Source of the DNA: Synergistota bacterium
GTDB taxonomy: Bacteria; Synergistota; GBS-1
NCBI GenBank assembly: GCA_025060595.1
Contig: JANXBX010000001.1
Span: 20,459-84,458, forward strand
DNA: 64,000 nucleotides
Direction of reading: 5' to 3'
A program made the position numbers and the translations under genes. Positions within the stretch are counted from its first letter, which is position 1. The number at the start of each line of letters is the position of its first letter. The notes below the pieces were generated by a model. That model had not been told where the DNA came from, did no database searches, and saw only the letters and a list, made by a program, of their open reading frames with translations. Shown one piece after another: positions 1 through 64,000 of the stretch.

Positions 1-918
1 AATAACATCAAGCGGGAAGTTAACCAATAAAAGCCTAAGCTCATTGGCTAAAAACGGACCTAAATCACCGTATTTCAGAAGTTCACTATCTAAGGAATTA
101 TTAACATCATAAAAGAGCCTTCCTACACCACCTGAAAACATGAAGCTATCAGCTTTTACCCCATCCCTCGGCAACTCACCTATAGCAGCCTTCGCAGCTA
201 TAGGATCAGATTCTCCTACAATAATATTTAAAAGCGCAGATGCTAGCCTTTTTGCTATACGCCTAATATCGAAGATAGATAAATAAATTCCTTGTTTTAT
301 TGATATTCCTAAATCTTCACATACAGCCCAACCTATCTCAGTCCAACTTACAACTTCCTGACTATACTCTTTAAACTTTATAACCCTGCTTCCTATATTT
401 GCACAAAAAGTACTTTTAAGCTTACCATTAACAAATATCGCCGCGTTTGTTGTCCCTCCACCTATATCAATATTACAAATCGTCTTATTCCTATCGCGAG
501 AAAAATGAGCTGCACCCGACCCAATCCCTGCAAGATAAGCCTCAAGATGTGGACCAGCGATAGCTACCACAAAAGTTCCAGCTAACGAAGACAAAGCCCG
601 TGCAACCATCTCCGCATTCTTCTTTTTCGCGGTTTCACCTGTTATAATAATAGCTCCCGTTCTTACTTCTTCCGCTTTCACAAGAGCTTTTTCATACTCA
701 CTCCGAACTATACCAACTAGCTTATCAAAATCTATAACATCAATATCAAGCAATGGAGTGAAATACACAGGGCTCCTGTAGATTATCTTTCTACCTATAA
801 TCTTGATCTTAGGAACTACAAACCCAGCTGCTATATTATCTATTTGTAGTCTACTAAGCACAAGAGAGGTTGTAGTTGTACCAATATCAATACCTACACT
901 CAATATTTCCTCAATCAC
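1..918 (-). CDS. EutA-like ASKHA-fold ATPase (ethanolamine ammonia-lyase reactivase family). N-terminal ~305 codons only; 3' end runs off the window.
   Basis: My minus-strand translation reads VIEEILSVGIDIGTTTTSLVLSRL..SPVYFTP..TGAIIITGETAKKKNAEMVARALSSLAGTFVVAIAGPHLEAYLAGIGSGAAHFSRDRNKTICNIDIGGGTTNAAIF. This closely parallels the E. coli EutA N-terminus as I recall it (LSVGIDIGTTTT, SPVFFTP, SGAIIITGESAKTRNA, FVVASAGPHLES, NIDIGGGTSN). GTG start at 918 with GGGAAAGG Shine-Dalgarno upstream. Not in the ORF track because it is partial. Confidence 0.6.
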   Translation of the reverse strand, partial: MIEEILSVGIDIGTTTTSLVLSRLQIDNIAAGFVVPKIKIIGRKIIYRSPVYFTPLLDIDVIDFDKLVGIVRSEYEKALVKAEEVRTGAIIITGETAKKKNAEMVARALSSLAGTFVVAIAGPHLEAYLAGIGSGAAHFSRDRNKTICNIDIGGGTTNAAIFVNGKLKSTFCANIGSRVIKFKEYSQEVVSWTEIGWAVCEDLGISIKQGIYLSIFDIRRIAKRLASALLNIIVGESDPIAAKAAIGELPRDGVKADSFMFSGGVGRLFYDVNNSLDSELLKYGDLGPFLANELRLLLVNFPLDVI

Positions 919-1234
919 AGTACCTTTCCCTTCATGCAGACACACTAATAGAGAGATTAATAACCACTCTTACACTAACCAGGAGGATTAATACTTCATT
1001 GCTCTAATACGGTCTTTTGAGGAAAATTAGAAGAGAATACTCACCCACTCCCCCACCTTATACACCAATTAGTAATTTTAGTATAACCTTAAAACTAGTT
1101 TTCTGTCAAGAGCCTTAATGCTAAAACTAAGCATTATTTTAAGTTATTACTATTCCTATTAAAGCCATTATTTTTAATACTCACTTAGAATACATTATTA
1201 AAACATAATTATTTCCACGGTCAATTCTTCCATA

Positions 1235-1243
1235 TGCTATAAT
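1235..1243 (+). promoter_or_regulatory. Extended -10 element TGcTATAAT for the plus-strand ADH/hydantoinase/deacetylase operon
   Basis: Sequence tgctataat lies about 40 nt upstream of the GGAGGTGA Shine-Dalgarno and the ATG at 1285. The region 992-1248 is a divergent intergenic region. Confidence 0.4.
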
Positions 1244-1284
1244 ACCTTTTGTGTAAAAGCTACTCATGGGAGGTGAACACTAAA

Positions 1285-2505
1285 ATGACAACTCCTTTCA
1301 ATTATATTTTTGGCTTTAGGGCTACACCTCTAAAGTTTGGTGTAGGAGCTACTGAACTACTAGGTAAAGAAGCCAAAAAACTAGGGGTTAAAAATGCGCT
1401 TATAATAGCAGATAACCTGGTATATGAGAAAACAGATGTCATTAAGAGAGCTATAGAATCCTTAGAAAAGGAAGAGATAAAGTATGATATATGGAAGGAG
1501 TTAAAGGGAGAACCAACTGAAGAAGATGTTGATAAAGCCTTAGATTATGTTAAAGGAAAGGACTTTGATGGATTCATTGGGATAGGCGGTGGAAGCGCTA
1601 TTGATCTAACAAAAATCGTAGATGCTTGCTATACTCACAAACCGCAAAGCTTTAAAGATTATCTTGCAAAACCATATGGAAAAGGAGAACCTATACCGGG
1701 ACCGATAAAACCCCTTATAGCCATTCCAACAACATCTGGAACAGGTAGCGAAACCACAAGAGCTGCTGTAATAATAGTTGAAAATGCTAAAGCTACAGCT
1801 TATGATGACTTTATAGCCCCAAAATTAGCTATAGTAGATCCATTAAATACAATAACGATGTCTCCAAAAGTCACTGCTGGTACAGGAATAGATGCTTTCA
1901 CTCATGCTTTAGAGGCCTACTTAGCAAAACCTACTCATCTTATACCCCCTGGCTCAATAGTCACTGGCTCTAACTTACTTGTGGACATCGTATCAGAAAA
2001 AGCAATAGAGCTCATAGGTAAAAGCTTAAGAGTAGCAACCTGGGATGGGAAAAACTTAGACGCAAGGAGCGATATGGCTTTAGCTGCTTATTTAGCAGGC
2101 ATTGCCTTTGATAGCGCAGGACTTCATGTTATACACTCTATCGGACAAGCAATAGGAGCAATAAAGGGTATATCCCACGGAATATCAGTAGGACTTTTCG
2201 CACCTGCCTTCCTGGAGGTTGTAGCTCCAATATGCCCAGAAAAGGTAGCAAAGGTAGCAGAACTTTTAGGTAAAAGGACAAGGGGGTTAGATAAGATTGA
2301 GGCCGCGATGTTAGCTTCCGAAGCTGTTAGAGAGTTACTTAGGGATATAGGTTTCCCAAACGGCCTCTCTGAGTTCGATATCAAAGAAAATGACATATCT
2401 AAATTTGTTGAAGAATCGGTTAGACGACCAAGGATAAACTCACCTATAGCGATAACACCTGAATTAGCAAAAAACATAATAACTAAATCGATAAAAATAT
2501 GGTAG
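1285..2505 (+). CDS. Iron-containing (group III) alcohol dehydrogenase family protein
   Basis: GGGSAIDLTK motif and the Fe-ADH fold along its length. I place the start at the ATG at 1285 (MTTPFNYIFGF), 8 nt downstream of GGGAGGTGA. The ORF-track start at 1249 has no Shine-Dalgarno. Confidence 0.8.
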   Translation: MTTPFNYIFGFRATPLKFGVGATELLGKEAKKLGVKNALIIADNLVYEKTDVIKRAIESLEKEEIKYDIWKELKGEPTEEDVDKALDYVKGKDFDGFIGIGGGSAIDLTKIVDACYTHKPQSFKDYLAKPYGKGEPIPGPIKPLIAIPTTSGTGSETTRAAVIIVENAKATAYDDFIAPKLAIVDPLNTITMSPKVTAGTGIDAFTHALEAYLAKPTHLIPPGSIVTGSNLLVDIVSEKAIELIGKSLRVATWDGKNLDARSDMALAAYLAGIAFDSAGLHVIHSIGQAIGAIKGISHGISVGLFAPAFLEVVAPICPEKVAKVAELLGKRTRGLDKIEAAMLASEAVRELLRDIGFPNGLSEFDIKENDISKFVEESVRRPRINSPIAITPELAKNIITKSIKIW

Positions 2506-4193
2506 AAAGGGAGAATAAAAGTTTAATATTAGGATTAGATGTAGGTGGAACTCACGTAGATGCAGTTGTACTAGAAGGGAAAAGGGTTATAGATAAGGTT
2601 AAGATACCTATAGAAAGCGATGACCTTTTTGAACCAATATGGACTGCCTTATTAAAACTTATAAAAGATAAGAAAGATTCTATTTCCCAAATAAACTTAA
2701 GCACTACAGTAGCAACAAATGCGATAGCTCAGGATAAACTTGAACCAGTAGGTATGATTATAGAAAGCGGACCAGGTGTTGATCTTTCACATCTAACAGT
2801 TAAAGGTGGAGTTTTCTTCATCTCAGGATATATAGATCACAGGGGGGTAGAAATAAAACCCTTTAACACTAACGAAATATTTCTTGCAAAAAATCTATTT
2901 AAAAGCAAAGGGATTAACCTTTGTGGAGTCGTAACCAAATTCTCCGTAAGAAATCCCTCTCACGAAATAAAAATATGGGAGCTACTCAAAAATGATTTTG
3001 AATTCATAAGCTTAGGACATAAACTTTCCGGAAAGCTCAATTTCCCAAGGAGAATTAATACAACATATTTGAATTCAGCAACCTATCCAAGCTTTAAACG
3101 CTTTTACAAGGGAATAATAGAAGCTCTAGAAAAGGAAAAAATAAAGACTCAGGTTAACATTCTTAAAGCTGATGGAGGAACGGTTGAGCTCGAAACCGCT
3201 AAAGACTACCCAGTTTATACAATTCTATCTGGACCAGCAGCAAGTATATTAGGAGCTTTAGCCTTAGGTGTACCTAAAGAGGATGGGATAATCATAGACA
3301 TAGGAGGCACGACCACAGATATAGCTTTTGTAATTCAGGGTATCCCAATGCTTGAACCCTTTGGCATAAAAATAGGAGATTACAATACCTTAGTAAGAGC
3401 CTTATATAGCTTCTCCATAGGTTTAGGAGGAGATAGCGCAATAAAGATTATTAAAGGAAAGTTAAAAATAGGACCGGAAAGGGAGGGATTTCCTAAAGCA
3501 TTGGGAGGCCCATCCCCCACACCAAGCGATGCTATGATAACTTTAGGGCTCCTAGATTTGGGAAATAAAGAGCAAGCTATAAAATCTATAAAAGATATAT
3601 CTATTATCCTGGGCTTAGATACAAAGTCATGTGCAGAACTTATACTAAAGGAAATGGTAGGATCGATTAAAAAGGCTGTTGAAAAAGCTTTAGATAGCAT
3701 AAATAATAAGCCAATTACTACAATCAAAGAGTTACTTTATGGTAAAAAGATTTCACCAAAATTTCTTTTCCTTATTGGAGGGCCAGCTAAAGCACTCGCA
3801 CCCTTTTTAAAAGAAGAATTCGGGGTTCCTTGTTATGTTCCAAAACTTTACGATGTAGCCAACGCCCTAGGAGCAGCACTTGCCAAGAAGACCTTCGAAA
3901 TCAATTTGTTCATCAACACAGCTGATGAAATTCTATCTGTTCCTGAACTTGGAATTTGCAAAAAGATAAATAAGAGCTTTACCTTTGAGGAAGCTCAAAA
4001 ACTTTCCTTAAGTCTCCTAAGAGAATGGGCTCTCTCGAAAGGTATGAGAGAGGAAGAATTTGAAAGTGAAATAATTGAAAGTACCAGTTTTAACATAGTA
4101 AGGGGGTTTTACACTTGTGGGAAAAACATAAGGATAAAAGCTCAAATAAAACCAGGTTTGCTTTTCAGTTTGGGAGAGATCGAAAATGCTTAA
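2499..4193 (+). CDS. Hydantoinase/oxoprolinase (HyuA-like) family ASKHA ATPase
   Basis: N-terminus LILGLDVGGTHVDAVVLEGK, TTVATNAIAQ, and a second phosphate loop IIIDIGGTTTDIAFV. Its start overlaps the upstream stop, so it is probably translationally coupled. Confidence 0.65.
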   Translation: MVERENKSLILGLDVGGTHVDAVVLEGKRVIDKVKIPIESDDLFEPIWTALLKLIKDKKDSISQINLSTTVATNAIAQDKLEPVGMIIESGPGVDLSHLTVKGGVFFISGYIDHRGVEIKPFNTNEIFLAKNLFKSKGINLCGVVTKFSVRNPSHEIKIWELLKNDFEFISLGHKLSGKLNFPRRINTTYLNSATYPSFKRFYKGIIEALEKEKIKTQVNILKADGGTVELETAKDYPVYTILSGPAASILGALALGVPKEDGIIIDIGGTTTDIAFVIQGIPMLEPFGIKIGDYNTLVRALYSFSIGLGGDSAIKIIKGKLKIGPEREGFPKALGGPSPTPSDAMITLGLLDLGNKEQAIKSIKDISIILGLDTKSCAELILKEMVGSIKKAVEKALDSINNKPITTIKELLYGKKISPKFLFLIGGPAKALAPFLKEEFGVPCYVPKLYDVANALGAALAKKTFEINLFINTADEILSVPELGICKKINKSFTFEEAQKLSLSLLREWALSKGMREEEFESEIIESTSFNIVRGFYTCGKNIRIKAQIKPGLLFSLGEIENA

Positions 4194-5496
4194 ATCTCAA
4201 AATAGATTAGCTTTGGTATTTTTCCCGGCCTTCGATTGGGCCATAACCCCAACGCATCCAGAAAGGGAAGAGAGACTTCTATATACATGGGATCAAATCC
4301 TCGAAGAAGGAATTCTCGACATTAACGGAATCGAAGTCTACAACCCAACAATTGCTACAGAGAAGGATATCCAAAGGGTCCATTTTTGCATACCAGATGT
4401 AAGATCAAGAGTTCCACAACCCCACCTGATATCTGCAGGAGGAGCTATAAAAGCAGCAGAATTGGTACTTAAGGGGGAAGCGGATAAAGCTTTTGCAATG
4501 GTAAGACCACCAGGTCATCACGCTCAAAGAGTGGTTTGGGGAGACAGGGGTTTTTGCATAATAAATATAGAAGCCGTTATGATAGAAAATATAAGACAGC
4601 GCTTCGGACATAAAAGAGTAGCTATTGTAGATACAGATTGTCATCATGGAGATGGAACCCAGGATATATATTGGAACGACAGAGATACTCTCTATATATC
4701 TATACACCAAGACGGAAGGACTCTTTATCCAGGAACAGGCTTTCCCGATGAACTTGGTGGACCAGCTGCGATAGGCTATAACATAAACATCCCTCTTCCG
4801 CCAGGAACCGGAGAGGAAGGATTCCTATATGTGCTAGATAATCTTATATTACCCATATTAGAAGAATATAAGCCCGACCTCGTTATAAATTCTGCAGGTC
4901 AGGACAATCACTACACCGATCCTATAACGAACATGAATTTCACAGCCCAAGGTTATGCAAAGCTTACTCAAAAACTCAATCCTGATATAGCCGTATTAGA
5001 AGGGGGTTACTCAATAGAGGGAGCCTTACCTTATGTAAATGTAGGTATAATACTTGCCTTAGCAGGCTTAAACTACTCTAACGTTGTAGAACCAGATTAT
5101 AATCCAGAAAAGCTAAGACAGTCTTCCAAAACCATGGACTATATTAAAAGGCTATGCGACAAAATTTATAATATTTGGAGAAACAGAGAAGTTATAAGAG
5201 ACGAAATGATAAAGGATCAAAAATATATACTGAGAAAGAGAAACGTTTATTATGATACTGATGGGATATTAGAGAAACAAACCCAAATATTTAAGATTTG
5301 CCCCGATTGCTCAGGAGTAAGTACTATAGAGTCAGAATCAGACTGGGGAGCAAAAATTTTTGCTGTAACAATTCCTCGGGATGCTTGTGAAAAGTGCTTT
5401 AATGAAGGCTACAGGCTTTTCGAAGAAATAGAAAAAGAAAAATATTACAGGGTTTATCTTCAAGACAAAGTTAACGATTTCTTCTCAAGTAAATGA
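4186..5496 (+). CDS. Histone-deacetylase/AcuC/acetylpolyamine-amidohydrolase family deacetylase with a C-terminal CxxC..CxxC zinc-ribbon extension
   Basis: Motifs RPPGHHA, DTDCHHGDGTQ and a GxGF-like segment (Zn-dependent deacetylase signature). C-terminal tail CPDCSGV...CEKC. Start overlaps the previous gene's stop. Confidence 0.75.
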   Translation: MLKSQNRLALVFFPAFDWAITPTHPEREERLLYTWDQILEEGILDINGIEVYNPTIATEKDIQRVHFCIPDVRSRVPQPHLISAGGAIKAAELVLKGEADKAFAMVRPPGHHAQRVVWGDRGFCIINIEAVMIENIRQRFGHKRVAIVDTDCHHGDGTQDIYWNDRDTLYISIHQDGRTLYPGTGFPDELGGPAAIGYNINIPLPPGTGEEGFLYVLDNLILPILEEYKPDLVINSAGQDNHYTDPITNMNFTAQGYAKLTQKLNPDIAVLEGGYSIEGALPYVNVGIILALAGLNYSNVVEPDYNPEKLRQSSKTMDYIKRLCDKIYNIWRNREVIRDEMIKDQKYILRKRNVYYDTDGILEKQTQIFKICPDCSGVSTIESESDWGAKIFAVTIPRDACEKCFNEGYRLFEEIEKEKYYRVYLQDKVNDFFSSK

Positions 5497-5498
5497 AT

Positions 5499-6779
5499 TT
5501 ATCTTATAAACCCCAATAATCTTGGTAAAAACATCGATATTGGTTCAAAGAAAGTCACTATAGCTAGGACAGCTATCTCAGCAATAACAAACTTATAAAC
5601 AGAGGCTGCTACCCTCTCTAATGATAATCCGGTTATTCCACAGCTAACGAAAAGACAAACTCCCACAGGCGGGGTAACCATTCCTATGGCAAGATTTAAA
5701 ACCATTATGAAACCAAAGTGAAGCGGATGAACTCCCATTTTAACAGCAATAGGAGCAAGTATTGGAGCTAGTATTATTATCGCAGCACCAGTTTCCATAA
5801 ACATTCCCACTATAAGTAAGAAGATATTTACTAGCAAAAGAAAAACATACTTATTTTGTGAAAGTGTTAAAAATATAGAAGCTATCCTTTGAGGGATCAA
5901 ATTAGCAGCTATAACCCAAGCAAAAACGTTAGCCATAGAAATTATTAAAAGTATAGAAGCAACCGTTACACCACTTTGAAATAAAACTTCTGGAATATCT
6001 TTCCATCTCAATTCTCTATATATAAACTTACCAACTACAAAAGAATATACTACAGCAACTGCTGCAGCTTCAGTAGGAGTGAAAGCACCAAAAAGTATTC
6101 CTCCAAGGATAATTAGCGGCGAAAGCAATGCCCAGAACGCTCCTTTAAATTCTTCCCATACTTTCCTTAAAGAAAAGGCTCCAACTATAGGATAATTCCT
6201 GGTCCTTGACTCAAGAAATATAACAACCATCATAGCCAAGCCAAGCATCACTCCAGGTATAAAACCTGCAGCAAAAAGCCCCCCTATAGAAACTCCTACA
6301 GAAACTCCGTATATAACCATTATTATGCTTGGAGGAATTATGGGACCTATAGTAGCTGCAGCTGCTGTTAAAGCAGCACTAAAATCCTTTTCATAACCGC
6401 TTTTTTCCATTGCAGGTATAAGAATAGATCCAATTGCCGATGCATCAGCAATAGCCGATCCGCTTATTCCAGCGAAAAACATATTAGCAACTACATTAGT
6501 ATGAGCAAGACCACCTTTTATATGTCCGACAAGACTATTAGCAAACCTTATTATTCTTAGCGTGGTACCACCGCGATTCATAAGCTCCCCCGCCAGGATA
6601 AAGAATGGAACAGCCATAAGAGGGAAAGAATCTATCCCCGTGAACATCCTTTGAGTAACAACTTGAAGAGGAACGCCCATTGCAAGTATACAGATAAATC
6701 CTGTTATTCCTAAAACAAAAGCTATGGGAACACCTAATAAAAAGGTAATCGCAAAGGCAAGAACCATAAGAGTTATCAT
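5499..6779 (-). CDS. dctM: TRAP transporter large permease, DctM family
   Basis: 426 aa, about 12 TM segments, typical DctM segments (GITGLSLERV, FMETGAAIIILAPIL). 4-nt overlap with the upstream dctQ. Confidence 0.85.
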   Translation of the reverse strand: MITLMVLAFAITFLLGVPIAFVLGITGFICILAMGVPLQVVTQRMFTGIDSFPLMAVPFFILAGELMNRGGTTLRIIRFANSLVGHIKGGLAHTNVVANMFFAGISGSAIADASAIGSILIPAMEKSGYEKDFSAALTAAAATIGPIIPPSIIMVIYGVSVGVSIGGLFAAGFIPGVMLGLAMMVVIFLESRTRNYPIVGAFSLRKVWEEFKGAFWALLSPLIILGGILFGAFTPTEAAAVAVVYSFVVGKFIYRELRWKDIPEVLFQSGVTVASILLIISMANVFAWVIAANLIPQRIASIFLTLSQNKYVFLLLVNIFLLIVGMFMETGAAIIILAPILAPIAVKMGVHPLHFGFIMVLNLAIGMVTPPVGVCLFVSCGITGLSLERVAASVYKFVIAEIAVLAIVTFFEPISMFLPRLLGFIR

Positions 6780-7300
6780 TTCCCTCTTTCCTCCTCTAAC
6801 TTCTTAAGTTCCACATTAGACGTAGAAAGAAGCCCAATAGAGCGAGAAAGCAGCATTTCTAAAAGATGAAGGAACATATAAAAACAACCAAAAGGAATAG
6901 CAAAATAAGGTATAACCATAGGCAATCCCATTGCAGGAGAAATCTGGTCTTTTAAGGTTAAGAGAAGGTTTATTCCTTGATAAACAAGTAAGAAAAGAAA
7001 AACAATAACAATGATCTCCGAAAAAATTATCAATGATTTTCTCAAGGATAACGGAACCTTGCTTATAAACATGGTAACTCCGATATGCCTTCCCTTTTTA
7101 ACAGCGATACCAGCTCCAAGATAGGTTACCCATACCATCATATACCTTGCTGCTTCTTCAGACCATGTTAAGGGACTATGGAGGATAAATCTAAATATAA
7201 CAGCTAAAAAGGTAACTATACTCATAAAGGCCATTAAAGCAACTAAGCCCCACATGGCAATAGAGTCAAAAATATTTAATAAGTACTTCACAAAAAACAT
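6776..7300 (-). CDS. dctQ: TRAP transporter small permease, DctQ family
   Basis: 174 aa, four predicted TM helices, sits between dctP and dctM. Confidence 0.7.
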   Translation of the reverse strand: MFFVKYLLNIFDSIAMWGLVALMAFMSIVTFLAVIFRFILHSPLTWSEEAARYMMVWVTYLGAGIAVKKGRHIGVTMFISKVPLSLRKSLIIFSEIIVIVFLFLLVYQGINLLLTLKDQISPAMGLPMVIPYFAIPFGCFYMFLHLLEMLLSRSIGLLSTSNVELKKLEEERGK

Positions 7301-7331
7301 CTTAAAATAAAGCCCCCTTTAAAAATTCATT

Positions 7332-7358
7332 GGGGGCAGACTAATTAATTCTGCCCCC
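7332..7358 (-). terminator. GC-rich hairpin (GGGGGCAGA / TCTGCCCCC) between dctP and dctQ. Candidate partial intrinsic terminator or attenuator.
   Basis: 9-bp perfect inverted repeat with a 9-nt loop, followed on the mRNA by a U-rich AAUGAAUUUUUAAA. A second GGGGGC at 7312-7317 can pair alternatively. Confidence 0.5.
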
Positions 7359-7380
7359 ACAAAAGTTAAGAAACTAAAGC

Positions 7381-8415
7381 TTACTTAACCATTTCCTTTT
7401 GCTTAGCTTCTGCCGCTTTAACCACCTCAATAATCTCGTTAACCCACTTCTCCCCTACTTCCTTCTTGACGTATTCTAATACAGCGGGTTGAGAGAGATT
7501 CCTAAACTGCTTTGCTTCCTCAGCATTGGGGACATAAACCTTCATACCCTGCTTTTGAAGATTTACCAAGCCAGTCTGAACCTGCCTCTCTGTTAAAGCT
7601 CTCTGAGCTATCTTAAAGAGCTGGGCTCCTTCATATATAATTAGCTTTTGCTCCTCAGTAAACTTATTCCAAACCTTATCGTTAACAAACATTATAAGCG
7701 GATTATACAGGTGCCCATCTAAAACAACATACTTGGAAACCTCATAGAATTTCATGTTATTGATCAATGTGATTGGACACTCAGCACCATCAACAACTCC
7801 CTGTTGCAAAGCCATATAAAGTTCACCAAAAGCTATAGGTGTAGGAGAAGCACCAAGTGCCTCAACTAATTTCATGTGAGCCGGATTTTCCATGGTTCTG
7901 ATCTTTAACCCTTTCATATCAGCAGGAGATTTTATCTCTTTCTTGATGGTAAAGAAATGCCTGTAACCATTTTCACTTATAGCAAGACAACGTATGCCGG
8001 TTGCTTTTAACATCTCACCCATAAGCTTCTGACCAAATGGACCATCCAATACCTCCCACGCTACATAAACATTCGGAAATAGATAAGGAATATCAAAAAC
8101 CATTATGGGCTTAAATAAGGTAGGAATGGGACCCGTAGTTATAGTACCAAATTCGATAGAACCGATTTTCAAACCTTCAAGTATCTCTTTCTCATTTCCA
8201 AGTTGGGAAGCATGAAAAGCATCAACTTTTATCTCCCCATTAGTTTTAGTGAAAACATAATTAGCAAAAATATCAACAGCTATAACTGTCCTATCCTCAG
8301 GATCTGCAGGCCCGGCATTCGCAAGCTTAAATTTTGTAAGAGCGAAAGAGCTCTCTGAAATAAACAAACCAAACAACACAAAAATTGCTATCAAGAAGCA
8401 GATTCTCCTCAACAT
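7381..8415 (-). CDS. dctP: TRAP transporter substrate-binding protein, DctP family
   Basis: 344 aa with a signal peptide (MLRRICFLIAIFVLFGLFISESSFA) and a DctP-type fold. Confidence 0.8.
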   Translation of the reverse strand: MLRRICFLIAIFVLFGLFISESSFALTKFKLANAGPADPEDRTVIAVDIFANYVFTKTNGEIKVDAFHASQLGNEKEILEGLKIGSIEFGTITTGPIPTLFKPIMVFDIPYLFPNVYVAWEVLDGPFGQKLMGEMLKATGIRCLAISENGYRHFFTIKKEIKSPADMKGLKIRTMENPAHMKLVEALGASPTPIAFGELYMALQQGVVDGAECPITLINNMKFYEVSKYVVLDGHLYNPLIMFVNDKVWNKFTEEQKLIIYEGAQLFKIAQRALTERQVQTGLVNLQKQGMKVYVPNAEEAKQFRNLSQPAVLEYVKKEVGEKWVNEIIEVVKAAEAKQKEMVK

Positions 8416-8505
8416 AAAGTTACACCCCCTCTCCTGAAAACTTTGTTCTTAAGAGGATTATATATCATCTTTTAAAGCTTATCCAGTCCTTAAAAAAAGA
8501 AAAAC

Positions 8506-9495
8506 TTATCTCTTCAAGAATCCCCTCTCGCTAGCTAATATTAAAACCTTTTTAATATCTACCACAAGAGGTCCTCTTCTCGTTACCTGAACTTCCCATT
8601 TCCCATCAGAAAACTCTATTTCCCTTTCTCCATCAAGCGCTATAACCCCTTTGTTAATACTAATAGGATACTTTTTCAAGAAAGCCACTTCAGAAAAACA
8701 CTCCACATATACTTCCTTAACCACACCTGGAACCAAAGGGGCAAAAAGTCTTCTTCCCTCTTTACCCAGCCTTACATAAACTCCTCTATCATCTATCTCA
8801 CTAGTAGGAATGAGGTAACCTCCTATAGAAGAAGCACCTATAGAGTCAGGTTTAGCTATCGTAGAGAAAATTTCTTTCATCTCTTCTGGATGCCATATAG
8901 CTCTTGAGCCTATAAAGGAACAATCAAGCGAAACCAAATCAATCAAAGCTATATCTCTTAACTCCCCCTCCTTAAAGAGTTCTACCCTTTTAGCTCTAAA
9001 ACATCCCTCTTCTTTTGAAACTACACCTTTAGCAATCGCAGCAGCAGCTAGCGCTGCAACAGTACCTTCTATCATATATGGAAAAACGTTATTGGTTCCG
9101 GTAGATATTGGAAGTAAAGGAAGCTCACTATCATGAGAAAGCCCCTTTGCAACTACCCTATTCGTACCATCTCCTCCAAGAGTTATCAAACAATCTACTC
9201 TTTCCCTTTCTAAAATGTGTGCGGCTTTTGTAGAATCATCCTGAGTAAACTCTACACTCATATCTATAATCTCAACCTTTAACCTCATTTTACCTAAGGC
9301 TTTCAAAGCCTTTAAGCCTATCTGAAAATAATCCGGCATAAATAAAACCTCTTTTATACCAACTTCATCAAAAATCGAAAGCATTCTTTTAACTATATTA
9401 ACTTTCTCATTATTATCAAAAACAGAACCATGAGCAACAAGCCTTCTTATATCCTTACCTGATGCTGGATTAGCTATTATCCCTATTCTCCCCAT
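8506..9495 (-). CDS. NAD-kinase-like / AcoX-like protein (GGDGT motif)
   Basis: ITLGGDGTNRVV motif and a kinase-like N-terminus GIIANPASGK. Positioned downstream of the E1 alpha/beta genes, as acoX is in acoXABC-type loci. Confidence 0.5.
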   Translation of the reverse strand: MGRIGIIANPASGKDIRRLVAHGSVFDNNEKVNIVKRMLSIFDEVGIKEVLFMPDYFQIGLKALKALGKMRLKVEIIDMSVEFTQDDSTKAAHILERERVDCLITLGGDGTNRVVAKGLSHDSELPLLPISTGTNNVFPYMIEGTVAALAAAAIAKGVVSKEEGCFRAKRVELFKEGELRDIALIDLVSLDCSFIGSRAIWHPEEMKEIFSTIAKPDSIGASSIGGYLIPTSEIDDRGVYVRLGKEGRRLFAPLVPGVVKEVYVECFSEVAFLKKYPISINKGVIALDGEREIEFSDGKWEVQVTRRGPLVVDIKKVLILASERGFLKR

Positions 9496-9559
9496 AAAAT
9501 ATCTTCCCCCTTTAAAAGAAACTGGGGCCCCTTTGGAAGGAGCCCCAGTAACTTAAGGC

Positions 9560-10540
9560 TTAAAGAATAGACTTTGCAGCCTTGATAATATCCTCAACCT
9601 GAGGTATGACAAACCTCTCAAGGGGTGGAGAAAAAGGTATAGGAACATTTTTACCACAAACTCTCTTAACAGGAGCATCAAGATATTCAAAGGCCTTCTC
9701 CATTATTATTGAAACTATCTCTCCACCAAAACCGTTTCTCTCAACAGCTTCATGAACGACAACAGCCCTATGAGTCTTTCTAACCGAAGCTAAAATTTTC
9801 TCCTCATCAAGAGGGTAAAGCGTTCTAGGATCAACTACCTCAACAGAAAAACCATCCTTCTCAAGAATAGATGCAGCATCTAAAGCTTTATGAACCATCA
9901 AAGATGTAGCTATTATAGTAAGATCCTTACCTTCTCTCTTTATATCTGCAACACCTAGCGGTATTATATACTCTTCCTCTGGAACAGGACCTTTAAAACC
10001 GTAAAGCATCTTATGCTCCAAAAATACAACAGGGTTGTCGTCTCTTATAGAAGCCTTAAGCAAACCTTTAGCATCGTAAGGGGTTGATGGCATTACAACC
10101 TTAAGACCAGGAAGATGAGTAAACCAAGCTTCAAGACTTTGAGAATGCTGAGCCGCAGCAGAAAGCCCTCCTCCCACAGGAGTTCTAATAACCATGGGAA
10201 GTTTAACCTTTCCTCCAAACATATATCTCATCTTAGCTGCTTGATTAGTTATCTCGTCCATTGCTACACCCATGAAATCACAGAACATTATTTCTGCTAC
10301 AGGTCTCATACCTGTGGCAGCAGCCCCAACAGCAGAACCAATTATAGCTGTTTCACTTATAGGTGTATCTCTGACCCTATCATCTCCGAACTCTTCCCAA
10401 AGCCCTTTTGTAACTCCAAAGCAACCACCAAATCTTCCGACATCTTCACCACATATATATACCTTATCATCACGCTTCATTTCCTCCCTTAAAGCTTCCC
10501 TTATCGCTTCCGCATATGTAATCTCTCTCATTCCAAGCAC
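9560..10540 (-). CDS. TPP-dependent 2-oxoacid/acetoin dehydrogenase E1 component beta subunit
   Basis: Transketolase-like pyrimidine-binding and C-terminal domains (ICGEDVG, FGGEIV). The true start is probably MREITY, a few codons inside the ORF-track start. Confidence 0.9.
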
Positions 10541-10543
10541 CCC

Positions 10544-11500
10544 CTAAGCATAAACATCCTCAAGAGCCTCTTCAGGCTCAGGATAGGGGCTATTTTCCGC
10601 AAACCTCACGGCTTCTTCAACTTCCCTAGCTATCATCTCCTCTATATCTCTTATCTTAGCTTCACTCAATATCCCCGCTTTAATAAGCCTCTCTTGAAAA
10701 CGCCTTATTGGACATTTTTTCTTCCATTCCTCTATTTCGTCTTGTGTTCTATAAGTTTGAGGATCCCCCTCAAAGTGTCCCCTCCAACGAGCTGTTTTAG
10801 CCTCTATCAATGTCGGACCCCCACCAGAGCGAGCTTTATTCACTGCCTCCTTAACTGCTTCGTAGACAGCTATAACATCGTTCCCATCTATAACAATCCC
10901 AGGCATACCGTAAGCCGAAGCTCTATCTGCCACATCATCGATCGCCATCCCCTTTCGCTGAGGCATCGATATGCCATACATATTATTCTCGCATAGAAAT
11001 ATAACAGGTAGCTTCCATATAGAGGCCATGTTTAAGCTTTCATGGAAAGTACCTCTATTTGATGCACCATCGCTAAAGAAACATAAAGCAACTCTTCCGT
11101 TCTTTTGTAAATAACTTGATAAGGCTGCACCCGTTGCTATTGGCAAACCAGCACCAACTATCCCATTAGCTCCGAGTATGCCCAGATCTACATCAGCTAT
11201 ATGCATAGATCCTCCTTTACCCTTACAATAGCCGGTCTTTTTACCGTAAAGCTCAGCCATCATATATTTAAGATCTCCGCCTTTAGCTATTAGATGCCCA
11301 TGTCCTCTGTGAGTACTAGTTATATAATCAGTGGGTTCTAAAGCTGAGCAAGCCCCAACAGCTACTGCCTCTTCACCTATGTAAGAGTGAACAAAACCCG
11401 GTATCTTACCTTGAGCAAAAAGCTCCACAACTTTTTCTTCGAACCGTCTTATCCTTAACATAGAAATATACATGTTAATCCACAGTTTTTCCTCACCCAA
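10544..11500 (-). CDS. TPP-dependent 2-oxoacid/acetoin dehydrogenase E1 component alpha subunit
   Basis: TPP-binding region GKGGSMH..GIVGAGLPIATGAA..SDGASNRGTFHESLN. Confidence 0.9.
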   Translation of the reverse strand: MGEEKLWINMYISMLRIRRFEEKVVELFAQGKIPGFVHSYIGEEAVAVGACSALEPTDYITSTHRGHGHLIAKGGDLKYMMAELYGKKTGYCKGKGGSMHIADVDLGILGANGIVGAGLPIATGAALSSYLQKNGRVALCFFSDGASNRGTFHESLNMASIWKLPVIFLCENNMYGISMPQRKGMAIDDVADRASAYGMPGIVIDGNDVIAVYEAVKEAVNKARSGGGPTLIEAKTARWRGHFEGDPQTYRTQDEIEEWKKKCPIRRFQERLIKAGILSEAKIRDIEEMIAREVEEAVRFAENSPYPEPEEALEDVYA

Positions 11501-11522
11501 GGTTCTCCCCTCCTAACTAAGA

Positions 11523-11882
11523 CTACCCGGGAACTTTGACAATTACACAAGCATTAACGACAACAATTTCTGAAGTCTCCCCAAACTTAGGAACATAAAT
11601 CCCGGGCACCTTAAGCCCTCCCTTTTCTAACCTTAACTCCACTTTACCTATGGGAATAGCTTTCTTTATTTCTTCCTCTTCTACCTCGCCTCCCTCAGGA
11701 ATACCAAGTATAACTTCTACAAGAACATCCTCGAGAGGAACGTTCAAAATTTCAATTAAACCACATAAACAAACGCGAGAAATAGCATCTTTAATAGCTT
11801 TTACGCTTGCATTAGTGTAATCTCCTCCATGGAGATCCAACCCCATACCAAACTCGATAACAAATCTTTTATAGTTATTCAT
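11523..11882 (-). CDS. Conserved hypothetical protein (possibly Lin0512-like family)
   Basis: 119 aa with motif GMGLDLHGGDYTNASVKAIKDAI. Overlaps the upstream small gene by 4 nt. Confidence 0.4.
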   Translation of the reverse strand: MNNYKRFVIEFGMGLDLHGGDYTNASVKAIKDAISRVCLCGLIEILNVPLEDVLVEVILGIPEGGEVEEEEIKKAIPIGKVELRLEKGGLKVPGIYVPKFGETSEIVVVNACVIVKVPG

Positions 11883-12184
11883 AGGAAAAACTCATCTCCA
11901 CTCTTTCCGCCAAGCCCAGGATGAAGATCGAATCTAACAACTCCCACACGAGCTTTTCTCTTAACAGCTTTAGCCACCATACTAACACCTTCGTTGCCAA
12001 AGCCACCGCAAAGCTCTATACAAGATATTCCCTCTCTCACTAAATCCACTGCAATTTGAGCACCTTCTTCGTAGCTTCTAACGCCAACCACATGAAGTTC
12101 GACCTCTCCGCTTTTAACCACGGTTCTATCTTTCCGAGAGTCTGCCTGAGGAGCTATAAAAATAAAAGCAGCCCTCAAAGCCAA
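11879..12184 (-). CDS. Conserved hypothetical protein
   Basis: 101 aa, operonic with the previous gene; no recognisable family. Confidence 0.35.
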   Translation of the reverse strand: MALRAAFIFIAPQADSRKDRTVVKSGEVELHVVGVRSYEEGAQIAVDLVREGISCIELCGGFGNEGVSMVAKAVKRKARVGVVRFDLHPGLGGKSGDEFFL

Positions 12185-12207
12185 TATAAGATCACCTCCT
12201 AAACAAC

Positions 12208-13008
12208 TTATATATATGCTGCCTTTATCATACCTCCATCCACATTAATGGCTTGACCTGTTATGTAGCTTGCTTTTTCCGAAGCCAGGAACAAAACCAC
12301 ATTAGCTATCTCCTCAGGATAACCATAACGACCTAGCGGAATATTTCCTTTAGCAAAAGCTTCTATAGCCTCAGCAGAAGATAACCCTAACATTTTACCT
12401 AACTGGTCACCAAGCTGTCCTGGCCCTTCCCATAAAGGAGTTCTCACCGGTCCTGGACAAACAGCATTAACGAGTATCCCATACTTAGCCAAATAATTAG
12501 CAAAATCTTTGGTCACCATGATCACGGCAGCCTTAGCAGTATCATAATCCAGCAATCCACCTGGCTGCTTACCAAATATAGAAGAAATGTTGATAATCCT
12601 TCCCCATTTATTCTCACGCATATAAGGAACCACCGCCCTACTTAAGCGTACAACAGCGTATACCATTAAATCCATATTGAAGAAGAACTGCTCCTCAGGA
12701 AGCTCCATAAGATCGCTAAAGCGCGCAGTTCCAGCATTGTTAACTAAGATATCTATACGACCAAACCTTTTAACCGTTTCTTTTACAAATTTATCTATAT
12801 CCTCCTTCTTAGTTACGTCAGCTCGAACAGCCAAAACTTCAACACCCTTCTTCTTAAGCTCATCAGCAGTCATATACAACCTTTCCTCGTTTATATCGCA
12901 CAAGGACAATTTACAACCTTCATCGGCAAACGCTACAGCACAAGCCTTACCTATCCCCTGAGCCGCCCCAGTAATCATAACGACCTTATTTCTTATACCC
13001 AAATCCAT
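12208..13008 (-). CDS. Short-chain dehydrogenase/reductase (SDR) family oxidoreductase
   Basis: Rossmann motif VMITGAAQGIGKA and a catalytic YxxxK-type region. I place the start at the internal MDLGIRNK, with GGGGGTGAAAGG Shine-Dalgarno 4-8 nt upstream, rather than the ORF-track 13053. Confidence 0.8.
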   Translation of the reverse strand: MDLGIRNKVVMITGAAQGIGKACAVAFADEGCKLSLCDINEERLYMTADELKKKGVEVLAVRADVTKKEDIDKFVKETVKRFGRIDILVNNAGTARFSDLMELPEEQFFFNMDLMVYAVVRLSRAVVPYMRENKWGRIINISSIFGKQPGGLLDYDTAKAAVIMVTKDFANYLAKYGILVNAVCPGPVRTPLWEGPGQLGDQLGKMLGLSSAEAIEAFAKGNIPLGRYGYPEEIANVVLFLASEKASYITGQAINVDGGMIKAAYI

Positions 13009-13134
13009 CCTTTCACCCCCTATAGAAATAATCTCTATAAGATAATATAGCATTAAGGTTTACCTATTCAAGTTCGAAAACATACTTTAAAGCAACCATT
13101 TACCTATATTCTCATAATTTTCTTTCAAATATTT

Positions 13135-14658
13135 TTAAGTTCTCTTCTTCTTCAAAAGTTTCAAAAGTTTACTCATAAAAATGCTCCCTTCTTCTATCTT
13201 AAATCTTCTACACAGTAAAGCATAAGGTAAAAACATAAAAAGAGAAAAAAACATAGAAAGCCAGGAATTACTAATAAAAAGAAGAGCAAAAATGGAAAAA
13301 ACTAGAAAAACCAAAGATGGAAGAAATATCTTAAGGGAATAGAAAAAGAGATCGACATGAACAGACCTCATAGCAAGAGCTCTTTTTAAAAAAAGAAAAT
13401 TCAAAACAAAAGCTATAGATGTAGCAAGCGCAAGTCCAGGAGGACCAAAAAGCTTTCCAAAGATTATATTCAAGATAGCATTAAAGACTACGATCCAAGC
13501 ATTTATTATCGTGGGTGTTTTAGTATCTTTAAGCGCATAAAAAGCCCTCATAAATATATGAACCAGAGCTGAAAAAACAAGACCCACAGAATAAAACCTT
13601 AGCGTCATATAAGTATTTTTAAAAGCCCATTCAGAAAAAGCTCCTCTAAAAAATATGATTTTTACAAGAATTGGAGAATAGAGAAAAATAAATATTGAAG
13701 CAGGTATAACGATAAATAAAGCTATCTTTGAAGCAGATAATAAAGTGTCTTTAAACTCCTTAAGTCCATCTTTTAAAACATCTTGAGAAAGTAAGGGAAG
13801 AGCCACAGTAGAAAAAGAAACAGCAAACACACCCAAGGGAAGTTGATAAAGCCTAAAAGCGTAATTTATAACAGATATACCTCCAGGGGAAAGCAAAGAA
13901 GCTACTATCTTGTCTACAAGATTTTGAACCTGATGTATAGCCAGCCCGAAAGTAAGAGGAGCCATCATTAAAGCTATCCTTCTTATTCCCTCATGGGTAA
14001 AATCCAAAAGAGCCTCATGTCTCCAACCAAGCTTTCTTAGCCATAAAAGCTGAAACAACCATTGCAAAAGCCCACCAAGAGTTGAGCCAATAGCAACGGA
14101 ATATATCCCGAGAGATCTATAAAGAAATAAGGATAAAACTATAATCGAAATGTTGAAGAAAGCAGAAGCCACACCAGGTATGAAAAAGTTACCAAAAGAG
14201 TTTAAAACCCCCATTGTCAAGGCAGCAAGGCTTACAAAAAATATAAAGGGCATGGTTATCTTAGCGAGAGAAACACACAAATTATAAGTATCTAAAGAAA
14301 ATCCGGGTGCTAACAGCTTAACTAAATAGGGAAGAAGAAGATAACCTAAAGGTATAAGTATCCCAAAGAGTAAGAAAAGAAGATTCAAAATAATATTAAG
14401 AAGCTTCCAAGCTCCTTCTCTCCCTTCCTTAATAAGATACTCATTAAAGACTGGGACAAAAGAGGAACCTAAAGCTCCCTCAGCTAGAAGCTGCCTTAAA
14501 AGATTAGGGATAAGAAAAGCGATTAAAAAGGCATCGTAAGCAGGCGTCGCACCAAAGAGAAAAGCCATTACGCTCTCTCTCAAAAGCCCTAAAAATCTAC
14601 TTATCAAAGTTCCAAACATCATTATAATAGCATTAGAAAAGATACCTTTCCTATCCAT
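13135..14658 (-). CDS. murJ: Lipid II flippase MurJ/MviN
   Basis: 507 aa with about 14 TM segments and the MurJ N-terminal pattern (FLGLLRESVMAFLFGATPAYDAFLIAFLIPNLLRQLLAEGAL). Confidence 0.85.
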   Translation of the reverse strand: MDRKGIFSNAIIMMFGTLISRFLGLLRESVMAFLFGATPAYDAFLIAFLIPNLLRQLLAEGALGSSFVPVFNEYLIKEGREGAWKLLNIILNLLFLLFGILIPLGYLLLPYLVKLLAPGFSLDTYNLCVSLAKITMPFIFFVSLAALTMGVLNSFGNFFIPGVASAFFNISIIVLSLFLYRSLGIYSVAIGSTLGGLLQWLFQLLWLRKLGWRHEALLDFTHEGIRRIALMMAPLTFGLAIHQVQNLVDKIVASLLSPGGISVINYAFRLYQLPLGVFAVSFSTVALPLLSQDVLKDGLKEFKDTLLSASKIALFIVIPASIFIFLYSPILVKIIFFRGAFSEWAFKNTYMTLRFYSVGLVFSALVHIFMRAFYALKDTKTPTIINAWIVVFNAILNIIFGKLFGPPGLALATSIAFVLNFLFLKRALAMRSVHVDLFFYSLKIFLPSLVFLVFSIFALLFISNSWLSMFFSLFMFLPYALLCRRFKIEEGSIFMSKLLKLLKKKRT

Positions 14659-14683
14659 AGCCTATGAGAAGGGAGGGATATCC

Positions 14684-15133
14684 CTGAAGAGAATACTCCT
14701 TGGTGTGGGTAATGAACTTCTAGGGGACGATGGTGTAGGCCCTTGGATAGCTAAAAGAATAAATGGAATAAGAGGATGGATAGGGTTAGATGTGGGAACA
14801 GCTCCTGAGAACTTTACTTCCCTCATAAGAAGAGAAAAGCCCTCTCTTCTTGTAATAATCGATGCCACAGAAATGAATTTACTACCTGGAGAAATAAGAA
14901 TGATACCATTAGAGAAAATCCCAAAGTTAACGTACTTTTCAACCCATACACTATCTCTCTCTTTTCTAATAGAAAGCTTAAAAGGTGATGTCAAAAATAT
15001 CCTTTTTATAGGAGTGCAACCCAAGGCTATAGCCTTGGGTTGCACATTATCAGAAGAAGTATTAACTTCAGCTAAAAGGCTTCTTAACTTACTTATATCT
15101 AACAAATTCCTTGAAGAACTCACTTCACTATGA
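14684..15133 (+). CDS. hycI: [NiFe]-hydrogenase maturation endopeptidase (HycI/HybD family)
   Basis: Motif (K)RILLGVGNELLGDDGVG. The conserved N-terminus lies upstream of the first GTG (14705). AGGGAGGG Shine-Dalgarno sits 6 nt before a CTG at 14684. The antisense ORF 14662-15123 is spurious. Confidence 0.7.
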   Translation: MKRILLGVGNELLGDDGVGPWIAKRINGIRGWIGLDVGTAPENFTSLIRREKPSLLVIIDATEMNLLPGEIRMIPLEKIPKLTYFSTHTLSLSFLIESLKGDVKNILFIGVQPKAIALGCTLSEEVLTSAKRLLNLLISNKFLEELTSL

Positions 15134-15521
15134 GAGAATCTGAATATTTATTGTAATCAGCTAATAAAAACTCCGGACTCATGCTTAGACACTTTACTGG
15201 ACAAATATCATTACACTGCGAGCAAAAAGTGCATCTAGCAACATATATTTTTATCTTTTTCTCTGAGGGAAGAAACTCTATAGCACCTGCAGGACAAACC
15301 CTTATACACTGCCTACAACCTATACACTTATCTCTATCGTAAGATATCTTACCTCTAAAGCCTGGCGGAGTCTCTATAGGCGGAATAAGTTTAATTTCTC
15401 CACTTTTAACGGCCTCTAAGAACTCTAAAACCGAATCAGGAGCATACTTTGCAGGAAAAAGATTCGTCTCCGGTCCTCCAAAGAGCTGTTTGAAAAGCTC
15501 AAGAATCATTGGGGTAGCCAT
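15120..15521 (-). CDS. Mbh subunit N-like 2x[4Fe-4S] ferredoxin subunit (NuoI/HycF-like)
   Basis: Two CxxCxxCxxxCP motifs (CIGCRQCIRVCP and CTFCSQCNDICP). Confidence 0.8.
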   Translation of the reverse strand: MATPMILELFKQLFGGPETNLFPAKYAPDSVLEFLEAVKSGEIKLIPPIETPPGFRGKISYDRDKCIGCRQCIRVCPAGAIEFLPSEKKIKIYVARCTFCSQCNDICPVKCLSMSPEFLLADYNKYSDSLIVK

Positions 15522-15539
15522 TCTATAATTGCACCTCCT

Positions 15540-16526
15540 TTAAACTAACTTGTCACAAACCATCAGCAACAAACCAACCATGCTTGTTAAAAGCAAGGGA
15601 AACCAATATAGAGATGCTATCTGGTCAACCTTTAGTCTGGCAAACGCAACCCTAACCAAGGTTACAGAAAAAGTAAGTAAAACTAAAACCTTAATCCAGA
15701 AAAAGAGAAAATCCAAAATATAAGCACCCATTCCTGAGATTCCTAAAATAGAAGAGAGGTTCCATGGAAAAAACAAGTTAACAATTAAAGCGGTCATTCC
15801 TATAGTTTTAACACCATCAGCTATATAAAATAGAGCGTAATTCTTACCAGAGTACTCAACCATCACTCCTTCAGCTATCTCAGTTTCAGCTTCAGCAATA
15901 TCAAATGGAATCTTCCCAAGCTCTGCTGGAGTAACAACAAGTATAGCTATTAGTATCAAAAGAGCGCCAAACACACCTAAAACTCCCAAATTAGACCAAA
16001 TTGGTTTAAGTACATAAGTATATAGTGAAAAGGAAGGGAGATCCGGAAAGGTTTTCGAATAATACCAAGCTAAAGCTATAATAGCAGTAGCTAATGGGAA
16101 TTCATAACTCATCAAAAGAACCATTTCTCTTTGGGCTCCTACTGTAGCAAAGGGAGATCCCGATGCAAAGCCACCAGCAACGATTGCTATAGCAGCAACT
16201 GTAAAAATGTATATAATTAAAATTATATCTCCTCTATCTCCCAAAAGCGGTGGTAAGCTTCCCATCGGTTGATAGAAGAAAAGGCTAATCGAGGCAAGCA
16301 AGGCTAACCAAGGAGCTCCGTTAAATATCCAAGGGACAGCATTTTCTGGAACGATGTTTTCCTTTTGTAAAAGCTTTATAACATCATAGAAGGGCTGAAT
16401 TATAGGCGGTCCAAATCTAGCCTGCAACCTAGCAGCTATTTTCCTATCTATACCTTTGTAAAGGAGCCCCACAAACATAACAAAAATAGAAAGAAAAATG
16501 GTAAGAAGAATCTTTAAGGCTAACAT
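15540..16526 (-). CDS. Mbh subunit M-like membrane subunit (NuoH/HycD family)
   Basis: 328-aa polytopic membrane protein; NuoH-like. Confidence 0.8.
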   Translation of the reverse strand: MLALKILLTIFLSIFVMFVGLLYKGIDRKIAARLQARFGPPIIQPFYDVIKLLQKENIVPENAVPWIFNGAPWLALLASISLFFYQPMGSLPPLLGDRGDIILIIYIFTVAAIAIVAGGFASGSPFATVGAQREMVLLMSYEFPLATAIIALAWYYSKTFPDLPSFSLYTYVLKPIWSNLGVLGVFGALLILIAILVVTPAELGKIPFDIAEAETEIAEGVMVEYSGKNYALFYIADGVKTIGMTALIVNLFFPWNLSSILGISGMGAYILDFLFFWIKVLVLLTFSVTLVRVAFARLKVDQIASLYWFPLLLTSMVGLLLMVCDKLV

Positions 16527-17755
16527 TTTTTCCTCATCCTCCTTGTTTTTTCAACGCTCATCTTATGCAACTCTTCATGAGTCAGTATCTCTTTTCTACC
16601 GGAAGGATAAACAACCGTAACTCTATTGAGACAAGACATACAGGGATCAGTTGAAGCCACTATTATAGGAATATCAGCCACTTCAGCATCTTTAAACATC
16701 GGAACCCACGGTAGCAAGTTGTTATACGTCGGGGCCCTTATTTTCCAAACCGCTAGATTTTCACTACCAGCGACTATCTTAACATAGTGAACATCTTCAC
16801 CTCTTGGTCCTTCGTGCCTACCTACTCCTTCCCCTTCTCCTTTCTTTATGAGATTAAGAAGCTTAACAAGATTCTTTTCATAAACTATGTCTCCTTCAGG
16901 CATCATGGTTAACGCTTTATCTATAAGATCTATAGACTGATCTATCTCAAGAAGACGAACCACAGTTTTATCGTAAACATCTCCTACAATCTCACCTGTA
17001 TATATGTCTGGAGTTATAGCTTTAACACCAATATCTGCATAAGCAATATAAGGCTGATCTTGACGAATATCCTTGGGCACGCCTGAAGCCCTCAAAGTTG
17101 GTCCTACAGCACAAAGAGAAAGAGCGTCTTCCTTACTAAGTATACCTACATTTCTTGTCCTCATCATGAAAGTAGGATCCTCAAGAAGTAAGACCTTTAT
17201 TCTCTCCGAAAGAGTCCTATAGTAATCCAGCGATTTCCATATTTCACGACGGAGCTCCTCATTTATGTCCCTTCTAACGCCCCCTATTTGAACTATAGCA
17301 TAGTTAACCCTATTCCCAGTGATTTTTTCCAACAGATCCATAACGTTCTCCCTGATCTTCCACAATAACATAAACGCAGAATCAAATCCGACTTCATGCG
17401 CTGCAACGCCAGCCCACAATATATGAGAGTGAATTCTCTCAAGCTCAGCCACAATCAATCTTATATACTGAGCTCTCGGGGGAACCTCTATATTAAGAGC
17501 TTTCTCAACAGCAAAAGCCAAAGCCAAAGCATGCGTAACGGAACATATACCACAGATTCGCTCGGAAATATAAAGGCACTGTATAGGATTCCTTCTTGTT
17601 CCTATCCACTCTATACCACGATGAGCGTGTCCAGCGTATATCTTTACGTCTTTAACTCTTTCCCCCTCTATTTCAAAATGAAACTCTATAGGCTCTTTTA
17701 GGGCAGGATGAATCGGCCCTACTGGAACACTATACCCATAGCTTACTTTTCCCAT
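16520..17755 (-). CDS. Membrane-bound [NiFe] hydrogenase large (catalytic) subunit, Mbh/Ech group 4 (NuoD-like)
   Basis: N-terminal RICGICSVTH and C-terminal DPCMSCLNR Ni-Fe ligand pairs are both retained; NuoD-like core. Confidence 0.9.
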   Translation of the reverse strand: MGKVSYGYSVPVGPIHPALKEPIEFHFEIEGERVKDVKIYAGHAHRGIEWIGTRRNPIQCLYISERICGICSVTHALALAFAVEKALNIEVPPRAQYIRLIVAELERIHSHILWAGVAAHEVGFDSAFMLLWKIRENVMDLLEKITGNRVNYAIVQIGGVRRDINEELRREIWKSLDYYRTLSERIKVLLLEDPTFMMRTRNVGILSKEDALSLCAVGPTLRASGVPKDIRQDQPYIAYADIGVKAITPDIYTGEIVGDVYDKTVVRLLEIDQSIDLIDKALTMMPEGDIVYEKNLVKLLNLIKKGEGEGVGRHEGPRGEDVHYVKIVAGSENLAVWKIRAPTYNNLLPWVPMFKDAEVADIPIIVASTDPCMSCLNRVTVVYPSGRKEILTHEELHKMSVEKTRRMRKKC

Positions 17756-17769
17756 ACTTTATAGTCACC

Positions 17770-18291
17770 TCACTCGTTAACCTTTCTAATCAAACTTTGA
17801 GGTCCTTTTTCATCCTTTCTCCATGGATAAATCCCTTCAGGAAAATCATCAGCAAGAAAAACATGTTTTCTTTCCGGAAGGTTCTCATACACAACTCCTA
17901 TCATTTCTTCCTTCTCCTGCTCTGTTATCAAAGCACCTGGAATAAGATGACTTATAGATGGTAATCTAGGATCGCTTTTAGGAACCTTAACCTTAACATT
18001 TATTTGGAGCTCCCTGCTAAACTCTCCCCCATATATAGCAAAATGATATATAACTTGAATATCCTCTCCAATATCCTCAGCAGAAGCAACCATAGAATGA
18101 GGATACTCATCTAGCTCTTTAAGTATTGATACAAACCTCGGTAAAGCGAATGGCTTAATTTCTAACCATATTTCCTTATTTTCCAATTTTTTTACTCCAG
18201 CATTCCAGGTTTTTATTTCACCATTTATAAAATCTTCCCCTAGTCTTTCCTTAACAAGGGAGATTATCTCCTTCGCTTCAAGAATTTTCAT
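17770..18291 (-). CDS. Mbh subunit K-like (NuoC-like)
   Basis: 173 aa, NuoC/HycE-N-terminal-like. Sits between the small and large subunits as in group 4 hydrogenases. Confidence 0.75.
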   Translation of the reverse strand: MKILEAKEIISLVKERLGEDFINGEIKTWNAGVKKLENKEIWLEIKPFALPRFVSILKELDEYPHSMVASAEDIGEDIQVIYHFAIYGGEFSRELQINVKVKVPKSDPRLPSISHLIPGALITEQEKEEMIGVVYENLPERKHVFLADDFPEGIYPWRKDEKGPQSLIRKVNE

Positions 18292-18293
18292 CT

Positions 18294-18737
18294 CTAAGCT
18301 GCCACCTCCTCACCCCTACGTAGCTTCTCAAGCTTTACCCATGCCTGAACAACACCATAAACTATAGCCTCAGGACGTGGTGGACAACCAGGAACATACA
18401 CATCAACGGGTATTATTCTATCTATAGGACCCCATATATTATATGACTCGTAAAACACGCCACCGGTAGAACCACATCCTCCAACAACCATAACAACTTT
18501 GGGATCAGGTATCTGCTCATAAATTCTCTTCAACTTATCAGCCATTTTATGAGTTACGGGACCTGTAACAACTAAAACATCAGCATGACGAGGTGAACCG
18601 ACAAGCCTTATACCAAATCTCTCAGGATCATGACGAGGCATCAAAGCCGCCAGTATCTCTATATCACAGCCATTACAGGAGCCGCTATTAAAGTGGAATA
18701 CCCAAAGAGATTTATGGAAATACTCATTTATCATCAT
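18294..18737 (-). CDS. Group 4 [NiFe] hydrogenase small subunit (NuoB-like, Mbh subunit J-like)
   Basis: Motifs CNGCDIE, GSPRHADVLVVTGPV, GGCGSTGG and VPGCPPRP (proximal [4Fe-4S] ligands). Confidence 0.9.
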   Translation of the reverse strand: MMINEYFHKSLWVFHFNSGSCNGCDIEILAALMPRHDPERFGIRLVGSPRHADVLVVTGPVTHKMADKLKRIYEQIPDPKVVMVVGGCGSTGGVFYESYNIWGPIDRIIPVDVYVPGCPPRPEAIVYGVVQAWVKLEKLRRGEEVAA

Positions 18738-18747
18738 TCAACCCTCC

Positions 18748-19083
18748 CTAAACAAGTAATATTACAAGACCAATTATCATCAACATACCAACAAGCCAAC
18801 CTACATAATCAGAAACATCACCTGTATGCATTTCTATAAGAGGATCATAATAACCCTTTAAAGCCTCAACGAATCCCCAATATATGTTACTTGCTCTTAC
18901 GTGAAGCTCACCCTTTTCAGGAGTAGGATTACCGCTTAAAAAGGGCTTTACCTGCTCTGTTCCTTTTTTGTAATCGCTTCTTCCCTTGCTCCATATCCAA
19001 TAAACCAAGAGAGAGGCCAAAATCATACTCACAAGCCAAACTATAGGATCCCAAAAACCCTGTCCTGTATATATAAGAGTCAT
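18748..19083 (-). CDS. Mbh subunit I-like small membrane protein
   Basis: 111 aa, 2 TM, positionally equivalent to MbhI. Confidence 0.55.
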   Translation of the reverse strand: MTLIYTGQGFWDPIVWLVSMILASLLVYWIWSKGRSDYKKGTEQVKPFLSGNPTPEKGELHVRASNIYWGFVEALKGYYDPLIEMHTGDVSDYVGWLVGMLMIIGLVILLV

Positions 19084-19085
19084 TA

Positions 19086-20645
19086 TTACATCCCTCCCAA
19101 TATCTTAGATACATATGTTGTCTGATCTACCAACGCTTTAGCAGCAGGATCAACAATCGCCTTAACTATAAGCTCGGGGAAAAGCCCAAAGAATACAACC
19201 ACAAAAGCGAGAATTCCCATACCCACAAGCATGCTTGAAGGAACCTCCTTTAACTCCTTATATTCTGGTAATTGAGGTCCAAGAAAAGCGCTCTGGAAAA
19301 TTTTAACGAAAGAAGCAAGAGTTAAGACGCTAACAATCATAGCCATTATCGAAAGTATAGGATTAAATTTATAGACTGACTCGTATATCATGAGCTTGGA
19401 GGCAAAACCATTAAAGGGTGGCAAACCCGCTATAGCCGCAGCTCCAATGATAAAATAAACAGTAGTCCATGGCATATTATGAGCTAAACCCCCAAGCTTG
19501 TTTAAATCCCTCGTACCAGCTCTATAAAAAACAGCACCTGCTGTTAGAAAAAGCAATCCCTTATACATAGCGTGATTTATAATGTGAAATATTCCGCCCT
19601 TCATAGCCATAAGCCCATAATCCTTAAGCTCCATAGGATTGCCGAGAACAGCCAAACCAACACCAACTCCTAAAAGCATGTAACCTGTCTGGGAGATAGC
19701 ATGAAAAGCCATAAGCCTTTTTATCTCCTTCTGAACAAGGGCCATAGTAACACCTATAAACATGGATAAAACTCCAAATATTATAACTATCCAACCAACT
19801 GTAAGCGTGGACATCTTGATCCCAAATAGACTAAAGCAAGTTCTAAACAGACCATACAAACTTGCCTGACTAACGCTCACTAAAACAGCAGTAACCGAAG
19901 CGGGAGCCTCAGCATAAGCATCAGGTAACCACATATGAAGCGGAACAGCACCACACTTTAAAGCAAGGGAAACTACAAGCAAAATTAAAGCAACCTTATC
20001 GGCCCAAGAAAACTCCATCTTTTTAGCGATAGCAGCAAAATTAAGAGCATCATACTTACCATAAAGAAAACCAACTGCAACAAGTACAAACAATGCCGCC
20101 AAGCTACTTACAATCATATATTTTATAGCTGCCTCTATAGATTCTGCTTTGTAATATCTAAAACCTACCAAGGCTACAGAAGCTATAGAAGAGATCTCAA
20201 GGAAAACGAAGAAGTTAAATATATCACCAGTTAGCTCCATACCAAGCATCCCAACAAACATTAAGAGAAACAGAACATAATATTTATCCCTTCCGGTTTC
20301 TCTGCTAGTGTAAGCCATCGAGTAAATAGCACCAGCAAGCGCAGCTATGCTTCCTGAAAGAGCCATAAAGGCGCTCATCCCATCAACCTCAAATATAATT
20401 CTTATAGGGAACTTCATACCTGAGGGGAGTACTAAAGAAGGTAAAGCAGCACCAAATACATAAACTTGAGGCCCTAAAGCTGCAACCCTTCTCATAAGAA
20501 GAATCATCCCGATAGTAGAGAAAACCAAGGAAGCTATAGCCACACCATCTTGAATATATCTATTCCCAAAGACTTTATTAATTAACGGGATTGCAAAGGC
20601 AGCAAAAAGAGGAATAGCTAACACCAAAATAGGTAGATGCTCCAT
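19086..20645 (-). CDS. Mrp/Mnh antiporter subunit D-like (NuoL/M/N family), Mbh subunit H-like
   Basis: 519 aa, 14+ TM, NuoL/MnhD-type proton-pumping fold. Confidence 0.85.
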   Translation of the reverse strand: MEHLPILVLAIPLFAAFAIPLINKVFGNRYIQDGVAIASLVFSTIGMILLMRRVAALGPQVYVFGAALPSLVLPSGMKFPIRIIFEVDGMSAFMALSGSIAALAGAIYSMAYTSRETGRDKYYVLFLLMFVGMLGMELTGDIFNFFVFLEISSIASVALVGFRYYKAESIEAAIKYMIVSSLAALFVLVAVGFLYGKYDALNFAAIAKKMEFSWADKVALILLVVSLALKCGAVPLHMWLPDAYAEAPASVTAVLVSVSQASLYGLFRTCFSLFGIKMSTLTVGWIVIIFGVLSMFIGVTMALVQKEIKRLMAFHAISQTGYMLLGVGVGLAVLGNPMELKDYGLMAMKGGIFHIINHAMYKGLLFLTAGAVFYRAGTRDLNKLGGLAHNMPWTTVYFIIGAAAIAGLPPFNGFASKLMIYESVYKFNPILSIMAMIVSVLTLASFVKIFQSAFLGPQLPEYKELKEVPSSMLVGMGILAFVVVFFGLFPELIVKAIVDPAAKALVDQTTYVSKILGGM

Positions 20646-20651
20646 CTTCCA

Positions 20652-20996
20652 TCACCCTTTCAATTTTCTTAATTCCTTAACATCCAAGGTTCCATAATGC
20701 TTATAGGCCATAACAATTAAGCTCAATAACATCGCAGTTGTAGCAAGACCGATGACGATAGCGGTTAATGTTAGAGCCTGAGGAGTAGGAAGAACCATCT
20801 TTTTTCCAGCAGGCGCCATTGTGTATATAGGAGCAACTGCTCCCTTAACATACCCAAGAGTTATAAGAAAAAGGTTTACCGCCGCCTCCACTATGGATAA
20901 ACCTATAGCTATTTTAATCAAGTTTCTGTTAAACAATATTGCGTAAAGACCTAAGGCTAACATTATACCAACAACAACGAAGGGCATATACTTCAC
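20652..20996 (-). CDS. MnhC-like (NuoK-like) membrane subunit, Mbh subunit G-like
   Basis: 114 aa, 3 TM. Confidence 0.65.
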   Translation of the reverse strand: MKYMPFVVVGIMLALGLYAILFNRNLIKIAIGLSIVEAAVNLFLITLGYVKGAVAPIYTMAPAGKKMVLPTPQALTLTAIVIGLATTAMLLSLIVMAYKHYGTLDVKELRKLKG

Positions 20997-21484
20997 CTTT
21001 TATGCACCTCGCTTTCCTCTTTATTAAATGGTTTCAAGTATGCACCAAGAAACATAAAAAATAGAATCATACTTATACCACCAAAAACCTCAAGTCCAAC
21101 AGCCATATTCATCGGAGGAAGAGTCCCAGCAGTATTCAAATCGCCATCATTTATCCCTAAAGGAACTGGGTTTCCAAAAACTCCTCCAGAGTTAGCTATA
21201 AAGTTATAGAAAAAGGTAGCCCCTATACCTAAGAAAGCTATAGATATAAATAGTATTAGCCCCCCACTTTCTGCAACAGAGAAGAAGGAATCCTTATATT
21301 TCCTAAGAAAATCCTCCTTAGAGAAAGCTACTAAAAAAAGAGCTGTTGATGAGGCTATGACTGCACCTCCCTGGAAACCTCCTCCAGGTGTTAGATGTCC
21401 ATGAATAACAACGTAAAGTCCAAAAACTATGATAGCCCAAAAAGTTAAAGCTGTTATAGTCTTAACTATCTTAGACATGCTCAT
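20993..21484 (-). CDS. MnhB-like membrane subunit, Mbh subunit F-like
   Basis: 163 aa, membrane protein, overlapping starts and stops. Confidence 0.6.
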
Positions 21485-21750
21485 TTTCTCACCACTCCCC
21501 TAAAGGTAGCAGCCACCCCAATAACCGCTGTAAAAAGAACTGTAGCTTCTCCCAAGGTATCAAAACCACGGTAATCAAAAACTATTGATGTAACAACGTT
21601 ATTAGCAGCACACTCTTTCTGAGCATTTTGAATAAAGTAATCATCCATGTCACTTTGAAGCGGCTCCCCAAAGGGGTGAATGGTTGTCAAACCCCAAATT
21701 AATATAAGAGAGAAAAATAAAAAGCTAACCCATTTCAAGGCATTTCCCAT
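21481..21750 (-). CDS. Mbh subunit E-like small membrane protein
   Basis: 89 aa, single N-terminal TM helix. Confidence 0.5.
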
Positions 21751-21753
21751 TTT

Positions 21754-21996
21754 CTAATCCCTCCTAACTCCTCTTAAGGCAAAGATAAAAATCGCAGTAG
21801 TAAGGCCAGCTCCAATACCAGCTTCAGCTATCGCAACATCCGGAGCATGAAGAAGATAAAATTCTAAGGAAAGCACTAAGCTCATAGCAGATAGAGCTAT
21901 AACTGAAGCAAGTAGATTTCTAAGAAAAACAGCAAGATAAGCCGCAATAACCAAAATTATCAACGTAAAGAAGTGAGCCCAATATTCTATACCCAT
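21754..21996 (-). CDS. Mbh subunit D-like small membrane protein
   Basis: 80 aa, 2 TM. Confidence 0.5.
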   Translation of the reverse strand: MGIEYWAHFFTLIILVIAAYLAVFLRNLLASVIALSAMSLVLSLEFYLLHAPDVAIAEAGIGAGLTTAIFIFALRGVRRD

Positions 21997-21999
21997 CTT

Positions 22000-22356
22000 T
22001 CACCACTTCCCTTCTTTCTCCGCAAGCTTATCAACTACGGCCCTCTTAGGCATGACACCACTTCTATGAGCCGCCCTTGCTATAGCATGAGCTCCCGTAG
22101 GGTTAGTTAAAAGCAAAGCTATAAGCGCAAGTATAGCGTGAATAGCAAGAACACAAAATCTTGCTTCACCTGTACTAATCCATTTACTAAATCCGTAGAT
22201 TATTACCCCAAGAGAGGTAAATATAGAACCAAAAGTTGTAGCTTTAGTAGCACCATGCAAACGAGTGTAAACATCCGGAAACCTATAAAGAGCTATAGCA
22301 CCGAGACCATTAAAAGTAATCCCTACTATCAAACACAGTATAATGAGCCCCGACAT
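22000..22356 (-). CDS. MnhG-like subunit, Mbh subunit C-like
   Basis: 118 aa, 3 TM plus a charged C-terminal tail. Confidence 0.6.
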   Translation of the reverse strand: MSGLIILCLIVGITFNGLGAIALYRFPDVYTRLHGATKATTFGSIFTSLGVIIYGFSKWISTGEARFCVLAIHAILALIALLLTNPTGAHAIARAAHRSGVMPKRAVVDKLAEKEGKW

Positions 22357-22358
22357 AT

Positions 22359-22664
22359 CTAAATCCCCCTTTCTAAGTAACGAGCTATAAACAAAGTCGC
22401 TATGAAAGAAAGAAGAGCATAAACTATAGCTATATCCACGTAAATAACAGAGTCAAAAGCAGCTCCAAAAACTATCATTGCAGCAACAACATAAGTATTA
22501 ACGGTATCTAAACCTACAACCCTATCTGGAACAGTAGGTCCCAATGCAGATCTCCCTATAGCCAAGAAACTAAATATAACTAAAAACACACCTGTTATCA
22601 TAAACCATACGCTCAAATCCATCATTCTATTATCCTCCTTGCCCATTGGGGAAAATCTCCACAA
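22359..22664 (-). CDS. MnhF-like subunit, Mbh subunit B-like
   Basis: 101 aa, 3 TM. Confidence 0.6.
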   Translation of the reverse strand: MWRFSPMGKEDNRMMDLSVWFMITGVFLVIFSFLAIGRSALGPTVPDRVVGLDTVNTYVVAAMIVFGAAFDSVIYVDIAIVYALLSFIATLFIARYLERGI

Positions 22665-23128
22665 ATCTCTTGAGGTTCTGGTTCAAGATTTTTAACGTCG
22701 ATCCAGTGAACATAAAGTTCGTTTTCATTCTCATCCACATCTACACTTAAGGTACCAGGTGTTAACGTTATAGAATTAGCTAAAAAAGTTAAAGCCATGT
22801 CTTTTCTAAGCCCTGTTTTGATCTTAACTATACCCGGATTTATATTGCCTGTAAAAACTCTAATTGCCACATCTATATTAGCCTTAGCCATAGCTATAAA
22901 GAATGGGACAAATAAATAGTACAAAAAGAGCACCCACCTATAAGGGTTTAAAAGAGTAGCAGGAATATATTCTCCAAAAACCTTACCTCCAGCCAAACCA
23001 GCCACAAACGCAACTGGGATACCGATCACGAGTTCACCCAAACTCCACAAACCAATATCTCCACTCCCAATCGTTAGAACCAGATAAAGTAGATAAGATA
23101 AAATTGTGACGGCTATATAAGATCCCAC
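22622..23128 (-). CDS. MnhE-like subunit, Mbh subunit A-like
   Basis: 168 aa, first gene of the 14-gene block. GTG start with GGAGGG Shine-Dalgarno. Confidence 0.6.
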   Translation of the reverse strand: MGSYIAVTILSYLLYLVLTIGSGDIGLWSLGELVIGIPVAFVAGLAGGKVFGEYIPATLLNPYRWVLFLYYLFVPFFIAMAKANIDVAIRVFTGNINPGIVKIKTGLRKDMALTFLANSITLTPGTLSVDVDENENELYVHWIDVKNLEPEPQEICGDFPQWARRIIE

Positions 23129-23215
23129 TTAGACCATCCCTCCTTCCAAGGAAGCTTCCGAAGCTTTATTTTATCACATTTTCTCGAAAAGAGAAAAAGA
23201 AATTTGCTTTAAAAG

Positions 23216-24094
23216 TTATACAAAACTGCCCTTACCAATCAAAATAACCTTACCACCAACTAAAACTTCTATTTCTTCTTCTTTCCTATTAGTTTTCAGG
23301 AAAAGAAGAGATGGCCTTCTAACCTCGTATCCCTGCTCAACTTTGATATTGATTTCATCACTTCCAAAATACTTATACTTAGAAAGATATGCCGCTAAAC
23401 ATCCATTAGCACTTCCTGTCGCAGGATCCTCAGGAACACCATAATAATAGGCAAAAACCCTGACACTTAAAGAAGTATCTGGTCTCCTTGTTTCTGGACA
23501 AAAAGCTAAAATAAGCTTCGCGTTAAGTTTTTCCACTAAGGAATTATATTTATCCACATTTACTCTAATTCTCTTCAGTGCAAGCAAGCTTTTCAATGGA
23601 ACTATTAGAGCAGGAAGACCAGTTGATACCTCTTCTATAGGAAATCTCTCATCTAAATCTTCTACAGCTAATCCTAAAACATCTACCATAACACTCTTTT
23701 CAACTCTTTCACCGAAAGAAGGAGATCTTTGCCTCATCCACAAAACTTTTTCACCTCCACTTCCTGAAAAGAAAACAGGTATTTGCCCAACTTTTAGATT
23801 CAAGATTACTCTTTCAACCTCCCTCTTTATAATTTCCTGTTGAACCACAAACGCAGTTCCTAAGGTAGGATGACCAGCAAAGGGAACCTCACACTCTGGG
23901 GTAAAAATTCTAACATCATAACTACCACTCTTCTCTTGTGAAGAAACAAAGGTGGTTTCAGAATAGTTCATTTCCCTCGCTATAAGTTGCATTTCCTCAG
24001 GAGGTATATTCTCAGCATCAAGAAAAACAGCAAGCTGATTCCCCGAGTATTTATTTTCAGCAAAAACATCAACTATGAAAAAGTTTTTAACCAT
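23216..24094 (-). CDS. PhzF-family isomerase (diaminopimelate-epimerase-like fold)
   Basis: Start MVKNFFIVDVFAE and ...SETTF motif are typical of PhzF. I place the start at the internal ATG at 24094, with GGGAGG Shine-Dalgarno upstream. Confidence 0.75.
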   Translation of the reverse strand: MVKNFFIVDVFAENKYSGNQLAVFLDAENIPPEEMQLIAREMNYSETTFVSSQEKSGSYDVRIFTPECEVPFAGHPTLGTAFVVQQEIIKREVERVILNLKVGQIPVFFSGSGGEKVLWMRQRSPSFGERVEKSVMVDVLGLAVEDLDERFPIEEVSTGLPALIVPLKSLLALKRIRVNVDKYNSLVEKLNAKLILAFCPETRRPDTSLSVRVFAYYYGVPEDPATGSANGCLAAYLSKYKYFGSDEINIKVEQGYEVRRPSLLFLKTNRKEEEIEVLVGGKVILIGKGSFV

Positions 24095-24167
24095 AATCCA
24101 TACCTCCCTTAAGAAAGCTATCAAAATGATAGCACAAAAATTTGATTTAAAAGTTGCTTTCGGAAAA

Positions 24168-24196
24168 TTGACAGACTTTAAAAATTAACCTATTAT
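24168..24196 (+). promoter_or_regulatory. Sigma70-type promoter TTGACA-17-TATTAT upstream of the globin-sensor gene
   Basis: TTGACA at 24168-24173, 17-nt spacer, TATTAT at 24191-24196. Shine-Dalgarno AAAAAGGAGG at 24215-24224, ATG at 24233. Confidence 0.5.
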
Positions 24197-24232
24197 GAAA
24201 AAAAACCTCTCATAAAAAGGAGGCTTTACAGC

Positions 24233-24946
24233 ATGATTGAAGAAAAAAAGATTAATTTCAAAAAAAGGTTCATCGATCTTAAAGAGGAAGAAGAACAAGC
24301 ATTAATGGAAGCAAGTAGCTTTTTTGATAAGAGAGTTTCAGAATTAAGCGAAAAGCTCTTTTCCCACCTATCTCGCCTAGGAGAAAAAAGCCATTTTAAG
24401 CTGAAAGAAGACTGGAGGGAAATAATAAATGAGTATCTTAAAAGTCTCTTTAAAGATCCTGTAGACGATGCTTACCTTGATAAGAGAAGCTCCCTTGGAG
24501 AAAAAATTTATAATAAGGGTATAGCAATAGAAGGCTTCATAGGCATTTATAACCCAATAATTAAAGCCATACTTGAAACAGCTTTTGAAGTATATAGAGA
24601 AGAAAAAGAAAAAATAATTCTCCTAATAGCTTCTATCTTTAAGAGAATTAACCTTGATATCCAATTAATCGTAGAAGAATATATGAATTTGATAGGCAAG
24701 GGAATAGCTGAAGCAAGCGAGGATCTTAAAAATATAGTTAAAACCATATATAAGATCGCAGGACAGACAAAGTTAATAGCCTTAAACGCAGCAATTGAGG
24801 CTGCTCGAGCAGGAACATCAGGAAAAACCTTCACCGTTGTTGCCCAGGAGATAAGTAAATTAGCAGCTTCCTCAGCAAAGGCAGCTGAAGAGGCTGACGA
24901 AATGATAAGAAAGCACTTAGAGAGCTTTGTTAAAGGTTGGGAGTAA
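24233..24946 (+). CDS. Globin-coupled-sensor-like protein: sensor-globin domain fused to only the conserved tip segment of an MCP signalling domain
   Basis: The C-terminus [51 protein letters not shown] is the highly conserved MCP core. The N-terminal ~160 aa resembles the HemAT-type sensor globin (..[13 protein letters not shown]..). Only 237 aa in total. Confidence 0.55.
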
Positions 24947-24952
24947 ATATAA

Positions 24953-25672
24953 ATGGATGCAATTCAGATATCAGAAGAAAAACCTCCCAGTCTTATACTT
25001 GCAATATGTTTGGTAACCCTAGGAATACTTTCAGAAATAATTTTGATACCAGTGTTTTCAACACTAACATCAGATTTACCAATCTTTTTAGAGAAGAAAG
25101 AGTTAGTCAAATCAATTAACTTAATTACCTTATCGCTATTTATAAAAATAGCAGCAGGAATTCTACAACTAATACTTCTATACTCTTGGAGTAAAGCATT
25201 AGAAAGAAACATTAAAAACACTATGTTAGTTTTCCAATTAGTATACGAAAATATTAATGAAGACAAAAGAGGAACTCTATCCCTCTTTTTATTTAGGCTT
25301 TCTCAAATGAAAATAAACTCTTGGGCTTTTCCCATTTATGCGTTTCTTTATGCTTTTGGAGCTATAATTCCTGTATTAAATGTAATGAATATACCAGCAT
25401 TAATATTCTTAGCCATATACTTACACTCGTTATTTTCCGTGAGTTCTGACCTTTCAAAGTTTAAAAATATGATCTACTTCCATCTCTTAGGTGGCATACC
25501 ATTCCCAATACCAGAAATAAGAGAAAGAAACGTAATAGTAGTTGCTATACTTTCCATCATAACACTCAATATATATTGGCTTTACCTCCTGATAAAGCTC
25601 ACCAAAGAAATATCAAATTTCATAAACGCCGATATGAAAATAAGAAAACACTTAACAGAGACTTTAAAATAA
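24953..25672 (+). CDS. Hypothetical polytopic membrane protein (about 6 TM)
   Basis: 239 aa, begins 6 nt after the previous stop; no recognisable family. Confidence 0.45.
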   Translation: MDAIQISEEKPPSLILAICLVTLGILSEIILIPVFSTLTSDLPIFLEKKELVKSINLITLSLFIKIAAGILQLILLYSWSKALERNIKNTMLVFQLVYENINEDKRGTLSLFLFRLSQMKINSWAFPIYAFLYAFGAIIPVLNVMNIPALIFLAIYLHSLFSVSSDLSKFKNMIYFHLLGGIPFPIPEIRERNVIVVAILSIITLNIYWLYLLIKLTKEISNFINADMKIRKHLTETLK

Positions 25673-25706
25673 AGAGGGGATCACCTTTTAAAAGGTGATC
25701 CCCTCT
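25673..25706. terminator. Bidirectional intrinsic terminator between convergent genes
   Basis: Perfect 13-bp inverted repeat AGAGGGGATCACC-TTTTAAAA-GGTGATCCCCTCT, flanked by T/A runs on both strands. Confidence 0.7.
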
Positions 25707-25725
25707 TTAGCTTACCGCGTTATTT

Positions 25726-26658
25726 CTAGACAGTTTCCCCACACATTTTAAGAACGAAGTTCCATTCCCTATCTACATGCTTCTGTATTTCATCAATAAG
25801 ATGTCTTTTTTCAGGAACAAATAGGTGACGGAACCTTCCCTGAATTTTCAGGAATTCTTCGATAGGTTTTTTCTCCTTAGGTTTGTAAGAAAGCTTCCAC
25901 TCGTCATTGATAATTTCAAACACAGGCCAGAAGCAAGTGTCAACAGCAAGCTTACAGAGTTTAATCATATCTGCAGGATCTACCCTCCAGAACCTTACGC
26001 AAGGAGCAAGGACGTTTATAAAGGCAGGTCCCGGTGTCTCGATAGCTTTCCTTACCTTATTAACCAGATCTAGAGGGTTATGTAATGTAGTTTGAGCAAC
26101 ATAAGGTATATGATGACCAGCAACTATAGCAGTCAGATCCTTTCTCCACTGTGTTTTACCAGGTATAACTTTTCCAACAGGTGCAGTAGTTGTATCAGCA
26201 CACATCGGAGTTCCTCCGGATCTCTGAGCCCCTGTATTCATATAACCCTCATTGTTATAGCATATGTATAGGAAATCATGTCCTCTCTCAAGGGCTCCAG
26301 AAAGCGACTGAAGTCCTATATCGTAGGTTCCACCATCACCGCCAAAAGCCACAAACTTCACATCTTTGCTTATCTTACCCTTCTTTTTTAGAGCCCTATA
26401 GGCAGCTTCTACTCCAGATATCGTAGCAGCAGCATTCTCGAAAGCGCTATGAATCCAGGAAACTCTCCAAGCAGTATAAGGGTAAATAGTTGTAGAAACC
26501 TCAAGACAACCCGTAGCACAAGAAACCACAACAGGCTCATTAATAGCGAGCATGGTTAGTCTGGCCGTTAAAGCTGCTCCACAACCAGGACACAATCTAT
26601 GTCCATAAACGAACTTTTCTTCCCTTTTAAGAAGGTCTCTAACAGTTAAAGGCATCAA
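25726..26658 (-). CDS. porB: Pyruvate/2-oxoacid:ferredoxin oxidoreductase beta subunit (TPP-binding)
   Basis: Motifs CPGCG.., GDGG.YDIGLQ (TPP-binding) and CYNNEGYMNTG. Confidence 0.9.
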   Translation of the reverse strand: MMPLTVRDLLKREEKFVYGHRLCPGCGAALTARLTMLAINEPVVVSCATGCLEVSTTIYPYTAWRVSWIHSAFENAAATISGVEAAYRALKKKGKISKDVKFVAFGGDGGTYDIGLQSLSGALERGHDFLYICYNNEGYMNTGAQRSGGTPMCADTTTAPVGKVIPGKTQWRKDLTAIVAGHHIPYVAQTTLHNPLDLVNKVRKAIETPGPAFINVLAPCVRFWRVDPADMIKLCKLAVDTCFWPVFEIINDEWKLSYKPKEKKPIEEFLKIQGRFRHLFVPEKRHLIDEIQKHVDREWNFVLKMCGETV

Positions 26659-26669
26659 AGCACACCTCC

Positions 26670-27836
26670 TTATTCCCTAACCCCGAGATACTTCTCTTCC
26701 TTGGATATATTACCATTCATCAAATCCTCATAAACGCTTCTTATAAGAGATGGAGGAGTATCTCTTCCTCCAAGACCATAGATATAAGATGCTAAAACAG
26801 GTTTCGCCTTTACATCATAAAGTGCAGACTTTATTTCACAGAAGAGAGGAGCTTCTGCACCTACAGAGTAAGCCCTATCTAAAACAGCCACAGCCTTCTT
26901 ACCTTCTAGAAGACGAGATATTTCTTCTTTGGGGAACGGACGATAAAGTCTTATCTTAAGTAGACCAACCTTTTTACCTTGAGCCCTTAATTCCTTAACA
27001 ACATGCTTTGTAGTTCCAGCTGTGGAAGACATAACAACTATTACATATTCAGCATCATCCATGTAAAACCCCTCAACTTTAGGATATTTTCTACCTGTAA
27101 TTTTAGATAGCTCTTCAGCTACCTCCTCGTAAGCCTTCGGAACATGCTTCATTGCCTCAAACTGTTGACGTTTATGCTCAAAGTAGTAATCAAAAAGATC
27201 AAGAGCTCCATAAGTCTTCGGATTATCAGTATCAAGTAAAGGATTCCAAGGCTTAAACTCCCCTATAAACTTCTTAACCACCTCATCATCTAATATCTCA
27301 ACAGGTTCAACTCCATGAGAGGTTATAAACCCGTCTTGGCAAACCATAACAGGTAAACGAACATCTTCACGCTCTGCAAGTCTTATAGCCAAGATGGTAT
27401 GATCGTAAACCTCTTGAGCTGTTTCACTATAGATCTGGATCCAACCAGAATCCCTCTCCGCCATTGTATCAGCATGATCACAATGTATGTTTATAGGAGC
27501 AGAAAGAGCTCTATTAACCACACCCATAACAATCGGTAGCCTTAAGCCAGATGCTATATAAACTACCTCGTGCATCAAAGCCAAACCCTGAGCAGATGTA
27601 GCAGTCATAACCCTTGCACCTGCAGCAGAGGCTCCAACGCAAGCCGACATAGCAGAGTGCTCACTCTCAGCAGTGACAAGCTCGGTATCTACAAGACCGT
27701 CGGCAACAAATTCAGCAAAGGTCATCATTATCTCCGTCTGAGGAGTTATGGGATAAGCAGCAACCACATCAGGGTTAATTTGTCTCATAGCCTCAGCAAA
27801 GGCTGCATTACCAGTCAAAGGTATTTTCTTTTTCAT
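26670..27836 (-). CDS. porA: Pyruvate/2-oxoacid:ferredoxin oxidoreductase alpha subunit
   Basis: 388 aa; N-terminus LTGNAAFAEAMRQINPDVVAAYPITPQTEIM is typical of PorA. Confidence 0.9.
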   Translation of the reverse strand: MKKKIPLTGNAAFAEAMRQINPDVVAAYPITPQTEIMMTFAEFVADGLVDTELVTAESEHSAMSACVGASAAGARVMTATSAQGLALMHEVVYIASGLRLPIVMGVVNRALSAPINIHCDHADTMAERDSGWIQIYSETAQEVYDHTILAIRLAEREDVRLPVMVCQDGFITSHGVEPVEILDDEVVKKFIGEFKPWNPLLDTDNPKTYGALDLFDYYFEHKRQQFEAMKHVPKAYEEVAEELSKITGRKYPKVEGFYMDDAEYVIVVMSSTAGTTKHVVKELRAQGKKVGLLKIRLYRPFPKEEISRLLEGKKAVAVLDRAYSVGAEAPLFCEIKSALYDVKAKPVLASYIYGLGGRDTPPSLIRSVYEDLMNGNISKEEKYLGVRE

Positions 27837-28135
27837 TTCTTCTCACCTTCCTCAAAAAGTGACTCCGGTTTCATCTCTATAGCACTTTTTGGACAAATAG
27901 CAGCACAGACTCCACAACCTTTACAATAATCATAATTTATACCACTTACCTTATTGTCCCTTACAAGAATAGAGCCATCCGGACAGTGAAGCCAACACAT
28001 AAAACAATTTATGCATTTATCCTTATTCCATACAGGTCTTATACTTCTCCACGTCCCAGTTTTATACTTAATGCTGTTTCCCGCTTCAAGTATTACACCC
28101 CCAGGCGGGAGTTCCTTCCAACCCTTAAGACTCAT
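27833..28135 (-). CDS. porD: POR delta subunit (2x[4Fe-4S] ferredoxin)
   Basis: Motifs CINCFMCWLHCP and CKGCGVCAAICP. Confidence 0.85.
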   Translation of the reverse strand: MSLKGWKELPPGGVILEAGNSIKYKTGTWRSIRPVWNKDKCINCFMCWLHCPDGSILVRDNKVSGINYDYCKGCGVCAAICPKSAIEMKPESLFEEGEKK

Positions 28136-28713
28136 TCTCCCTGCACCTCCTCATAGCCACGGCGCATGGCCCTTAGATTCGCTTCCACTCTCTCAGGAGT
28201 AAGTCTCCCCTCAAACTTACTTCTAAAATGTTCCTCAAAGCTTCTAAGAGGAACTTCCCCTATTATCTTAGCAAGAGCCCCAAGTATCGGCGTATTAGGG
28301 AAATTAACTTTCATTTCCTCAAGAGCAATCTTAGTAGCATCAACAACATAAACTTTCTGAGACTTCAAGCCTAATTTTCTCTTCACATCAGCAGGAGTCA
28401 ATGTGGTATTTACAAGCAGTACGCCGTCTTCTTTTAAACCCTCAGCTACATTAACAGCTGTAAGCAATGTAGGATCAATTACCACAACAATATCAGGATT
28501 CTCTACCTGACAGTGAAGTAAAATTTCCACCTTACTTAACCTATCAAAGGCTTTCATAGGAGCTCCCGACCTCTCCGCGCCATACTCAGGAAAGGCCTGA
28601 ATGTGATATCCCTGCTCAAAAAACACCTCAGCTAAAATCTGGGCCCCTGTTTTAGCCCCTTGGCCTCCTCTACCATGCCAACGTACTTCAATGAGCCTCT
28701 CCAAGACCTTCAC
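28132..28713 (-). CDS. porG: POR gamma subunit
   Basis: 193 aa with the N-terminal GRGGQGAKTGAQILAE motif. Confidence 0.85.
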   Translation of the reverse strand: MKVLERLIEVRWHGRGGQGAKTGAQILAEVFFEQGYHIQAFPEYGAERSGAPMKAFDRLSKVEILLHCQVENPDIVVVIDPTLLTAVNVAEGLKEDGVLLVNTTLTPADVKRKLGLKSQKVYVVDATKIALEEMKVNFPNTPILGALAKIIGEVPLRSFEEHFRSKFEGRLTPERVEANLRAMRRGYEEVQGE

Positions 28714-28776
28714 CTCCCAACCTTAAGCCAAATAAACCCTTAGTATTATACCCTTACAACCCTAACTTTTCAATCT

Positions 28777-29409
28777 CTAAACCTCTTCGACAACAAAATC
28801 TATCAAATGTTTGGTTTCATTAAGTAAAACCAAGGTGAAACCTCTTTCCCTTCTATACTCAACGATACTATAAGAAGCCGTGTCAAAATGAAACTTCCAG
28901 AAATAAGGTTTCTTAACCTCAAACATAGCTGCAAAGAGAGGTTTCAAAACTGCCCTATGAGTAACAATAGCTATCGTTTCCCTCTCATGCTTCTCAAGAA
29001 TCTTTAACAAGGCAGAAAAAGCTCTTTCTTTAACGTCATCTACCTTCTCCGCCCCAGGAATATTCAGATCCTCTGGAACTGTAATCCAGATTTTCCATTC
29101 GCGTGGATACTCTTTTTCTATCTCCGTTTTAACCCTGCCCTCCCAAAAGCTAAGAGAGATGTTATTAAAACCTTCCTCCACTATGGGAGTTAAATTATGA
29201 GGTTCTCCTATTATCTCTGCGGTTTTTAATGCCCTTAGAAGAGGGCTCGTATAAATCGCATTAATCTTAAATTTCTTTATCTCATCTCTTAGAAGTTCAG
29301 CCTGTTTTATTCCATTTTTGTTTAAAGGAAAATCTATTCTTCCCCTAAAAAGACCTACTCTATTACCCTCACACTCACCATGTCTCACAAAAATAAGGGT
29401 GGTTTTCAC
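28777..29409 (-). CDS. Histidine phosphatase superfamily (phosphoglycerate-mutase-like) protein
   Basis: N-terminus LIFVRHGECEGN (RHG catalytic motif); 210 aa. Confidence 0.75.
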   Translation of the reverse strand: MKTTLIFVRHGECEGNRVGLFRGRIDFPLNKNGIKQAELLRDEIKKFKINAIYTSPLLRALKTAEIIGEPHNLTPIVEEGFNNISLSFWEGRVKTEIEKEYPREWKIWITVPEDLNIPGAEKVDDVKERAFSALLKILEKHERETIAIVTHRAVLKPLFAAMFEVKKPYFWKFHFDTASYSIVEYRRERGFTLVLLNETKHLIDFVVEEV

Positions 29410-29452
29410 AGCTTCACCTCCCTACATACAATGAATCTCTTTCAAAATTATA

Positions 29453-30754
29453 TCAGTTTTTTCTTAAAACAGGTAGCAATTTATGACCTTCTGGAATAAT
29501 ATAAGTAGAGGGGTTAGGGCCAAGCAAACTCTTAGCTTCCTCTATTCCTTTCCTCAAGCTTCTTACCGGTTCCATACCCATTTTTTTAACCTCATCTTCA
29601 GGCAAATTAGAGATAAGATAAACCTTAAACTTTTCCGCTATCAGCGCCATATGAAAAGCCATATGCCCACCTATAGTATAATTTTCTCTTAAAGCCATCT
29701 CTCTTTCCTTACTATCTCGATAATTAACAAGGGTTTGATAAAAATCCTCATTACCTATGCCCTCTCTACATTCAGATAAAAGTATTATGACCCCTCCCTC
29801 TTTAGTAGCTTTTTCTGCGTTATAAAGTGTTTTATAAGTTTGATAAAGATTTATATCTTCAGGATAACCGCCACAAGAGATTATCGTAAGTTCAGCAAGC
29901 TCTTCTATTTCAACACTACAATACTCATTATAGAGTCTTGCGCCTTCCTCATGAGCAGCCACATAATCTCCTGCAACAACATGAGCTATCTTTCTTTCTG
30001 GATTCACAATAGTGTTAATAAGAAAAGCCGGCTTTATAAAGCTTGCTACCTCAAGAGCATCTTCGCTTACTCTGTTACCACGCATTACACCTGAACAAAC
30101 TGATGGATCAAGACCTTTACCAGGTTCAGGATGAAGAGCAAGCCCGTGATTTTTCATTATAGAGTCCCTTGAGGAAACACCAGGCATTATCGATTTTTTC
30201 CCTCCACCAAAACCATATAAGAAGTGATGAACTATTCCACCAGTTAAAATGACCTTGTCAGCTTCAAGAAGTCTCCTGTTTATCTCCACAGGAGTTCCAT
30301 AGCTTGTCTTTCCAAGATAAACAACTTCCTTTTTGTTTCGAGCACGATGGTTATATATTCTTCCTTTAAGAAATGCGTAAGCTTCCTTCCCGAGAATTTT
30401 TTCAAACTCTTCCTCAGTATGATCCCGATGATCACCATTAGCACAAATAGCAAATATATCTTCATCTATAACACCAGCGTTCTTAAGTTCCTTCAAAATA
30501 AACGGCATAAAAACATGATGTCTAACCCAAAGTCTCGTCATATCGCTAAAGAGAATGCATACCTTTTCTCCCTTCTTAACTATTTCCCTTAAAGGAGCAG
30601 AGTTTATAGGTTTAGTAAGGGCCTCTATAACTGGTTTTTCTTCGCTCTGATGTTTTGGCATTTCCTTGGGCTCTAGGATCCCTATTATATTATCCAACTC
30701 ATAATCGAACTCTATAAAACCATTTCCAAATGCCAAGCCAAAAGGTTTTTTCAT
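29453..30754 (-). CDS. larA: Lactate racemase LarA family protein (Ni-pincer-nucleotide-dependent; DUF2088 plus LarA C-terminal domain)
   Basis: 433 aa. The architecture and its position at the end of an lct-like operon match LarA/LctF. Confidence 0.7.
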   Translation of the reverse strand: MKKPFGLAFGNGFIEFDYELDNIIGILEPKEMPKHQSEEKPVIEALTKPINSAPLREIVKKGEKVCILFSDMTRLWVRHHVFMPFILKELKNAGVIDEDIFAICANGDHRDHTEEEFEKILGKEAYAFLKGRIYNHRARNKKEVVYLGKTSYGTPVEINRRLLEADKVILTGGIVHHFLYGFGGGKKSIMPGVSSRDSIMKNHGLALHPEPGKGLDPSVCSGVMRGNRVSEDALEVASFIKPAFLINTIVNPERKIAHVVAGDYVAAHEEGARLYNEYCSVEIEELAELTIISCGGYPEDINLYQTYKTLYNAEKATKEGGVIILLSECREGIGNEDFYQTLVNYRDSKEREMALRENYTIGGHMAFHMALIAEKFKVYLISNLPEDEVKKMGMEPVRSLRKGIEEAKSLLGPNPSTYIIPEGHKLLPVLRKN

Positions 30755-30773
30755 TTTTTTTTCGCCTCGCTTT

Positions 30774-32192
30774 TTAAAATATCTTACCAGGATTCATTAT
30801 ATTATTAGGATCAAAAACTCTTTTCATCTTCTTCATCAATTCTACTTCTTTTCTTTTGGTTTCATTTAAGACCCTTTTCTTAAGAAGACCTATCCCATGC
30901 TCGCCGCTTACAGCTCCACCAAGCTCTGCTGCTTTTAAAGCTAACTTATCAAGAATCTCCTCAGAGATATATCTCCATTCCTCCAAAGATACATGCGATG
31001 GTTTTAAAGGAGCTGGGTGGAGGTTACCATCAGCTACATGAGCTGCAACTGGAATTTTAACTTTATACTCATTTGACATCTCACTCAAAAAGGACATCAT
31101 ATCAGGAATACTTGATGTAGGAAGAACCACATCCCCTGTGGAAACATAAGGATCAACTGCCTTAAGAGCCTCAAGCCATGTTCTTCTAACCTTCCAAATG
31201 CTTTCAGAGGCGCTTCTATTATCAGCTACAAAAACATCAATTGCTCCTTTAGACAATAATGCTTTTCCCACTTTTTCATAAATATTTTCCAATTCCGTTC
31301 TATTTTTTCCTTCCAGCTGAACTATTAAGAAAGCCTCAGCCTCGCCTTGAAACGGAAAACTCGTGTTGTTATACTTAGCACTAAGCTCAATAGAAACCTT
31401 ATCTATAAACTCTAAAGCTGATGGAAGTTCTTTACTTTCCATTAGGATCAAAGGCACGCTATCTACAGCATCCTCTACCTTCTTAAAAGGAATCAATAAA
31501 TCTACCGTTTTGCCCGGTAATGGTATCAAGTTAAGGTAAATTTTAGAAAACACCGCTAAGGTCCCTTCAGAACCTACTAACAGCTTCACAAAGTTATAAC
31601 CGCTTGAATCCTTTCTTCTTTTACCTCCAAATATTACAACCTCCCCATTAGGAAATACAGCTTCTATTCCTAAAACATGGTGTCCCGTACTTCCATATTT
31701 TATTACCTTACTCCCTCCCGCATTTGTCGCCACATTTCCTCCTATAAAACTTGTCTCAACGCTCATAGGATAACCTGCATAATATAATCCCTCCTCCATA
31801 ACTCTCCTACACAAGTCGTTTGTTACAACCCCTGGTTCAACCACAGCAACAAGGTTCTTCTTATCCACCTCTATAACTCTATTCATCCTTTCCAAGGAAA
31901 GAACTATTCCACCAAATAGAGGGATGCAACCTCCTGAAAGTCCACTTCCCGCGCCTCTTGGAGTAACAGGTATCTTTTCCTCATTTGCCAATTTCATTAT
32001 CTCTGAAATCTGCTCAACCTTTTCAGGTTTAACAACTACATCAGGCATACGAGCATAGTATTTGAAAGCCGATTCATCATGAGAGTAGGCCTCAAGAGCA
32101 TCTTTATCTTCGTAAATAACCCCTCTTTCTCCAACTATCCTTATCAACTCCCTAACAAAGGAGGGAGTAACCTTCCCAAATTCCTCAATCAT
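30774..32192 (-). CDS. FAD-binding (PCMH-type) D-lactate/glycolate oxidase family dehydrogenase (GlcD-like), LctD-like
   Basis: FAD_binding_4 region PRGAGSGLSGG, and GGSISGEHGIG-like segment GGAVSGEHGIGLLK. Confidence 0.85.
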   Translation of the reverse strand: MIEEFGKVTPSFVRELIRIVGERGVIYEDKDALEAYSHDESAFKYYARMPDVVVKPEKVEQISEIMKLANEEKIPVTPRGAGSGLSGGCIPLFGGIVLSLERMNRVIEVDKKNLVAVVEPGVVTNDLCRRVMEEGLYYAGYPMSVETSFIGGNVATNAGGSKVIKYGSTGHHVLGIEAVFPNGEVVIFGGKRRKDSSGYNFVKLLVGSEGTLAVFSKIYLNLIPLPGKTVDLLIPFKKVEDAVDSVPLILMESKELPSALEFIDKVSIELSAKYNNTSFPFQGEAEAFLIVQLEGKNRTELENIYEKVGKALLSKGAIDVFVADNRSASESIWKVRRTWLEALKAVDPYVSTGDVVLPTSSIPDMMSFLSEMSNEYKVKIPVAAHVADGNLHPAPLKPSHVSLEEWRYISEEILDKLALKAAELGGAVSGEHGIGLLKKRVLNETKRKEVELMKKMKRVFDPNNIMNPGKIF

Positions 32193-32193
32193 A

Positions 32194-33210
32194 CTATCTT
32201 CCCTCCTTATAACTTTTAAGCCTCTCTATTAAAAGAGGAACCACTTCAAACAAGTCTCCTACTATTCCAAAATCACAAACCTTAAATATGTTAGCCTCAG
32301 GATCATTATTTATAGCAACGATCGTCTCAGAGGAGGACATACCAGCAATATGTTGAACAGCACCAGAGATCCCTATAGCCATATAAAGCCTTGGGCTAAC
32401 CGTCTTCCCACTTAAACCTACCTGATGAGGATAGGATACCCATCCCATATCAACAGCAGATCTCGAAGCTCCTAAAGCCCCTCCCAAGAGCCTAGCAAGC
32501 TCACGAACCATCCCAAAGTTCTTCTCGCCTTTAAGTCCTTTACCACCAGATACAACTACATCAGCCTCCTGAATGGGAGCCTCCAACGAATTATCTTTAA
32601 TAAATCTAACAAATCTTACTTTAGACTCATAAAGGCTTTCAGGATACTCCTTTAATATAATTTCCCCAGAACGAGATGTATTCCTTGACAGTGGTTTCCT
32701 CGATCTAGGTCGAACGGTGGCCATTTGCGGTCTATGATTGGGAGTTTTAATAGTAGCCATTACATTACCCCCAATAGCTGGTCTCGTTTGAAGAAGAAGC
32801 CCCGTCTCAGGTTCTATATCGAGTCCAGTACAATCAGCTGTAAGGCCAGTCCTTATTCTTGCAGCAAGTATAGGCATAACAGTCCTGCCAACTGTAGTTG
32901 CCGAAGCAATAAATATCTCTGGGTTAAACTCTTTTACCAGTTCCTCAAGAACACGGGCATAAGCATCAGGCTTAAAACGCTCAAGGAGAGGATGATCCAC
33001 AAGGTAAACTTTATCAGCCCCTCTATATATTAACTCCCTTACTTTATCCTTTAGCCCACAACCTATAATAACACTTGAAAGCTTAACACCAAGCTTGTCT
33101 GCAAGCTCTCTACCCCAATTTAAAAGCTCATAAGAAACAGAGCTTATTTCGCCCTCCCTTTGCTCTCCAAGAGTCCATACCTCCCTAAGTATTCCAGATT
33201 CGTTCATCAA
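32194..33210 (-). CDS. etfA: Electron transfer flavoprotein alpha subunit
   Basis: C-terminal FAD-binding region AIGISGAVQHIAGM. Confidence 0.9.
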   Translation of the reverse strand: MMNESGILREVWTLGEQREGEISSVSYELLNWGRELADKLGVKLSSVIIGCGLKDKVRELIYRGADKVYLVDHPLLERFKPDAYARVLEELVKEFNPEIFIASATTVGRTVMPILAARIRTGLTADCTGLDIEPETGLLLQTRPAIGGNVMATIKTPNHRPQMATVRPRSRKPLSRNTSRSGEIILKEYPESLYESKVRFVRFIKDNSLEAPIQEADVVVSGGKGLKGEKNFGMVRELARLLGGALGASRSAVDMGWVSYPHQVGLSGKTVSPRLYMAIGISGAVQHIAGMSSSETIVAINNDPEANIFKVCDFGIVGDLFEVVPLLIERLKSYKEGR

Positions 33211-33218
33211 AATCCCTC

Positions 33219-34013
33219 CTATAATATTCCCTTACTTTCAAGAAAAACTATAAGCTCACTAACTGCCTTATAGGGATCCTTGCCAGAAATGATTTTCCCA
33301 CCTCTTGATAACTTAGGATAAAATATTTTAACAACTCTTGTAGGAGAACCCTCTAATCCTATTAATTTCCTATCCAGGTTCAGCTTTTCCACTGTTAGAA
33401 TCGGAATCTGAATCTCCTTAGCCCTAAGCTTTCCAGAAAGATTAGGTAATCTCGGTTCATTTATTTCTTTTACTACACTTAACAATGCAGGTAAATCCGT
33501 TTCAACTACCTCATACCCTCCTTCAACTACCCTCCATACCCTTATATATCCCCTTTCGAGCTTTTCTATTTTACTTACATAAGTTAGAGCTGGAATTCCA
33601 AGAAAAGAGGCAACACTTGGTCCAACCTGACCAGTTTCCCCATCTGTAGCTCGTTCGCCACAAAATATAAGATCGAATCCTCCTAGATACTTTATGGCTT
33701 CTGAGAGAGTATAAGCAGTAGCCCATGTATCAGATCCTGCAAGAAGCTTATCGGAAATAAGATAACCTTCATCACAACCCATAGATATAGCATCTTTAAT
33801 AGCATCAGCTGCCATAAGTGGTCCCATAGATATCACGGTAATCTTGGCATCTCCACCCATACGCTCTTTAACTCGAACGGCTTCCTCAACAGCATACATA
33901 TCTAATGGGTTAAGCTCCGCCTCCATTTCTGTTCTTATCATGGTTCCAGTCTTCTCATCCATCTTTACCTTATCCGTCGCAGGAACCTGTTTCACCAATA
34001 CACAAATTTTCAA
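33219..34013 (-). CDS. etfB: Electron transfer flavoprotein beta subunit
   Basis: N-terminus MKICVLVKQVPATD, typical of EtfB. Confidence 0.9.
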   Translation of the reverse strand: MKICVLVKQVPATDKVKMDEKTGTMIRTEMEAELNPLDMYAVEEAVRVKERMGGDAKITVISMGPLMAADAIKDAISMGCDEGYLISDKLLAGSDTWATAYTLSEAIKYLGGFDLIFCGERATDGETGQVGPSVASFLGIPALTYVSKIEKLERGYIRVWRVVEGGYEVVETDLPALLSVVKEINEPRLPNLSGKLRAKEIQIPILTVEKLNLDRKLIGLEGSPTRVVKIFYPKLSRGGKIISGKDPYKAVSELIVFLESKGIL

Positions 34014-34675
34014 GGTTCTCCCCTCCCAATCCCCTTAATTCTCTTAAGCACATTTTCTATATGCTCCCTCATAAGCTCTTCCACTTCCTCAGCCTTTTTC
34101 TGACTAACGAGACTTATGATCTCTTCGTGATCTTTAAGAGAGCTCTCCATAACCCCAGGAACATAAAGAGACTTAAGCCTATAAGCATCAATATAAGACA
34201 TCATACTCTCAAGCACCTTTAAAAGCCTATCATTTCCGGAAAAGGCCCAGATAAACTTATGGAAACTCGCATCTAAATCAGCATAAGCTATAACATCTTT
34301 TCTCTCACATGCTAATTTCATCTCTTTCAGTTTAAGATTTAACTTCTCTATCTCAGTGATGCCACATCTACTCGTAAATAGCCTTACTGCAAGTCCCTCT
34401 AAAGCGCTCCTTATTTGAAAGACATCCTCTATATCCTTCAAGGAAATTTCAGCCACAAAGGCACCCTGATTGGGAAGAAGTTCTACCAATCCTTCCGCGG
34501 CAAGACGATGAATAGCTTCTCTCACCGGTGTTCTACTTGTGCCTAACTGAGAAGCAAGCTGAGACTCTACCAATCTACTACCTCCTTTAAGATCCCCTTT
34601 TAAGATAGCCTCCTTAAGAATCTCATAAACCTTATGATTCAGCAGATCCCGTCTTTCAACCTTCCGTAGAGATAT
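34010..34675 (-). CDS. GntR/FadR-family transcriptional regulator (LctA-like), with FCD ligand-binding domain
   Basis: HTH LVESQLASQLGTSRTPVREAIHRL. The in-frame conserved N-terminus (RKVERRDLLNHKVYEILKEAILKGDLKGG) extends 34 codons upstream of the ORF-track TTG (34573). A near-cognate ATA at 34673-34675 has a GGGAGGTGA Shine-Dalgarno 6 nt upstream. Confidence 0.75.
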   Translation of the reverse strand: MSLRKVERRDLLNHKVYEILKEAILKGDLKGGSRLVESQLASQLGTSRTPVREAIHRLAAEGLVELLPNQGAFVAEISLKDIEDVFQIRSALEGLAVRLFTSRCGITEIEKLNLKLKEMKLACERKDVIAYADLDASFHKFIWAFSGNDRLLKVLESMMSYIDAYRLKSLYVPGVMESSLKDHEEIISLVSQKKAEEVEELMREHIENVLKRIKGIGRGEP

Positions 34676-34690
34676 TTACCATCACCTCCC

Positions 34691-34718
34691 TGTGGTATAC
34701 TGTATACAGTATACCACA
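34691..34718. promoter_or_regulatory. 28-bp perfect palindrome TGTGGTATACTGTATACAGTATACCACA, candidate GntR/FadR-type operator of the lct-like operon
   Basis: Exact reverse-complement symmetry, TGGTATAC...GTATACCA, immediately upstream of the regulator's Shine-Dalgarno. Confidence 0.6.
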
Positions 34719-34738
34719 AGCGGCTTAAAAAATAAAGC

Positions 34739-35860
34739 TCACCTTAAAAGATGTATATTTCCTATAGCAACGTTTTTCAAGCCCATTTTTATAGCCACAT
34801 CATAACATCTATAAGCTAGCTCTTTAGACGTTAATGGCAAATCACTCATATAAAAATGGGGGTAAAAAGCAAGCAACCTGTAAGGGATATTCTTATCTAT
34901 TTGGGCTATAAATTTAGCTATCCCCTCTACCTCTCTCTCATCTATATAACCAGGGATGAGCAATGTGCTTGCTATAAGGAGAGGAACTTGAGGTCTTCTA
35001 TCTATATACTGAGCTATAAAAGCAAAATTATCGAGTATCCTTTCATTAGAAATTCCTGTTAATGCAACGTGAAGGTTTTTATCCCAGGCTTTTAGGTCAA
35101 TTTTTATACAACCTCCAGAAATCAAGGAAAGCTCAATCACCCTCTTTAGAAGCTCTCTATTCATTAAGCCATTGGTCTCCCAACATATTCTTAAAATTCT
35201 TCCCTTAGTGTTCTCTAGAGTTTTTTCAGAAACTTTTATAGCAAAGGGAAGTTGAGGGGATGGATCTCCACCGAAAAAGCAAATACATGAAACTTTGAAG
35301 TTTACAGAATCAACTAGCTCTTCCACTTTTCTAGTCTCAGATCTAAGGCTAAGCTCCTTAAATTGCCAGTTCTGACAGAAAAGGCAATTCAAGCTACAGG
35401 CGTGGAAGAATACAGCTAAGTTATAATAACCATATTCAGGACCATTTTTATAAGCGTACTGAGGATAACCACAACCGGTTCCTGCAGGACATACCCAATC
35501 AGCCACGCAATTAGTAGGAAGAGGATCTAAATACCACGAAACCTTAGCTTCCTCAGATAATGGACCTATCAACCTCCCACCAATATTCCTCCTCAATCCA
35601 CAAAATCCAACCTCACCCTCAGGGACTTGACACTCATTAGCACATAAATTACACTTTAACCCTAAAGGATCATGCGGAATAGGAAATGGAAGGTGGTATT
35701 TCTCTCTACTTTCCCTATGAGCTTCCTGAACAAAGGGAAAGGCCTCTTCTGGAAAATTTCTGATACAATTCAAACAAACTTTTAAAAACTTTGAAACTAT
35801 GGGAAGCTCTTTTCTACATATCTGACAGATCATTTCAAAATCCCAAAAACATTTTATCAT
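34739..35860 (-). CDS. Radical SAM protein, PflX-like (homologue of pyruvate formate-lyase activating enzymes)
   Basis: CxxxCxxC cluster CSLNCLFCQNW plus an N-terminal Cys-rich region. Confidence 0.65.
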   Translation of the reverse strand: MIKCFWDFEMICQICRKELPIVSKFLKVCLNCIRNFPEEAFPFVQEAHRESREKYHLPFPIPHDPLGLKCNLCANECQVPEGEVGFCGLRRNIGGRLIGPLSEEAKVSWYLDPLPTNCVADWVCPAGTGCGYPQYAYKNGPEYGYYNLAVFFHACSLNCLFCQNWQFKELSLRSETRKVEELVDSVNFKVSCICFFGGDPSPQLPFAIKVSEKTLENTKGRILRICWETNGLMNRELLKRVIELSLISGGCIKIDLKAWDKNLHVALTGISNERILDNFAFIAQYIDRRPQVPLLIASTLLIPGYIDEREVEGIAKFIAQIDKNIPYRLLAFYPHFYMSDLPLTSKELAYRCYDVAIKMGLKNVAIGNIHLLR

Positions 35861-35866
35861 AAAGAG

Positions 35867-36817
35867 GTGAAAGACTTGAAGCTCTGTAAAATTTGTAAGA
35901 AAAAGTCTGTAGTATTTTTAAAGTCACATAGAATAGCCCTTTGCGAGGATCATCTTAAGAGCTTTGTAGAAAAAAGAGTGATTGAAAGCATAAAATCTTA
36001 CAAAATGATAAATAATGGAGAAAAGGTTCTTATAGCCGTGTCAGGAGGAAAAGATAGTCTAAGTTTATGGCAGATATTAACAAACATCGGATATGAAGCT
36101 GATGGTATGTTTATCGATCTTGGAATACCAGGATTCTCCCAGGAATCCTGGAAAAAGTGCGAAAATTTATCTAATAAACTCTCTAGAAAGCTTTTTAAAG
36201 TAAATTTAGAGGAAATCCTAGGTATGAACTTGCTTAGTATATCGAAGTTAGAGAGAAGAGTACCATGCGCATTCTGCGGCATGATAAAAAGATATATTAT
36301 GAATAACTTTGCTTTGCAAAACGGCTATAAAGTTATAGCTACGGGACATCACCTTAATGATGAGTGTTCGATTCTCCTTGGAAACATACTTAATTGGCAA
36401 GTGGAATACCTAAAGAGACAGAATCCAACCCTTGAAGAATCTAATGGCTTTGTTAGAAAGATAAAACCGCTTGTCTTATGCAGTGAAGAAGAAATAGAAA
36501 GTTACGCTAAAATTATGAACATAGATCATGTCGGTAAAGGCTGTCCGCTTTCTGAGGGAGCCACATCACACTTTTATAAAAGTATTATAAACCAAATAGA
36601 AGAAAGAATGCCCGGAACTAAGCTACGCTTTTACAAGGGTTTCTTAAAAATCAAAAATGACATTTTCGGAGAAGAAAAACCAGCTCAACTTAAGCCCTGC
36701 ATTAAGTGCGGATACCCCACAACAACTGAAGTGTGTTCTTTCTGTAGACTTCTTGATAGAATAAAAGCTAAATCTCAAATTTCGAAAGAAAATCTTCAAA
36801 AGAGCGAGGAATCCTAA
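35867..36817 (+). CDS. PP-loop ATP pyrophosphatase of the TtuA/TtcA/NcsA tRNA-thiolation family
   Basis: PP-loop VSGGKDS, an N-terminal CxxC..CxxH zinc finger (CKICKKK...CEDH) and a C-terminal CxxC..CxxC (CIKCGY...CSFC). Confidence 0.7.
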   Translation: MKDLKLCKICKKKSVVFLKSHRIALCEDHLKSFVEKRVIESIKSYKMINNGEKVLIAVSGGKDSLSLWQILTNIGYEADGMFIDLGIPGFSQESWKKCENLSNKLSRKLFKVNLEEILGMNLLSISKLERRVPCAFCGMIKRYIMNNFALQNGYKVIATGHHLNDECSILLGNILNWQVEYLKRQNPTLEESNGFVRKIKPLVLCSEEEIESYAKIMNIDHVGKGCPLSEGATSHFYKSIINQIEERMPGTKLRFYKGFLKIKNDIFGEEKPAQLKPCIKCGYPTTTEVCSFCRLLDRIKAKSQISKENLQKSEES

Positions 36818-37856
36818 TTCTTACATAAGAAGAGTTAAGACCTGTAAAGTTCTTACCATCAATGCAAAGTATCCCTCTTTCCTTAAAATAAAGATAAAGG
36901 TTCTCTTTCTCTCTCCACAAAAGAAAAATAGGAACGCTTAAGCTGGTTTTAGAGCAATCAAAGCCTCTATCACAAAGAAACCTTATGACTTTTCCTTTTA
37001 TTTCTGCTATGTAAGCCCTGCTTTCTTCTATAAGGGATATGTTTTTTATTGCTTTTAAAGCTATTTCTTCAGAAAGGGAACTTATAGCAAATGGTAAGTT
37101 TACCTTGGAGTATAATTTTTTAAGCTCTCTACCCTTTATAACAGCGTACCCCACCCTTAAGCCTGCTAAGCCAAAACCCTTAGAGAAAGATCTTACAACT
37201 ATAAGATTAGGATAATCAAGATTAATAGCGGAACTCTCATCATCGATGAAATCTCCATATGCTTCGTCTATCACAACTATAACCCCCAATTTATAAGCCT
37301 TATCTAATATAGCCCTTATACTCTCTATCGGAATTAATTGACCTGTAGGATTATTGGGATTATCTATGTAAATAAGAGCATACTCTTCAGAAAGCTTGTC
37401 CAAAAACATATCAGCATTAAACTCAAAGCCGTCTTTAGGACTTAAAGGAAGATATTCATATACACCGCCACAAATCTTAACCTCAGTGATGTACTCCGTA
37501 AACTGAGGGGTATAGCCTAAGACCAAAGAGTTTTCCTTAAGAAAGGCTTTGTTTATCTTCTCCAAACATCCCATTGAACCAGAACCTACAAAAACATCTT
37601 CCTCTTTAAAGCGATTTTTCCATCTTTCCACAAGAGCCTGTTTAAGACGATGATGATAAGGATCAGGGTAACTGCTTAAATCGAAACCTTCTAAATCTAA
37701 ACCCTCTAAAATATTCTTAAATACCCCAAAAGGATTTTGCCCCAGGGAACAATCAAGCAAGTTGTTCCCTGGGCTTTCTTCTTCAACATAACTTTCCCTC
37801 TCCAAAACAAGTAAACTTCTCCTTATTTTATTTCCGGACAGATAAAAACTTACCAT
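36768..37856 (-). CDS. Class I/II PLP aminotransferase (HisC / CobD-like)
   Basis: Motifs [10 protein letters not shown] and [18 protein letters not shown] (PLP-lysine). Its 3' end overlaps the convergent TtuA-like gene by 50 nt. Confidence 0.7.
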
Positions 37857-39262
37857 CCCCTTAGAAATCTTAAAACCTCATCAGAAACCTTCCCATCACG
37901 AACGTCCCTCATAGAGGACTCTATTACATCCAGAGCTCTTTCTAGTTCCTCTTCTTTTATTGTCAAAGGCGGGGCGATTCTTAAAACGTTTCCTCCCTTA
38001 CCAAAGGTTACCAATATAAGTCCCTTCTCCCAAGCCCTCCAACAAATCTTAAGAGCTGTATTCCTATCGGCCTCTTTTTTATCCCTATCTTTGACTATAT
38101 CTATACCTATTAAGAAGGCCACTCCTCTTACATCACCTATGAAACCAAATTCATCTTTCATCCTATTAAATTCATCTAAAGCTCTCTTCCCAAGCTTATT
38201 CGCCCTTTCAAGAAGGCCTTCCTCTTCCACAACTTCAATCGTAGCCAGAGCTGCTCTTGCATTAACAGCATGTCCACAATGCGTGAAAACAAAAAGTGGT
38301 GGAGGAACACTTTCTATTATATCCTCTTTACCAATAGTAGCCGAAATAGGCATACCTCCTCCCAAGGCTTTTGCAGTAACTATAATATCCGGAACAACAT
38401 CGAAATTCTCTATAGCCCACCACTTACCTGTCCTTCCTATACCGGTCTGGACCTCTTCATCCACTAAAACTATTCCATATTTATCGGCTAAGTTTCTTAA
38501 GCCTACGATAAATTCTTTAGGAGGAATAACTACCCCAGCATCTCCCTGCATGGGTTCAAAAACTATAGCAGCAACGTCACCATCAAGTTCCTTAATTTTG
38601 CTTTCGATTTCCTCCAAAGCTTTAGAGCTCAAGACCTTAGGATCCTTGTATCCATCGATATTCCAAATATTTCTATAGGGATCAGGATATTCGACGAAGT
38701 GAACATCAGGTATAGGGAAAACCTTTCCTCTAACCTCAGGTTTAACTATACCTGTTAAAGACAAGGAACCATAAGTTGTACCATGGTAAGAATCCCTGAA
38801 AGCTATAACCTTTCTCCTACCTGTATAAGCCCTTGCAGCCTTAATTGCAGAATCGACCCCATCAGAGCCAGAAAACCCAAAGGTAACCCTCTTCTTGAAA
38901 TTACCAGGAGTTATCTGAGCAAGCTTTTTAGCTAACTTAACGGGTGGCTCCTCATAGAGATAAGCGATAGTGTAGTTTAAAACTTTCTCCACCTGATCCT
39001 TTATAGCTGCTACTACCTTAGGATGCCTGTGCCCTACATTATAGACACAAGCGCTAGTTAAGAAATCTATATACTCGTTTCCATCCTTATCCCAAACTTT
39101 AGCACCCTCAGCTCTTTCAACACATAATGGATAATACTTAAGACCTGAAGCAGATGCTATATACTCATCAGAGTCTTTAACCTGCTTCAGATTCTCACTA
39201 ACCTTAATAGACACATACCTCTCTACATCTTCCCACCGCATAAGAACACCCCCCATAATCAA
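37850..39262 (-). CDS. Class III PLP aminotransferase (acetylornithine/GABA/omega-aminotransferase family)
   Basis: Motifs [16 protein letters not shown] and [13 protein letters not shown]. Confidence 0.85.
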
Positions 39263-39386
39263 ACTTTTGATTAAAGCTCTTTTCTTACCCTCAATTCGCT
39301 ATCCTTATAATACCAAATAGCAACAAAAGAAACAAAGTAGATTAGCAAAAATGGGGAGGTTAAACCTCCCCATTTTAACCAAAAGC

Positions 39387-41072
39387 TTATTCATTAAGCA
39401 AAATAGCTCCCCTATTAGCTGAAGTAACGAGCTTAGCATACCTGGCTAAATATCCAGTTCTATACTTGGGAGGTGGCGGAGTCCAACGAGATAACCTTCT
39501 TTTTATTTCCTCATCAGAAACACGAAGGGTAAGCTTTCTATTTGGTATATCTATTTCTATTTCATCCCCATCTTCAACTATAGCTATGGGTCCTCCTCTT
39601 TGAGCCTCAGGGGAAATATGCCCTATAACCGCACCCCTACTTGCTCCAGAGAATCTTCCATCGGTAACCAAAGCAACGCTCCCATCAAGTCCCATTCCGG
39701 CAATCGCAGAGGTAGGTCCAAGCATCTCCCTCATTCCAGGGCCACCCGCTGGTCCCTCATATCTAATTACAACTACATCTCCTTCTCTAATCTTTTTACC
39801 ATATATAGCTTCTATGGCTTCCTCCTCAGAATTAAAAACCTTCGCCTTACCTACATGATAAAGCATCTCCTTCTTTACTGCAGACTCCTTAACCACAGCG
39901 CCATCAGGAGCAAGATTCCCCCAAAGTATAGCAAGTCCACCTCTTGGACTATAAGGATCTTCAACGCTTCTTATGACACTCCTATCAAGAACCTCTGCCT
40001 TCTTTATAAGTTCCCCCATAGTCACTCCCATAACAGTTAGTGCATCAAGATGAAGAAGGCCAAGCTTTGAAAGCTCTTTTAATACCGCTGGTATCCCTCC
40101 AGCTCTGTTTAAATCCTCTACATGTTGTTTACTTGCAGGAGAAATCTTACATAAAGTTGGGGTCTTCTTTGAAAGCTCATCGAACTTAGACAAGGGAAGC
40201 TCTATACCAGCCTCATGTGCTATAGCGGTAAGATGCAAAACTGAATTAGTAGAACCACCAAGGGCAAGATCTAAAACTATAGCATTTTCAAAGGCCTTTT
40301 CTGTCATTATATCCCTTGCTTTTATACCTTTTTGCACCATTTCAACTACCCTAATCCCAGCCCTAAAAGCTATTCTCTTTCTTATTCCATCGAACCCAGC
40401 TGGAACGGTACCATTTCCGGGAATGGCCATACCAAGCCCCTCTGATAAACAGTTCATCGTATTAGCGGTAAACATTCCCGCACAGGAACCGCAGCCAGGA
40501 CAAGCAACCATAGCAAGACCCTCAAGATCTTCCTCCGTTATTTCTCCCTTCTTTTGTTTTCCTACCCATTCAAAAACAGTAGAAAGATCTACACTTTCCC
40601 CCTTATACAAGGAGGAAAACATAGGGCCACCGCTAACTATAGCTGCAGGAATATTAAGTCGAGCAGCAGCCATAAGCATTCCGGGTATTATCTTGTCACA
40701 ATTGGTGATAAGAACAACACCGTCAAACTGATGGGCATTAACCATAAGCTCTATAGAATCAGCAATAACTTCCCTTGAAGGAAGAGAACTTTTCATTCCC
40801 TCATGACCCATGGCAATTCCGTCACATATACCTATAACAGGGAATTCTACGGGTGTCCCACCAGCATACATTACCCCTCTTTTTGCAGCATAAGAAATAA
40901 GATCAAGATGAACGTGTCCAGGGATAATTTCGTTTGCAGCATTAACGATACCTATAATTGGCCTTTTAAGCTCCTCTGGAGAATACCCTAGAGCATAAAA
41001 AAGCGACCTATGAGGAGCCCTTTCAACCCCTTCGACCACCTTTCTACTTCTTAACATTAGAATCACCCCCAT
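39387..41072 (-). CDS. ilvD: Dihydroxy-acid dehydratase
   Basis: ILVD/EDD signatures [27 protein letters not shown] and [12 protein letters not shown]. Confidence 0.9.
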
Positions 41073-41145
41073 TACTTAACATAATGGCGGGGTAGCTTTT
41101 CACCACCCCGCCAATTCATAAACACGTATGCTAACTAAAGCAGAT

Positions 41146-42192
41146 TTATGGTTTCGGCCAAACTGATCTAAACTTCTCCTTGAAACCATTATAAGATTCC
41201 AAAACCTTAGCGGTGAATGGATCTTTCTTCGCCTGTTCTGCATAATACTTATCAGCCTCTGCTATAAAGGCATCTTCTATCTCCTTAGGTAACTGAAGAA
41301 CCTGAATTCCAGCCTTACGGAACTTTTCCAAGGCCTCCAGGTCTGCCTTTACAGCCCTAGCATAGTAAGCAAAGGCTTCCTCGCTCCAAGCAGCTTCTAT
41401 AATGTTCTGCAAATCTTTAGGAAGTTCTTCCCATTTCTTCTTATTGAAGAAGAACGGATTCCATTCATAAGGATGCCTTACTGGAGAGAGATAGATGTAC
41501 TTTCCAGCCTCCTGAAGACCCATAGTCCAGTTAACAGCAGGACTCGCTACTTCATAAGCATCGATAACACCACGATGCATGGCCTCGAAAACCTCACCAA
41601 CAGGCATTAACGTACAGGCAGCTCCTAACCTATCTAAGATAGCCGCACCATCTCCAGCCGAGCGAATCCTCATTCCCTTAAGATCCGCAACAGTCTTAAG
41701 AGGTTTGTTAGTAGTAAGGAATATCTCTGGCGGTGCCATCTGACCAGCGCTTCTAAGTATCTGAACGTTATAATCCTTTACCATTTCTAATATAAGCTCA
41801 TGTCCTCCTCCTTCGAGAACCCAAAGTAAGGCTTCAGCTGGAGACATACCAGCGGGTTTAGCCGTAAATATAGGAGCTGCAGGCCACCTATCTCTATAGT
41901 ACATATAACAGGTATCAGCAAAGTCTAGAACCCCCCTATGAACTCCATCTAGTTCTTTAGTAGCTGGATAAATAGCTCCCGCTGGATTAACCTTAAGAAC
42001 CAACCTCCCACCACTTGCAGCCTCAGCTCTCTGACAAGCCCGTACTAAAGACTCATAGAAAACGTTTCCTGACGGCATACGAGATTGACCTGTAAAGGTA
42101 TAGACCTTCTGCTGCTGTGCATAAGCTAACCCGACAAAAAGAGCAACTATTAGGCAAACAACTACTATTAACCACCATACCCTTTTCTTCAT
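41146..42192 (-). CDS. TRAP transporter substrate-binding protein, DctP family (second system)
   Basis: 348 aa with a signal peptide and SBP fold. Confidence 0.8.
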   Translation of the reverse strand: MKKRVWWLIVVVCLIVALFVGLAYAQQQKVYTFTGQSRMPSGNVFYESLVRACQRAEAASGGRLVLKVNPAGAIYPATKELDGVHRGVLDFADTCYMYYRDRWPAAPIFTAKPAGMSPAEALLWVLEGGGHELILEMVKDYNVQILRSAGQMAPPEIFLTTNKPLKTVADLKGMRIRSAGDGAAILDRLGAACTLMPVGEVFEAMHRGVIDAYEVASPAVNWTMGLQEAGKYIYLSPVRHPYEWNPFFFNKKKWEELPKDLQNIIEAAWSEEAFAYYARAVKADLEALEKFRKAGIQVLQLPKEIEDAFIAEADKYYAEQAKKDPFTAKVLESYNGFKEKFRSVWPKP

Positions 42193-42221
42193 GACTCACC
42201 TACCTCCTCTCTTTAAAATTA

Positions 42222-43562
42222 CTAACGAGTAAACATCTTGCTTGGCAGCCAAAGAATTATCTGCGGGAAGGCTACACACAAGGCTAACCCAATCATTATC
42301 AAAACTATAAAGGGTATAACACCACGAATAATATGATTTGTCTCTATACCGAGTTCCGGTGGAGCTGTACCTTTAAGGAAAAATATAGCATAAGCAAAAG
42401 GTGGCGTTAAGAAGGACATCTGAAGGTTCACGCAAACCATCATAGCAAACCATATAGGATCAAATCCTAATTTTGCTGCAATAGGAGTAACGATAGGTAC
42501 AAGAAGGAGAACTATACCAAGCCAGTCTATGAACATGCCAAGGAAGAAAAGTATAGCCATTATTACAATAAATACTCCCCACTTTCCTCCAGGCGATTTC
42601 AGTATTAGGTTTCCTACCACATCACCGCAACCAGCCTTAAGAAAAACTCCTACAAAGGCAGAAGCCATCGCTAATATAAGGAAAACCATTCCGCTTAAGC
42701 GAAATGTATCAATAGCAACGCTTTTTAGTATCCCCCAACTAAACCTACGATAAGCTATAGCTAAAATGATGGCTGCAAAGCTTCCAACGGCCGCTGCTTC
42801 CGTTGGGGCTGCTATACCAAAAAATATACTACCAAGAACAGCTAAAATCAATATAACTGGTGGAACAAGAGAAACAAGAAGCATCTTAAGTTTCCTCGAT
42901 AAGGGTATACCTATGATTTCCTCAAGAGGGACAGCCGGACCAGCATCCTTGTTTATCAAACAGTAAATAAGTATGTAAAGACAATAGAGGAAAGAAAGTA
43001 AAAATCCAGGGAAAAACGCTCCAAAGAAAAGCTTACCTACGGAAATACCCGCAGCAGGTCCATAAACTACAAGCATTATGCTTGGAGGGATGAGAATTCC
43101 TAAAGTACCTGCAGCACAAACAGTACCACTAGCTAAAGCTTTATCATAGCCTCGCTTAACCATAGGACCTAAGGCAAGCAAGGCCAAAGCTGTAACAGAA
43201 GCAGCTATGACACCTACACAAGCTGCCAAAATCGTACCCATTAAAACGGTAGCTACAGCGAGCCCTCCACGCAATCTGCCAAGCAAGATATAAAGGGTCT
43301 CGAAAAGACTCTCCGTTATTCCAGATCGCTCAAGCATATTACCCATGAACACAAAAAGAGGAATAGCCAATAAAGTATAGTTAGTAATCTGAGCAAATAT
43401 TCGGCTATAATATAGCTCTATGGTGCTGGGAAGACCAAAAACCAAGGCTCCTAACGCAAATCCGACAGTACCTATACCTAAGGCAAATGGAAAACCGCTT
43501 ATAACTGCTAAGAAAACCCCTAAAAACATTAAGACAGTGATAGTCTCCGGAGTAAGAATCAT
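42222..43562 (-). CDS. TRAP large permease DctM (second system)
   Basis: 446 aa polytopic; DctM family. Confidence 0.85.
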   Translation of the reverse strand: MILTPETITVLMFLGVFLAVISGFPFALGIGTVGFALGALVFGLPSTIELYYSRIFAQITNYTLLAIPLFVFMGNMLERSGITESLFETLYILLGRLRGGLAVATVLMGTILAACVGVIAASVTALALLALGPMVKRGYDKALASGTVCAAGTLGILIPPSIMLVVYGPAAGISVGKLFFGAFFPGFLLSFLYCLYILIYCLINKDAGPAVPLEEIIGIPLSRKLKMLLVSLVPPVILILAVLGSIFFGIAAPTEAAAVGSFAAIILAIAYRRFSWGILKSVAIDTFRLSGMVFLILAMASAFVGVFLKAGCGDVVGNLILKSPGGKWGVFIVIMAILFFLGMFIDWLGIVLLLVPIVTPIAAKLGFDPIWFAMMVCVNLQMSFLTPPFAYAIFFLKGTAPPELGIETNHIIRGVIPFIVLIMIGLALCVAFPQIILWLPSKMFTR

Positions 43563-44065
43563 AACGACTCACCCTTTATCGCGTAATAAACATTACGAAT
43601 GAAAAAAGCAACCCCTTGAAGGAAAAACAATAAAAAGCCTATAAAGATTATTGTCCTTAAAGGATAAAGTGGAGGATAAACATATGTGGTTGCTGATGTT
43701 TCTTTAATAGAGATTGAGAAAACCATCCAAGAATAAGAAGAGGTAACCATCGTACCTATTAAAGGAAAGAAAAGAAAGATAGAACCTATAGCATCTATTA
43801 ACGCTCTCCCCCGAGGGGATAAACGAGCGTAGAGGATGTCAACACGAGTATGAGCATTCCGAAGAAGCACATAGCCCCATGATAAAACATACATGGCTGC
43901 TCCTGACATAATTATAAGCTCATACTCCCATGCAGTAGACTGATGAAGAAGGTATCTTCGAATGACACCTATAACTCCTATTAAAACTAAAACCGCAGCT
44001 AACCACCCAACTTGCATTCCTATCTTCTCATTAACAAGATCGATGAATTTAAGAATGCTTCTCAA
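43559..44065 (-). CDS. TRAP small permease DctQ (second system)
   Basis: 168 aa, 4 TM; gene order here is Q-M-P. Confidence 0.7.
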   Translation of the reverse strand: MRSILKFIDLVNEKIGMQVGWLAAVLVLIGVIGVIRRYLLHQSTAWEYELIIMSGAAMYVLSWGYVLLRNAHTRVDILYARLSPRGRALIDAIGSIFLFFPLIGTMVTSSYSWMVFSISIKETSATTYVYPPLYPLRTIIFIGFLLFFLQGVAFFIRNVYYAIKGESL

Positions 44066-44150
44066 ACAGAACCACCCCCTTTTTATACCCTAACCCCCAT
44101 ATCAAGCTGAACAAAAACCTTCACTTATACTAAAACCCAGTACACTATTC

Positions 44151-44180
44151 ATTATACACCTATGAAAATTATAGCGTCAA
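44151..44180 (-). promoter_or_regulatory. Sigma70-type promoter (TTGACG-18-TGTATAAT) for the dctQMP operon
   Basis: Minus-strand TTGACG at 44180-44175 and extended -10 TGTATAAT at 44158-44151. About 80-nt leader to the dctQ ATG, with AGGGGGGTGG Shine-Dalgarno. Confidence 0.45.
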
Positions 44181-44603
44181 GGTACAAATCCCCTTGATAC
44201 AAAAACTTTTTAAACACTAAATATCAGGATTACCACTAAAGCTTCTTCTAACATAATACCTAAAAAATTAATTCAGCATACCTATACAGGAGAATCTTGT
44301 CCCCATCTTTAATCCAGGGGGCAAAGGCGAGTGCCAAATTTATAAGAGCAGAGTAAAGAATATAGAAAACAAGATGGTGGTTGTCGACATTACTACACAT
44401 GAGATCCTAAGATACTTAAACCTGTAATAATTGATTCTGAAATACAGCTTTATGAAGATAAAGAAATGAATAACTATAGCAAGAGAAGCTCAGCGAATTT
44501 TTAATAAGTCAAAAAGAAGCTGTCAAAAGCTCAATAAAAAGAAGTTAAGAGAGGAACAACTAAAGAAATGGTGAAAATAAAGAAAGAGGGAAAGAACCAA
44601 GCA

Positions 44604-46046
44604 TTAACGCCTGTAAGTTTCAGGAAGGAATATAAGCAATATAGCGTAAAGCTCAAGTCTTCCAGCTACCATACAGAAGCTTAATAACCACTTAGCAAAC
44701 GGATTAAAGAAAGCGTAGTTTTCGGCAGGACCAACCCTTCCTAGACCAGGTCCAATATTTCCTAAGGTAGCTGCAACTGAAGCTATAGAGGTGATTAGGT
44801 CATATCCCATAGCAGCTATTACCAAAGACGATACAATAAAAACTAACATATAAATCATAAAAAAGCTTAAAACAGAATCAACCATGTTAGAGTGAAGCGG
44901 TTTACCATTTAACTTAATAGATATAACAGCTTCAGGATGAACTAACCTATAAAGCTCTTTCTTAAAAACCTTAAGCAAGATTAAAATTCTAACGTGTTTC
45001 ATGGCTCCTCCTGTAGATCCAGCGCACCCACCGACAAACATTAAAATCAAGAGAAGATACTGAACAAAGGGAGGCCATGATGAATAATCTGTAGTAACAT
45101 AACCTGTAGTCGTTAGGATAGAAACTATCTGAAAAGAGGCATAGCGAATAGAGTCTCCTATATTACTATAAGTTCCACTTAAATACAAAAACACCGTAGC
45201 AAAGACTACACCAACTAACACAAAACCTACATAAAACCTAAACTCATCGTCTTTAATAAACCCCTTTAGATCTCCCTTTAACGCGCGATAATGAAGAGCA
45301 AAGTTGGCTCCTGCTATGAACATAAAAGCTGTTATAACTATTTCAAAGTAAAGATTATTATAATAACCTATACTTTTATTAAAGGGTGAAAAACCACCTG
45401 TTGCAACAGTTCCAAAGGTGTGACACAAAGCCTCATATAAGTTCATACCACCCACATAAAGCAAGATGGTTTCAGCTGCCGAAACTATGAAATAAACTTC
45501 CCAAAGTATCTTTGCAGTCTCTCTAACACGAGGTTTTATCTTTTCCGCCACAGGACCCGGAACCTCAGCCTTAAAAAGGTGCATACCACCAACACCAAGA
45601 GCCGGAAGAATAGCAAGAGAAAGAACTATTATTCCCATACCACCAAGCCAATGAGTAAAATCTCTCCAAAAAAGTATCCCCTTGGGGAGAACTTCTATAT
45701 CTTTAAGTATACTTGCTCCTGTAGTAGTAAAACCCGACATAGACTCAAAAAAACAATCAACGTACTGCTCAAAAAATCCACTGAAGTAATAGGGAAGCGC
45801 CCCTAAAGCAGCACAACCCAACCACCCAAAGGCAACAACCCCAAAACCTTCCTTTGGAGTAAACTCCTCTCCTTTCTCCCCAAGAAGTATTAAAGAGCTA
45901 CCTGAAGCTATAGATACAAGAATAGCTTTAATAAAAGGAAAAGCACTTTCATTAAAATAATACGACCAAGCCATAGAAGGGATCATTGATAAACCTAAAA
46001 AGAGGAAAAGCCAGCCTACTGGATATGAAACAACTCTGAACCGCAA
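44604..46046 (-). CDS. trkH: Trk/Ktr-type K+ transporter membrane subunit
   Basis: 480 aa with repeated M1-P-M2 units (GFTTTGAS, TTTGY, LGNIGPGLG selectivity-filter glycines). Confidence 0.85.
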   Translation of the reverse strand: MRFRVVSYPVGWLFLFLGLSMIPSMAWSYYFNESAFPFIKAILVSIASGSSLILLGEKGEEFTPKEGFGVVAFGWLGCAALGALPYYFSGFFEQYVDCFFESMSGFTTTGASILKDIEVLPKGILFWRDFTHWLGGMGIIVLSLAILPALGVGGMHLFKAEVPGPVAEKIKPRVRETAKILWEVYFIVSAAETILLYVGGMNLYEALCHTFGTVATGGFSPFNKSIGYYNNLYFEIVITAFMFIAGANFALHYRALKGDLKGFIKDDEFRFYVGFVLVGVVFATVFLYLSGTYSNIGDSIRYASFQIVSILTTTGYVTTDYSSWPPFVQYLLLILMFVGGCAGSTGGAMKHVRILILLKVFKKELYRLVHPEAVISIKLNGKPLHSNMVDSVLSFFMIYMLVFIVSSLVIAAMGYDLITSIASVAATLGNIGPGLGRVGPAENYAFFNPFAKWLLSFCMVAGRLELYAILLIFLPETYRR

Positions 46047-46048
46047 CT

Positions 46049-47407
46049 TTAAGATTCTCCCCTTTCAGAAAACCACTCTGGAATTTCCTTAATCATTTCG
46101 CCCATCAAGAAAACCACAGCTTCATCTCCCTCTTCAAGTTTCGTTTCGCCTCGAGGAATTATAACATCCTCCCCTCTAACGATAGCTCCCACAAGAAAAC
46201 CCTCAGGTAACGGAAGATCACGCAATCTACCTTCCGTGATTCTCGCACCCTTACCAACTTTAACATCTACAACTCTAGCATTAGCTTCCTCAACCAGAGC
46301 AATCGATAAAATATCCTCTCGCCAAACATGCTTAAGTATACTACTTGCCGTAGCAAGTCTCGGGTTAACTATTGCATCGATCTTCTCAAGATAATCTACA
46401 AGCTTAACATAATCAGACTTTTTAACTAAAGCTATTCCCTTTTTGGCACCCTGGCTTTTTGCGAGAAGAACGGAAAGAAGATTCACTTCATCATTTTGAG
46501 TCAAAGAAACAAAACCATCTACTTCAGAAACTCCTTCTTTTTTAAGAAGAGCTAAATCCGTTCCATCTCCCTGAATTACCAAACTGGAAGAAAGACTATC
46601 TGCAAGCATACCACATCTTTCAGCACTCTTACTTATTACTTTCAAACCAGAAAAGCCATGCTCCTCTAACATCTTAGCAAGCCAATAAGTCGTTTCCCCT
46701 CCCCCAATAAGCATTATTTTCTTAGGCTTTTTCCACTCAGCCCCTAAATAGATGGAAAGCTTATAAAGATCCTCTCTCTTCCCTACTACAAAAACTTTAT
46801 CTCCAGCTTCTATTTTATTTCTACCATGCGGGATAAAAGCTCCACCACCACGTATAATACCTACTACTAAGAAAGTGCCATCAATCTCTTTAGATATCTC
46901 AACTAAGCTTTTCCCTAATGCAGGAGCATCACTTGAAACCCTAAGTAAATATACTACAACCCTACCAGAAGCAAACTCCATAACCTGAGATGCTGGAGGA
47001 ACCTGAAGCAGGTGAAATATCTCAGAGGCGACCACCCTTGTAGGGTTAATAATTAAATCTATACCTATTCTTTGAGCAACCATTCCTGTAGGTTCATCAT
47101 ACTCCAAAGTTTGAACTCTTGCTACAACTCTCTTAACGCCGAGCTGTTTAGCTATAAGGCAAGCTACGATGTTAGTTTCATCACTATCTGTAACGGCTAT
47201 AAGCATGTCAGACTCGCTAACTCCTGCTTCTTCAAGAACGGAAAGTTGGGAACCACTTCCTTGTATAGCAAGTACATCAAGTCTTTCTTGAATATCGGAG
47301 ATCCTTTTCTCATCTTTGTCTATAACCACAACATCATGTCCCTCATTGGAAAGAACCTTTGCAAGATTAAAGCCTACTTCTCCAGCACCCACAACTATAA
47401 CCCTCAT
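46049..47407 (-). CDS. trkA: TrkA K+-uptake regulatory protein (two RCK_N plus RCK_C repeats)
   Basis: Rossmann motifs VVGAGEVG and MLIGGGETTY. Confidence 0.85.
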   Translation of the reverse strand: MRVIVVGAGEVGFNLAKVLSNEGHDVVVIDKDEKRISDIQERLDVLAIQGSGSQLSVLEEAGVSESDMLIAVTDSDETNIVACLIAKQLGVKRVVARVQTLEYDEPTGMVAQRIGIDLIINPTRVVASEIFHLLQVPPASQVMEFASGRVVVYLLRVSSDAPALGKSLVEISKEIDGTFLVVGIIRGGGAFIPHGRNKIEAGDKVFVVGKREDLYKLSIYLGAEWKKPKKIMLIGGGETTYWLAKMLEEHGFSGLKVISKSAERCGMLADSLSSSLVIQGDGTDLALLKKEGVSEVDGFVSLTQNDEVNLLSVLLAKSQGAKKGIALVKKSDYVKLVDYLEKIDAIVNPRLATASSILKHVWREDILSIALVEEANARVVDVKVGKGARITEGRLRDLPLPEGFLVGAIVRGEDVIIPRGETKLEEGDEAVVFLMGEMIKEIPEWFSERGES

Positions 47408-48718
47408 CTAACGCCCCTCCTCATCTAAAGAAATAATAAGTTGAGCAAGCCTTAAGCCAATACTATCAACGAGCAATGGATCTTTCCCTTCAACCATAAT
47501 TCTAATGAGAGGCTCCGTTCCAGAGGGCCTTAAAACGACACGCAGACTCTTTTTCCAGCTTTCCGAAATCCTATTTAACTCCTCTTGAAGCAAAGCTGAT
47601 GAAATAATGCTGTTTTTATCTTTAACCCTTATATTCCAAATTCTTTGTGGGTAACGGGGAAAACTATCTATATAATGTTCAAGGCTCTCACCGAAGGTTA
47701 GTATCTTTATTGCTGTAACCATACCGTCACCCGTACAAACTTCAGGTCTAAAGATTACATGGCCTGAAGGCTCTCCTCCTAAAGGCAAATCCCTTTTTTT
47801 CACCTCTTCATAAACCCACCTATCTCCTACAGGAACCCTTATAAAGCCTATTTTCATGGAAGACAACACTTCCTCTAGTCCAAGGTTGCTCATTACCGTT
47901 CCAACCACAGCACTAGGCTTAAGTTTTGAAGCTGCAAGATAAAGAATCACATCCCCATCAGCTATCATACCTCGTGAATCAGAAAGCATAACCCTATCTC
48001 CATCACCATCGAAAGCAAAACCCAGATAAGCTTCTTCTCTCGCCACTGCCGATACCATCTCACCTGTAGAGGTAGATCCCACTCCAGCATTTATATTTAT
48101 TCCATCAGGTTCACAACCTACTTTTATAACCTCAGCACCAAGGTTTTCAAATACTAAGGGAGCTATCTCAAATAAAGCACCATTAGCAGCATCAACTACA
48201 ACTTTTAAGCCATCAAGTTTAAGACCCTTGGCTACTTTAAGAAGAAAAGGAACATAGTATTCCTTTGGATCTACCTTATAGAGCTTGCCCAAATATATCC
48301 CTGTTGGCAACCCCCAATCTTTTTCAAGCATCCTTTCTATCATTAATTCTGACTCAGGAGACAATTTCTCTCCAAACGAATTAAAAAACTTCACCCCATT
48401 ATACTCATAAGGATTGTGTGAGGCAGAAACTACTGCTCCGCCATCAGCTTTAAGCTCCCTAACTAAGAAAGAAATTCCTGGTGTAGATAAGATTCCAACA
48501 TCGATTACATCACAACCAGATGAAAGAAATCCTGCTATTAACGCAGAGATAAGAGCATAGCCACTTAAGCGAGTATCCTTACCAACTACCACTATAGGTT
48601 TCTCTTTACTCTCCTTAAGCAAAAAACCATAAGCTCTAGCTACTTTTAAAACCACCTCTGGCTTCATGTTTCCCGAGTTAGCTATATCTCTAATTCCATC
48701 AGTTCCAAAAAGCTCCAT
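47408..48718 (-). CDS. glmM: Phosphoglucosamine mutase
   Basis: Phosphoserine loop SASHNPYEYNGVK. Confidence 0.9.
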   Translation of the reverse strand: MELFGTDGIRDIANSGNMKPEVVLKVARAYGFLLKESKEKPIVVVGKDTRLSGYALISALIAGFLSSGCDVIDVGILSTPGISFLVRELKADGGAVVSASHNPYEYNGVKFFNSFGEKLSPESELMIERMLEKDWGLPTGIYLGKLYKVDPKEYYVPFLLKVAKGLKLDGLKVVVDAANGALFEIAPLVFENLGAEVIKVGCEPDGININAGVGSTSTGEMVSAVAREEAYLGFAFDGDGDRVMLSDSRGMIADGDVILYLAASKLKPSAVVGTVMSNLGLEEVLSSMKIGFIRVPVGDRWVYEEVKKRDLPLGGEPSGHVIFRPEVCTGDGMVTAIKILTFGESLEHYIDSFPRYPQRIWNIRVKDKNSIISSALLQEELNRISESWKKSLRVVLRPSGTEPLIRIMVEGKDPLLVDSIGLRLAQLIISLDEEGR

Positions 48719-48721
48719 ATT

Positions 48722-49951
48722 TCATCCTCCTTCCTTAACGATTGAAACTTTTACCATTTCAGGAGTAACAGAAATCACTTCTAAACCAGGAGGTAGGGAA
48801 ATAGATACCGGAAGAGTGGCTTCCTTAACATCCACACCCGAAACATCTACTAGAACTAAAATATCCTGAATATTAAGAGACATTATCTTAGTGTACGGAC
48901 CTTTAACCTTAACTTTAACATGATTAGGAGATACTCTCCACTTCAAAAAGACGCTGCTACCATGAATTCTAACAGGAAGAAAATACTCCCTCTCCAAAAC
49001 TCTTTCCTTAAGCTCCACTATTACTCTAATATTAGGTTTTTCAACGAACTTTAACTCTGCAGGGGCAGAAAGAGTCATATCAAAAATCTCTGTCTTACTA
49101 AGCTCGGAAACATCTAGCGGCGGCGTCACTATCTCATTTATCTTATCTAATGCAGAAGATGGTCCCATTACAGTAATATGAGATGGAATCGCTTCAACAG
49201 AAACGATTTCAAAAGCTTCATTGGGCTTCCCCTTTATATCTACTTTAACCTTGACTATCTTAGTTGGCCACCCAGGTTTTAAAGAAACAGAAGCTCTAAC
49301 TCTAGATGGTATTATCATAAGCTCAGATAAAGAATTTTCAGAAACTCCTTCCGCTCTTAGCTCTAAAACAGCATCGATATTTCCCACAGCCCCACCAATA
49401 TTCAAGGTAGCAAAAACGTAAGGCACCTTCTCCACCACATCCTTAGGACCTCTAATGATCACGCTGTTAGGAACCGCTTTCACCTCATTAACCAAAAAAC
49501 CTTCAGCAGGATTTCCCACCGTTAAAACTCTTACAGGAACCTCTCGATCTATAAGCTCCCTTATGGACACCACTAAAAAGGGGGGTTTAATCCTAACTAC
49601 ATGAACTCCAGGAGGAACAAGAGCCTGAACTTGAAGCCTATATATACCTGGATTCAAGCCCTGAAGATCCACAAAGGCTTCAAGATCTCTTGATGTTAAT
49701 CCTCCCAAAACATTTTTACCCCCCTTTAAGTTAAGCTCGACGCTTTTGGTTTCATACTCTACTAAGATCTTCTCAGGGGGATTCTTGACCTTTACAGGAA
49801 CTTCAATTATTCTCTCCACAACTTGTGGCCCCTCAATCCACACCGTATAGTACCAAAATATTATAGAAATCATTAAAGAAACTATTAATAAAAAAAGCTT
49901 ACTTTCAAGGATATTCCATATGCCCCTCAACTCTATTCCCCCTTCAACCAA
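48722..49951 (-). CDS. cdaR: YbbR-domain protein CdaR (regulator of CdaA)
   Basis: N-terminal TM helix plus repeated YbbR-like beta domains; positioned between cdaA and glmM. Confidence 0.75.
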   Translation of the reverse strand: MVEGGIELRGIWNILESKLFLLIVSLMISIIFWYYTVWIEGPQVVERIIEVPVKVKNPPEKILVEYETKSVELNLKGGKNVLGGLTSRDLEAFVDLQGLNPGIYRLQVQALVPPGVHVVRIKPPFLVVSIRELIDREVPVRVLTVGNPAEGFLVNEVKAVPNSVIIRGPKDVVEKVPYVFATLNIGGAVGNIDAVLELRAEGVSENSLSELMIIPSRVRASVSLKPGWPTKIVKVKVDIKGKPNEAFEIVSVEAIPSHITVMGPSSALDKINEIVTPPLDVSELSKTEIFDMTLSAPAELKFVEKPNIRVIVELKERVLEREYFLPVRIHGSSVFLKWRVSPNHVKVKVKGPYTKIMSLNIQDILVLVDVSGVDVKEATLPVSISLPPGLEVISVTPEMVKVSIVKEGG

Positions 49952-50721
49952 GACAAAAGCCTATCTTTAAAGTTCTCTCTTTGTTTAGTGAAATAGTATC
50001 TTTCAAGAAGCCTTCTTATAGCCTCCTCATTAAGATTCGTTACCAATCTACCATTAACTGCAAAAGAAACTTCTCCCCTTTCCTCTGAAACCACTAAAAC
50101 CCAAGCATCTGTAACCTCACTTAGCCCTAATGCAGCCCTATGTCTTGTACCAAACCGTCTATCTATCTCTCTATCAGACAGCGGGAAAAAACAACTTGCA
50201 GCTAAAATTTTATCCTCCCTAATTACAACAGCACCATCATGAAGCGGACTTCTAGGATTAAAGATCGAAAGAATAAGCTCAGCAGATATCTCTGCACCTA
50301 ATTTGACACCCTTATCCCAAAAATCCTTTAAGCTGCTCTTCCTCTCGAAAGCAATTATAGCACCTATTTTACTCTCTCTAAGAGAAGTTATAGCAATAAA
50401 AAGCTCACTAACGATCTGAGCTCCTCTCCTGGGAGAAACCCCTTTACTCTCCCAAAAACCCCCTCCCAGCCCTTCAAGACCTCTTCTAAGCTCCGGTTGA
50501 AAAACTATAGGTATGACTATAAAAGACAAACTTATGACTCTTTCAAGAAAGTAACTTATAGCCTGAAGCCCCATAAATTTTGCTAATCCATTCAAGAGAA
50601 GAATCAAAAGAAGCCCTTTAACAAGTTGAAATGCTCGCGTTCCTCTCAAAAAGAGCAAAACCCTATAAACAACATAAGCTATTATTAAAATGTCCGCAAT
50701 ATCCTGCCACCTAAGAGGCAT
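49933..50721 (-). CDS. cdaA: Diadenylate cyclase CdaA (DAC domain)
   Basis: DAC motifs GAIIAFER, LHDGAVVI and GTRHRAA; three N-terminal TM helices. Confidence 0.9.
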   Translation of the reverse strand: MPLRWQDIADILIIAYVVYRVLLFLRGTRAFQLVKGLLLILLLNGLAKFMGLQAISYFLERVISLSFIVIPIVFQPELRRGLEGLGGGFWESKGVSPRRGAQIVSELFIAITSLRESKIGAIIAFERKSSLKDFWDKGVKLGAEISAELILSIFNPRSPLHDGAVVIREDKILAASCFFPLSDREIDRRFGTRHRAALGLSEVTDAWVLVVSEERGEVSFAVNGRLVTNLNEEAIRRLLERYYFTKQRENFKDRLLSWLKGE

Positions 50722-52204
50722 TCCTCCCCACCTTTCCCTCTATCTCCTCAAGAGCTTTATGCGCCTCCTCATCCGTTGGATATACCTTAAGAACCTTTAA
50801 CCACTCTACTTCCGCTTCCCTAAACATTCCTCTTCTCATATACCCTCTTGCTAAGAGCCTATGTGCTTCCACATGCTCAGGCTTAAACTTCAAATCCGCC
50901 TTAGATATGGAAATCTCTTGCCTTGAAATTTTATCGATCGCTTCGAGAGCTTCCTTATCCTCCGGATCGATATCCAAAATGTTCCTCCAGCAAGAAACCG
51001 CATCCTCAAATCTCCCCTGCCTATGGTAAAGCTTTGCAAGCTGCCTTAAGATATCCACATTCCTAGGCTCCTTATGTGACAACTCCTCAAGAATAGCCAG
51101 TGCCTTACCAGGCTCCCCTATCTTTATATAACTCATGGAAAGCAAAAGAGAAATTTCTCTATCACTAAAACCCCCTTTTATTGCATCCTCAAAAACATTC
51201 GTAGCATTCTTAAACCTTTCCACGAACATATAACTTTTACCGAGAAGATAGTAAAGATCTCTACTTTTAAACTCCTTACTTTTTGCTTTTTCAAGAAATT
51301 CTATAGCCTTGTCATAATCCCCCACTCTATAATAATGCCCCCCTATAAGATAATAAACCTCACCATTCTCTATTCCAAGTTTCAAAGCTTTCTCCGCCTC
51401 TTGTAAAACCATCTCCCACGCATCTTCCTTAGCGTAAGCCCAAGCCATCTTAAGATGAATATCTCCCCTTTCTGGGAAGATCTCGGCAGCCTTTCTCCAT
51501 GACATTAAGGCTTTAACCCAAAGTTCCTTAGAAGCATAAGAATCTCCCAAGAAAATATAAGCATTAACATCTTGAGGGTTCAATTTTATTACTTCTTTCC
51601 AGATGTCTATAGCTCTGGAATAAAAGCCTCTTTCCATACAAAGCAAAGCTAGATTAACCTTAGCACCATAATGATTAGGATTCACCTTAACTGCCTCCTC
51701 TAATTTTTCCATAGCCTCATCTATCAACCCTTGCTTTAGAAAGACAACAGCAAGATCATTGTAAGCATCTGCATTATAAGGATTAACCTTTATAACCTTC
51801 CTATAGCAATTCACAGCCTCATCAAGTCTTCCTATTTCATCATATACGTAGCCCATATTCCACCAAGCTCTATCAAAATTAGGATTTAATTCCACAGCTT
51901 TCTTAAACTCCCTAAGCGCTTCCTCCACCCTCCCAAGCTTAAAAAGAATCTCCCCTAAGAGATTCCTCGCCTCTACGTAATAAGGATCTATAAAAACGGC
52001 CTTTTCGATCTCCCTTTTTGCCTCTTCCACATTCCCAATGTTTAACAAAGCTAATCCCAGCTTATATCTATACTCACTATTCTTAGGATCCATGCGAATA
52101 AGGGTTTTACCTATAGATATGGCTTTACTCCATTCCCCCCTATCTACAAGCTCCCTAAACTCCTTTTCTAAAACTTCCTTTTCTTCCAAACGTTCTCCCC
52201 CCAT
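50711..52204 (-). CDS. Tetratricopeptide-repeat protein
   Basis: About 13 TPR units (W-LG-Y-A-F-P-type spacing); overlaps the cdaA start by 11 nt. Confidence 0.75.
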   Translation of the reverse strand: MGGERLEEKEVLEKEFRELVDRGEWSKAISIGKTLIRMDPKNSEYRYKLGLALLNIGNVEEAKREIEKAVFIDPYYVEARNLLGEILFKLGRVEEALREFKKAVELNPNFDRAWWNMGYVYDEIGRLDEAVNCYRKVIKVNPYNADAYNDLAVVFLKQGLIDEAMEKLEEAVKVNPNHYGAKVNLALLCMERGFYSRAIDIWKEVIKLNPQDVNAYIFLGDSYASKELWVKALMSWRKAAEIFPERGDIHLKMAWAYAKEDAWEMVLQEAEKALKLGIENGEVYYLIGGHYYRVGDYDKAIEFLEKAKSKEFKSRDLYYLLGKSYMFVERFKNATNVFEDAIKGGFSDREISLLLSMSYIKIGEPGKALAILEELSHKEPRNVDILRQLAKLYHRQGRFEDAVSCWRNILDIDPEDKEALEAIDKISRQEISISKADLKFKPEHVEAHRLLARGYMRRGMFREAEVEWLKVLKVYPTDEEAHKALEEIEGKVGRNAS

Positions 52205-52260
52205 GAAAGTTAAGCTTGCTGTGGGAGTCGCTTATAAACCCCCACAGCTTTAACTATCCC

Positions 52261-53871
52261 CTATTGCTTTAATAACTCATCGCTAGGCTTAAATTCAACA
52301 TCAAGGCTCTTTAAATCGGTTGGCTTACCTAATACTCTAACTACAAGAATAAGCATTCCAAATATCATTAAAAGAGAAATCCCAGGATTAAGCCCATAAC
52401 CCGCAGGTATATAACCAACCAGTGCAGCAACTACTGCCACAGTAATAGCATAAGGTAGCTGAGTATTAACATGATCCATATGATCACAAACTGAAGCCAT
52501 AGAGGACATTATGGTAGTATCAGATATAGGAGAACAGTGATCACCAAAAACAGCCCCTGTAAGCACAGCACCTATAGTTGGAATTAACGGAGCACCAAGA
52601 GCATTAGCTAAGGGAACAGCAAGAGGCATGAGAATTCCCATCGTCCCCCAAGACGTTCCAGTAGCAAAGGAAACAAAAAGCGCTACCACAAAGACAACCA
52701 ACGGAGCAAACTGAGGTAAAAGACGCCCTTTAGTTAGACCTATTATATATTCAGCTGTTTTCATGTCATCGCATACTCCTTTTATAGACCATGCAAGAGT
52801 TAGAATAATAAGAGCTATTATCAAGCTCTTTGCTCCTTCTACCCAGGCTTCGAAAGCTTGGGATAAGGTCAAAATTCTTTGAGAAATGGCCAGCAATATA
52901 GCAACAGCACTCGTAGTAAAGGAAGACCATAATAAGACAAGGGATGCATCCGCATTACCTATAGCATCACGAATTCCTGAAAAGGTAAAAGGTTTTTCAA
53001 GCCCTCCGCCATTATACCAAAGACCGACCAAAGTAACGATTATCATAGTTAAAATTGGAAGCCAAGCATTTATAGCCCTTATAGACTTTCCTTCAGGAAC
53101 ATAAAACTTGGCTAACTCAGGCGAAGCCAAAGGCTTAGCATCATCCCTCAAAAGCTTACCTGTGGTTCTAGCTCTAACTTCAGCTTGATACATAGGACCA
53201 TAATCCCTTTGAAGCAAGATTATTACGAGAACCATGAAAACAGCTCCTAAACAATAAAACCTATAAGGAATGCTCTTTAAAAAGATAAGATAAGCGTTCT
53301 CCTGAATCCCTACCTTCTCAAGAGCCTGCTGAATTAAACCCAATTCGTACCCTACCCATGTTGATATTATAGCCCAACTTGCTACAGGAGAAGAAGTAGA
53401 ATCAACTATATAAGAAAGCTTTTCTCTTGAAACCCTTAAGCTATCTGTTAAAGGTCTCATAGTATGCCCTACTAAAAGGGTATTTGCATAATCATCAAAA
53501 AATACTATCAGGCCCATAAGCCATGAAAAAAACTGAGCTCCTCTTGGAGTCTTAGCTCTCTTAGCTAAGCTTTGAGCTATCGCTAATGTTCCTCCGCTCC
53601 TACTCATTACACCAACTGCACCAGCTAAAGTCATAGAGAAAATCAATATTGACATGTTCCACGTCCCCCCATCCTTGGGGACAAGGGCTCTTAAAACGTA
53701 ACTATCAAAGGTAGAAAGGAAACCACTCCATGGGTTCCAACCAGCAAGAATTGTTGCTCCAATCCATATACCCATGAATAGGGAAAAAAGTACTTCCTTA
53801 GTCAAAAAGCAAAGTAAAATAGCCAAAACTGGGGGCAGTAGCGATAAAAAACCATATGGATGTACATCCAT
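52261..53871 (-). CDS. Na+/H+ antiporter NhaC family transporter
   Basis: 536 aa, about 12 TM, NhaC-type. Confidence 0.75.
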   Translation of the reverse strand: MDVHPYGFLSLLPPVLAILLCFLTKEVLFSLFMGIWIGATILAGWNPWSGFLSTFDSYVLRALVPKDGGTWNMSILIFSMTLAGAVGVMSRSGGTLAIAQSLAKRAKTPRGAQFFSWLMGLIVFFDDYANTLLVGHTMRPLTDSLRVSREKLSYIVDSTSSPVASWAIISTWVGYELGLIQQALEKVGIQENAYLIFLKSIPYRFYCLGAVFMVLVIILLQRDYGPMYQAEVRARTTGKLLRDDAKPLASPELAKFYVPEGKSIRAINAWLPILTMIIVTLVGLWYNGGGLEKPFTFSGIRDAIGNADASLVLLWSSFTTSAVAILLAISQRILTLSQAFEAWVEGAKSLIIALIILTLAWSIKGVCDDMKTAEYIIGLTKGRLLPQFAPLVVFVVALFVSFATGTSWGTMGILMPLAVPLANALGAPLIPTIGAVLTGAVFGDHCSPISDTTIMSSMASVCDHMDHVNTQLPYAITVAVVAALVGYIPAGYGLNPGISLLMIFGMLILVVRVLGKPTDLKSLDVEFKPSDELLKQ

Positions 53872-53895
53872 GTCTTATCTCCTCCTTTCAAAAAC

Positions 53896-54963
53896 TTAGT
53901 TTATAAAAACCTTACTCACATATGGAGATGTAGAAGCAAGAAGCATAGCTCCATAACTCAAGTTAAAGGTGAGAATGTCACCTACCTTTAAGGGGATAAG
54001 GCAATCGCTAACATCAAGAATAGTATGATCGCTTGATCCTCCTAGGACGTTAATACCTTCGAGCTGAGGGATTAACCCGTCAATATCCACATCTTGTCTA
54101 CCTAATGCCAATATAGCTTTCTTTCTCACCCCCTTATCCTCAAAGCAGGTTTTTTTCCCAAAAGCATCTTTTCCTCTCTCTCCTATTGGGAAAGAAGGTT
54201 TAAACTTGAGCTCTACTATTTCAGCTTTAAGTAAAAAAGTATCCTGTCTCAAGTAAGAAATCTCCCTATCCCTACTTGAGTCTTTGCCCAGAAGTATAGC
54301 CTCTCCTACCCTAAGTTGGTTTATCCCTTTTGGCATAACTCCTTTCTCTAGAAGATATAAACTAACGGTTCCTCCAACCGAAACTATAGGAATATCAAAT
54401 TTAGTATACTCTCGAGCTAAGGAAGCATAGTTTACTAACATAGATAAAGACTCCTCTGTAGGAAGAATGCCACTAAAACAACCGAAATTAGCTCCTATAC
54501 CCCAAAGCTCTACACTCTTAAGAGCTTTGAAAATATCTAAATAGGATAAAAGATTGGTTGGCCATATACCTTCCCTTAGATCTCCCATATCTATCATTAG
54601 AACCGCTCTAAACCTCTTTCCAAGCCCACCAGCTCTCTCATCCAAAGCCCTTATAACGCTTATATCACTAACCAAGGCTATATCAGCAAGCTCAACAACA
54701 TCCCTAATCTCCGAGAGCATAGGTATTCTTAAAAGCATAAGAGGGCAGGCTATTCCTGCCCTCCTAAGCTTCTTTACATTTTGAATCCTTGAATCTCCTA
54801 GCACTTTCACCCCAGCATCAAGAAAAGCAAAAGCTACTTCTGGAAGAGCAGAACATCCTTTAACAACACCAACAAGATCTACATCGCTCTTATTACAAAG
54901 CTCAAGAACCTTAGAGGCATTTTCTTTTATTCTTTCAAGATATATCTCCAAAGCGGGGTACAT
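53896..54963 (-). CDS. PLP-dependent amino-acid racemase-like protein (alanine-racemase N-terminal fold, COG3457-like)
   Basis: PLP-lysine context VVKGCSALPEVA..; 355 aa. Confidence 0.65.
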   Translation of the reverse strand: MYPALEIYLERIKENASKVLELCNKSDVDLVGVVKGCSALPEVAFAFLDAGVKVLGDSRIQNVKKLRRAGIACPLMLLRIPMLSEIRDVVELADIALVSDISVIRALDERAGGLGKRFRAVLMIDMGDLREGIWPTNLLSYLDIFKALKSVELWGIGANFGCFSGILPTEESLSMLVNYASLAREYTKFDIPIVSVGGTVSLYLLEKGVMPKGINQLRVGEAILLGKDSSRDREISYLRQDTFLLKAEIVELKFKPSFPIGERGKDAFGKKTCFEDKGVRKKAILALGRQDVDIDGLIPQLEGINVLGGSSDHTILDVSDCLIPLKVGDILTFNLSYGAMLLASTSPYVSKVFIN

Positions 54964-54965
54964 AA

Positions 54966-55904
54966 CTAAATCACTATCAACGCCAATATAGCCTTGTGAG
55001 CATGAAGCCTGTTCTCAGCCTCATCAAAAACCACAGAAAGCGGTCCATCTATAACATCATCAGTTATCTCTTCCCCTCTATGCGCAGGAAGACAATGCAT
55101 TACTATAACATCATCCTTAGCAAGAGAAACTAAAGCAGAATCTACCCTATATGGCTGAAAAAGCCTTACCCTTTCTTCCCTTTCAGATTCCTGCCCCATA
55201 CTTACCCAAACATCAGTATAAATTATATCCGCACCCCTAACTCCCTCTTTAGGATCGTTCACTATTTCTACCTTAGAGCCACTTCTTTTAGCAAACTGCT
55301 TTGCTCTCTCCAGTACATCCTCATCAGGGTAGTAGCCTTTAGGGGTACATATCGTTATATCCATACCCATTATGGTGGAGCCATAAAGAAGAGAGTGAGC
55401 CATGTTATTAGCCCCATCACCTACGTAAACCAATTTTAACCCTTCAAATCTCCCTTTCTTCTCCCAAATAGTTAAAAGATCTCCCAAAACTTGGGTTGGG
55501 TGACATTTGTCAGAAAGACCATTTATAACAGGAACTGAAGAGTACTTGGCAAGCTCCTCTACTGTAGAATGTGAGTAAACTCTTGCCATTATACAATCAA
55601 CATACCGTGAGAGAACCCTTGCCGTATCCGCTAGTGTTTCTCCCCTTCCAAGCTGAAGATCATTCTTACTTAAGTAAAGCGCATATCCTCCAAGTTGATA
55701 CATAGCTACTTCAAAAGAAACCCTTGTTCTCGTCGATGGCTTCTCAAAAATCATCGCAAGCGTTTTTCCAGCAAGAAGAGGTGGAAACTCTCCCCTTTTA
55801 GCCTTAAGTTTAAGATCTCTAGCGGTTTCAAGAAAGGTTTCTATCTCCTCTCTTGTAAAATCCGCAAGGGTCAAAAAATGCCTACCCTTTAGTTTACATA
55901 CCAT
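54966..55904 (-). CDS. argF: Ornithine carbamoyltransferase
   Basis: Motifs STRTR, HPTQ and HCLP. I place the start at MVCKLKGRHFL, with GGAGG Shine-Dalgarno about 10 nt upstream; the ORF-track start at 55931 is too far upstream. Confidence 0.85.
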   Translation of the reverse strand: MVCKLKGRHFLTLADFTREEIETFLETARDLKLKAKRGEFPPLLAGKTLAMIFEKPSTRTRVSFEVAMYQLGGYALYLSKNDLQLGRGETLADTARVLSRYVDCIMARVYSHSTVEELAKYSSVPVINGLSDKCHPTQVLGDLLTIWEKKGRFEGLKLVYVGDGANNMAHSLLYGSTIMGMDITICTPKGYYPDEDVLERAKQFAKRSGSKVEIVNDPKEGVRGADIIYTDVWVSMGQESEREERVRLFQPYRVDSALVSLAKDDVIVMHCLPAHRGEEITDDVIDGPLSVVFDEAENRLHAHKAILALIVI

Positions 55905-55920
55905 CTGTATAAAACCTCCT

Positions 55921-57126
55921 TCAGGCTCCATATTTCTTTAGCCTTAAAGCATTTGCTAGAACTAAAGGCATAAGGTCAACAGCGTTCATTACACCTAAGC
56001 TCCCTCTTAAGCATTCGGATTCCCCAAATTTAGAGACCTTGCTTGGCAAAACATAAGGAGACCATAGCAATACCGGCACTGGATGCCAGCTATGAGCTTT
56101 AAGCAAAGACGGGGTTGAATGGTCCCCAGTAATAACCAGAACATCAGGTTTAGCTTCAATTAAGATTGGTATAGCCTTATCCACTTTCTCTATCATTTCT
56201 ACCTTTTTATCGAAGGCTCCATCTTCGCCGTAAGAATCGGTTTTCTTTATATGAATATAGAAGAAATCATATTTATCCCGATTATCTTTTACTACTTTAA
56301 AGGCATCCTCAGGTTCCGGTCCTGCACTCAAGGAGCTCATACCAAGAAGCTGAGCTAAACCTCTGTACATAGGATAATAAGCTACCGAAGCACACCTTAG
56401 TCCATAAAGCTCCTCCATGCTTGGTATATCTGGTGGAAGAGAAAAACCCCTTAAAAGAATAGTATTAGCCGGAAACTCATCTTTTAAGACCTCCGTAGCC
56501 ATGTCTATAAACTTATTAACTATCTCTTCAGATCTTTTAGCTTCAGGAGATAGGGCTCTAGCCTTTTCAACAGGCAAACCATTTTTCTGAGGATCTGCGT
56601 CAGTGAGCTTATCAGAAAGATTTTCACCCCTAAAAACAATCGCAAACCTATGTTCCATACCTGGATAAAGAAAAACCTGAACCCCATCTATCTCCTTTAT
56701 CTTATCGGCAAGCTTGGCCGTTAGCTTCTGATTAACTTCTGTAGAAATTCTCCCAGCTCTCCTATCAGTTATAATACCATCTTTCAGAGTAGCGTAATTC
56801 CCTCTACAGGTTAAATCTCCCTTCCTAACATCAGCCCCAACTCCAAGCGTTTCTAATATCCCTCTACCGATGTCATATTTAAGAGGATCATAACCAAACA
56901 GAGCTAAGTGACCTGCTCCACTTCCAGGAGTTAAACCTGGAAAGATCGGATGAAGGAGTCCACAAGCCCCATCATAAGCAAGCTTATCCATGTTAGGAGT
57001 ATAAGCAGCTTCGAGCTCAGTCTTACCGTTCACTGGCAATCCCCCGATTCCATCCACTACCAAGAAGAATATCTTAGTGTTCGCATCCCTTATTACAAGA
57101 TCCCTTAATACAGACTCCCTGTCCAT
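55921..57126 (-). CDS. apgM: Archaeal-type cofactor-independent phosphoglycerate mutase family protein (ApgM family)
   Basis: Metalloenzyme/alkaline-phosphatase-like core (DGIGG..., ITGDHSTP). I place the start at MDRESV, with AAAGGAGGGGG Shine-Dalgarno 5 nt upstream. Confidence 0.75.
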   Translation of the reverse strand: MDRESVLRDLVIRDANTKIFFLVVDGIGGLPVNGKTELEAAYTPNMDKLAYDGACGLLHPIFPGLTPGSGAGHLALFGYDPLKYDIGRGILETLGVGADVRKGDLTCRGNYATLKDGIITDRRAGRISTEVNQKLTAKLADKIKEIDGVQVFLYPGMEHRFAIVFRGENLSDKLTDADPQKNGLPVEKARALSPEAKRSEEIVNKFIDMATEVLKDEFPANTILLRGFSLPPDIPSMEELYGLRCASVAYYPMYRGLAQLLGMSSLSAGPEPEDAFKVVKDNRDKYDFFYIHIKKTDSYGEDGAFDKKVEMIEKVDKAIPILIEAKPDVLVITGDHSTPSLLKAHSWHPVPVLLWSPYVLPSKVSKFGESECLRGSLGVMNAVDLMPLVLANALRLKKYGA

Positions 57127-57148
57127 CAATTCCCCCTCCTTTAAAGCC

Positions 57149-59239
57149 CTACCTCTTCTCCTCTTCCTGCTCTCTTTGAGCTTCCTCAATTATTCTTTTA
57201 GTTATCTCAGGAGGAACCTCTTCATAATGAGATAGATTCATTCTAAAACTTCCTCTTCCAGAGGTAATTGAGCGAAGAGTTATAGCATAGCGAGCCATCT
57301 CCGCCATAGGAACTAAGGCTTTTACCGTTTGAAGCCTTCCTCTCGCTTCAATACCTAGAATCCTCCCTCGCCTGCTATTTAAGTCCCCCATAACATCGCC
57401 AAGATAATCCTCAGGTACGGTTACCTCTACCTCCATTATTGGTTCAAGCAAAACAGGGTTAGCCTCAGAAATACCTTTCTTAAAGGATAGAGATGCTGCT
57501 ATTTTAAAGGCCATCTCTGAAGAGTCTACTTCGTGATACTTCCCATCGTAAAGAACAGCTTTAAAATCTACAGTGGGATAGCCTGCTAAAACACCCTTCT
57601 GCATAGCCTCCCTCAATCCCTTTTCAACCGCAGGTATATACTGCTTAGGAACAACTCCACCGACGATTCTATCCTCGAATTGAAAACCGCTCCCCCTCGG
57701 CAGAGGCTCATACTCAATCCAGACCCACCCATACTGACCACGACCTCCACTCTGCTTAACGTATTTACCCTCTGCCTTAGATCTACCTTTTATTGTCTCC
57801 CTATAAGGTATCTTAGGCATTCTAACATTAAGTTCAACATTGTACCTCGACCTCATCCTGTCTATGGCAACCTCAAGATGAATATCTCCCATACCAGCTA
57901 TAATTGTGTCTCCCGTTTCAACATTCTTGTAAGATTTAAAGGTAGGATCCGCTTCCATAAGCCTCTGAAGAGCATTGCTAAGGCGATCTTCGTCACCCTT
58001 GGTTTTAGGCTCTATAGCTAAGAAATAAACTGGATCTGGAAATGTAACGCTTGGGAAAACTATAAGAGCATCCTTAGAGCATAAAGTATCTCCAAAACCG
58101 CTAACCTTAGGTTTTGCTATAACAACTATATCTCCAGCAATAGCCTTTTCAGCCTTAACAAGAGATTTACCGAGAGGATAAGACAAGTTACTTAGTCTTT
58201 CTTCTTCTCCTTTTGTAGAGTTAAAAACAGTCGCATCAGCTTGGACCTCTCCTGACCAAACCCTCAAATAAACGAGCTTACCTACATATGGATCTAAAGC
58301 TACTTTAAATACCCAAGCAGAAAAAGACCCTCCCGAGTTTGCCTTTCTTTCCATTTCCTCTTTACTATCAGGATGGATCCCCTTAACAGGAGGCCTTTCT
58401 ACAGGAGATGGAAGAAGATCTACTATATATTCCATAAGTTGCTTTATCCCAATATTCTCAGTAGACGAACCACATAAAACAGGGATTATTTCTCCCTTTA
58501 GCACCGCTTTCCTCATTGCCTTAACTATTTCATCTGGAGACACCTCTTCTCCGTTAAGATACCTCTCCATAAGCGATTCATCAGTTTCTACGACCTTTTC
58601 TACAAGCATCTCCTTCATCTCAGAAACTCTATCTTTCAAATCAGCAGGAATCTCTTCTTCCTTAAACTTTCCGCTCCTATCTTTCTCGTAAACATAAGCC
58701 TTGCCTTTGAGAAGATCAATGACACCCTTAAAAGTTTGCTCAGATCCTATAGGAATGAGTATAGGAATAGCATCTCTGGAAAGGTAATCCTTTATCATTT
58801 CATAAACCCTATAAAAATCTGCTCTCTCCCTATCAAGCTTATTTACGAAAACCATTCTTGGCAAACCAAGCTCAGCAGCATATTCCCACGTCTTTTCTGT
58901 ATTAACTTCAACACCAGAGACAGCACAAACCACACTTATCAAGCTATCGCAAACCCTTATCGAAGCAAGAACCTCTCCTATAAAATCAGCATAACCAGGC
59001 ATATCTATAACATTTATCCTTTTGCCCTTATAATCAACAAAGCCAACCGCAGCGTTAATGGAGATTTTTCTCTTAATCTCATCAGGATCAAAATCCATAA
59101 CAGTATTACCCTCATCAACTTTCCCTAACCGCGTAATAGAACCTCCATTAAAAAGAATGGCTTCCGCTAACGAAGTTTTACCAGCACCACCATGAGCTAT
59201 CAAACCTACATTTCTAATGTCAGAAGAGTTATACCCCAT
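57149..59239 (-). CDS. Elongation factor G family GTPase (EF-G paralogue)
   Basis: G-domain motifs AHGGAGKTS and DMPGYADF; domains II-V present. I place the start at MGYNSSDIRN, with AAGGAGGAGG Shine-Dalgarno upstream. Confidence 0.8.
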   Translation of the reverse strand: MGYNSSDIRNVGLIAHGGAGKTSLAEAILFNGGSITRLGKVDEGNTVMDFDPDEIKRKISINAAVGFVDYKGKRINVIDMPGYADFIGEVLASIRVCDSLISVVCAVSGVEVNTEKTWEYAAELGLPRMVFVNKLDRERADFYRVYEMIKDYLSRDAIPILIPIGSEQTFKGVIDLLKGKAYVYEKDRSGKFKEEEIPADLKDRVSEMKEMLVEKVVETDESLMERYLNGEEVSPDEIVKAMRKAVLKGEIIPVLCGSSTENIGIKQLMEYIVDLLPSPVERPPVKGIHPDSKEEMERKANSGGSFSAWVFKVALDPYVGKLVYLRVWSGEVQADATVFNSTKGEEERLSNLSYPLGKSLVKAEKAIAGDIVVIAKPKVSGFGDTLCSKDALIVFPSVTFPDPVYFLAIEPKTKGDEDRLSNALQRLMEADPTFKSYKNVETGDTIIAGMGDIHLEVAIDRMRSRYNVELNVRMPKIPYRETIKGRSKAEGKYVKQSGGRGQYGWVWIEYEPLPRGSGFQFEDRIVGGVVPKQYIPAVEKGLREAMQKGVLAGYPTVDFKAVLYDGKYHEVDSSEMAFKIAASLSFKKGISEANPVLLEPIMEVEVTVPEDYLGDVMGDLNSRRGRILGIEARGRLQTVKALVPMAEMARYAITLRSITSGRGSFRMNLSHYEEVPPEITKRIIEEAQREQEEEKR

Positions 59240-59243
59240 AATT

Positions 59244-60464
59244 TTAACCTCCTCCTTTACATAATATTCCAATTGCCTCTATATGAGACGTCTGAGGGAA
59301 CATATCAACCCATTTAAGGGCTACTAAATTATAGCCCGCTTCTTTCAAAACATTCGCATCCCTTGCCAAAACGGGAGGATGACAAGAAACGTAAATCAGC
59401 TTTCTTATGTTACTTCTTTTAATGGCATCTATCACTTCCTTTCCCATTCCTTCTCTAGGCGGGTCAGCAACAAGAGCCTCAGCTTCAAAATCAAATAAAA
59501 GAGAAGGGAAAATTCGCCCTACGTCTCCTCTTATAACTTCCACTTTTCCTAAAAGGCCATATCTGCGAAGATTTTCCTCCGCATCTTCAACTGCAGAACT
59601 ATTTACCTCTATAAGCTTAACCTCCTTACCATCAATAGCAAGCAACATAGCTAAAATTCCAACCCCACCATAAAGATACCATACTTTCTTAACTTCCTTA
59701 AGCTCCTTGACTATAAAAAAATAAAGCTCTTCACCTACCTTAGGATTAACCTGTGAGAAAGAATCATAAGAAAATCTAATGTCAAGATTGCACCATTTCC
59801 CAAATATATAAGGCTTTCCTTTCAAAACAGACTTCCTTTCAATTATGGAAAAAGGAAGCTCCTTAAGTTTTTCTCTCTTCCTTTTCTTCACCCCCTCCTT
59901 AATATGAACAAGAACTTCACCACTTCCATAACTACATATAATAGAAATCTCTTCCCCTTTTTCGAAACCTCTTATCTCCTCTAAACTCCTTTTAGCCTCA
60001 TTTATGGAAGACACAAGAATTGGACAATCTCCAACCCAAACAATTTCATTGGTTCCTTCTTTAAAAAAACCTAACCTTCCTCTATGATCAGAATGAAAAC
60101 GAGCTCTATATCTATAACCCCACGGCTGCCCTTCAGAAATCAATTCCGGTTTAATAGAAAAACCCCCTATTCTCTTAAAAACATCCTCTAAAACCTGATT
60201 TTTAAGGCAAATTTGAGCTTCGTAGGATATATGTTGCCAATCACACCCCCCACAAATTCCAAAATACGAACATCTTGGAGAAACTCTAAAAGGAGAAGGC
60301 TCTATGACCTCCACAATATTAGCAAAAGAATAACTTTTCCTTCTATCCTTTATCCTAGCCTCAACTACCTCTCCACTAATACCCCCTTTAACAAATATGA
60401 GACCATCCGGTGTTCGACATAATCCATATCCGCCATAAACCATCTTTTCAATAAAAAGCCTCAT
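59244..60464 (-). CDS. 23S rRNA (uracil-C5)-methyltransferase RlmD/RumA family (TRAM + [4Fe-4S] + SAM MTase)
   Basis: TRAM domain at the N-terminus, a CxxxxxxCxxC cluster (CSYFGICGGC) and a C-terminal MTase. Confidence 0.8.
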   Translation of the reverse strand: MRLFIEKMVYGGYGLCRTPDGLIFVKGGISGEVVEARIKDRRKSYSFANIVEVIEPSPFRVSPRCSYFGICGGCDWQHISYEAQICLKNQVLEDVFKRIGGFSIKPELISEGQPWGYRYRARFHSDHRGRLGFFKEGTNEIVWVGDCPILVSSINEAKRSLEEIRGFEKGEEISIICSYGSGEVLVHIKEGVKKRKREKLKELPFSIIERKSVLKGKPYIFGKWCNLDIRFSYDSFSQVNPKVGEELYFFIVKELKEVKKVWYLYGGVGILAMLLAIDGKEVKLIEVNSSAVEDAEENLRRYGLLGKVEVIRGDVGRIFPSLLFDFEAEALVADPPREGMGKEVIDAIKRSNIRKLIYVSCHPPVLARDANVLKEAGYNLVALKWVDMFPQTSHIEAIGILCKGGG

Positions 60465-61900
60465 GAAAGAGCTTTAAGCTCCTCCTCCAATACTTTTCTT
60501 ACTACAGCCGGATTAGCTTTTCCTTTCGTTACCCTCATAACCTGCCCCAAGAGAAAATTAAATGCTTTATCTTTACCACTTAAGTAAGAATGAACCGCAT
60601 CTTGATTCTCAGCTAAAACGGACTTCACCGCTTCCCTTATCGCACTTTCATCACTAACCTGCTCTAATCCTTTAGATTTAACTATTTCATGAGGAAACCT
60701 CCTCAATCTAACGGCTTCCTCAAAAACGGATTTCGCAATTTGAGCGTTTATCACCCCATTATCAAGAAGCTCCAATATTTCTTTAAGATAAGGAACCACA
60801 AAAACGCTTTCCTCTATTCTAAGATTAAGCTCATCAACTATCCTAAGAAACTCCACTTGAAGCCAATTAGAAACCTCTTTCGGCCTACCTATCTCTCTAA
60901 CACAGGTATCAAAGAGATCTCCTAGGGGCTTAGAAGAGCTTAAAACTGAAACTTCATAATCCCCTAAGCCATAGTCTCTTTTCCACCTTTCTCTTCGAGC
61001 CTTCGGAAGCTCTGGCATAGTTGCCCTTATCTCGCTAATAAGCTCATCAGTAATAGTCAATGGCAATAAATCAGGCTCAGGAAAATAACGATAATCATGA
61101 GCTTCTTCTTTACCTCTTAAAGAGGTGGTTATACCCCTTGAATCATCCCAATGTCTTGTCTCTTGAACAACTTCTCCCCCAGAAAGAATCGTATCTATCT
61201 GTCTTCTAATCTCGTAAGCCAAGGCCCTTTCAATAGCCTTAAAGGAGTTCATGTTTTTGATCTCCGTTTTTGTACCCCATTTACCATCAACGGATATAGA
61301 TATATTAGCATCACATCTTAAGGAACCTTCTTCCATATTACCATCTGAAACCCCTATATGTTGAACCAAGCTCCTTAACTCCATAACGAAAGCTTTAGCT
61401 TCCTCTGGAGAGGAAATATCAGGTTCTGTAACTATTTCTATAAGAGGGACACCACACCTGTTAAAGTCAACTAAAGAGTATTGCGCTCCTTCTAGCCTAC
61501 CAGTCTTTGTAGGGTGAACAAGCTTTCCTGCATCTTCTTCCATATGGATCCTTCTTATCCTAACTTTTTTACCATTAACTTCAAGATAACCATGCACCCC
61601 TAATGGTATATCGTACTGAGATATTTGGTAAGCTTTAGGAAGATCAGGATAGAAATAGTTCTTTCTATGAAACCTCGTTTTTCTTAATATATTACAATTT
61701 AAAGCTATAGCAGCCCTAAGGGCAAGCTTTAAAGCCTCCTTATTAAGAACAGGAAGAGAACCTGGAAGTCCTAAGCAAACAGGACAAACTATAGTATTAG
61801 GCTCCCTTCCCACATAGTCAGTAGGACAAGAACAAAAAAGCTTGGTCCTCGTGAGAAGCTGACAGTGTATTTCAAGACCTATAACAGGCTTAAGCTCCAA
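60461..61900 (-). CDS. gatB: Asp/Glu-tRNA amidotransferase subunit B
   Basis: N-terminus MELKPVIGLEIHCQL; the GatB fold continues to the YqeY-like C-terminal domain. Confidence 0.95.
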   Translation of the reverse strand: MELKPVIGLEIHCQLLTRTKLFCSCPTDYVGREPNTIVCPVCLGLPGSLPVLNKEALKLALRAAIALNCNILRKTRFHRKNYFYPDLPKAYQISQYDIPLGVHGYLEVNGKKVRIRRIHMEEDAGKLVHPTKTGRLEGAQYSLVDFNRCGVPLIEIVTEPDISSPEEAKAFVMELRSLVQHIGVSDGNMEEGSLRCDANISISVDGKWGTKTEIKNMNSFKAIERALAYEIRRQIDTILSGGEVVQETRHWDDSRGITTSLRGKEEAHDYRYFPEPDLLPLTITDELISEIRATMPELPKARRERWKRDYGLGDYEVSVLSSSKPLGDLFDTCVREIGRPKEVSNWLQVEFLRIVDELNLRIEESVFVVPYLKEILELLDNGVINAQIAKSVFEEAVRLRRFPHEIVKSKGLEQVSDESAIREAVKSVLAENQDAVHSYLSGKDKAFNFLLGQVMRVTKGKANPAVVRKVLEEELKALS

Positions 61901-61906
61901 GGAAGA

Positions 61907-63388
61907 TCACCTCCCGTATGGCCTATAAGCGTGAAGTTCTGTTTCTCTTTCAAAAGCTGATGCTACTTTCAAAAGACCAAATTCATCTAAAGCCCTACCC
62001 ATAATCTGAATTCCTATTGGTAACCCCTCTTGAGAAAAACCACCATTTATCGATATAGCAGGTATACCAGCTAAGTTAACTGGAACCGTGAATATATCCG
62101 AAAGATACATAAGTAGAGGGTCCTCCACCTTCTCCCCTATCCTAAAAGCCGGAGTTGGCGATGTAGGTGTTAGAATGTAATCTACAACTTTAAAAGCTTC
62201 ATCAAAATCCATTTTAACGAGTCTTCTAACCTTAAGAGCTTTAAGATAGAAAGCATCATAATACCCAGCACTCAGAACGTAAGTGCCTATCATTATCCTC
62301 CTTTTCACCTCATCACCAAAACCGTTTGTTCTTGTTTCAAGATACATTTCCCTCAATGACTCCCCTTTAATCCTCAAACCGTATTGTACACCGTCATATC
62401 TAGCAAGGTTAGAACTCGCCTCAGCCGGAGCAATTATGTAATAAGTAGGAAGCGCATATTCCGTATGAGGTAACGATATCTCACATATCTTTGCCCCAAG
62501 CCTTTCAAAAGCTCTCTTTGCCTCCTCTACTACTTTAGCTACCGAAGGATCAAGAGCTTCACTTATATATTCTTTTGGTATACCGAGCTTTATACCTCTA
62601 AGATCCCCAGCTTCACAGGCATCAAGATAATTAGGTAAGGACACATTAAGCGAGGTCGAGTCCATGTCATCCTTTCCAGCTATAACTTGAAGCAACAAAG
62701 CACAATCCTTAACATCCTTAGTCATAGGCCCTATCTGATCTAATGAAGAAGCATAAGCTATAAGGCCATACCTTGAAACCAAGCCGTATGTGGGTTTCAA
62801 CCCCACTATCCCACAGAAAGAAGCAGGTTGCCTAACTGATCCTCCCGTATCAGAACCCAAAGAGAGTATAGTTTCACCAGCTGCAACTGCTGCAGCCGAT
62901 CCACCGCTTGAACCACCTGGGACACGTTCCAAACACCAAGGATTTCTTGTAGGACCAAATGCCGAGTTTTCCGTTGATGAGCCCATAGCAAACTCATCTA
63001 GGTTGGTTTTGCCTATAATTATAGCTCCGGCCTTTTTAACCCTATTTACAACAGTAGCATCATATGGAGGATAAAAACCTTTTAAAATCTTAGAGGCACA
63101 AGTAGTTTCTACACCTTTGGTGCAGATGATATCCTTGATCGCAATCGGAATTCCTCCCAAGGGAAGATCTTCACCCTTTTCTAATCTTCCTCTAATAATT
63201 TTTGCTTGATCATAAGCTTCTTCTTTCAAAATCGTTATATAGGAATGCAGATCCCTTTCAACCTCATCTATTCTTCTAAAAATGGAATCGAGTATATCCT
63301 CTGGAATTATCTCCTTTTTATCTATCATCTCCTTAAGTCTCCATGCAGGTAGATCACATAGTTCCAAGTTATATCCCTCCTCATTCAA
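61907..63388 (-). CDS. gatA: Glutamyl-tRNA(Gln) amidotransferase subunit A (amidase signature)
   Basis: Amidase signature GGSSGGSAAAVA; KD..C..G catalytic context. Confidence 0.95.
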   Translation of the reverse strand: MNEEGYNLELCDLPAWRLKEMIDKKEIIPEDILDSIFRRIDEVERDLHSYITILKEEAYDQAKIIRGRLEKGEDLPLGGIPIAIKDIICTKGVETTCASKILKGFYPPYDATVVNRVKKAGAIIIGKTNLDEFAMGSSTENSAFGPTRNPWCLERVPGGSSGGSAAAVAAGETILSLGSDTGGSVRQPASFCGIVGLKPTYGLVSRYGLIAYASSLDQIGPMTKDVKDCALLLQVIAGKDDMDSTSLNVSLPNYLDACEAGDLRGIKLGIPKEYISEALDPSVAKVVEEAKRAFERLGAKICEISLPHTEYALPTYYIIAPAEASSNLARYDGVQYGLRIKGESLREMYLETRTNGFGDEVKRRIMIGTYVLSAGYYDAFYLKALKVRRLVKMDFDEAFKVVDYILTPTSPTPAFRIGEKVEDPLLMYLSDIFTVPVNLAGIPAISINGGFSQEGLPIGIQIMGRALDEFGLLKVASAFERETELHAYRPYGR

Positions 63389-63668
63389 CTATTCTAGGAA
63401 CCTTTATATAACCAAATTCCCTTTCCGGAGCCATTTTTAAAACATCTTCTTGATCAAGACCTTCCCTAACTTCATCTTCTCTTAAAGGAGTCGACTCTTC
63501 TATAACATGACTTAGAGGCTCAATTTGCGTGGTATCAAGCTCTTGCAACTTAGTGAAATAATCAAGAATTCTACTAAAATGCTTAAGCATTTTCTCTTTC
63601 TCTTCTCCTTTCAAATCCAGATTAGCTAATTTCATAACGTGCTCTACATCTTCCATAGTTACTCTCAT
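63381..63668 (-). CDS. gatC: Asp/Glu-tRNA amidotransferase subunit C
   Basis: About 95 aa, overlapping gatA. The ATG at 63668 has AAGGAGG Shine-Dalgarno 9 nt upstream. The ORF-track TTG at 63677 has no Shine-Dalgarno. Confidence 0.85.
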   Translation of the reverse strand: MRVTMEDVEHVMKLANLDLKGEEKEKMLKHFSRILDYFTKLQELDTTQIEPLSHVIEESTPLREDEVREGLDQEDVLKMAPEREFGYIKVPRIVE

Positions 63669-63682
63669 AAAATCCAACCTCC

Positions 63683-64000
63683 TTAAAAGAGAGTAAGTCC
63701 CTTCTCCCGTTTAACCTCCACTCCTGCTTCCTTCAATTTCTCAAGAAACTCTTCTTCCTTCAAAATAGGAATTCCTAAAAGCAGAGCCTTATCATACTTG
63801 GAACCAGGGTTCTCCCCAACTATGACTAAATTAGTTTTTCCGCTTACGTTATCCAAAACCTGTGCTCCAAGACTCTCGACAAGCTGAGAAGCTTGTGCTC
63901 GAGTAAAATTCTTAAGCTCCCCAGTGAAAACTACAGTTTTACCTTTGAAAAAGTTTTCCCTAATTTCCTTAGGAATCTCTTTCTCTTTACCAAGATTTAC
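63683..64000 (-). CDS. ligA: NAD-dependent DNA ligase LigA, C-terminal BRCT domain (5' part lies outside the window)
   Basis: My translation reads ...[69 protein letters not shown]..., which is BRCT-like. Stop at 63683. Confidence 0.65.

Follow-up and report, generated by a model that had tools for sequence, protein, structure and literature searches.

A HyuA-like ATPase and an HDAC-family amidohydrolase are encoded by a strictly conserved, translationally coupled gene pair of uncharacterised function

Caprolactamase, hydantoinase, 5-oxoprolinase and acetone carboxylase are HyuA/HyuB enzymes, in which HyuA activates a carbonyl or amide oxygen with ATP before the partner subunit receives the activated intermediate at its metal site. 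Short HyuA-type proteins also occur without HyuB, coupled instead to DUF917 proteins (Pfam S-Me-THD_N/C). These modules, often with an NCS1 permease, are found for example on Parageobacillus pNCI001 and on Planococcus and Rhizobium plasmids, and are themselves uncharacterised.

Among the Zn-dependent classical deacylases, the HdaH/class IIb-type enzymes (PA3774, K. pneumoniae HdaH, A. baumannii Kdac1) form cluster 1 and the acetylpolyamine amidohydrolases (ApaH) cluster 4 in a survey that makes no mention of a deacetylase paired with an ATPase (Graf et al. 2024, PMC11532494). In the AcuABC system of Bacilli (PMC13121692), AcuC is the deacetylase, AcuA the acetyltransferase and AcuB an energy sensor; the gene of a Zn-dependent deacetylase is thus accompanied by that of a protein that binds nucleotides.

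We analysed one end of a 64,000-nucleotide stretch of Synergistota DNA (the window), where an earlier note had proposed a single functional cluster of four genes. Pfam scans confirmed its gene assignments, namely a EutA-family ORF that runs off the left edge and, on the opposite strand, an iron alcohol dehydrogenase (Fe-ADH), a HyuA-like protein and an HDAC-like protein (Table 1). The description of two ASKHA ATPases flanking the dehydrogenase and the amidohydrolase was loosely worded, as the true order is eutA on the minus strand followed by the Fe-ADH, HyuA-like and HDAC-like genes on the plus strand. The Fe-ADH start agrees with the GenBank call. The stops and starts of the three plus-strand genes overlap as had been described: the Fe-ADH gene ends with TAG at 2503-2505, past the HyuA ATG at 2499, and the HyuA stop overlaps the HDAC start within 8 nt, with the Shine-Dalgarno sequence about 9 nt upstream of the HDAC ATG. 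On its minus strand, the divergent intergenic region has a single strong sigma-70-like match (1109-1080, TTGACA-18-TATACT); promoter-like sites as a whole are no more numerous there than expected from shuffling, and no Rfam family was matched at the gathering threshold.

Table 1. Coordinates of the features at the analysed locus (positions in the window).
Feature	Position	Strand	Basis
eutA, 5' part (306/478 codons)	1..918	-	Pfam EutA E 2e-97; ORF runs past left edge
Divergent intergenic region, eutA / Fe-ADH gene, 366 nt	919..1284	.	sequence
Fe-dependent alcohol dehydrogenase family protein, 406 aa	1285..2505	+	Pfam Fe-ADH + ADH_Fe_C
Short HyuA-type (hydantoinase A / oxoprolinase family) ASKHA ATPase, 564 aa; pair gene 1	2499..4193	+	Pfam Hydant_A_N E 8e-30, Hydantoinase_A E 1e-45
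Class-II-like Zn-dependent deacetylase (HDAC/arginase fold), 436 aa; pair gene 2	4186..5496	+	Pfam Hist_deacetyl E 3.5e-68
C-terminal alpha/beta domain of the deacetylase, aa ~340-436, presumed Zn ribbon	5203..5493	+	four invariant Cys
HyuA/HDAC coupling junction: Shine-Dalgarno GGGAGAG, HDAC ATG (4186), HyuA TAA (4191-4193)	4171..4193	+	sequence read directly

The earlier note saw no ethanolamine ammonia-lyase nearby and considered the EutA-like protein unlikely to act as a B12-enzyme reactivase. This does not hold. On contig JAOAII010000002.1 of the Synergistota MAG GCA_026414785.1, eutA is directly followed on the minus strand by eutB, eutC, two BMC shell protein genes and an acetylating acetaldehyde dehydrogenase gene. 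EutB, EutC and the dehydrogenase exceed the NCBIfam curated cut-offs, and the full-length eutA product on this contig can be aligned with NCBIfam EutA from one end to the other. The gene order is that of a canonical eut operon with nothing unusual at this locus. eutA is its first gene, and the window holds only the 5' two-thirds of eutA, with the start of the operon about 0.5 kb outside the window edge.

The Fe-ADH is below every NCBIfam equivalog cut-off (EutG, 161 vs 556 bits). Its relatives at 82-84% identity are confined to the same Synergistota lineage, the next being from Thermococcus (53%). Matches at about 40% are archaeal proteins named hydroxyacid-oxoacid transhydrogenases in their source, and by sequence the Fe-ADH resembles these rather than EutG. 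Moreover, when gene neighbourhoods were compared, EutA was beside the HyuA/HDAC pair in none of the 160 other loci and an Fe-ADH was near it in only one, where it is 30% identical and lies 2.4 kb off on the other strand. Since neither gene is co-conserved with the pair and eutA continues into a eut operon, EutA is most simply an ordinary ethanolamine ammonia-lyase reactivating factor outside the ATPase-deacetylase module, and the Fe-ADH lies outside any conserved pathway. It is co-transcribed here, yet it is a lineage-specific addition. It is therefore highly improbable that the locus is one catabolic cluster whose ADH, ATPase and deacetylase convert an N-acetylated or amide substrate and whose EutA-like protein does something other than B12-enzyme reactivation, even though the three plus-strand genes, here and in a close relative, are closely spaced and run divergently from eutA. 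The region consists of three independent units: the start of the eut operon, the Fe-ADH gene and the two-gene ATPase-deacetylase module. Of the proposed cluster, only the ATPase and the amidohydrolase stand as a unit.

This unit is strictly conserved. The two genes are adjacent on the same strand in 156/156 testable loci from many phyla, whichever gene is used for the search: with the HDAC-like protein as the query, the HyuA-like gene was immediately upstream on the same strand in all 78 testable species-representative loci, and with the HyuA alignment, the HDAC-like gene was immediately downstream in all 78 testable metagenome loci. Among the closest 160 loci (HDAC identity 58-83%), stop and start overlap in 117 (73%) and are separated by 20 nt or less in 30 more. 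The pairwise divergences of the two proteins correlate (r = 0.94). The pair is present in hundreds of bacterial species, mostly anaerobic, and we found no publication on it.

No third gene is conserved with the pair. The two genes closest to the pair on either side, compared by ORF clustering and Pfam scans, fell into about 145 different families, and the only recurrent ones, EpmA, RlmN, MurB and MatE, were lineage-restricted; these scans revealed no linked transporter or regulator and no other pathway enzyme. Searches with two canonical HyuB and two DUF917 queries found no match in 1.97 Mb (the window and 166 loci, with 6-10 kb on each side), while a control HyuB pair with 32% identity scored E 1e-57. 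A HyuB may be encoded farther away in these genomes, which counts against its replacement by the HDAC-like protein.

The ATPase shares its Hydant_A_N and Hydantoinase_A domains and its fold with the HyuA subunits of the HyuA/HyuB lactamases and carboxylases (CapAB, N-methylhydantoinase, 5-oxoprolinase, acetone/acetophenone carboxylases). Its AF2 model (pLDDT 89.7) had acetone carboxylase beta as the best Foldseek match (TMq 0.76), besides N-methylhydantoinase, acetophenone carboxylase and caprolactamase alpha. The P1, P2 and adenosine motifs, as defined for CapA (PMC8453981), are invariant (G16 G17 T18 D21; D267 G269 G270 T271 T272 D274; I426 G427 G428 P429). Sequence and model together thus predict a competent ATPase with the full HyuA fold. 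As in the HyuA/HyuB systems, its gene adjoins and is translationally coupled to that of a metal-dependent partner. However, this partner is a Zn enzyme of the HDAC/arginase fold and not HyuB, and the ATPase is about 130 aa shorter than the solved HyuA subunits, only 16-20% identical to them and devoid of a HyuB domain in Pfam. Its nearest relative found outside the family, with 32% identity over 483 columns (hhalign E 3.7e-45), is the short HyuA that accompanies DUF917, and this offers a precedent for a partner swap. DUF917 and the HDAC-like protein are not related (hhalign probability 0.4%), and the DUF917 modules belong to catabolic-looking clusters that include transporters and regulators, unlike the surroundings of the pair.

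All HDAC catalytic residues are invariant in the deacetylase (H111-H112, D151, H153, D240, Y275, with GFC, RPPGHH and EGGY), which is predicted to be a competent hydrolase. The arginase-deacetylase fold (AF2, pLDDT 87.5, pTM 0.90), the His-His dyad, the Asp-His-Asp Zn ligands, the catalytic Tyr and the three motifs are those of the HdaH-type enzymes, and the nearest solved structures are PA3774, DmhA, Kdac1 and KpHdaH (26-31% identity). Its PIT motif resembles the PIS of the dual lysine/polyamine ApaH enzymes. The protein had been called AcuC-like, but AcuC belongs to cluster 2c with GGGLHH/GGGY, its AcuB partner is a CBS/ACT protein and not an ASKHA ATPase, and no AcuA- or AcuB-type gene was found among the scanned neighbours of the pair. 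The deacetylase also differs from the HdaH and ApaH types by an N-terminus about 30 aa shorter, family-specific invariant residues near the active-site motifs (e.g. GDRGFC, SAGQDNHY), its obligatory ATPase pairing and a private C-terminal domain of about 95 aa.

This tail carries the unusual CxxC...CxxC that had been pointed out, with C372 (codon 5299-5301), C375 (5308-5310), C401 (5386-5388) and C404 (5395-5397) invariant in 41 and in 75 family members. It is confidently modelled as beta-hairpins and a helix and lies outside every PDB match of the deacetylase (TMq ~0.63). A phmmer search against 1.84 billion representatives gave 129 matches; the 19 inspected were fragments or full-length members of the same family, save two apparent chimeras. 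The domain is family-specific and presumably a Zn ribbon.

The pair probably acts on an amide. We propose, at a probability of roughly 40%, that the two proteins are the subunits of an ATP-coupled amidohydrolase, with the HDAC-fold Zn protein standing in for HyuB. In the main rival reading, the HDAC-like protein is an ordinary deacetylase of lysine (in proteins) or of polyamines. The ATPase would stay outside the chemistry but would gate, recruit or assist the deacetylase, for instance as an energy-state sensor (as AcuB for AcuA/AcuC) or a Hsp70-like substrate-presenting partner, and the Zn ribbon would dock onto a conserved macromolecular target, possibly in the translation apparatus. The nearest relatives in sequence and structure are indeed bona fide, stand-alone lysine deacetylases (HDAC6, HdaH, Kdac1), and the "robust deacetylase" signature RPPGHH/EGGY, the PIT motif and the narrow HDAC tunnel fit a substrate such as lysine or polyamine better than a lactam. 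Zn ribbons often bind protein or nucleic acid, full-length relatives are 60-83% identical across phyla, and cross-phylum conservation of 60-75% is typical of proteins contacting conserved macromolecules. EpmA (the EF-P beta-lysine ligase, above its curated cut-off) is co-operonic with the pair in 10 Desulfobacterales loci, and RlmN in 6 Syntrophobacter-type loci, but each link is within a single clade and no efp or epmB is nearby. Furthermore, we know of no HyuA-family protein acting on or with proteins, the ATPase is no reduced sensor domain but has a complete catalytic HyuA architecture and invariant phosphate motifs, and strict 1:1 translational coupling is more like an enzyme complex than a regulator. 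We regard this rival as possible but doubtful.

It is unlikely that the two proteins are separate enzymes that do not associate and act one after the other on the same small molecule, e.g. deacetylation of an N-acetylated amine before or after its ATP-dependent phosphorylation, ring opening or ring closure. Strict co-occurrence and co-inheritance would be equally expected, Hydantoinase_A-domain proteins include stand-alone small-molecule enzymes, and the ATPase has weak NCBIfam matches to MfnF and an H4MPT-linked protein. No in-frame fusion was seen among the 160 loci, which also counts against the ATP-coupled amidohydrolase. However, the structurally characterised full-length HyuA relatives all function only with a partner subunit (PMC8453981; Foldseek matches), further pathway genes are never linked, and the frequent stop/start overlap favours stoichiometric co-production. 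The Defluviitoga and Caldanaerobacter loci (L002-L005) adjoin RM enzymes, Cas genes, a resolvase and a PLD nuclease, but mobile-element cargo or anti-phage defence is scarcely credible: the pair has no PADLOC match, it was absent from viral contigs and PLSDB plasmids, most of its contexts are housekeeping (e.g. murB...rapZ, rlmN-his genes, epmA), and its conservation is far above that usual for defence genes.

In the proposed ATP-coupled amidohydrolase, the ATPase and the deacetylase would form a stoichiometric complex, and the HDAC-fold Zn site (D151/H153/D240, H111/H112, Y275) would fill the role of HyuB. What counts against the coupling is that N-deacetylation of linear amides is exergonic and does not require ATP. 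The RPPGHH/EGGY signature suggests that the substrate may carry a small acyl group, about the size of acetyl, on an aminoalkyl chain. Since the pair has no linked transporter or regulator and is frequently found in housekeeping neighbourhoods, its role may be salvage or metabolite repair rather than a catabolic pathway.

The four genes under study are listed in the table. The ATG of the HyuA-like gene overlaps the TAG stop of the Fe-ADH gene (2503-2505), and the ATG of the deacetylase gene overlaps the TAA stop of the HyuA-like gene (4191-4193). A Shine-Dalgarno sequence, GGGAGAG, lies about 9 nt upstream of the deacetylase ATG, and the stop of a convergent TRAP-transporter gene is 2 nt from the deacetylase end. 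Rfam and tRNA scans of the window gave no match. When the ORFs, Pfam matches and junction sequences were read, the genes, their domains, the overlaps and the CxxC...CxxC tail were as the earlier note had described them.

Coordinates of the four genes under study in the window
Gene product	Position	Strand	Pfam match
EutA-family ORF, cut by the left window edge	1-918	minus	EutA, E 2e-97
Iron-dependent alcohol dehydrogenase (Fe-ADH)	1285-2505	plus	
HyuA-like ATPase, 564 aa, without a HyuB part	2499-4193	plus	Hydant_A_N + Hydantoinase_A
Deacetylase, 436 aa	4186-5496	plus	Hist_deacetyl, E 3.5e-68

The earlier note had taken the four genes as one unit. Comparison of neighbourhoods showed that only the HyuA-like and deacetylase genes co-occur. 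Full-length relatives of the deacetylase, about 70% identical, were found in Thermoanaerobacter, Caldanaerobacter, Tepidanaerobacter, Defluviitoga (Thermotogota), Tissierellia and others, and in the Defluviitoga and Caldanaerobacter loci the HyuA-like gene is the only one of the other three that accompanies it. A genome scan with the deacetylase as query, using one genome per species, returned at least 566 related stretches, and the best 80 loci (60-75% identity) were compared; at least about 490 of the species matches are under 60% identical. These best 80 cover Bacillota, Desulfobacterota and Syntrophia, Spirochaetota, Kiritimatiellae, Bacteroidales, Riflebacteria, Acholeplasmataceae and a few Gammaproteobacteria. 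The HyuA-like gene was directly upstream on the same strand in 78 of them, and in the remaining two the contig was too short upstream to hold it. For the reciprocal scan of metagenomes we used the HyuA-like family alignment and obtained 80 loci, 78 of them testable. The deacetylase was directly downstream in 77 of the 78, and in the last (L139) it begins at the very contig end, which makes 78 of 78.

The stop and start of the two genes overlap in 117 of the 160 loci and are at most 20 nt apart in 30 more, with starts anchored by alignment. No in-frame fusion of the two was found among the 160 loci. The pairwise divergences of the two proteins correlate with r = 0.94 (139 complete pairs). In the 160 closest loci, from which the pairing evidence comes, the two genes form a self-contained, co-inherited, translationally coupled module. 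Near this pair, the 80 genome loci contained a single Fe-ADH, 30% identical and on the opposite strand, and no EutA, and the 80 metagenome loci had no Fe-ADH, EutA, TRAP or E1 genes. With Fe-ADH in 1/160 loci and EutA in 0/160 other loci, a four-gene unit is essentially excluded. A full-text search of literature available without subscription and a bacterial deacylase survey with its supplements gave no description of the pair. The ATPase-deacetylase module is real, widespread and apparently undescribed.

We read the context of eutA on contig JAOAII010000002.1 (263 kb; Synergistota MAG GCA_026414785.1), of which the window is the reverse complement of a part. On the same strand, eutA (478 aa) is followed by EutB, EutC, BMC shell proteins and an aldehyde dehydrogenase, and the order is identical in a related Synergistota contig (L086). 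EutA aligns over residues 1-476 of 478 to NCBIfam NF007992 with 430 bits, under the strict 598-bit cut-off. EutB (696 bits vs 554), EutC (289 vs 230) and the acetylating acetaldehyde dehydrogenase (640 vs 620) pass their NCBIfam cut-offs. Since these genes directly follow eutA and pass, ethanolamine ammonia-lyase starts about 0.5 kb outside the window, and the statement that none is nearby was wrong. The continuation of eutA into a eut operon just past the window edge is the very outcome that the earlier note had named as counting against its cluster. The eutA gene is an ordinary member of the eut operon. What stands is a real ATPase-deacetylase module inside the stretch, but not a four-gene cluster with a non-canonical EutA.

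The Fe-ADH is under every NCBIfam equivalog cut-off (EutG 161.6 bits vs 556). Proteins 82-84% identical to it come only from its own Synergistota lineage. Outside that lineage a Thermococcus protein (53%) is nearest, and after it come archaeal proteins of roughly 40% identity whose source name is hydroxyacid-oxoacid transhydrogenase. The score and the nearest relatives rule out an EutG-type ethanol dehydrogenase. Since the Thermococcus and archaeal proteins are the nearest outside the lineage, an inter-domain transfer is suggested, and the gene was possibly taken from archaea. The Fe-ADH is a lineage-specific addition to the operon and no partner of the pair.

In the deacetylase, the H111-H112 dyad, the Zn ligands D151, H153 and D240 and the motifs R107-P-P-G-H-H112, G122-F-C124 and E272-G-G-Y275 were invariant in both 41 and 75 sequences. 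These motifs mark the protein as a predicted catalytically intact, class-II-like Zn amidohydrolase. The His-His dyad, the Asp-His-Asp ligands, the xGGY tyrosine, GFC and the fold are shared with the classical Zn-dependent deacylases (HDAC / arginase-deacetylase superfamily). HDAC6 and bacterial HdaH were the best sequence matches and PA3774, DmhA, KpHdaH and Kdac1 the best structural matches, at 26-31% identity and a TMq of about 0.63, a value due to the fact that no structure covers the C-terminal domain. The HdaH-type robust deacetylases (cluster 1), with which RPPxHH is common, are nearest in both sequence and structure, but the deacetylase is a separate clade since the identity is so low and there is an extra C-terminal domain.

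According to Graf et al. 2024 (PMC11532494), RPPGHH with EGGY indicates a 'robust deacetylase' whose foot pocket is small, like those of clusters 1 and 4, and AcuC (cluster 2c) has GGGLHH and (G/A)GGY in place of RPPxHH and xGGY. The name 'AcuC-like', which the enzyme had been given, is a misnomer because the invariant motifs are RPPGHH/EGGY instead of the GGGLHH/GGGY of AcuC. GNAT- or CBS-type neighbours, as in an acuA/acuB/acsA context, were absent from the window annotation and from the 25 neighbour families that were most frequent on each side in the 80 loci. Of the motifs of the acetylpolyamine amidohydrolases (cluster 4), RPPGHH and EGGY are present, and PIT (P246-I-T248) stands where those enzymes have PIS. 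The PIT follows the third Zn ligand and is near the PIS of the bacterial acetylpolyamine enzymes, which is a hint only. Sequence comparison with ApaH structures gave E-values of 1e-26 to 1e-39, weaker than with HdaH. Beside the canonical motifs, the alignment with HDAC6 revealed invariant residues of the family's own, for example in GDRGFC, HQDGRT and SAGQDNHY. The survey of Graf et al. and its supplements (PMC11532494) contain no hydantoinase partner and none of the pair's taxa. The AF2 model of the deacetylase (m4371ae7809a2), built on a shallow alignment, is confident overall. Its pLDDT falls below 50 precisely in the invariant loops 15-29 (15-21 and 24-29), 179-182 and 274-277, catalytic Tyr included. 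This could come from the shallow alignment or from a metal- or partner-dependent conformation.

Residues ~345-436 of the deacetylase form a confidently modelled alpha/beta domain with four invariant Cys, a presumed Zn ribbon (AF2 and alignment). A HMMER search with this domain against 1.84 billion representative proteins gave 129 matches. We read 19 of the sequences, and except for two apparent chimeras (P0262 and P0310) they were fragments or full-length members of the deacetylase family; the match positions of the rest agree with the same pattern. On this pattern, the domain appears to be private to the family. Matches of about 145 aa, which might have been stand-alone domains, are 5'-truncated gene calls from a conserved internal Met, and fusions to other proteins were rejected because the odd architectures of P0262 and P0310 look like chimeras. 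In P0262 (286 aa, metagenomic), the N-terminal half of a HyuA-like ATPase is joined straight to the Zn-ribbon domain of the deacetylase, so that either the stretch between the two genes was deleted or the assembly is at fault.

The AF2 model of the HyuA-like ATPase (pLDDT 89.7), likewise built on a shallow alignment, matches complete HyuA subunits at only 16-20% identity, with acetone carboxylase beta (TMq 0.76), N-methylhydantoinase, acetophenone carboxylase and caprolactamase alpha as its structural matches. Three nucleotide motifs were defined in CapA: P1 (DxGGTxTD), P2 (DxGGT) and adenosine (PMC8453981). Their equivalents in the window ATPase are DVGGTHVD, DIGGTTTD and IGGP, and these are invariant in the family as DVGGTxxD, DxGGTTTD and IGGP. 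By fold and motifs, the ATPase is predicted to be catalytically intact. All characterised HyuA relatives work with a HyuB-type metal subunit, and the caprolactamase study proposed a tunnel which carries the ATP-activated intermediate to that subunit (PMC8453981). The window ATPase shares the Hydant_A_N and Hydantoinase_A domains and the motifs with the HyuA/HyuB enzymes, but no HyuB, adjacent or fused, was found near the pair: two canonical HyuB sequences from annotated plasmid operons, which find each other with E 1e-57 at 32% identity, gave no tblastn match (E <= 1e-3) in the window and 166 loci (1.97 Mb).

Outside its own family, the ATPase is most closely related to short HyuA proteins of 513-527 aa whose genes stand beside DUF917 (Pfam S-Me-THD_N/C), often with an NCS1 permease. 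The HyuA-like ATPase aligns to them over its full length (hhalign E 3.7e-45, 483 columns, 32% identity), and tblastn gave E 1e-46 for these proteins vs 1e-27 for canonical HyuA. The ATPases of the two modules are alike, but the partners are unrelated: the uncharacterised DUF917 in one and an HDAC-like protein in the other. No remote homology between DUF917 and the deacetylase was detected, and two DUF917 queries had no tblastn match in the window and the same 166 loci (1.97 Mb). Short HyuA ATPases therefore pair with at least two unrelated partners other than HyuB. Plasmid-borne modules of DUF917 and short HyuA were seen at L167:4904-7557, L167:987-3497, L168:4890-7569 and L170:3995-7725, and these carry an NCS1 'cytosine permease' or an ABC transporter alongside.

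ORF clustering of the 80 genome loci gave no third recurrent gene, and Pfam scans of the two nearest genes per side returned about 145 different families on each side. EpmA/GenX, the EF-P beta-lysine ligase, is directly downstream of the pair in 10 Desulfobacterales loci, with a 4-nt overlap in five, and passes the curated EpmA cut-off. These loci are L061, L064, L065, L067, L069, L070, L072, L074, L076 and L082 (for example L070:6095-7012). Neither efp nor epmB was found within 8 kb of them. The adjacency is possibly a link to lysine or translation, or possibly mere clade synteny. RlmN follows the pair in 6 Syntrophobacter-type loci, MurB precedes it in 10 Tepidanaerobacter-type loci, and a convergent MATE gene is present in 7-14 loci. 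The EpmA, RlmN, MurB and MatE neighbours are all lineage-restricted. PADLOC gave no match, no viral contig carried the family, and PLSDB plasmids contained no family member, only generic class II HDACs. With all three negative, a defence system or mobile cargo is essentially excluded.

A link to acetoin or 2-oxoacid dehydrogenase was also rejected: apart from the window lineage, only L028, a Lachnospiraceae MAG locus, has E1 alpha/beta genes close to the pair. At L028:2594-9305, E1 alpha, E1 beta, a lipoyl E2 and a small nucleotidyltransferase are followed by the pair on the same strand. This is probably coincidence since L028 is the sole other locus of 160 that has it. In the window, an operon on the minus strand (5499-13053) converges on the deacetylase gene. 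It comprises TRAP transporter genes DctM/Q/P, an NAD-kinase/DAGK-like (AcoX-like) protein, TPP-dependent E1 beta and E1 alpha, a Lin0512-family protein, DUF6506 and an SDR. No E2 or E3 gene adjoins the E1 genes. The combination is uncharacterised, and its gene order recurs in L086.

Elsewhere in the window, a membrane-bound NiFe hydrogenase that includes Mrp-antiporter-like modules is encoded on the minus strand at 15540-23128 (NuoH-like, NiFe large subunit, 30-kDa subunit, antiporter M, MnhB and MnhE). A gene for a HycI-like hydrogenase maturation protease is near 14705-15133 on the plus strand. The window has few plus-strand genes; one of them, at 24233-24946, encodes a small (237 aa) fusion of protoglobin and an MCP signalling domain, of the globin-coupled sensor type. 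The minus-strand genes at 25726-34573 encode 2-oxoacid:ferredoxin oxidoreductase subunits, a histidine phosphatase, a LarA-type lactate racemase, an FAD-linked oxidase with EtfA/EtfB and a GntR/FCD regulator. This looks like a lactate-utilisation cluster of the electron-bifurcating type.

We propose, tentatively (probability about 0.4), that the HyuA-like ATPase and the deacetylase would form a two-protein complex in which the HDAC-fold Zn site stands in for HyuB. Such a complex would be an ATP-coupled amidohydrolase, and its substrate may be an amide between an aminoalkyl chain and a small, acetyl-sized acyl group. A salvage or repair role is suggested because there is no linked transporter or regulator and the gene contexts of the pair are mostly housekeeping. 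Since simple N-deacetylation requires no ATP, the leading rival is a lysine or polyamine deacetylase of the conventional kind. The ATPase would control its activity or the access to it, and its Zn ribbon would dock on a conserved target. We consider this rival somewhat unlikely; the operon links to EpmA and RlmN, each restricted to one clade, hint weakly at translation. Two consecutive, physically independent steps on one metabolite are less probable still. Returning to the ATP-coupled complex, its widest form is that an HDAC-fold Zn hydrolase replaced HyuB as the catalytic partner of HyuA. The pair would then be the first ATP-coupled member of the HDAC superfamily and a new two-subunit amide-processing class, hydrolytic or synthetic, widespread in anaerobic bacteria and acting on a metabolite or protein modification that is probably ubiquitous. 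We regard this wide form as rather doubtful.

Classical HDAC-family deacylases are regarded as stand-alone, energy-independent hydrolases and HyuA-type ATPases as obligate partners of HyuB. A conserved, coupled HyuA-HDAC pair in hundreds of species contradicts both expectations. New here are the partner of the HyuA-type ATPase and, on the side of the HDAC-family enzyme, both the obligate ATPase and the private Zn-ribbon domain. For these genes the labels 'AcuC / acetoin utilisation' and 'hydantoinase/oxoprolinase' are uninformative. Together with the DUF917-associated relatives, the pair suggests a modular role for short HyuA ATPases, as activating subunits whose second subunits can be unrelated to one another. 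The hosts include fermenters, syntrophs, sulfate reducers, acetogens and Thermotogota. Since some of them can be cultivated, such as Thermoanaerobacter kivui, Caldanaerobacter subterraneus, Defluviitoga tunisiensis and Moorella and Neomoorella species, the module is open to direct testing. Among the complete genomes that carry the pair are those of D. tunisiensis (LN824141.1), T. kivui, Thermoanaerobacter sp. RKWS2 and Neomoorella carbonis (CP136420). The pair points to one of two things: amide chemistry driven by ATP on an HDAC scaffold, or a control of deacetylation by ATP that has gone unrecognised in anaerobes.

Follow-up and report, generated by a model that had tools for sequence, protein, structure and literature searches.

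The window analyzed here, a 64-kb stretch of DNA, carries three gene sets on the minus strand within 20 kb (15120-34718), as read directly from its Pfam and ORF annotation: an lct-like set, porGDAB, and a 14-gene mbh set. The host is an uncultured thermophilic hot-spring bacterium, known from a metagenome-assembled genome under the NCBI label 'Synergistetes bacterium' and belonging to the clade of 'bacterium GBS-1'. The lct-like set comprises the following features:

34691-34718, 28-bp perfect palindrome TGTGGTATACTGTATACAGTATACCACA, upstream of the GntR/FCD gene and the probable operator of its product
34010-34675 (canonical-start ORF 34010-34573), minus strand, LctA-like GntR/FCD regulator; Pfam FCD, and GntR HTH in its C-terminal part only
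33219-34013, minus strand, EtfB (small subunit), bifurcating-type by similarity; Pfam ETF
32194-33210, minus strand, EtfA (large subunit), 338 aa; Pfam ETF and ETF_alpha
30774-32192, minus strand, FAD-dependent GlcD-family D-lactate dehydrogenase (LDH), LctD-like; Pfam FAD_binding_4 and FAD-oxidase_C
29453-30754, minus strand, LarA-superfamily nickel-pincer-dependent 2-hydroxyacid racemase; Pfam Lar_N and LarA_C

A phosphatase gene, the genes of a four-subunit pyruvate:ferredoxin oxidoreductase (POR), and a 2.6-kb spacer of mixed strands (23216-25672) come next, all assigned by Pfam:

28777-29409, minus strand, histidine-phosphatase-family protein; His_Phos_1, passing no NCBIfam cut-off
28132-28713, minus strand, porG
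27833-28135, minus strand, porD
26670-27836, minus strand, porA
25726-26658, minus strand, porB
24953-25672, plus strand, DUF4234 membrane protein
24233-24946, plus strand, protoglobin-MCP sensor
23216-24124, minus strand, PhzF-family gene

The hydrogenase genes and a maturation protease gene complete the locus:

15120-23128, minus strand, mbhA-N, group 4 [NiFe] hydrogenase of 14 subunits, Mrp-type module included; 13 subunits assigned by Pfam
Minus strand: mbhA 22622-23128, mbhB 22359-22664, mbhC 22000-22356, mbhD 21754-21996, mbhE 21481-21750
Minus strand: mbhF 20993-21484, mbhG 20652-20996, mbhH 19086-20645, mbhI 18748-19083, mbhJ 18294-18737
Minus strand: mbhK 17770-18291, mbhL 16520-17755, mbhM 15540-16526, mbhN 15120-15521
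14705-15133, plus strand, hycI-type hydrogenase maturation protease; Pfam HycI, TIGR00142 121.1 (cut-off 119.1)

All genes named in the original prediction were found between 15120 and 34718 on the minus strand. Its description of them as contiguous blocks is not strictly right: the histidine-phosphatase gene splits the LarA homolog from porG, and the PhzF gene and two plus-strand genes split porB from mbhA. The GC content of the window reaches its minimum in this last spacer.

The GntR/FCD regulator would act as a repressor of the lct-type operon through the palindromic operator, whose end, at 34718, is also the right-hand end of the stretch originally delimited. The palindrome occurs once in the window when up to three mismatches are allowed (0 expected); neither por nor mbh has a copy nearby in that scan. 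Relatives (L002-5, L008, L016, and L021) keep it directly in front of their regulator gene. Read from its canonical start, the regulator ORF starts ∼26 residues into the HTH; the full-length reading requires an in-frame ATA at 34675, there is an in-frame TAA at 34678-34676, and the upstream GTG and ATG are out of frame. The regulators of relatives are 220 to 224 aa long. Promoter and terminator scans were overall no better than chance; on the minus strand their top sigma-70-like match lies at 28773-28745, in the 63-bp gap just upstream of porG, and porGDAB probably has its own promoter. With an operator found only at the lct promoter, a promoter-like site before porG, and opposite-strand genes in the spacer, we see no sign that the predicted lct, por, and mbh transcription units share regulation.

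The original prediction described the LDH/Etf complex as being of the confurcating kind known from Acetobacterium woodii, which our comparisons bear out for sequence similarity but not for cofactor content. The best PDB match of the LDH is LctD (7QH2_C, 344 bits, versus 262 for glycolate oxidase), and its alignment with LctD retains the HxxDGNLH and EHGIG segments. EtfB matches CarD (200 bits) and LctB (197 bits) best, with non-bifurcating Etfs at 77 to 87 bits, and EtfA scores 252 to 308 bits against bifurcating Etfs and at most 163 against the human and Paracoccus proteins; similarity to bifurcating Etfs is thus about twice that to non-bifurcating ones, although the closest NCBIfam models for the subunits include the non-bifurcating Etf of the C. 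propionicum acryloyl-CoA reductase. The locus shares with A. woodii lctABCDEF (LctBCD, PDB 7QH2) the order regulator, EtfB, EtfA, FAD-LDH, and then racemase, and it differs in adding the histidine phosphatase and porGDAB and in lying in a thermophilic, non-acetogen lineage. The alignment of EtfA, however, begins at CarE residue 66 and LctC residue 72, and the protein does not have the N-terminal [4Fe-4S] domain on which coupling to ferredoxin depends in A. woodii; ferredoxin coupling, and hence the electron bookkeeping given below, may therefore differ from A. woodii.

The gene originally called lactate racemase LarA does belong to the LarA superfamily, with conserved catalytic and NPN-binding residues, but it is not canonical. 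Its specificity residues (F, L, H, and M) match no characterized class, the lactate-racemase signature is missing, and its best NCBIfam model is LarAH10 (490 bits, below the cut-off of 540), with true LarA at 318 (below the cut-off of 460). We infer from gene context that lactate is the substrate. The operon could instead oxidize another 2-hydroxyacid, for example a hydrophobic or branched one from amino acid fermentation, with a LarAH10-like broad-spectrum racemase and an oxidoreductase taking the matching 2-oxoacid. The model ranking and the specificity residues would fit this, as would the many hydrophobic 2-hydroxyacids, lactate not among them, taken by the characterized LarAH10 of M. elsdenii, the presence of aminotransferase and IlvD genes a few kilobases upstream, and the fact that the window's lct operon contains no lactate permease gene, which A. 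woodii has at the LctE position. We nevertheless consider it quite unlikely, since the racemase misses the LarAH10 cut-off, LctD is the nearest relative of the dehydrogenase, and PorA and PorD pass pyruvate-specific models that outscore the Vor models. In the orthologous operons of relatives at 71% and 62% identity, moreover, a lactate permease gene sits between those of the LDH and the LarA homolog, in the A. woodii gene order. Among 80 GTDB loci, an LctD-like LDH lies beside this LarA clade in 29 and a lactate permease in 15. Outside the coordinates originally given, Pfam identified a TRAP transporter whose DctP matches best, among PDB entries, lactate-binding TTHA0766 (2ZZV, 135 bits) and then ketoacid binders; as a lead only, it is a candidate uptake system for lactate or a 2-oxoacid:

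41146-44065, minus strand, TRAP transporter: DctP 41146-42192, DctM 42222-43562, DctQ 43559-44065

The por operon lies directly downstream of the lct operon and has the gamma, delta, alpha, and beta subunits in a single operon, as in the PorABDG enzymes of Thermococcales, Thermotoga, and methanogens. PorA and PorD reach NCBIfam equivalog cut-offs (PorA_Arch 553, cut-off 550; PorD_Arch 121, cut-off 120), whereas PorB and PorG (PorC in NCBIfam) have Por as their best model with scores below cut-off. Linkage of lactate dehydrogenases with por is reportedly a feature of the luo operon type of Desulfovibrio (Vita et al. 2015, cited in PMC9232219). In a deltaproteobacterial MAG (locus L064), porGDAB occurs together with a LarA homolog, a GlcD-type LDH, and two GlcF-like Fe-S proteins, an independent instance of such linkage. 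Both resemble the window in clustering lactate-oxidizing genes with a POR, but their LDHs are of the GlcD/GlcF or LutABC type without Etf, they feed sulfate respiration, and Mbh is not linked to them.

The hydrogenase has the same 14 genes in the same order as Pyrococcus furiosus MBH (PDB 6CFW), including the Mrp-like A-H module. MbhL aligns end to end with its counterpart and is Mbh-type by bit scores (375 against 6CFW_L, 125 against the MBS subunit 6U8Y_L), and both NiFe cysteine motifs (RICGICSVTH and DPCMSCLNR) are intact; with the Mrp module present, nothing suggests the Mbx-like or inactive enzyme that the original prediction had been wary of. MbhI has 6CFW_I as its sole PDB match, and MbhH passes PRK08376 (726, cut-off 662). 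The adjacent hycI gene is convergent with mbhN, overlapping it by 14 bp, and MbhL carries a C-terminal extension of 33 residues past DPCMSCLNR for a HycI-type protease to cleave. Here, unlike in P. furiosus, the host is bacterial and the protoglobin-MCP sensor gene is a constant neighbor. The nearest MbhL relatives beyond the clade, Caldatribacteriota among them, are about 60 to 63% identical.

Two reduced ferredoxins are made per pyruvate by a POR. LDHs of the LctBCD type oxidize two reduced ferredoxins per lactate (reaction 22, PMC5861303). In the reading we prefer, the racemase would interconvert L- and D-lactate, and the LctD-like dehydrogenase with its bifurcating-type EtfAB would convert D-lactate to pyruvate with reduction of NAD+, the uphill LDH step being driven, by homology to A. 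woodii LctBCD, by co-oxidation of reduced ferredoxin. porGDAB would then convert pyruvate to acetyl-CoA and CO2. Because the amount of reduced ferredoxin returned by POR exactly equals that consumed by an LctBCD-type LDH, the two sets together would be ferredoxin-neutral, with the sum lactate + CoA + 2 NAD+ -> acetyl-CoA + CO2 + 2 NADH. The original claim of a complete electron path from lactate to H2 fails on this balance: Mbh needs reduced ferredoxin, none would be left for it, and the annotated ORFs of the window include neither an Rnf nor an Nfn or NADH-dependent hydrogenase that could pass electrons from NADH to ferredoxin or H2.

Mbh would become a logical partner if LDH-EtfAB ran as a bifurcating pyruvate reductase (2 NADH + pyruvate + Fdox -> lactate + 2 NAD+ + Fdred), with the extra reduced ferredoxin going to Mbh, so that lactate fermentation would build an ion gradient and release H2. 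LctBCD can work in both directions (PMC5861303), and an operon without an uptake permease fits lactate production over consumption. We infer the opposite direction of flux and regard reverse operation as very improbable, because the racemase, the FCD-type regulator with its operator, and the permease in relatives are hallmarks of catabolic lct operons, and because the conserved partner of the operon is por, a competitor for pyruvate, and not mbh.

Direct comparison of synteny gave a divided answer on the proposed three-part island. What the isolated GBS-1 clade conserves is the lct-por pairing: the order lct, histidine phosphatase, por is kept in GBS-1, DJKA70, and L008, and the phosphatase gene directly follows the LarA homolog in most close relatives (L002-5, L008, L009, and L016, but not L006/L007 or L010). 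The mbh set follows por only in L015 and DJKA70, with a different spacer. GBS-1, whose housekeeping divergence is the same (GatB 85% versus 87%), has Crp and hybrid-cluster protein genes after por in place of mbh. Beyond the clade the arrangement does not recur: in 80 more distant Mbh loci neither por nor Etf, LDH, or LarA lies nearby, and about 75 other loci of LarA homologs are likewise without a group 4 hydrogenase.

These patterns bear on whether the stretch is a dedicated, selected island in which lactate is oxidized through LDH/Etf and POR, with ferredoxin passing electrons to Mbh, so that syntrophic lactate oxidation could conserve an ion gradient. Each of the three modules is complete and has intact catalytic motifs, and they remain within 20 to 24 kb in L015 and GCA_030153785.1 despite a remodeled spacer (GCA_030153785.1 has an inserted 5-gene ABC transporter there and lacks PhzF; the L013/14 spacer contains a sugar ABC transporter). 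Such persistence in two other species through spacer turnover could reflect selection for proximity. Syntrophic fermentation of lactate and pyruvate in Sulfurospirillum likewise runs through PFOR and ferredoxin to a group 4 [NiFe] hydrogenase that is membrane-bound and faces the cytoplasm, a route that works only when H2 is low, but with different, NAD-independent LDHs, an 8-subunit Hyf-like enzyme versus the 14-subunit Mbh, and genes that are not co-localized (PMC6242987). Against such an island stand the zero ferredoxin balance expected if LDH/Etf confurcates as in A. woodii, with no converter in the window, the operator confined to one block, the opposite-strand genes and variable inserts between por and mbh, and the restricted distribution of the arrangement. 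Unrelated flanking genes are also equally collinear in the relatives that keep the mbh adjacency, so shared ancestry suffices to explain it. We therefore judge the dedicated island unlikely.

The reading that we favor, with confidence only a little better than even, is that the 19.6-kb stretch holds three separately organized, individually well-known gene sets whose adjacency is inherited. The linkage had been put forward as undescribed; the exact arrangement is probably new, but linkage of lactate LDH and POR genes and lactate-to-H2 physiology via a group 4 hydrogenase were already known, and the finding is a useful annotation of modest interest and not a new system. Rather than marking a dedicated operon or regulon, the closeness of mbh to lct-por would be a gene order passed down within a narrow lineage. 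The products of mbhA-N and hycI would give the cell an all-purpose ferredoxin:proton oxidoreductase and ion pump, active whenever reduced ferredoxin is in surplus, as in the oxidation of pyruvate, amino acids, or 2-oxoacids, and electrons from lactate would reach it only via an enzyme encoded elsewhere, such as a reverse-running Rnf, an Nfn, or a confurcating NADH-dependent hydrogenase.

An ORF map combined with Pfam scans recovered every gene that the original prediction had claimed for a lactate-to-H2 island, all on the minus strand. On this map, the three blocks (lct, the GntR/FCD-EtfB-EtfA-LDH-LarA homologue block; por, comprising porGDAB; and mbh, comprising mbhA-N) are co-localised within 19.6 kb as claimed, but they are not strictly contiguous because other genes lie between them.

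Features of the region (ORF map and Pfam scans; the palindrome is a predicted operator)
34691-34718, no strand, 28-bp perfect palindrome, predicted operator
34010-34573, minus, GntR/FCD regulator
33219-34013, minus, EtfB
32194-33210, minus, EtfA
30774-32192, minus, GlcD-family FAD dehydrogenase (LDH)
29453-30754, minus, LarA-superfamily protein
28777-29409, minus, histidine phosphatase
25726-28713, minus, porG, porD, porA and porB
24953-25672, plus, DUF4234 membrane protein
24233-24946, plus, protoglobin-MCP sensor
23216-24124, minus, PhzF-family gene
15120-23128, minus, fourteen mbh genes in the order A-N
14705-15133, plus, hycI, convergent with mbh

Beyond these blocks, the minus strand at 5499-12184 holds a cluster of DUF6506, Lin0512-family, E1 alpha/beta, NAD-kinase/DAGK-like and TRAP transporter genes, which is also found downstream of mbh in relatives; in one fetched homologous locus (L013/14, covering part of the cluster), extra genes are inserted in it. 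The radical-SAM protein at 34739-35860 (minus) has a Cys-rich N-terminal region and a weak likeness, far below cut-off, to AmmeMemoRadiSam proteins and glycyl-radical activases, and its gene lies directly upstream of the regulator in close relatives with por (L002-5, L008, L016 and L021). Offsets between the window and L001, the copy of the source contig retrieved for comparison, shift by 3 nt across PhzF (23216-24124 versus L001 3629-4540), as would be expected if two deposited copies differed by one codon.

The mbh block encodes fourteen subunits, A to N, in canonical order and with the Mrp-like module included. MbhL aligned over its full length with P. furiosus MbhL (6CFW_L) at 375 bits, compared with 125 for the MBS/Mbx subunit 6U8Y_L, and both NiFe CxxC motifs, RICGICSVTH and DPCMSCLNR, are present in alignment with 6CFW_L, the latter followed by a 33-residue tail. 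Two NiFe-binding CxxC pairs are the feature that separates the Mbh large subunit from Mbx/MBS and NuoD. MbhI has no Pfam match and a single PDB match, 6CFW_I; MbhH passes the Pyrococcus-type antiporter-subunit model; and the adjacent HycI protease passes the equivalog cut-off of TIGR00142. Because the MbhL motifs, the PDB scores, the MbhI and MbhH matches and HycI fit Mbh, the large subunit is, by sequence, not of the Mbx-like or inactive kind that the original prediction had named as its point of failure. The motifs and PDB scores rule out an Mbx/MBS-type hydrogenase, and a formate- or CO-linked enzyme was rejected with no fdh or cooS within the window. No hyp maturation genes were found within the window.

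Next to mbh lies the gene for a soluble, 237-aa protein in which a protoglobin is fused to an MCP domain (24233-24946, plus). All relatives examined have this gene beside the mbh operon, including those whose spacer is otherwise different; its product could be a sensor of gas or redox state, with a link to the expression of the hydrogenase or to taxis. In the relative GCA_030153785.1 (the DJKA70 bin), a deposited 153-aa ORF without a Pfam match (L011 12639-13100) runs antisense to hycI. We regard this ORF as an annotation artefact, since hycI is intact on the opposite strand and 81% identical to that of the window.

The por genes encode alpha, beta, gamma and delta subunits together, as expected of a four-subunit POR. 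PorA (552.9; cut-off 550) and PorD (121.4; cut-off 120) pass the NCBIfam Por models; PorB (373; cut-off 405) and PorC, here PorG (212; cut-off 270), fall below with Por still the top model. PorA, PorB and PorD score higher on Por than on Vor models. POR yields two reduced ferredoxins per pyruvate.

The original prediction had likened the LDH and its Etf partners to the electron-confurcating complex of Acetobacterium woodii. The closest PDB match of the LDH is indeed A. woodii LctD (7QH2_C; 344 bits over residues 26-471), followed by glycolate oxidase at 262, and its alignment with 7QH2_C shows conserved HxxDGNLH and EHGIG segments. The EtfB, EtfA and LDH genes are adjacent on one strand, within the working limit that etfA and etfB lie at most two genes away from the LDH gene (PMC6085437). 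Against solved bifurcating Etfs (CarDE, A. fermentans, T. maritima, C. difficile and LctBC), EtfA scored 252-308 bits and EtfB 172-200, compared with at most 163 and 87 against non-bifurcating ones, and among the top NCBIfam models, all below cut-off, is that of the non-bifurcating C. propionicum Acr Etf. EtfA, at 338 aa, has no N-terminal cysteine motif; its alignment begins at LctC residue 72, and it therefore lacks the N-terminal [4Fe-4S] ferredoxin domain. Bcd-type EtfAB bifurcates without such a domain, so the window EtfA may still confurcate or bifurcate; the Ldh-EtfAB with an essential [4Fe-4S] adaptor domain is, to our knowledge, the sole structurally characterised enzyme of its kind. 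In the structural study of that enzyme, the domain was vital and served as an adaptor for external ferredoxin (PMC9232219). Thus, the likeness to A. woodii LctBCD held for LctD homology and Etf gene adjacency but not for EtfA, whose ferredoxin domain is missing. At the operon level, a GntR-family regulator stands upstream as in A. woodii lctABCDEF, but the window operon has no lactate permease.

The LarA homologue, hereafter the racemase, scored 317.6 bits on the NCBIfam LarA model NF033504 (cut-off 460), and its best model, the LarAH10 family, gave 489.9 bits, also below its cut-off of 540. All five catalytic (His108, His174) and NPN-binding (Arg75, Lys184, His200) residues of L. plantarum LarA are identical in it, and the racemase residues R74, H109, H177, K187 and H203 are invariant across an alignment of 28 homologues. 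Lactate racemases carry F, F, W and E/Q (T in LarA1) at specificity positions 175, 176, 358 and 359, and lactate is not among the substrates that the characterised LarAH10 enzyme racemises (PMC11770544); the window racemase reads F, L, H and M at these positions and so does not bear the lactate-racemase signature. Within its clade F178, L179 and M365 are near-invariant and H364 is the majority residue in the consensus, with the catalytic core intact. The LarA assignment thus survived for the catalytic and cofactor-binding residues and failed at the LarA cut-off and the specificity residues. No larB, larC or larE was found within the 64-kb window, and a PP-loop protein at 35867-36817 was rejected as a LarE candidate because it is TtuA-like. 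The histidine phosphatase gene (28777-29409, minus), whose product passes no NCBIfam cut-off, directly follows the racemase gene in most close relatives, is absent in L006/L007 and L010, and is present in L009, where the fetched contig has no por downstream.

These specificity residues raise the alternative that the lct operon acts on a 2-hydroxyacid other than lactate, and NCBIfam does place the racemase clade nearest the LarAH10 "hydrophobic 2-hydroxyacid racemase" family. Gene context nevertheless gives us more confidence in lactate as the probable substrate. Relatives with racemases 71% and 62% identical have the operon GntR-EtfB-EtfA-LDH-lactate permease-Yip1-racemase, which matches the A. 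woodii lctABCDEF order; the permease sits between the LDH and racemase genes in L009 and L010/L019. In Synergistota, Syntrophomonadaceae, Dethiobacter and others, genes of the racemase clade are often neighbours of genes for an LctD-like LDH and a lactate permease, and among 80 GTDB loci anchored on the clade, the fetched flanks held an LctD-like LDH in 29 and a lactate permease in 15. We consider a different 2-hydroxyacid improbable. No lactate permease gene was found anywhere in the window; a TRAP transporter at 41146-44065 (minus), 6.5 kb upstream, may stand in for it, as its binding protein best matches the lactate-binding TTHA0766 of Thermus thermophilus (2ZZV, 135 bits), with ketoacid binders next.

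The three blocks had been proposed to form a complete electron path from lactate to H2. For an LDH/Etf working as in A. woodii, lct and por would sum to a ferredoxin-neutral reaction that yields 2 NADH. Mbh takes its electrons from ferredoxin rather than from NADH, and the ORFs annotated in the 64-kb window include no Rnf, Nfn or NADH-linked hydrogenase. Because the sum is ferredoxin-neutral, Mbh needs ferredoxin and the window has no NADH converter, the three blocks alone would be an incomplete path, to be completed by an enzyme from elsewhere in the genome; the claim of completeness did not hold. Reverse, bifurcating operation of LDH-EtfAB could supply Mbh with ferredoxin, a reading we consider highly improbable.

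We then considered conservation. The window matches contig JAOAII010000002.1 of NCBI assembly GCA_026414785.1. The housekeeping protein GatB of this genome, labelled "Synergistetes bacterium", shares 81-90% identity with its counterparts in a small clade that includes GCA_030153785.1 and "bacterium GBS-1" (Great Boiling Spring; listed at NCBI as unclassified Bacteria) and is at most 58% identical to anything outside it, so all informative synteny comes from one isolated lineage. The lct side (radical-SAM, GntR, EtfBA, LDH, racemase, histidine phosphatase and porGDAB) is kept in GBS-1-type contigs, L008 and DJKA70. The locus L015, with an MbhL 92% identical, has the same porAB-membrane protein-globin-PhzF-mbh arrangement as the window. 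In DJKA70, two overlapping loci merged exactly into a 38-kb map reading lct-histidine phosphatase-por-DUF4234-globin-mbh-hycI, with a five-gene ABC transporter between DUF4234 and globin and without PhzF. GBS-1 has a Crp regulator and a hybrid-cluster protein after porB; mbh was not found within 6 kb of porB, and an exact-sequence look-up placed no listed MbhL on the 687-kb GBS-1 contig. In the lineage with 83% MbhL identity (L013/14), mbh and the gene for the globin sensor are separated by a sugar ABC transporter, and more distant Synergistota have EtfBA-LDH-racemase only. Synteny in relatives was thus borne out for lct-por within the clade and for mbh adjacency in L015 and DJKA70, but not in GBS-1 or outside the clade. 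Unrelated flanking genes (MurJ, SDR, DUF6506, Lin0512, E1 subunits and TRAP on one side; radical SAM, TtuA-like and aminotransferase on the other) are equally collinear in clade relatives, so shared ancestry suffices to explain the lct-por-mbh adjacency.

As an out-group, a metagenome scan with MbhL alignment gave at least 80 Mbh loci at 57-63% identity, the clade's close relatives not being among the matches listed. None of the 80 loci among these listed matches had por, Etf, LDH or racemase near mbh; apparent porD matches were cross-matches to the ferredoxin-like MbhN. No group 4 hydrogenase was found near the racemase at racemase loci outside the clade, the single "MbhL-like" match, in L089, proving to be NuoD of a complex I operon (C-terminus DIVLGEVDG, no cysteines). 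L064 9980-18700, from a deltaproteobacterial MAG, is an independent LDH-por gene linkage. Besides porGDAB it encodes a LarA homologue, a GlcD-type FAD-LDH and two CCG Fe-S proteins that resemble GlcF, and a gene for a multihaem cytochrome lies upstream; the cluster resembles a luo-type lactate-utilisation locus except that its POR is four-subunit. LDH-por linkage thus has precedents, and Sulfurospirillum, which takes lactate to H2 via PFOR and a group 4 hydrogenase, is a physiological one (PMC6242987).

We found no link of por or mbh to the GntR/FCD regulator by palindrome and half-site searches of the window. The regulator carries FCD and GntR domains (Pfam), and the palindrome at 34691-34718 is kept upstream of its gene in relatives; the window contains no second copy at up to 3 mismatches and no further half-site repeat. 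The best minus-strand sigma-70-like match lies in the 63-bp gap before porG, in a scan overall no better than chance. Promoter and terminator scans gave site numbers not above shuffled sequence, and individual sites are therefore hints only. At the regulator itself, neither the window (34573-34690) nor DJKA70 (L016 6077-6190) has its canonical start codons in frame. The regulators of L008 and L002 have an in-frame GTG upstream of the HTH; the window and DJKA70 have no in-frame canonical start there and instead an in-frame ATA/ATT 7-8 nt past a GGAGGTGA Shine-Dalgarno sequence. The distance from start codon to a conserved GTTTAT is 55 nt in the window, 56 nt in DJKA70 and 54 nt in L008 and L002. 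Possible causes of this anomaly are the use of a non-canonical start, a frameshift and misassembly.

Taken together, the evidence does not favour a one-pathway island, and the dedicated lactate-to-H2 island originally proposed appears unlikely. We lean towards a conserved lct-por module that would oxidise lactate with ferredoxin in balance, beside a general-purpose Mbh that happens to adjoin it in part of one lineage, with separate transcription units and no shared operator. In this module, lactate would be converted to acetyl-CoA via the Etf-dependent LDH, and POR would close the ferredoxin loop opened by LDH-EtfAB; outside the module, Mbh would act as a ferredoxin-driven, ion-pumping hydrogenase. 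It is quite unlikely that lct-por-mbh is instead a selected unit, in which the LDH-EtfAB without a ferredoxin domain couples unlike that of A. woodii (by direct ferredoxin binding or as a bifurcating pyruvate reductase), lactate metabolism feeds the ion-pumping Mbh and the racemase represents a new specificity class.

Each component belongs to a known family, as a new member. The selected unit, if true, would amount to an undescribed energy-conserving lactate/H2 metabolism whose nickel-pincer racemase belongs to a new specificity class; were the three blocks a single pathway, they would offer a compact genetic plan for the syntrophic conversion of lactate to H2. Two points are testable, and they are also the most interesting details, though both stand apart from the original finding: the LctD-EtfAB without a ferredoxin domain and the racemase clade with the signature F-L-H-M, which sits beside LDHs and lactate permeases in several phyla yet is unclassified as lactate racemase. 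The main value lies in the metabolic reconstruction of an uncultured hot-spring lineage, the GBS-1 clade; the genes described here predict lactate oxidation to acetyl-CoA, with the ferredoxin loop closed by POR, and a ferredoxin-driven ion-pumping hydrogenase.

Follow-up and report, generated by a model that had tools for sequence, protein, structure and literature searches.

The locus described here, 14 consecutive genes in a 64,000-nucleotide stretch of bacterial DNA (the window), raises the question of whether an uncultured bacterium carries a membrane-bound hydrogenase (Mbh) of the Pyrococcus furiosus kind and, if it does, how closely the complex follows that reference enzyme. We conclude that a fermentative member of the Synergistota very probably carries here a functional mbhABCDEFGHIJKLMN operon and, beside it, the gene for its maturation protease, hycI.

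Gene organization and subunit identity

The 14 ORFs occupy positions 15120–23128 on the minus strand in the order mbhA to mbhN (Table 1), with overlaps or gaps of 18 nt or less between neighbours. The first-pass annotation had proposed this MbhA–N order together with subunit sizes like those of P. furiosus; the ORF listing gives the same 14 sizes, and because the chains of P. furiosus Mbh (PDB 6CFW) have similar lengths, the mirroring of sizes is real. For mbhB and mbhG, the listed sizes are those of the maximal ORFs, and the deposited gene calls, like the chain lengths in P. furiosus, point to 88 and 111 aa, respectively. Each subunit was assigned to a Pfam or NCBIfam family, including the MbhD, MbhE, and MbhI models, and each matches some chain of 6CFW, even MbhI, whose sole PDB match is 6cfw_I (E=2.2e-9). 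Twelve of the 14 subunits find their best PDB match in a 6CFW chain; against MbhG and the MbhE+F stretch, chains of the sulfane-sulfur reductase MBS (6u8y) score equally well or better.

Table 1. Features of the mbh locus and its surroundings in window coordinates. Lengths are those of maximal ORFs unless the deposited call is indicated; Pf chain, length of the corresponding P. furiosus Mbh chain in the PDB.
Feature	Description	Length (aa)	Pf chain (aa)	Position	Strand	Evidence
hycI	large-subunit C-terminal endopeptidase			14684..15133	+	TIGR00142 hycI equivalog 121.1 bits, cut-off 119.1
mbhN	2x[4Fe-4S] ferredoxin-like subunit	133	139	15120..15521	-	Fer4 families; NF006221 155.6 bits, cut-off 124; 6cfw_N E=3.7e-27
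mbhM	NuoH-like membrane anchor	328	321	15540..16526	-	PF00146; 6cfw_M 203 bits
mbhL	[NiFe] large subunit	411	380 (processed)	16520..17755	-	PF00346, PF00374; 6cfw_L 375 bits
mbhK	NuoC-like	173	173	17770..18291	-	PF00329; 6cfw_K E=1.6e-21
mbhJ	hydrogenase small subunit	147	167	18294..18737	-	PF01058; 6cfw_J 205 bits
mbhI	Mbh-specific small membrane subunit	111	115	18748..19083	-	NCBIfam NF053600 MbhI equivalog 137.8 bits, cut-off 95
mbhH	single antiporter-like subunit	519	510	19086..20645	-	6cfw_H 378 bits
mbhG	MrpC/NuoK-like	111 (deposited call); maximal ORF 114, extends to 20996	117	20652..20987	-	PF00420; 6cfw_G 90.8 bits, 6u8y_G 105 bits
mbhF	MrpB-like	163	148	20993..21484	-	PF04039; 6cfw_F E=4.3e-25
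mbhE		89	99	21481..21750	-	PF20501 MbhE; 6cfw_E E=3.9e-13
mbhD		80	96	21754..21996	-	PF13244 MbhD; 6cfw_D E=1.6e-17
mbhC	MrpG-like	118	124	22000..22356	-	PF03334; 6cfw_C E=2.7e-39
mbhB	MrpF-like	88 (deposited call); maximal ORF 101, extends to 22664	84	22359..22625	-	PF04066; 6cfw_B E=5e-21
mbhA	MrpE-like membrane subunit	168	167	22622..23128	-	PF01899 E=2.4e-35; 6cfw_A E=1.1e-36
putative extended -10 promoter element	TGTGATAAAAT			23168..23178	-	~40 nt upstream of mbhA start; read from sequence
2-oxoacid:ferredoxin oxidoreductase	four subunits (gamma, delta, alpha, beta), outside operon			25726..28713	-	Pfam POR, Fer4, POR_N/PFOR_II, TPP_enzyme_C on four consecutive genes

An Mrp-like module is recognized by Pfam (MNHE, MrpF, PhaG, MbhD, MbhE, MnhB, Oxidored_q2, and Proton_antipo_M), and one antiporter-like subunit, MbhH, accompanies it. 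Cysteine motifs specify three [4Fe-4S] clusters: one in MbhJ, whose proximal-cluster cysteines C21, C24, C88, and C118 align with those of 6cfw_J (CNGC, GGC, PGCPP), and two in MbhN, which carries two CxxCxxCxxxCP motifs, CIGCRQCIRVCP and CTFCSQCNDICP. All metal ligands are conserved, as are most ion-path residues; when compared with 6cfw_B and 6cfw_D, MbhB keeps D29, D35, N38, and D59 and MbhD keeps E56, H61, D64, and E69, while MbhM E142 is aligned with P. furiosus E141.

The mbhA gene starts with GTG, preceded by an AAGGAGG Shine-Dalgarno sequence, and the putative -10 element listed in Table 1 is kept in an alignment of three related MAG lineages despite a differing upstream gene. Since a generic scan for promoters did no better than chance (28 promoter-like sites found, 26 expected), we propose the mbh promoter from this three-way conservation. 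A terminator scan likewise did not exceed chance (8 terminator-like sites against 9 expected). There is also a possible 5'-UTR hairpin, AAGCTTCGGAAGCTT, upstream of mbhA, which is conserved in part only.

Large subunit and its maturation

In MbhL, the motifs RICGICSV and DPCMSC, in which the first-pass annotation had seen both Ni-Fe cysteine pairs, align with the ligand cysteines of 6cfw_L, and the four residues (C68, C71, C372, and C375) are invariant in our alignment A1 and in an 83-sequence alignment. E21, H75, R318 (P. furiosus R320, PRGE motif), and D370 (P. furiosus D372) are also kept. MbhL scores 375 bits against 6cfw_L, 236 against HycE, 176 against Nqo4, and 125 against MbsL of the sulfur reductase, and a neighbour-joining phylogeny of the large subunit groups it with P. 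furiosus MbhL in 92 of 100 bootstraps. These comparisons support the earlier proposal that the large subunit is of the Mbh type and not of the Mbx, Nuo, or Fpo type. Groups 4b, 4c, and 4e–4i are not represented by named references in the tree, so the HydDB subgroup label 4d is to be read as presumptive.

MbhL has a 33-aa C-terminal extension past R378, after DPCMSCLNR, in the same cleavage context as that of HycE (DPCYSCTDR|M), and is predicted to be processed by a HycI-type endopeptidase. The convergent HycI gene that had been noted beside the operon is identified by its TIGR00142 match, and it overlaps the 3' end of mbhN by 14 nt. Its start is probably the CTG at 14684 (149 aa) and not the GTG at 14705 (142 aa). 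The gene is truncated or missed by annotation pipelines. As had also been noted, the window lacks hyp genes: Pfam finds no Hyp-family domain among the called genes, which cover almost the whole window.

Neighbouring genes and host

The four-subunit 2-oxoacid:ferredoxin oxidoreductase in Table 1 lies 2.6 kb upstream of the mbh operon on the same strand, and with three unrelated genes in between, the physical link is loose; it is likely to be a source of reduced ferredoxin. The window encodes a fermenter toolkit composed of this oxidoreductase, amino-acid and lactate catabolism, and TRAP transporters, and no ferredoxin-consuming autotrophic pathway was seen in it. Placement of the operon in a bacterial genome, as given in the first-pass annotation, agrees with the presence of MurJ, GatCAB, NAD-dependent LigA, and CdaA in the window and with the NCBI MAG label Synergistota. 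The surprise which that wording implied does not stand, because collinear clusters are widespread in bacterial MAGs and bacterial Mbh operons, of Atribacteria and of the Zhurongbacter/CCTB clade, have already been published (PMC6281690, PMC10356935). Since such operons are known from many bacteria, the present one adds an unremarkable case to an established family.

Distribution and relatives

A genome scan with the MbhL alignment gave at least 600 matches. Among the matches listed, collinear mbhA–N clusters occur in MAGs of Atribacteria, Caldisericota, Thermotoga, Verrucomicrobiota, Dehalococcoidia, and several archaeal orders; this list of taxa should be read as a sample, not as a census, because neither the source genome nor cultured Thermococcales are among the matches listed. 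The nearest relatives among them are the Mbh-type clusters of Atribacteria (JS1/OP9), Caldisericota, Thermotogota, Verrucomicrobiota, Dehalococcoidia, Methanomicrobiales, and Thermoplasmatota, whose MbhL is 50–61% identical to that of the window. They belong to phyla other than that of the window but share with it the A–N order, the lysine-less MbhH motif V-x-x-S/T-Q-A-S-L-Y, and often the convergent hycI.

The window cluster falls in a sister lineage of the Thermococcales enzyme. Its sub-lineage is large, spans bacteria and archaea, including clusters of Methanolinea and Methanoregula, and is the commonest Mbh-type cluster outside Thermococcales among the matches listed; no biochemical study of any member was found in the literature. 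Beyond a small group of Synergistota-labelled MAGs, whose members are 83–92% identical, the window protein is at most 61–64% identical to anything. No mention of the assembly or contig accession was found in the literature, and the related fragment "bacterium 42_11" is not discussed in the oil-reservoir paper that deposited it.

Comparison with known systems

P. furiosus Mbh (PDB 6CFW; HydDB [NiFe] group 4d, ferredoxin-coupled and Mrp-linked) shares with the window the same 14 subunits and gene order, similar sizes, the Ni-Fe and Fe-S ligands, MbhI, the Mrp-like module, the presence of just one antiporter-like subunit, and C-terminal processing of the large subunit. The description "Pyrococcus-type" is therefore appropriate for the architecture but not in detail, because the cluster belongs to a sister lineage (MbhL just 47% identical, MbhH about 42%) and residues in the central hydrophilic axis of MbhH and at or next to the proposed ion site of MbhG are altered. 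The window host is, in addition, bacterial, and SurR-type regulation is not expected.

When the seven key charged residues of P. furiosus MbhH (E143, K225, K256, H346, H350, K354, and K409) are used for comparison, as a feature of the reference enzyme and not as a formal family criterion, six are kept in the window: E150, K230, the TM12 lysine, and the counterparts of H346, H350, and K354, which are again two histidines and a lysine. The central TM8 lysine, K256, is absent (two residues are deleted and S259-Q260 occupy the position), and Y244 replaces the conserved histidine H239. In MbhG, the residues corresponding to P. furiosus D37, H41, and E47 are E37, N41, and L47; D37 and H41 belong to the proposed Na+ site of P. 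furiosus, and the three changed residues are at or next to it. P. furiosus also has an ion pair, Glu49(I)–Lys40(L), for which the window enzyme has Asn/Tyr.

The TM8 lysine is absent in all 19 members of the window's sub-lineage and in 11 of the 13 nearest full-length 50%-cluster representatives. We considered whether its loss is unique to the window's clade, and this was ruled out by 21 of 94 more distant representatives which also lack it. Losses similar to those in MbhH and MbhG are found in other group 4 lineages as well. No mention of the changes in this sub-lineage was found in the literature on Mbh. Because MbhH, MbhG, and the I–L ion pair are altered, the coupling ion and the stoichiometry may differ from those of the Pyrococcus model. 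If the changes are functional, the sub-lineage might couple H2 evolution to ion transport by another route or stoichiometry than that model, a proposal that we regard as rather doubtful; were it true, the options would be an uncharged polar or water wire in MbhH, Na+ passage via MbhH, or the lack of a proton step in MbhH.

Other systems also count among the closest known. MBS/Mbx (PDB 6U8Y) has a homologous Mrp-like module; most of its four Ni-Fe cysteines are gone, leaving a vestigial site, and it possesses two antiporter-like subunits and reduces polysulfide (PMC8165549). The Mrp Na+/H+ antiporter (PDB 6Z16, 7QRU, 7D3U) is also among them. E. coli formate hydrogenlyase Hyc (PDB 7Z0S; group 4a) has homologous large, small, NuoH-like, and ferredoxin-like subunits and HycI-type C-terminal processing, but lacks the Mrp-like module and MbhI. 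HycE is a fused protein of ~580 aa, and Hyc obtains its electrons from a bound formate dehydrogenase. Ech-type (group 4e) and Hyc-type enzymes, having six to eight subunits and no Mrp module, do not match the window, which has A–G and MbhI.

Proposed mechanism and alternative explanations

The mechanism for the window enzyme is drawn by homology with P. furiosus Mbh, that of the reference enzyme being taken from the literature (PMC8679088, PMC11228991, PMC8165549). MbhL would be made as a precursor and cut past Arg378 by HycI after nickel insertion. Reduced ferredoxin, probably supplied by the neighbouring oxidoreductase and similar enzymes, would reduce the two [4Fe-4S] clusters in MbhN. From there the electrons would travel by way of the proximal MbhJ cluster to the [NiFe] site in MbhL, which would reduce protons to H2. 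MbhM and MbhI would transmit the small drop in free energy to MbhH, the antiporter-like subunit, and to the Mrp-like MbhA–G module. Ion export by these subunits (H+ exchanged for Na+) would set up the gradient that drives ATP synthesis.

Group 4 enzymes can in principle work in both directions (PMC5037454), and the complex could instead run mainly in reverse, spending an ion gradient to oxidize H2 and reduce ferredoxin; such a direction has been suggested for the Mbh-like hydrogenases in Methanomicrobiales. The clusters of Methanolinea and Methanoregula in the window's own sub-lineage and the non-fermentative function in methanogens proposed by Anderson et al. (PMC2686161) are in line with this direction, which is nevertheless improbable in a window that has the ferredoxin-reducing fermenter toolkit and shows no ferredoxin-consuming autotrophic pathway.

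Considerably less probable is a group 4b formate- or CO-respiring, Mrp-linked hydrogenase which would receive electrons from an attached formate or CO dehydrogenase and not from free ferredoxin. An Mrp module is common to group 4b enzymes (PMC5037454), and Mbh is paired with FdhH in a metabolic model of Atribacteria (PMC6281690), but the 10 kb flanking the cluster on each side contain no formate or CO dehydrogenase gene, in the window and in three related MAG loci alike, the subunit set is exactly A–N with nothing extra, and MbhL groups with that of P. furiosus.

We give still less weight to a decaying, unexpressed relic of a transfer from archaea, to which one might be led by the fate of hycI in annotation pipelines and by the lack of hyp genes nearby. 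All 14 frames are intact, and comparison with two related MAGs having the same mbh-hycI-murJ arrangement gives dN/dS of 0.02–0.11 for the 14 genes (0.11 or less in every gene), indicating strong purifying selection. The hycI frame is also intact in all relatives, with its start position and Shine-Dalgarno sequence conserved, and the base composition is native, the GC content of the mbh region (0.38–0.40) being like that of the rest of the window.

An MBS-like sulfur reductase or another complex-I-like derivative no longer making H2 has a negligible likelihood: the scores of MbhG and the MbhE+F stretch against MBS chains and the MBS-like Glu/Asn pair of MbhG are outweighed by the four Ni-Fe cysteines, the 375 bits of MbhL against Mbh versus 125 against MbsL, the one antiporter-like subunit in place of MbsH and MbsH', and a dedicated HycI with a cleavable C-terminal extension, which make sense only for a nickel enzyme.

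Implications

With a ferredoxin-driven, H2-evolving Mbh as the preferred reading, one more uncultured Synergistota lineage would join the bacteria able to conserve energy from ferredoxin-driven H2 production, and this information may be used for metabolic reconstruction of thermophilic, amino-acid-fermenting or syntrophic communities. Knowledge of the enzyme family itself is unchanged by the window operon. The only wider lead is the MbhH/MbhG pattern of the sub-lineage, in view of which the mechanistic models derived from the one Pyrococcus structure may need changes before they apply to most environmental Mbh enzymes.

Organization of the mbh operon

The minus-strand operon mbhA-N of the Synergistota contig consists of 14 consecutive ORFs, and the subunit sizes proposed in the first-pass annotation were exactly reproduced by the ORF listing of the window; the proposed gene order was also confirmed. 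According to the deposited gene calls, which were taken from GCA_026414785.1 (contig JAOAII010000002.1, 263 kb), adjacent mbh genes either overlap by 4–7 nt or leave gaps no wider than 18 nt, representing a tight operon. MbhB is more likely 88 aa long (start at 22625) and MbhG 111 aa long (start at 20987), the earlier sizes of both being those of maximal ORFs. Between 17755 and 28132 there is a 3-nt coordinate offset against GCA_026414785.1, and the accession of MurJ differs; the window therefore derives from a near-identical sister assembly and not from that exact record.

In a PDB sequence search, all 14 window proteins matched chains of the Pyrococcus furiosus Mbh (6CFW), with 375 bits for L, 378 for H, 205 for J and 203 for M, and with E-values from 1e-13 to 1e-39 for A, C, F, G, B, D, E, N and K. 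For MbhI, chain 6cfw_I was the sole PDB match (E = 2e-9). Family assignments of the subunits are listed in the table together with the other features.

Features of the window and family assignments of the Mbh subunits
Feature	Position	Strand	Assignment
eutA, 3' part	1-918	-	sole piece of the ethanolamine-utilization set inside the window
Shine-Dalgarno of hycI	14669-14677		AAGGGAGGG
hycI	14684-15133	+	endopeptidase; position from the most likely start
mbhA-N	15120-23128	-	14-gene operon
mbhA			Pfam MNHE
mbhB			Pfam MrpF
mbhC			Pfam PhaG
mbhD			Pfam MbhD
mbhE			Pfam MbhE
mbhF			Pfam MnhB
mbhG	20652-20987	-	Pfam Oxidored_q2
mbhH	19086-20645	-	Pfam Proton_antipo_M
mbhI			no Pfam match; NCBIfam MbhI equivalog, 137.8 bits (cut-off 95)
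mbhJ			Pfam Oxidored_q6
mbhK			Pfam Complex1_30kDa
mbhL			Pfam Complex1_49kDa and NiFeSe_Hases
mbhM			Pfam NADHdh
mbhN			Pfam Fer4 families
mbhA leader	23139-23178	-	conserved across three MAG lineages
Globin-coupled sensor	24233-24946	+	237 aa, short; protoglobin and partial MCP signalling domain
2-oxoacid:ferredoxin oxidoreductase	25726-28713	-	four subunits (gamma, delta, alpha, beta)
GntR regulator, EtfB, EtfA, FAD-linked oxidase (GlcD-like), LarA	~29453-34573	-	in a row

GC content of the cluster (0.38–0.40) is that of the remaining window. Three related MAG assemblies, whose MbhL sequences are 83–91% identical to that of the window, keep the arrangement of mbhA-N, hycI and murJ, and have a different gene upstream of mbhA. 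As for the view that the operon is a decaying relic, which we consider less likely, pairwise dN/dS was 0.02–0.11 in all 14 genes where dS was estimable, the synonymous sites being saturated. In the mbhA leader, an extended -10-like element (TGTGATAAAAT) located about 40 nt ahead of the start is kept in all three lineages, the palindrome AAGCTT-CGG-AAGCTT is partly conserved, and AAGGAGG precedes the GTG start; a generic promoter scan gave nothing above chance.

Assignment as a hydrogenase

The large subunit had been proposed to retain both Ni-Fe cysteine pairs and to belong to a hydrogenase rather than to an Mbx or complex-I-like derivative, and the sequence evidence points to this assignment. 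MbhL scored 375 bits against P. furiosus MbhL; the scores were lower for E. coli HycE (236), Thermus Nqo4 (176) and MbsL of the sulfane-sulfur reductase (MBS) (125). The Ni-Fe ligands correspond in the alignment to its C68, C71, C372 and C375, which show no variation among nine aligned sequences or across all 83 large subunits of group 4 that were aligned. In a neighbour-joining tree of 71 large subunits rooted with HycE, P. furiosus MbhL, the window protein and its relatives were grouped in 92 of 100 bootstrap replicates. On these grounds, neither clustering with Mbx/FPO/Nuo nor loss of ligand cysteines, the outcomes that had been set against the proposal, was found. MbhL also keeps the proton donor Glu21, His75, the PRGE arginine R318 (P. 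furiosus R320) and D370 (P. furiosus D372); MbhJ keeps all four proximal-cluster cysteines, and MbhN has two CxxCxxCxxxCP motifs. An MBS-like enzyme is thus the less likely reading; for MbhG and the MbhE+F stretch, the scores against MBS (6U8Y) were equal to or slightly above those against 6CFW.

Reexamination of the hycI start

MbhL extends 33 residues past DPCMSCLNR, the cleavage context of HycE is the same (DPCYSCTDR|M), and in the solved P. furiosus MbhL the corresponding arginine is the last residue of the chain. The convergent protease gene noticed beside the operon was identified as hycI by its equivalog model, with 121.1 bits barely exceeding the cut-off of 119.1; it shares 14 nt with the 3' end of mbhN. 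The annotated GTG start at 14705 cuts off the conserved first beta-strand, and the reading frame is open further upstream, where a strong Shine-Dalgarno sequence lies 6 nt before a CTG; one related MAG has TTG at this codon. Judging from these features, the start is most likely the non-canonical CTG, seven codons upstream of the annotated GTG, and HycI is likely 149 aa long, beginning MKRILLGVGNELLGDDG. Because of the unusual start codon, the gene has been called as 142 aa in the window and as 86 aa in one deposited locus (L085), and has been missed in another (L087), in which a spurious ORF on the opposite strand was called in its place. This is most likely a small annotation correction. As had been stated, no hyp genes are present among the called genes, which cover nearly the whole window.

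Distribution of mbhA-N clusters

We scanned one genome per GTDB species, obtaining at least 600 matches, and then conducted tblastn with all 14 proteins. Among the matches listed, complete collinear A-N clusters including MbhI were found in Atribacteria, Caldisericota, Thermotoga, Verrucomicrobiota and Dehalococcoidia of Bacteria and in Thermoplasmata, Methanolinea, Methanoregula and one Thermococci MAG of Archaea, many of them with a convergent hycI; their MbhL proteins are 50–61% identical to that of the window (61% for Atribacteria). Atribacteria JS1 have been reported to carry Mbh A-M (PMC6281690), Zhurongbacter to carry a bacterial MBH operon, most lineages of its clade having the MBS and/or MBH cluster (PMC10356935), and Methanomicrobiales to carry Pyrococcus-like mbh operons (PMC2686161); 14-gene MBH clusters have been surveyed throughout GenBank (PMC9585477), and HydDB defines group 4d (PMC5037454). 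The occurrence of Mbh in a bacterium is therefore no surprise. The window Mbh is real, was correctly interpreted, and belongs to a known and widespread family; our literature search found no publications on this MAG.

In four loci of Thermoplasmatales and Methanobacteriota MAGs (L004, L005, L006 and L011), mbhJ, K, L and N were present (in L004, mbhL only), and mbhM and mbhA-I were not detected within the locus stretch examined; such a split arrangement has been published for Thermoprofundales subgroup E (PMC9585477).

Host and proposed function

Identical proteins have been deposited under a "Synergistota bacterium" MAG, and the window also encodes MurJ, GatCAB, NAD-dependent DNA ligase, EF-G and CdaA; the host is thus bacterial, as originally claimed.

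The 2-oxoacid:ferredoxin oxidoreductase, encoded on the same strand 2.6 kb upstream of mbh and two to three genes away, could plausibly supply Mbh with reduced ferredoxin. On the basis of the solved homologue and simulations (PMC8679088, PMC11228991, PMC8165549) and of the fermentative gene context, the window Mbh is best explained as a ferredoxin:H+ oxidoreductase, in which electron transfer from ferredoxin to protons would evolve H2 with export of ions; operation of the complex in reverse, or a complex linked to formate or CO, appears less likely.

The interval separating mbh from the oxidoreductase genes contains the globin-coupled sensor gene, followed by a gene for a DUF4234 membrane protein. 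The string from GntR to LarA resembles the electron-confurcating lactate dehydrogenase/Etf cluster for lactate utilization in acetogens. Just outside the window start (positions 1-6733 of locus L084), eutA, eutB, eutC, BMC shell proteins and an aldehyde dehydrogenase are encoded.

Differences from the Pyrococcus enzyme

MbhL shares 47% identity with its P. furiosus counterpart. MbhH keeps P. furiosus E143, K225, H346, H350, K354 and K409, but the central TM8 lysine K256 is lacking, with a two-residue deletion and S-Q in its place (VSVSQASLYG versus GLVIKIGGIYA in P. furiosus). This lysine is absent, and the conserved His239 is replaced by Tyr, in all 19 members of the sub-lineage, i.e., the window and 18 related loci having an MbhH sequence (among L002-L026), which is sister to the Thermococcales enzyme; Gln260, Ser262 and Asp216 occur in most of its MbhH proteins. 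The lysine is also missing in 11 of the 13 nearest full-length representatives of 50%-identity MbhH clusters, and is retained in those closest to the P. furiosus protein. Its loss being unique to the sub-lineage was ruled out, since the lysine is likewise absent from 21 of 94 representatives at greater distance; both this lysine and the nearby histidine are present in most other group 4 hydrogenases. A review of Mrp and MBH describes MbhH as a standard antiporter-like subunit with every key residue conserved (PMC7419157), a statement that does not apply to this sub-lineage.

MbhG of the window has Glu37, Asn41 and Leu47 in place of P. furiosus Asp37, His41 and Glu47, of which Asp37 and His41 are part of the proposed sodium site. 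In its Glu/Asn pair the protein agrees with the MBS subunit rather than with P. furiosus MbhG, and it also scores higher against MbsG than against MbhG. The acidic residues of MbhB and MbhD are kept, and the P. furiosus pair Glu49(MbhI)-Lys40(MbhL) (PMC11228991) is Asn/Tyr in the window. The MbhH/MbhG residue pattern of the sub-lineage provides one modest lead.
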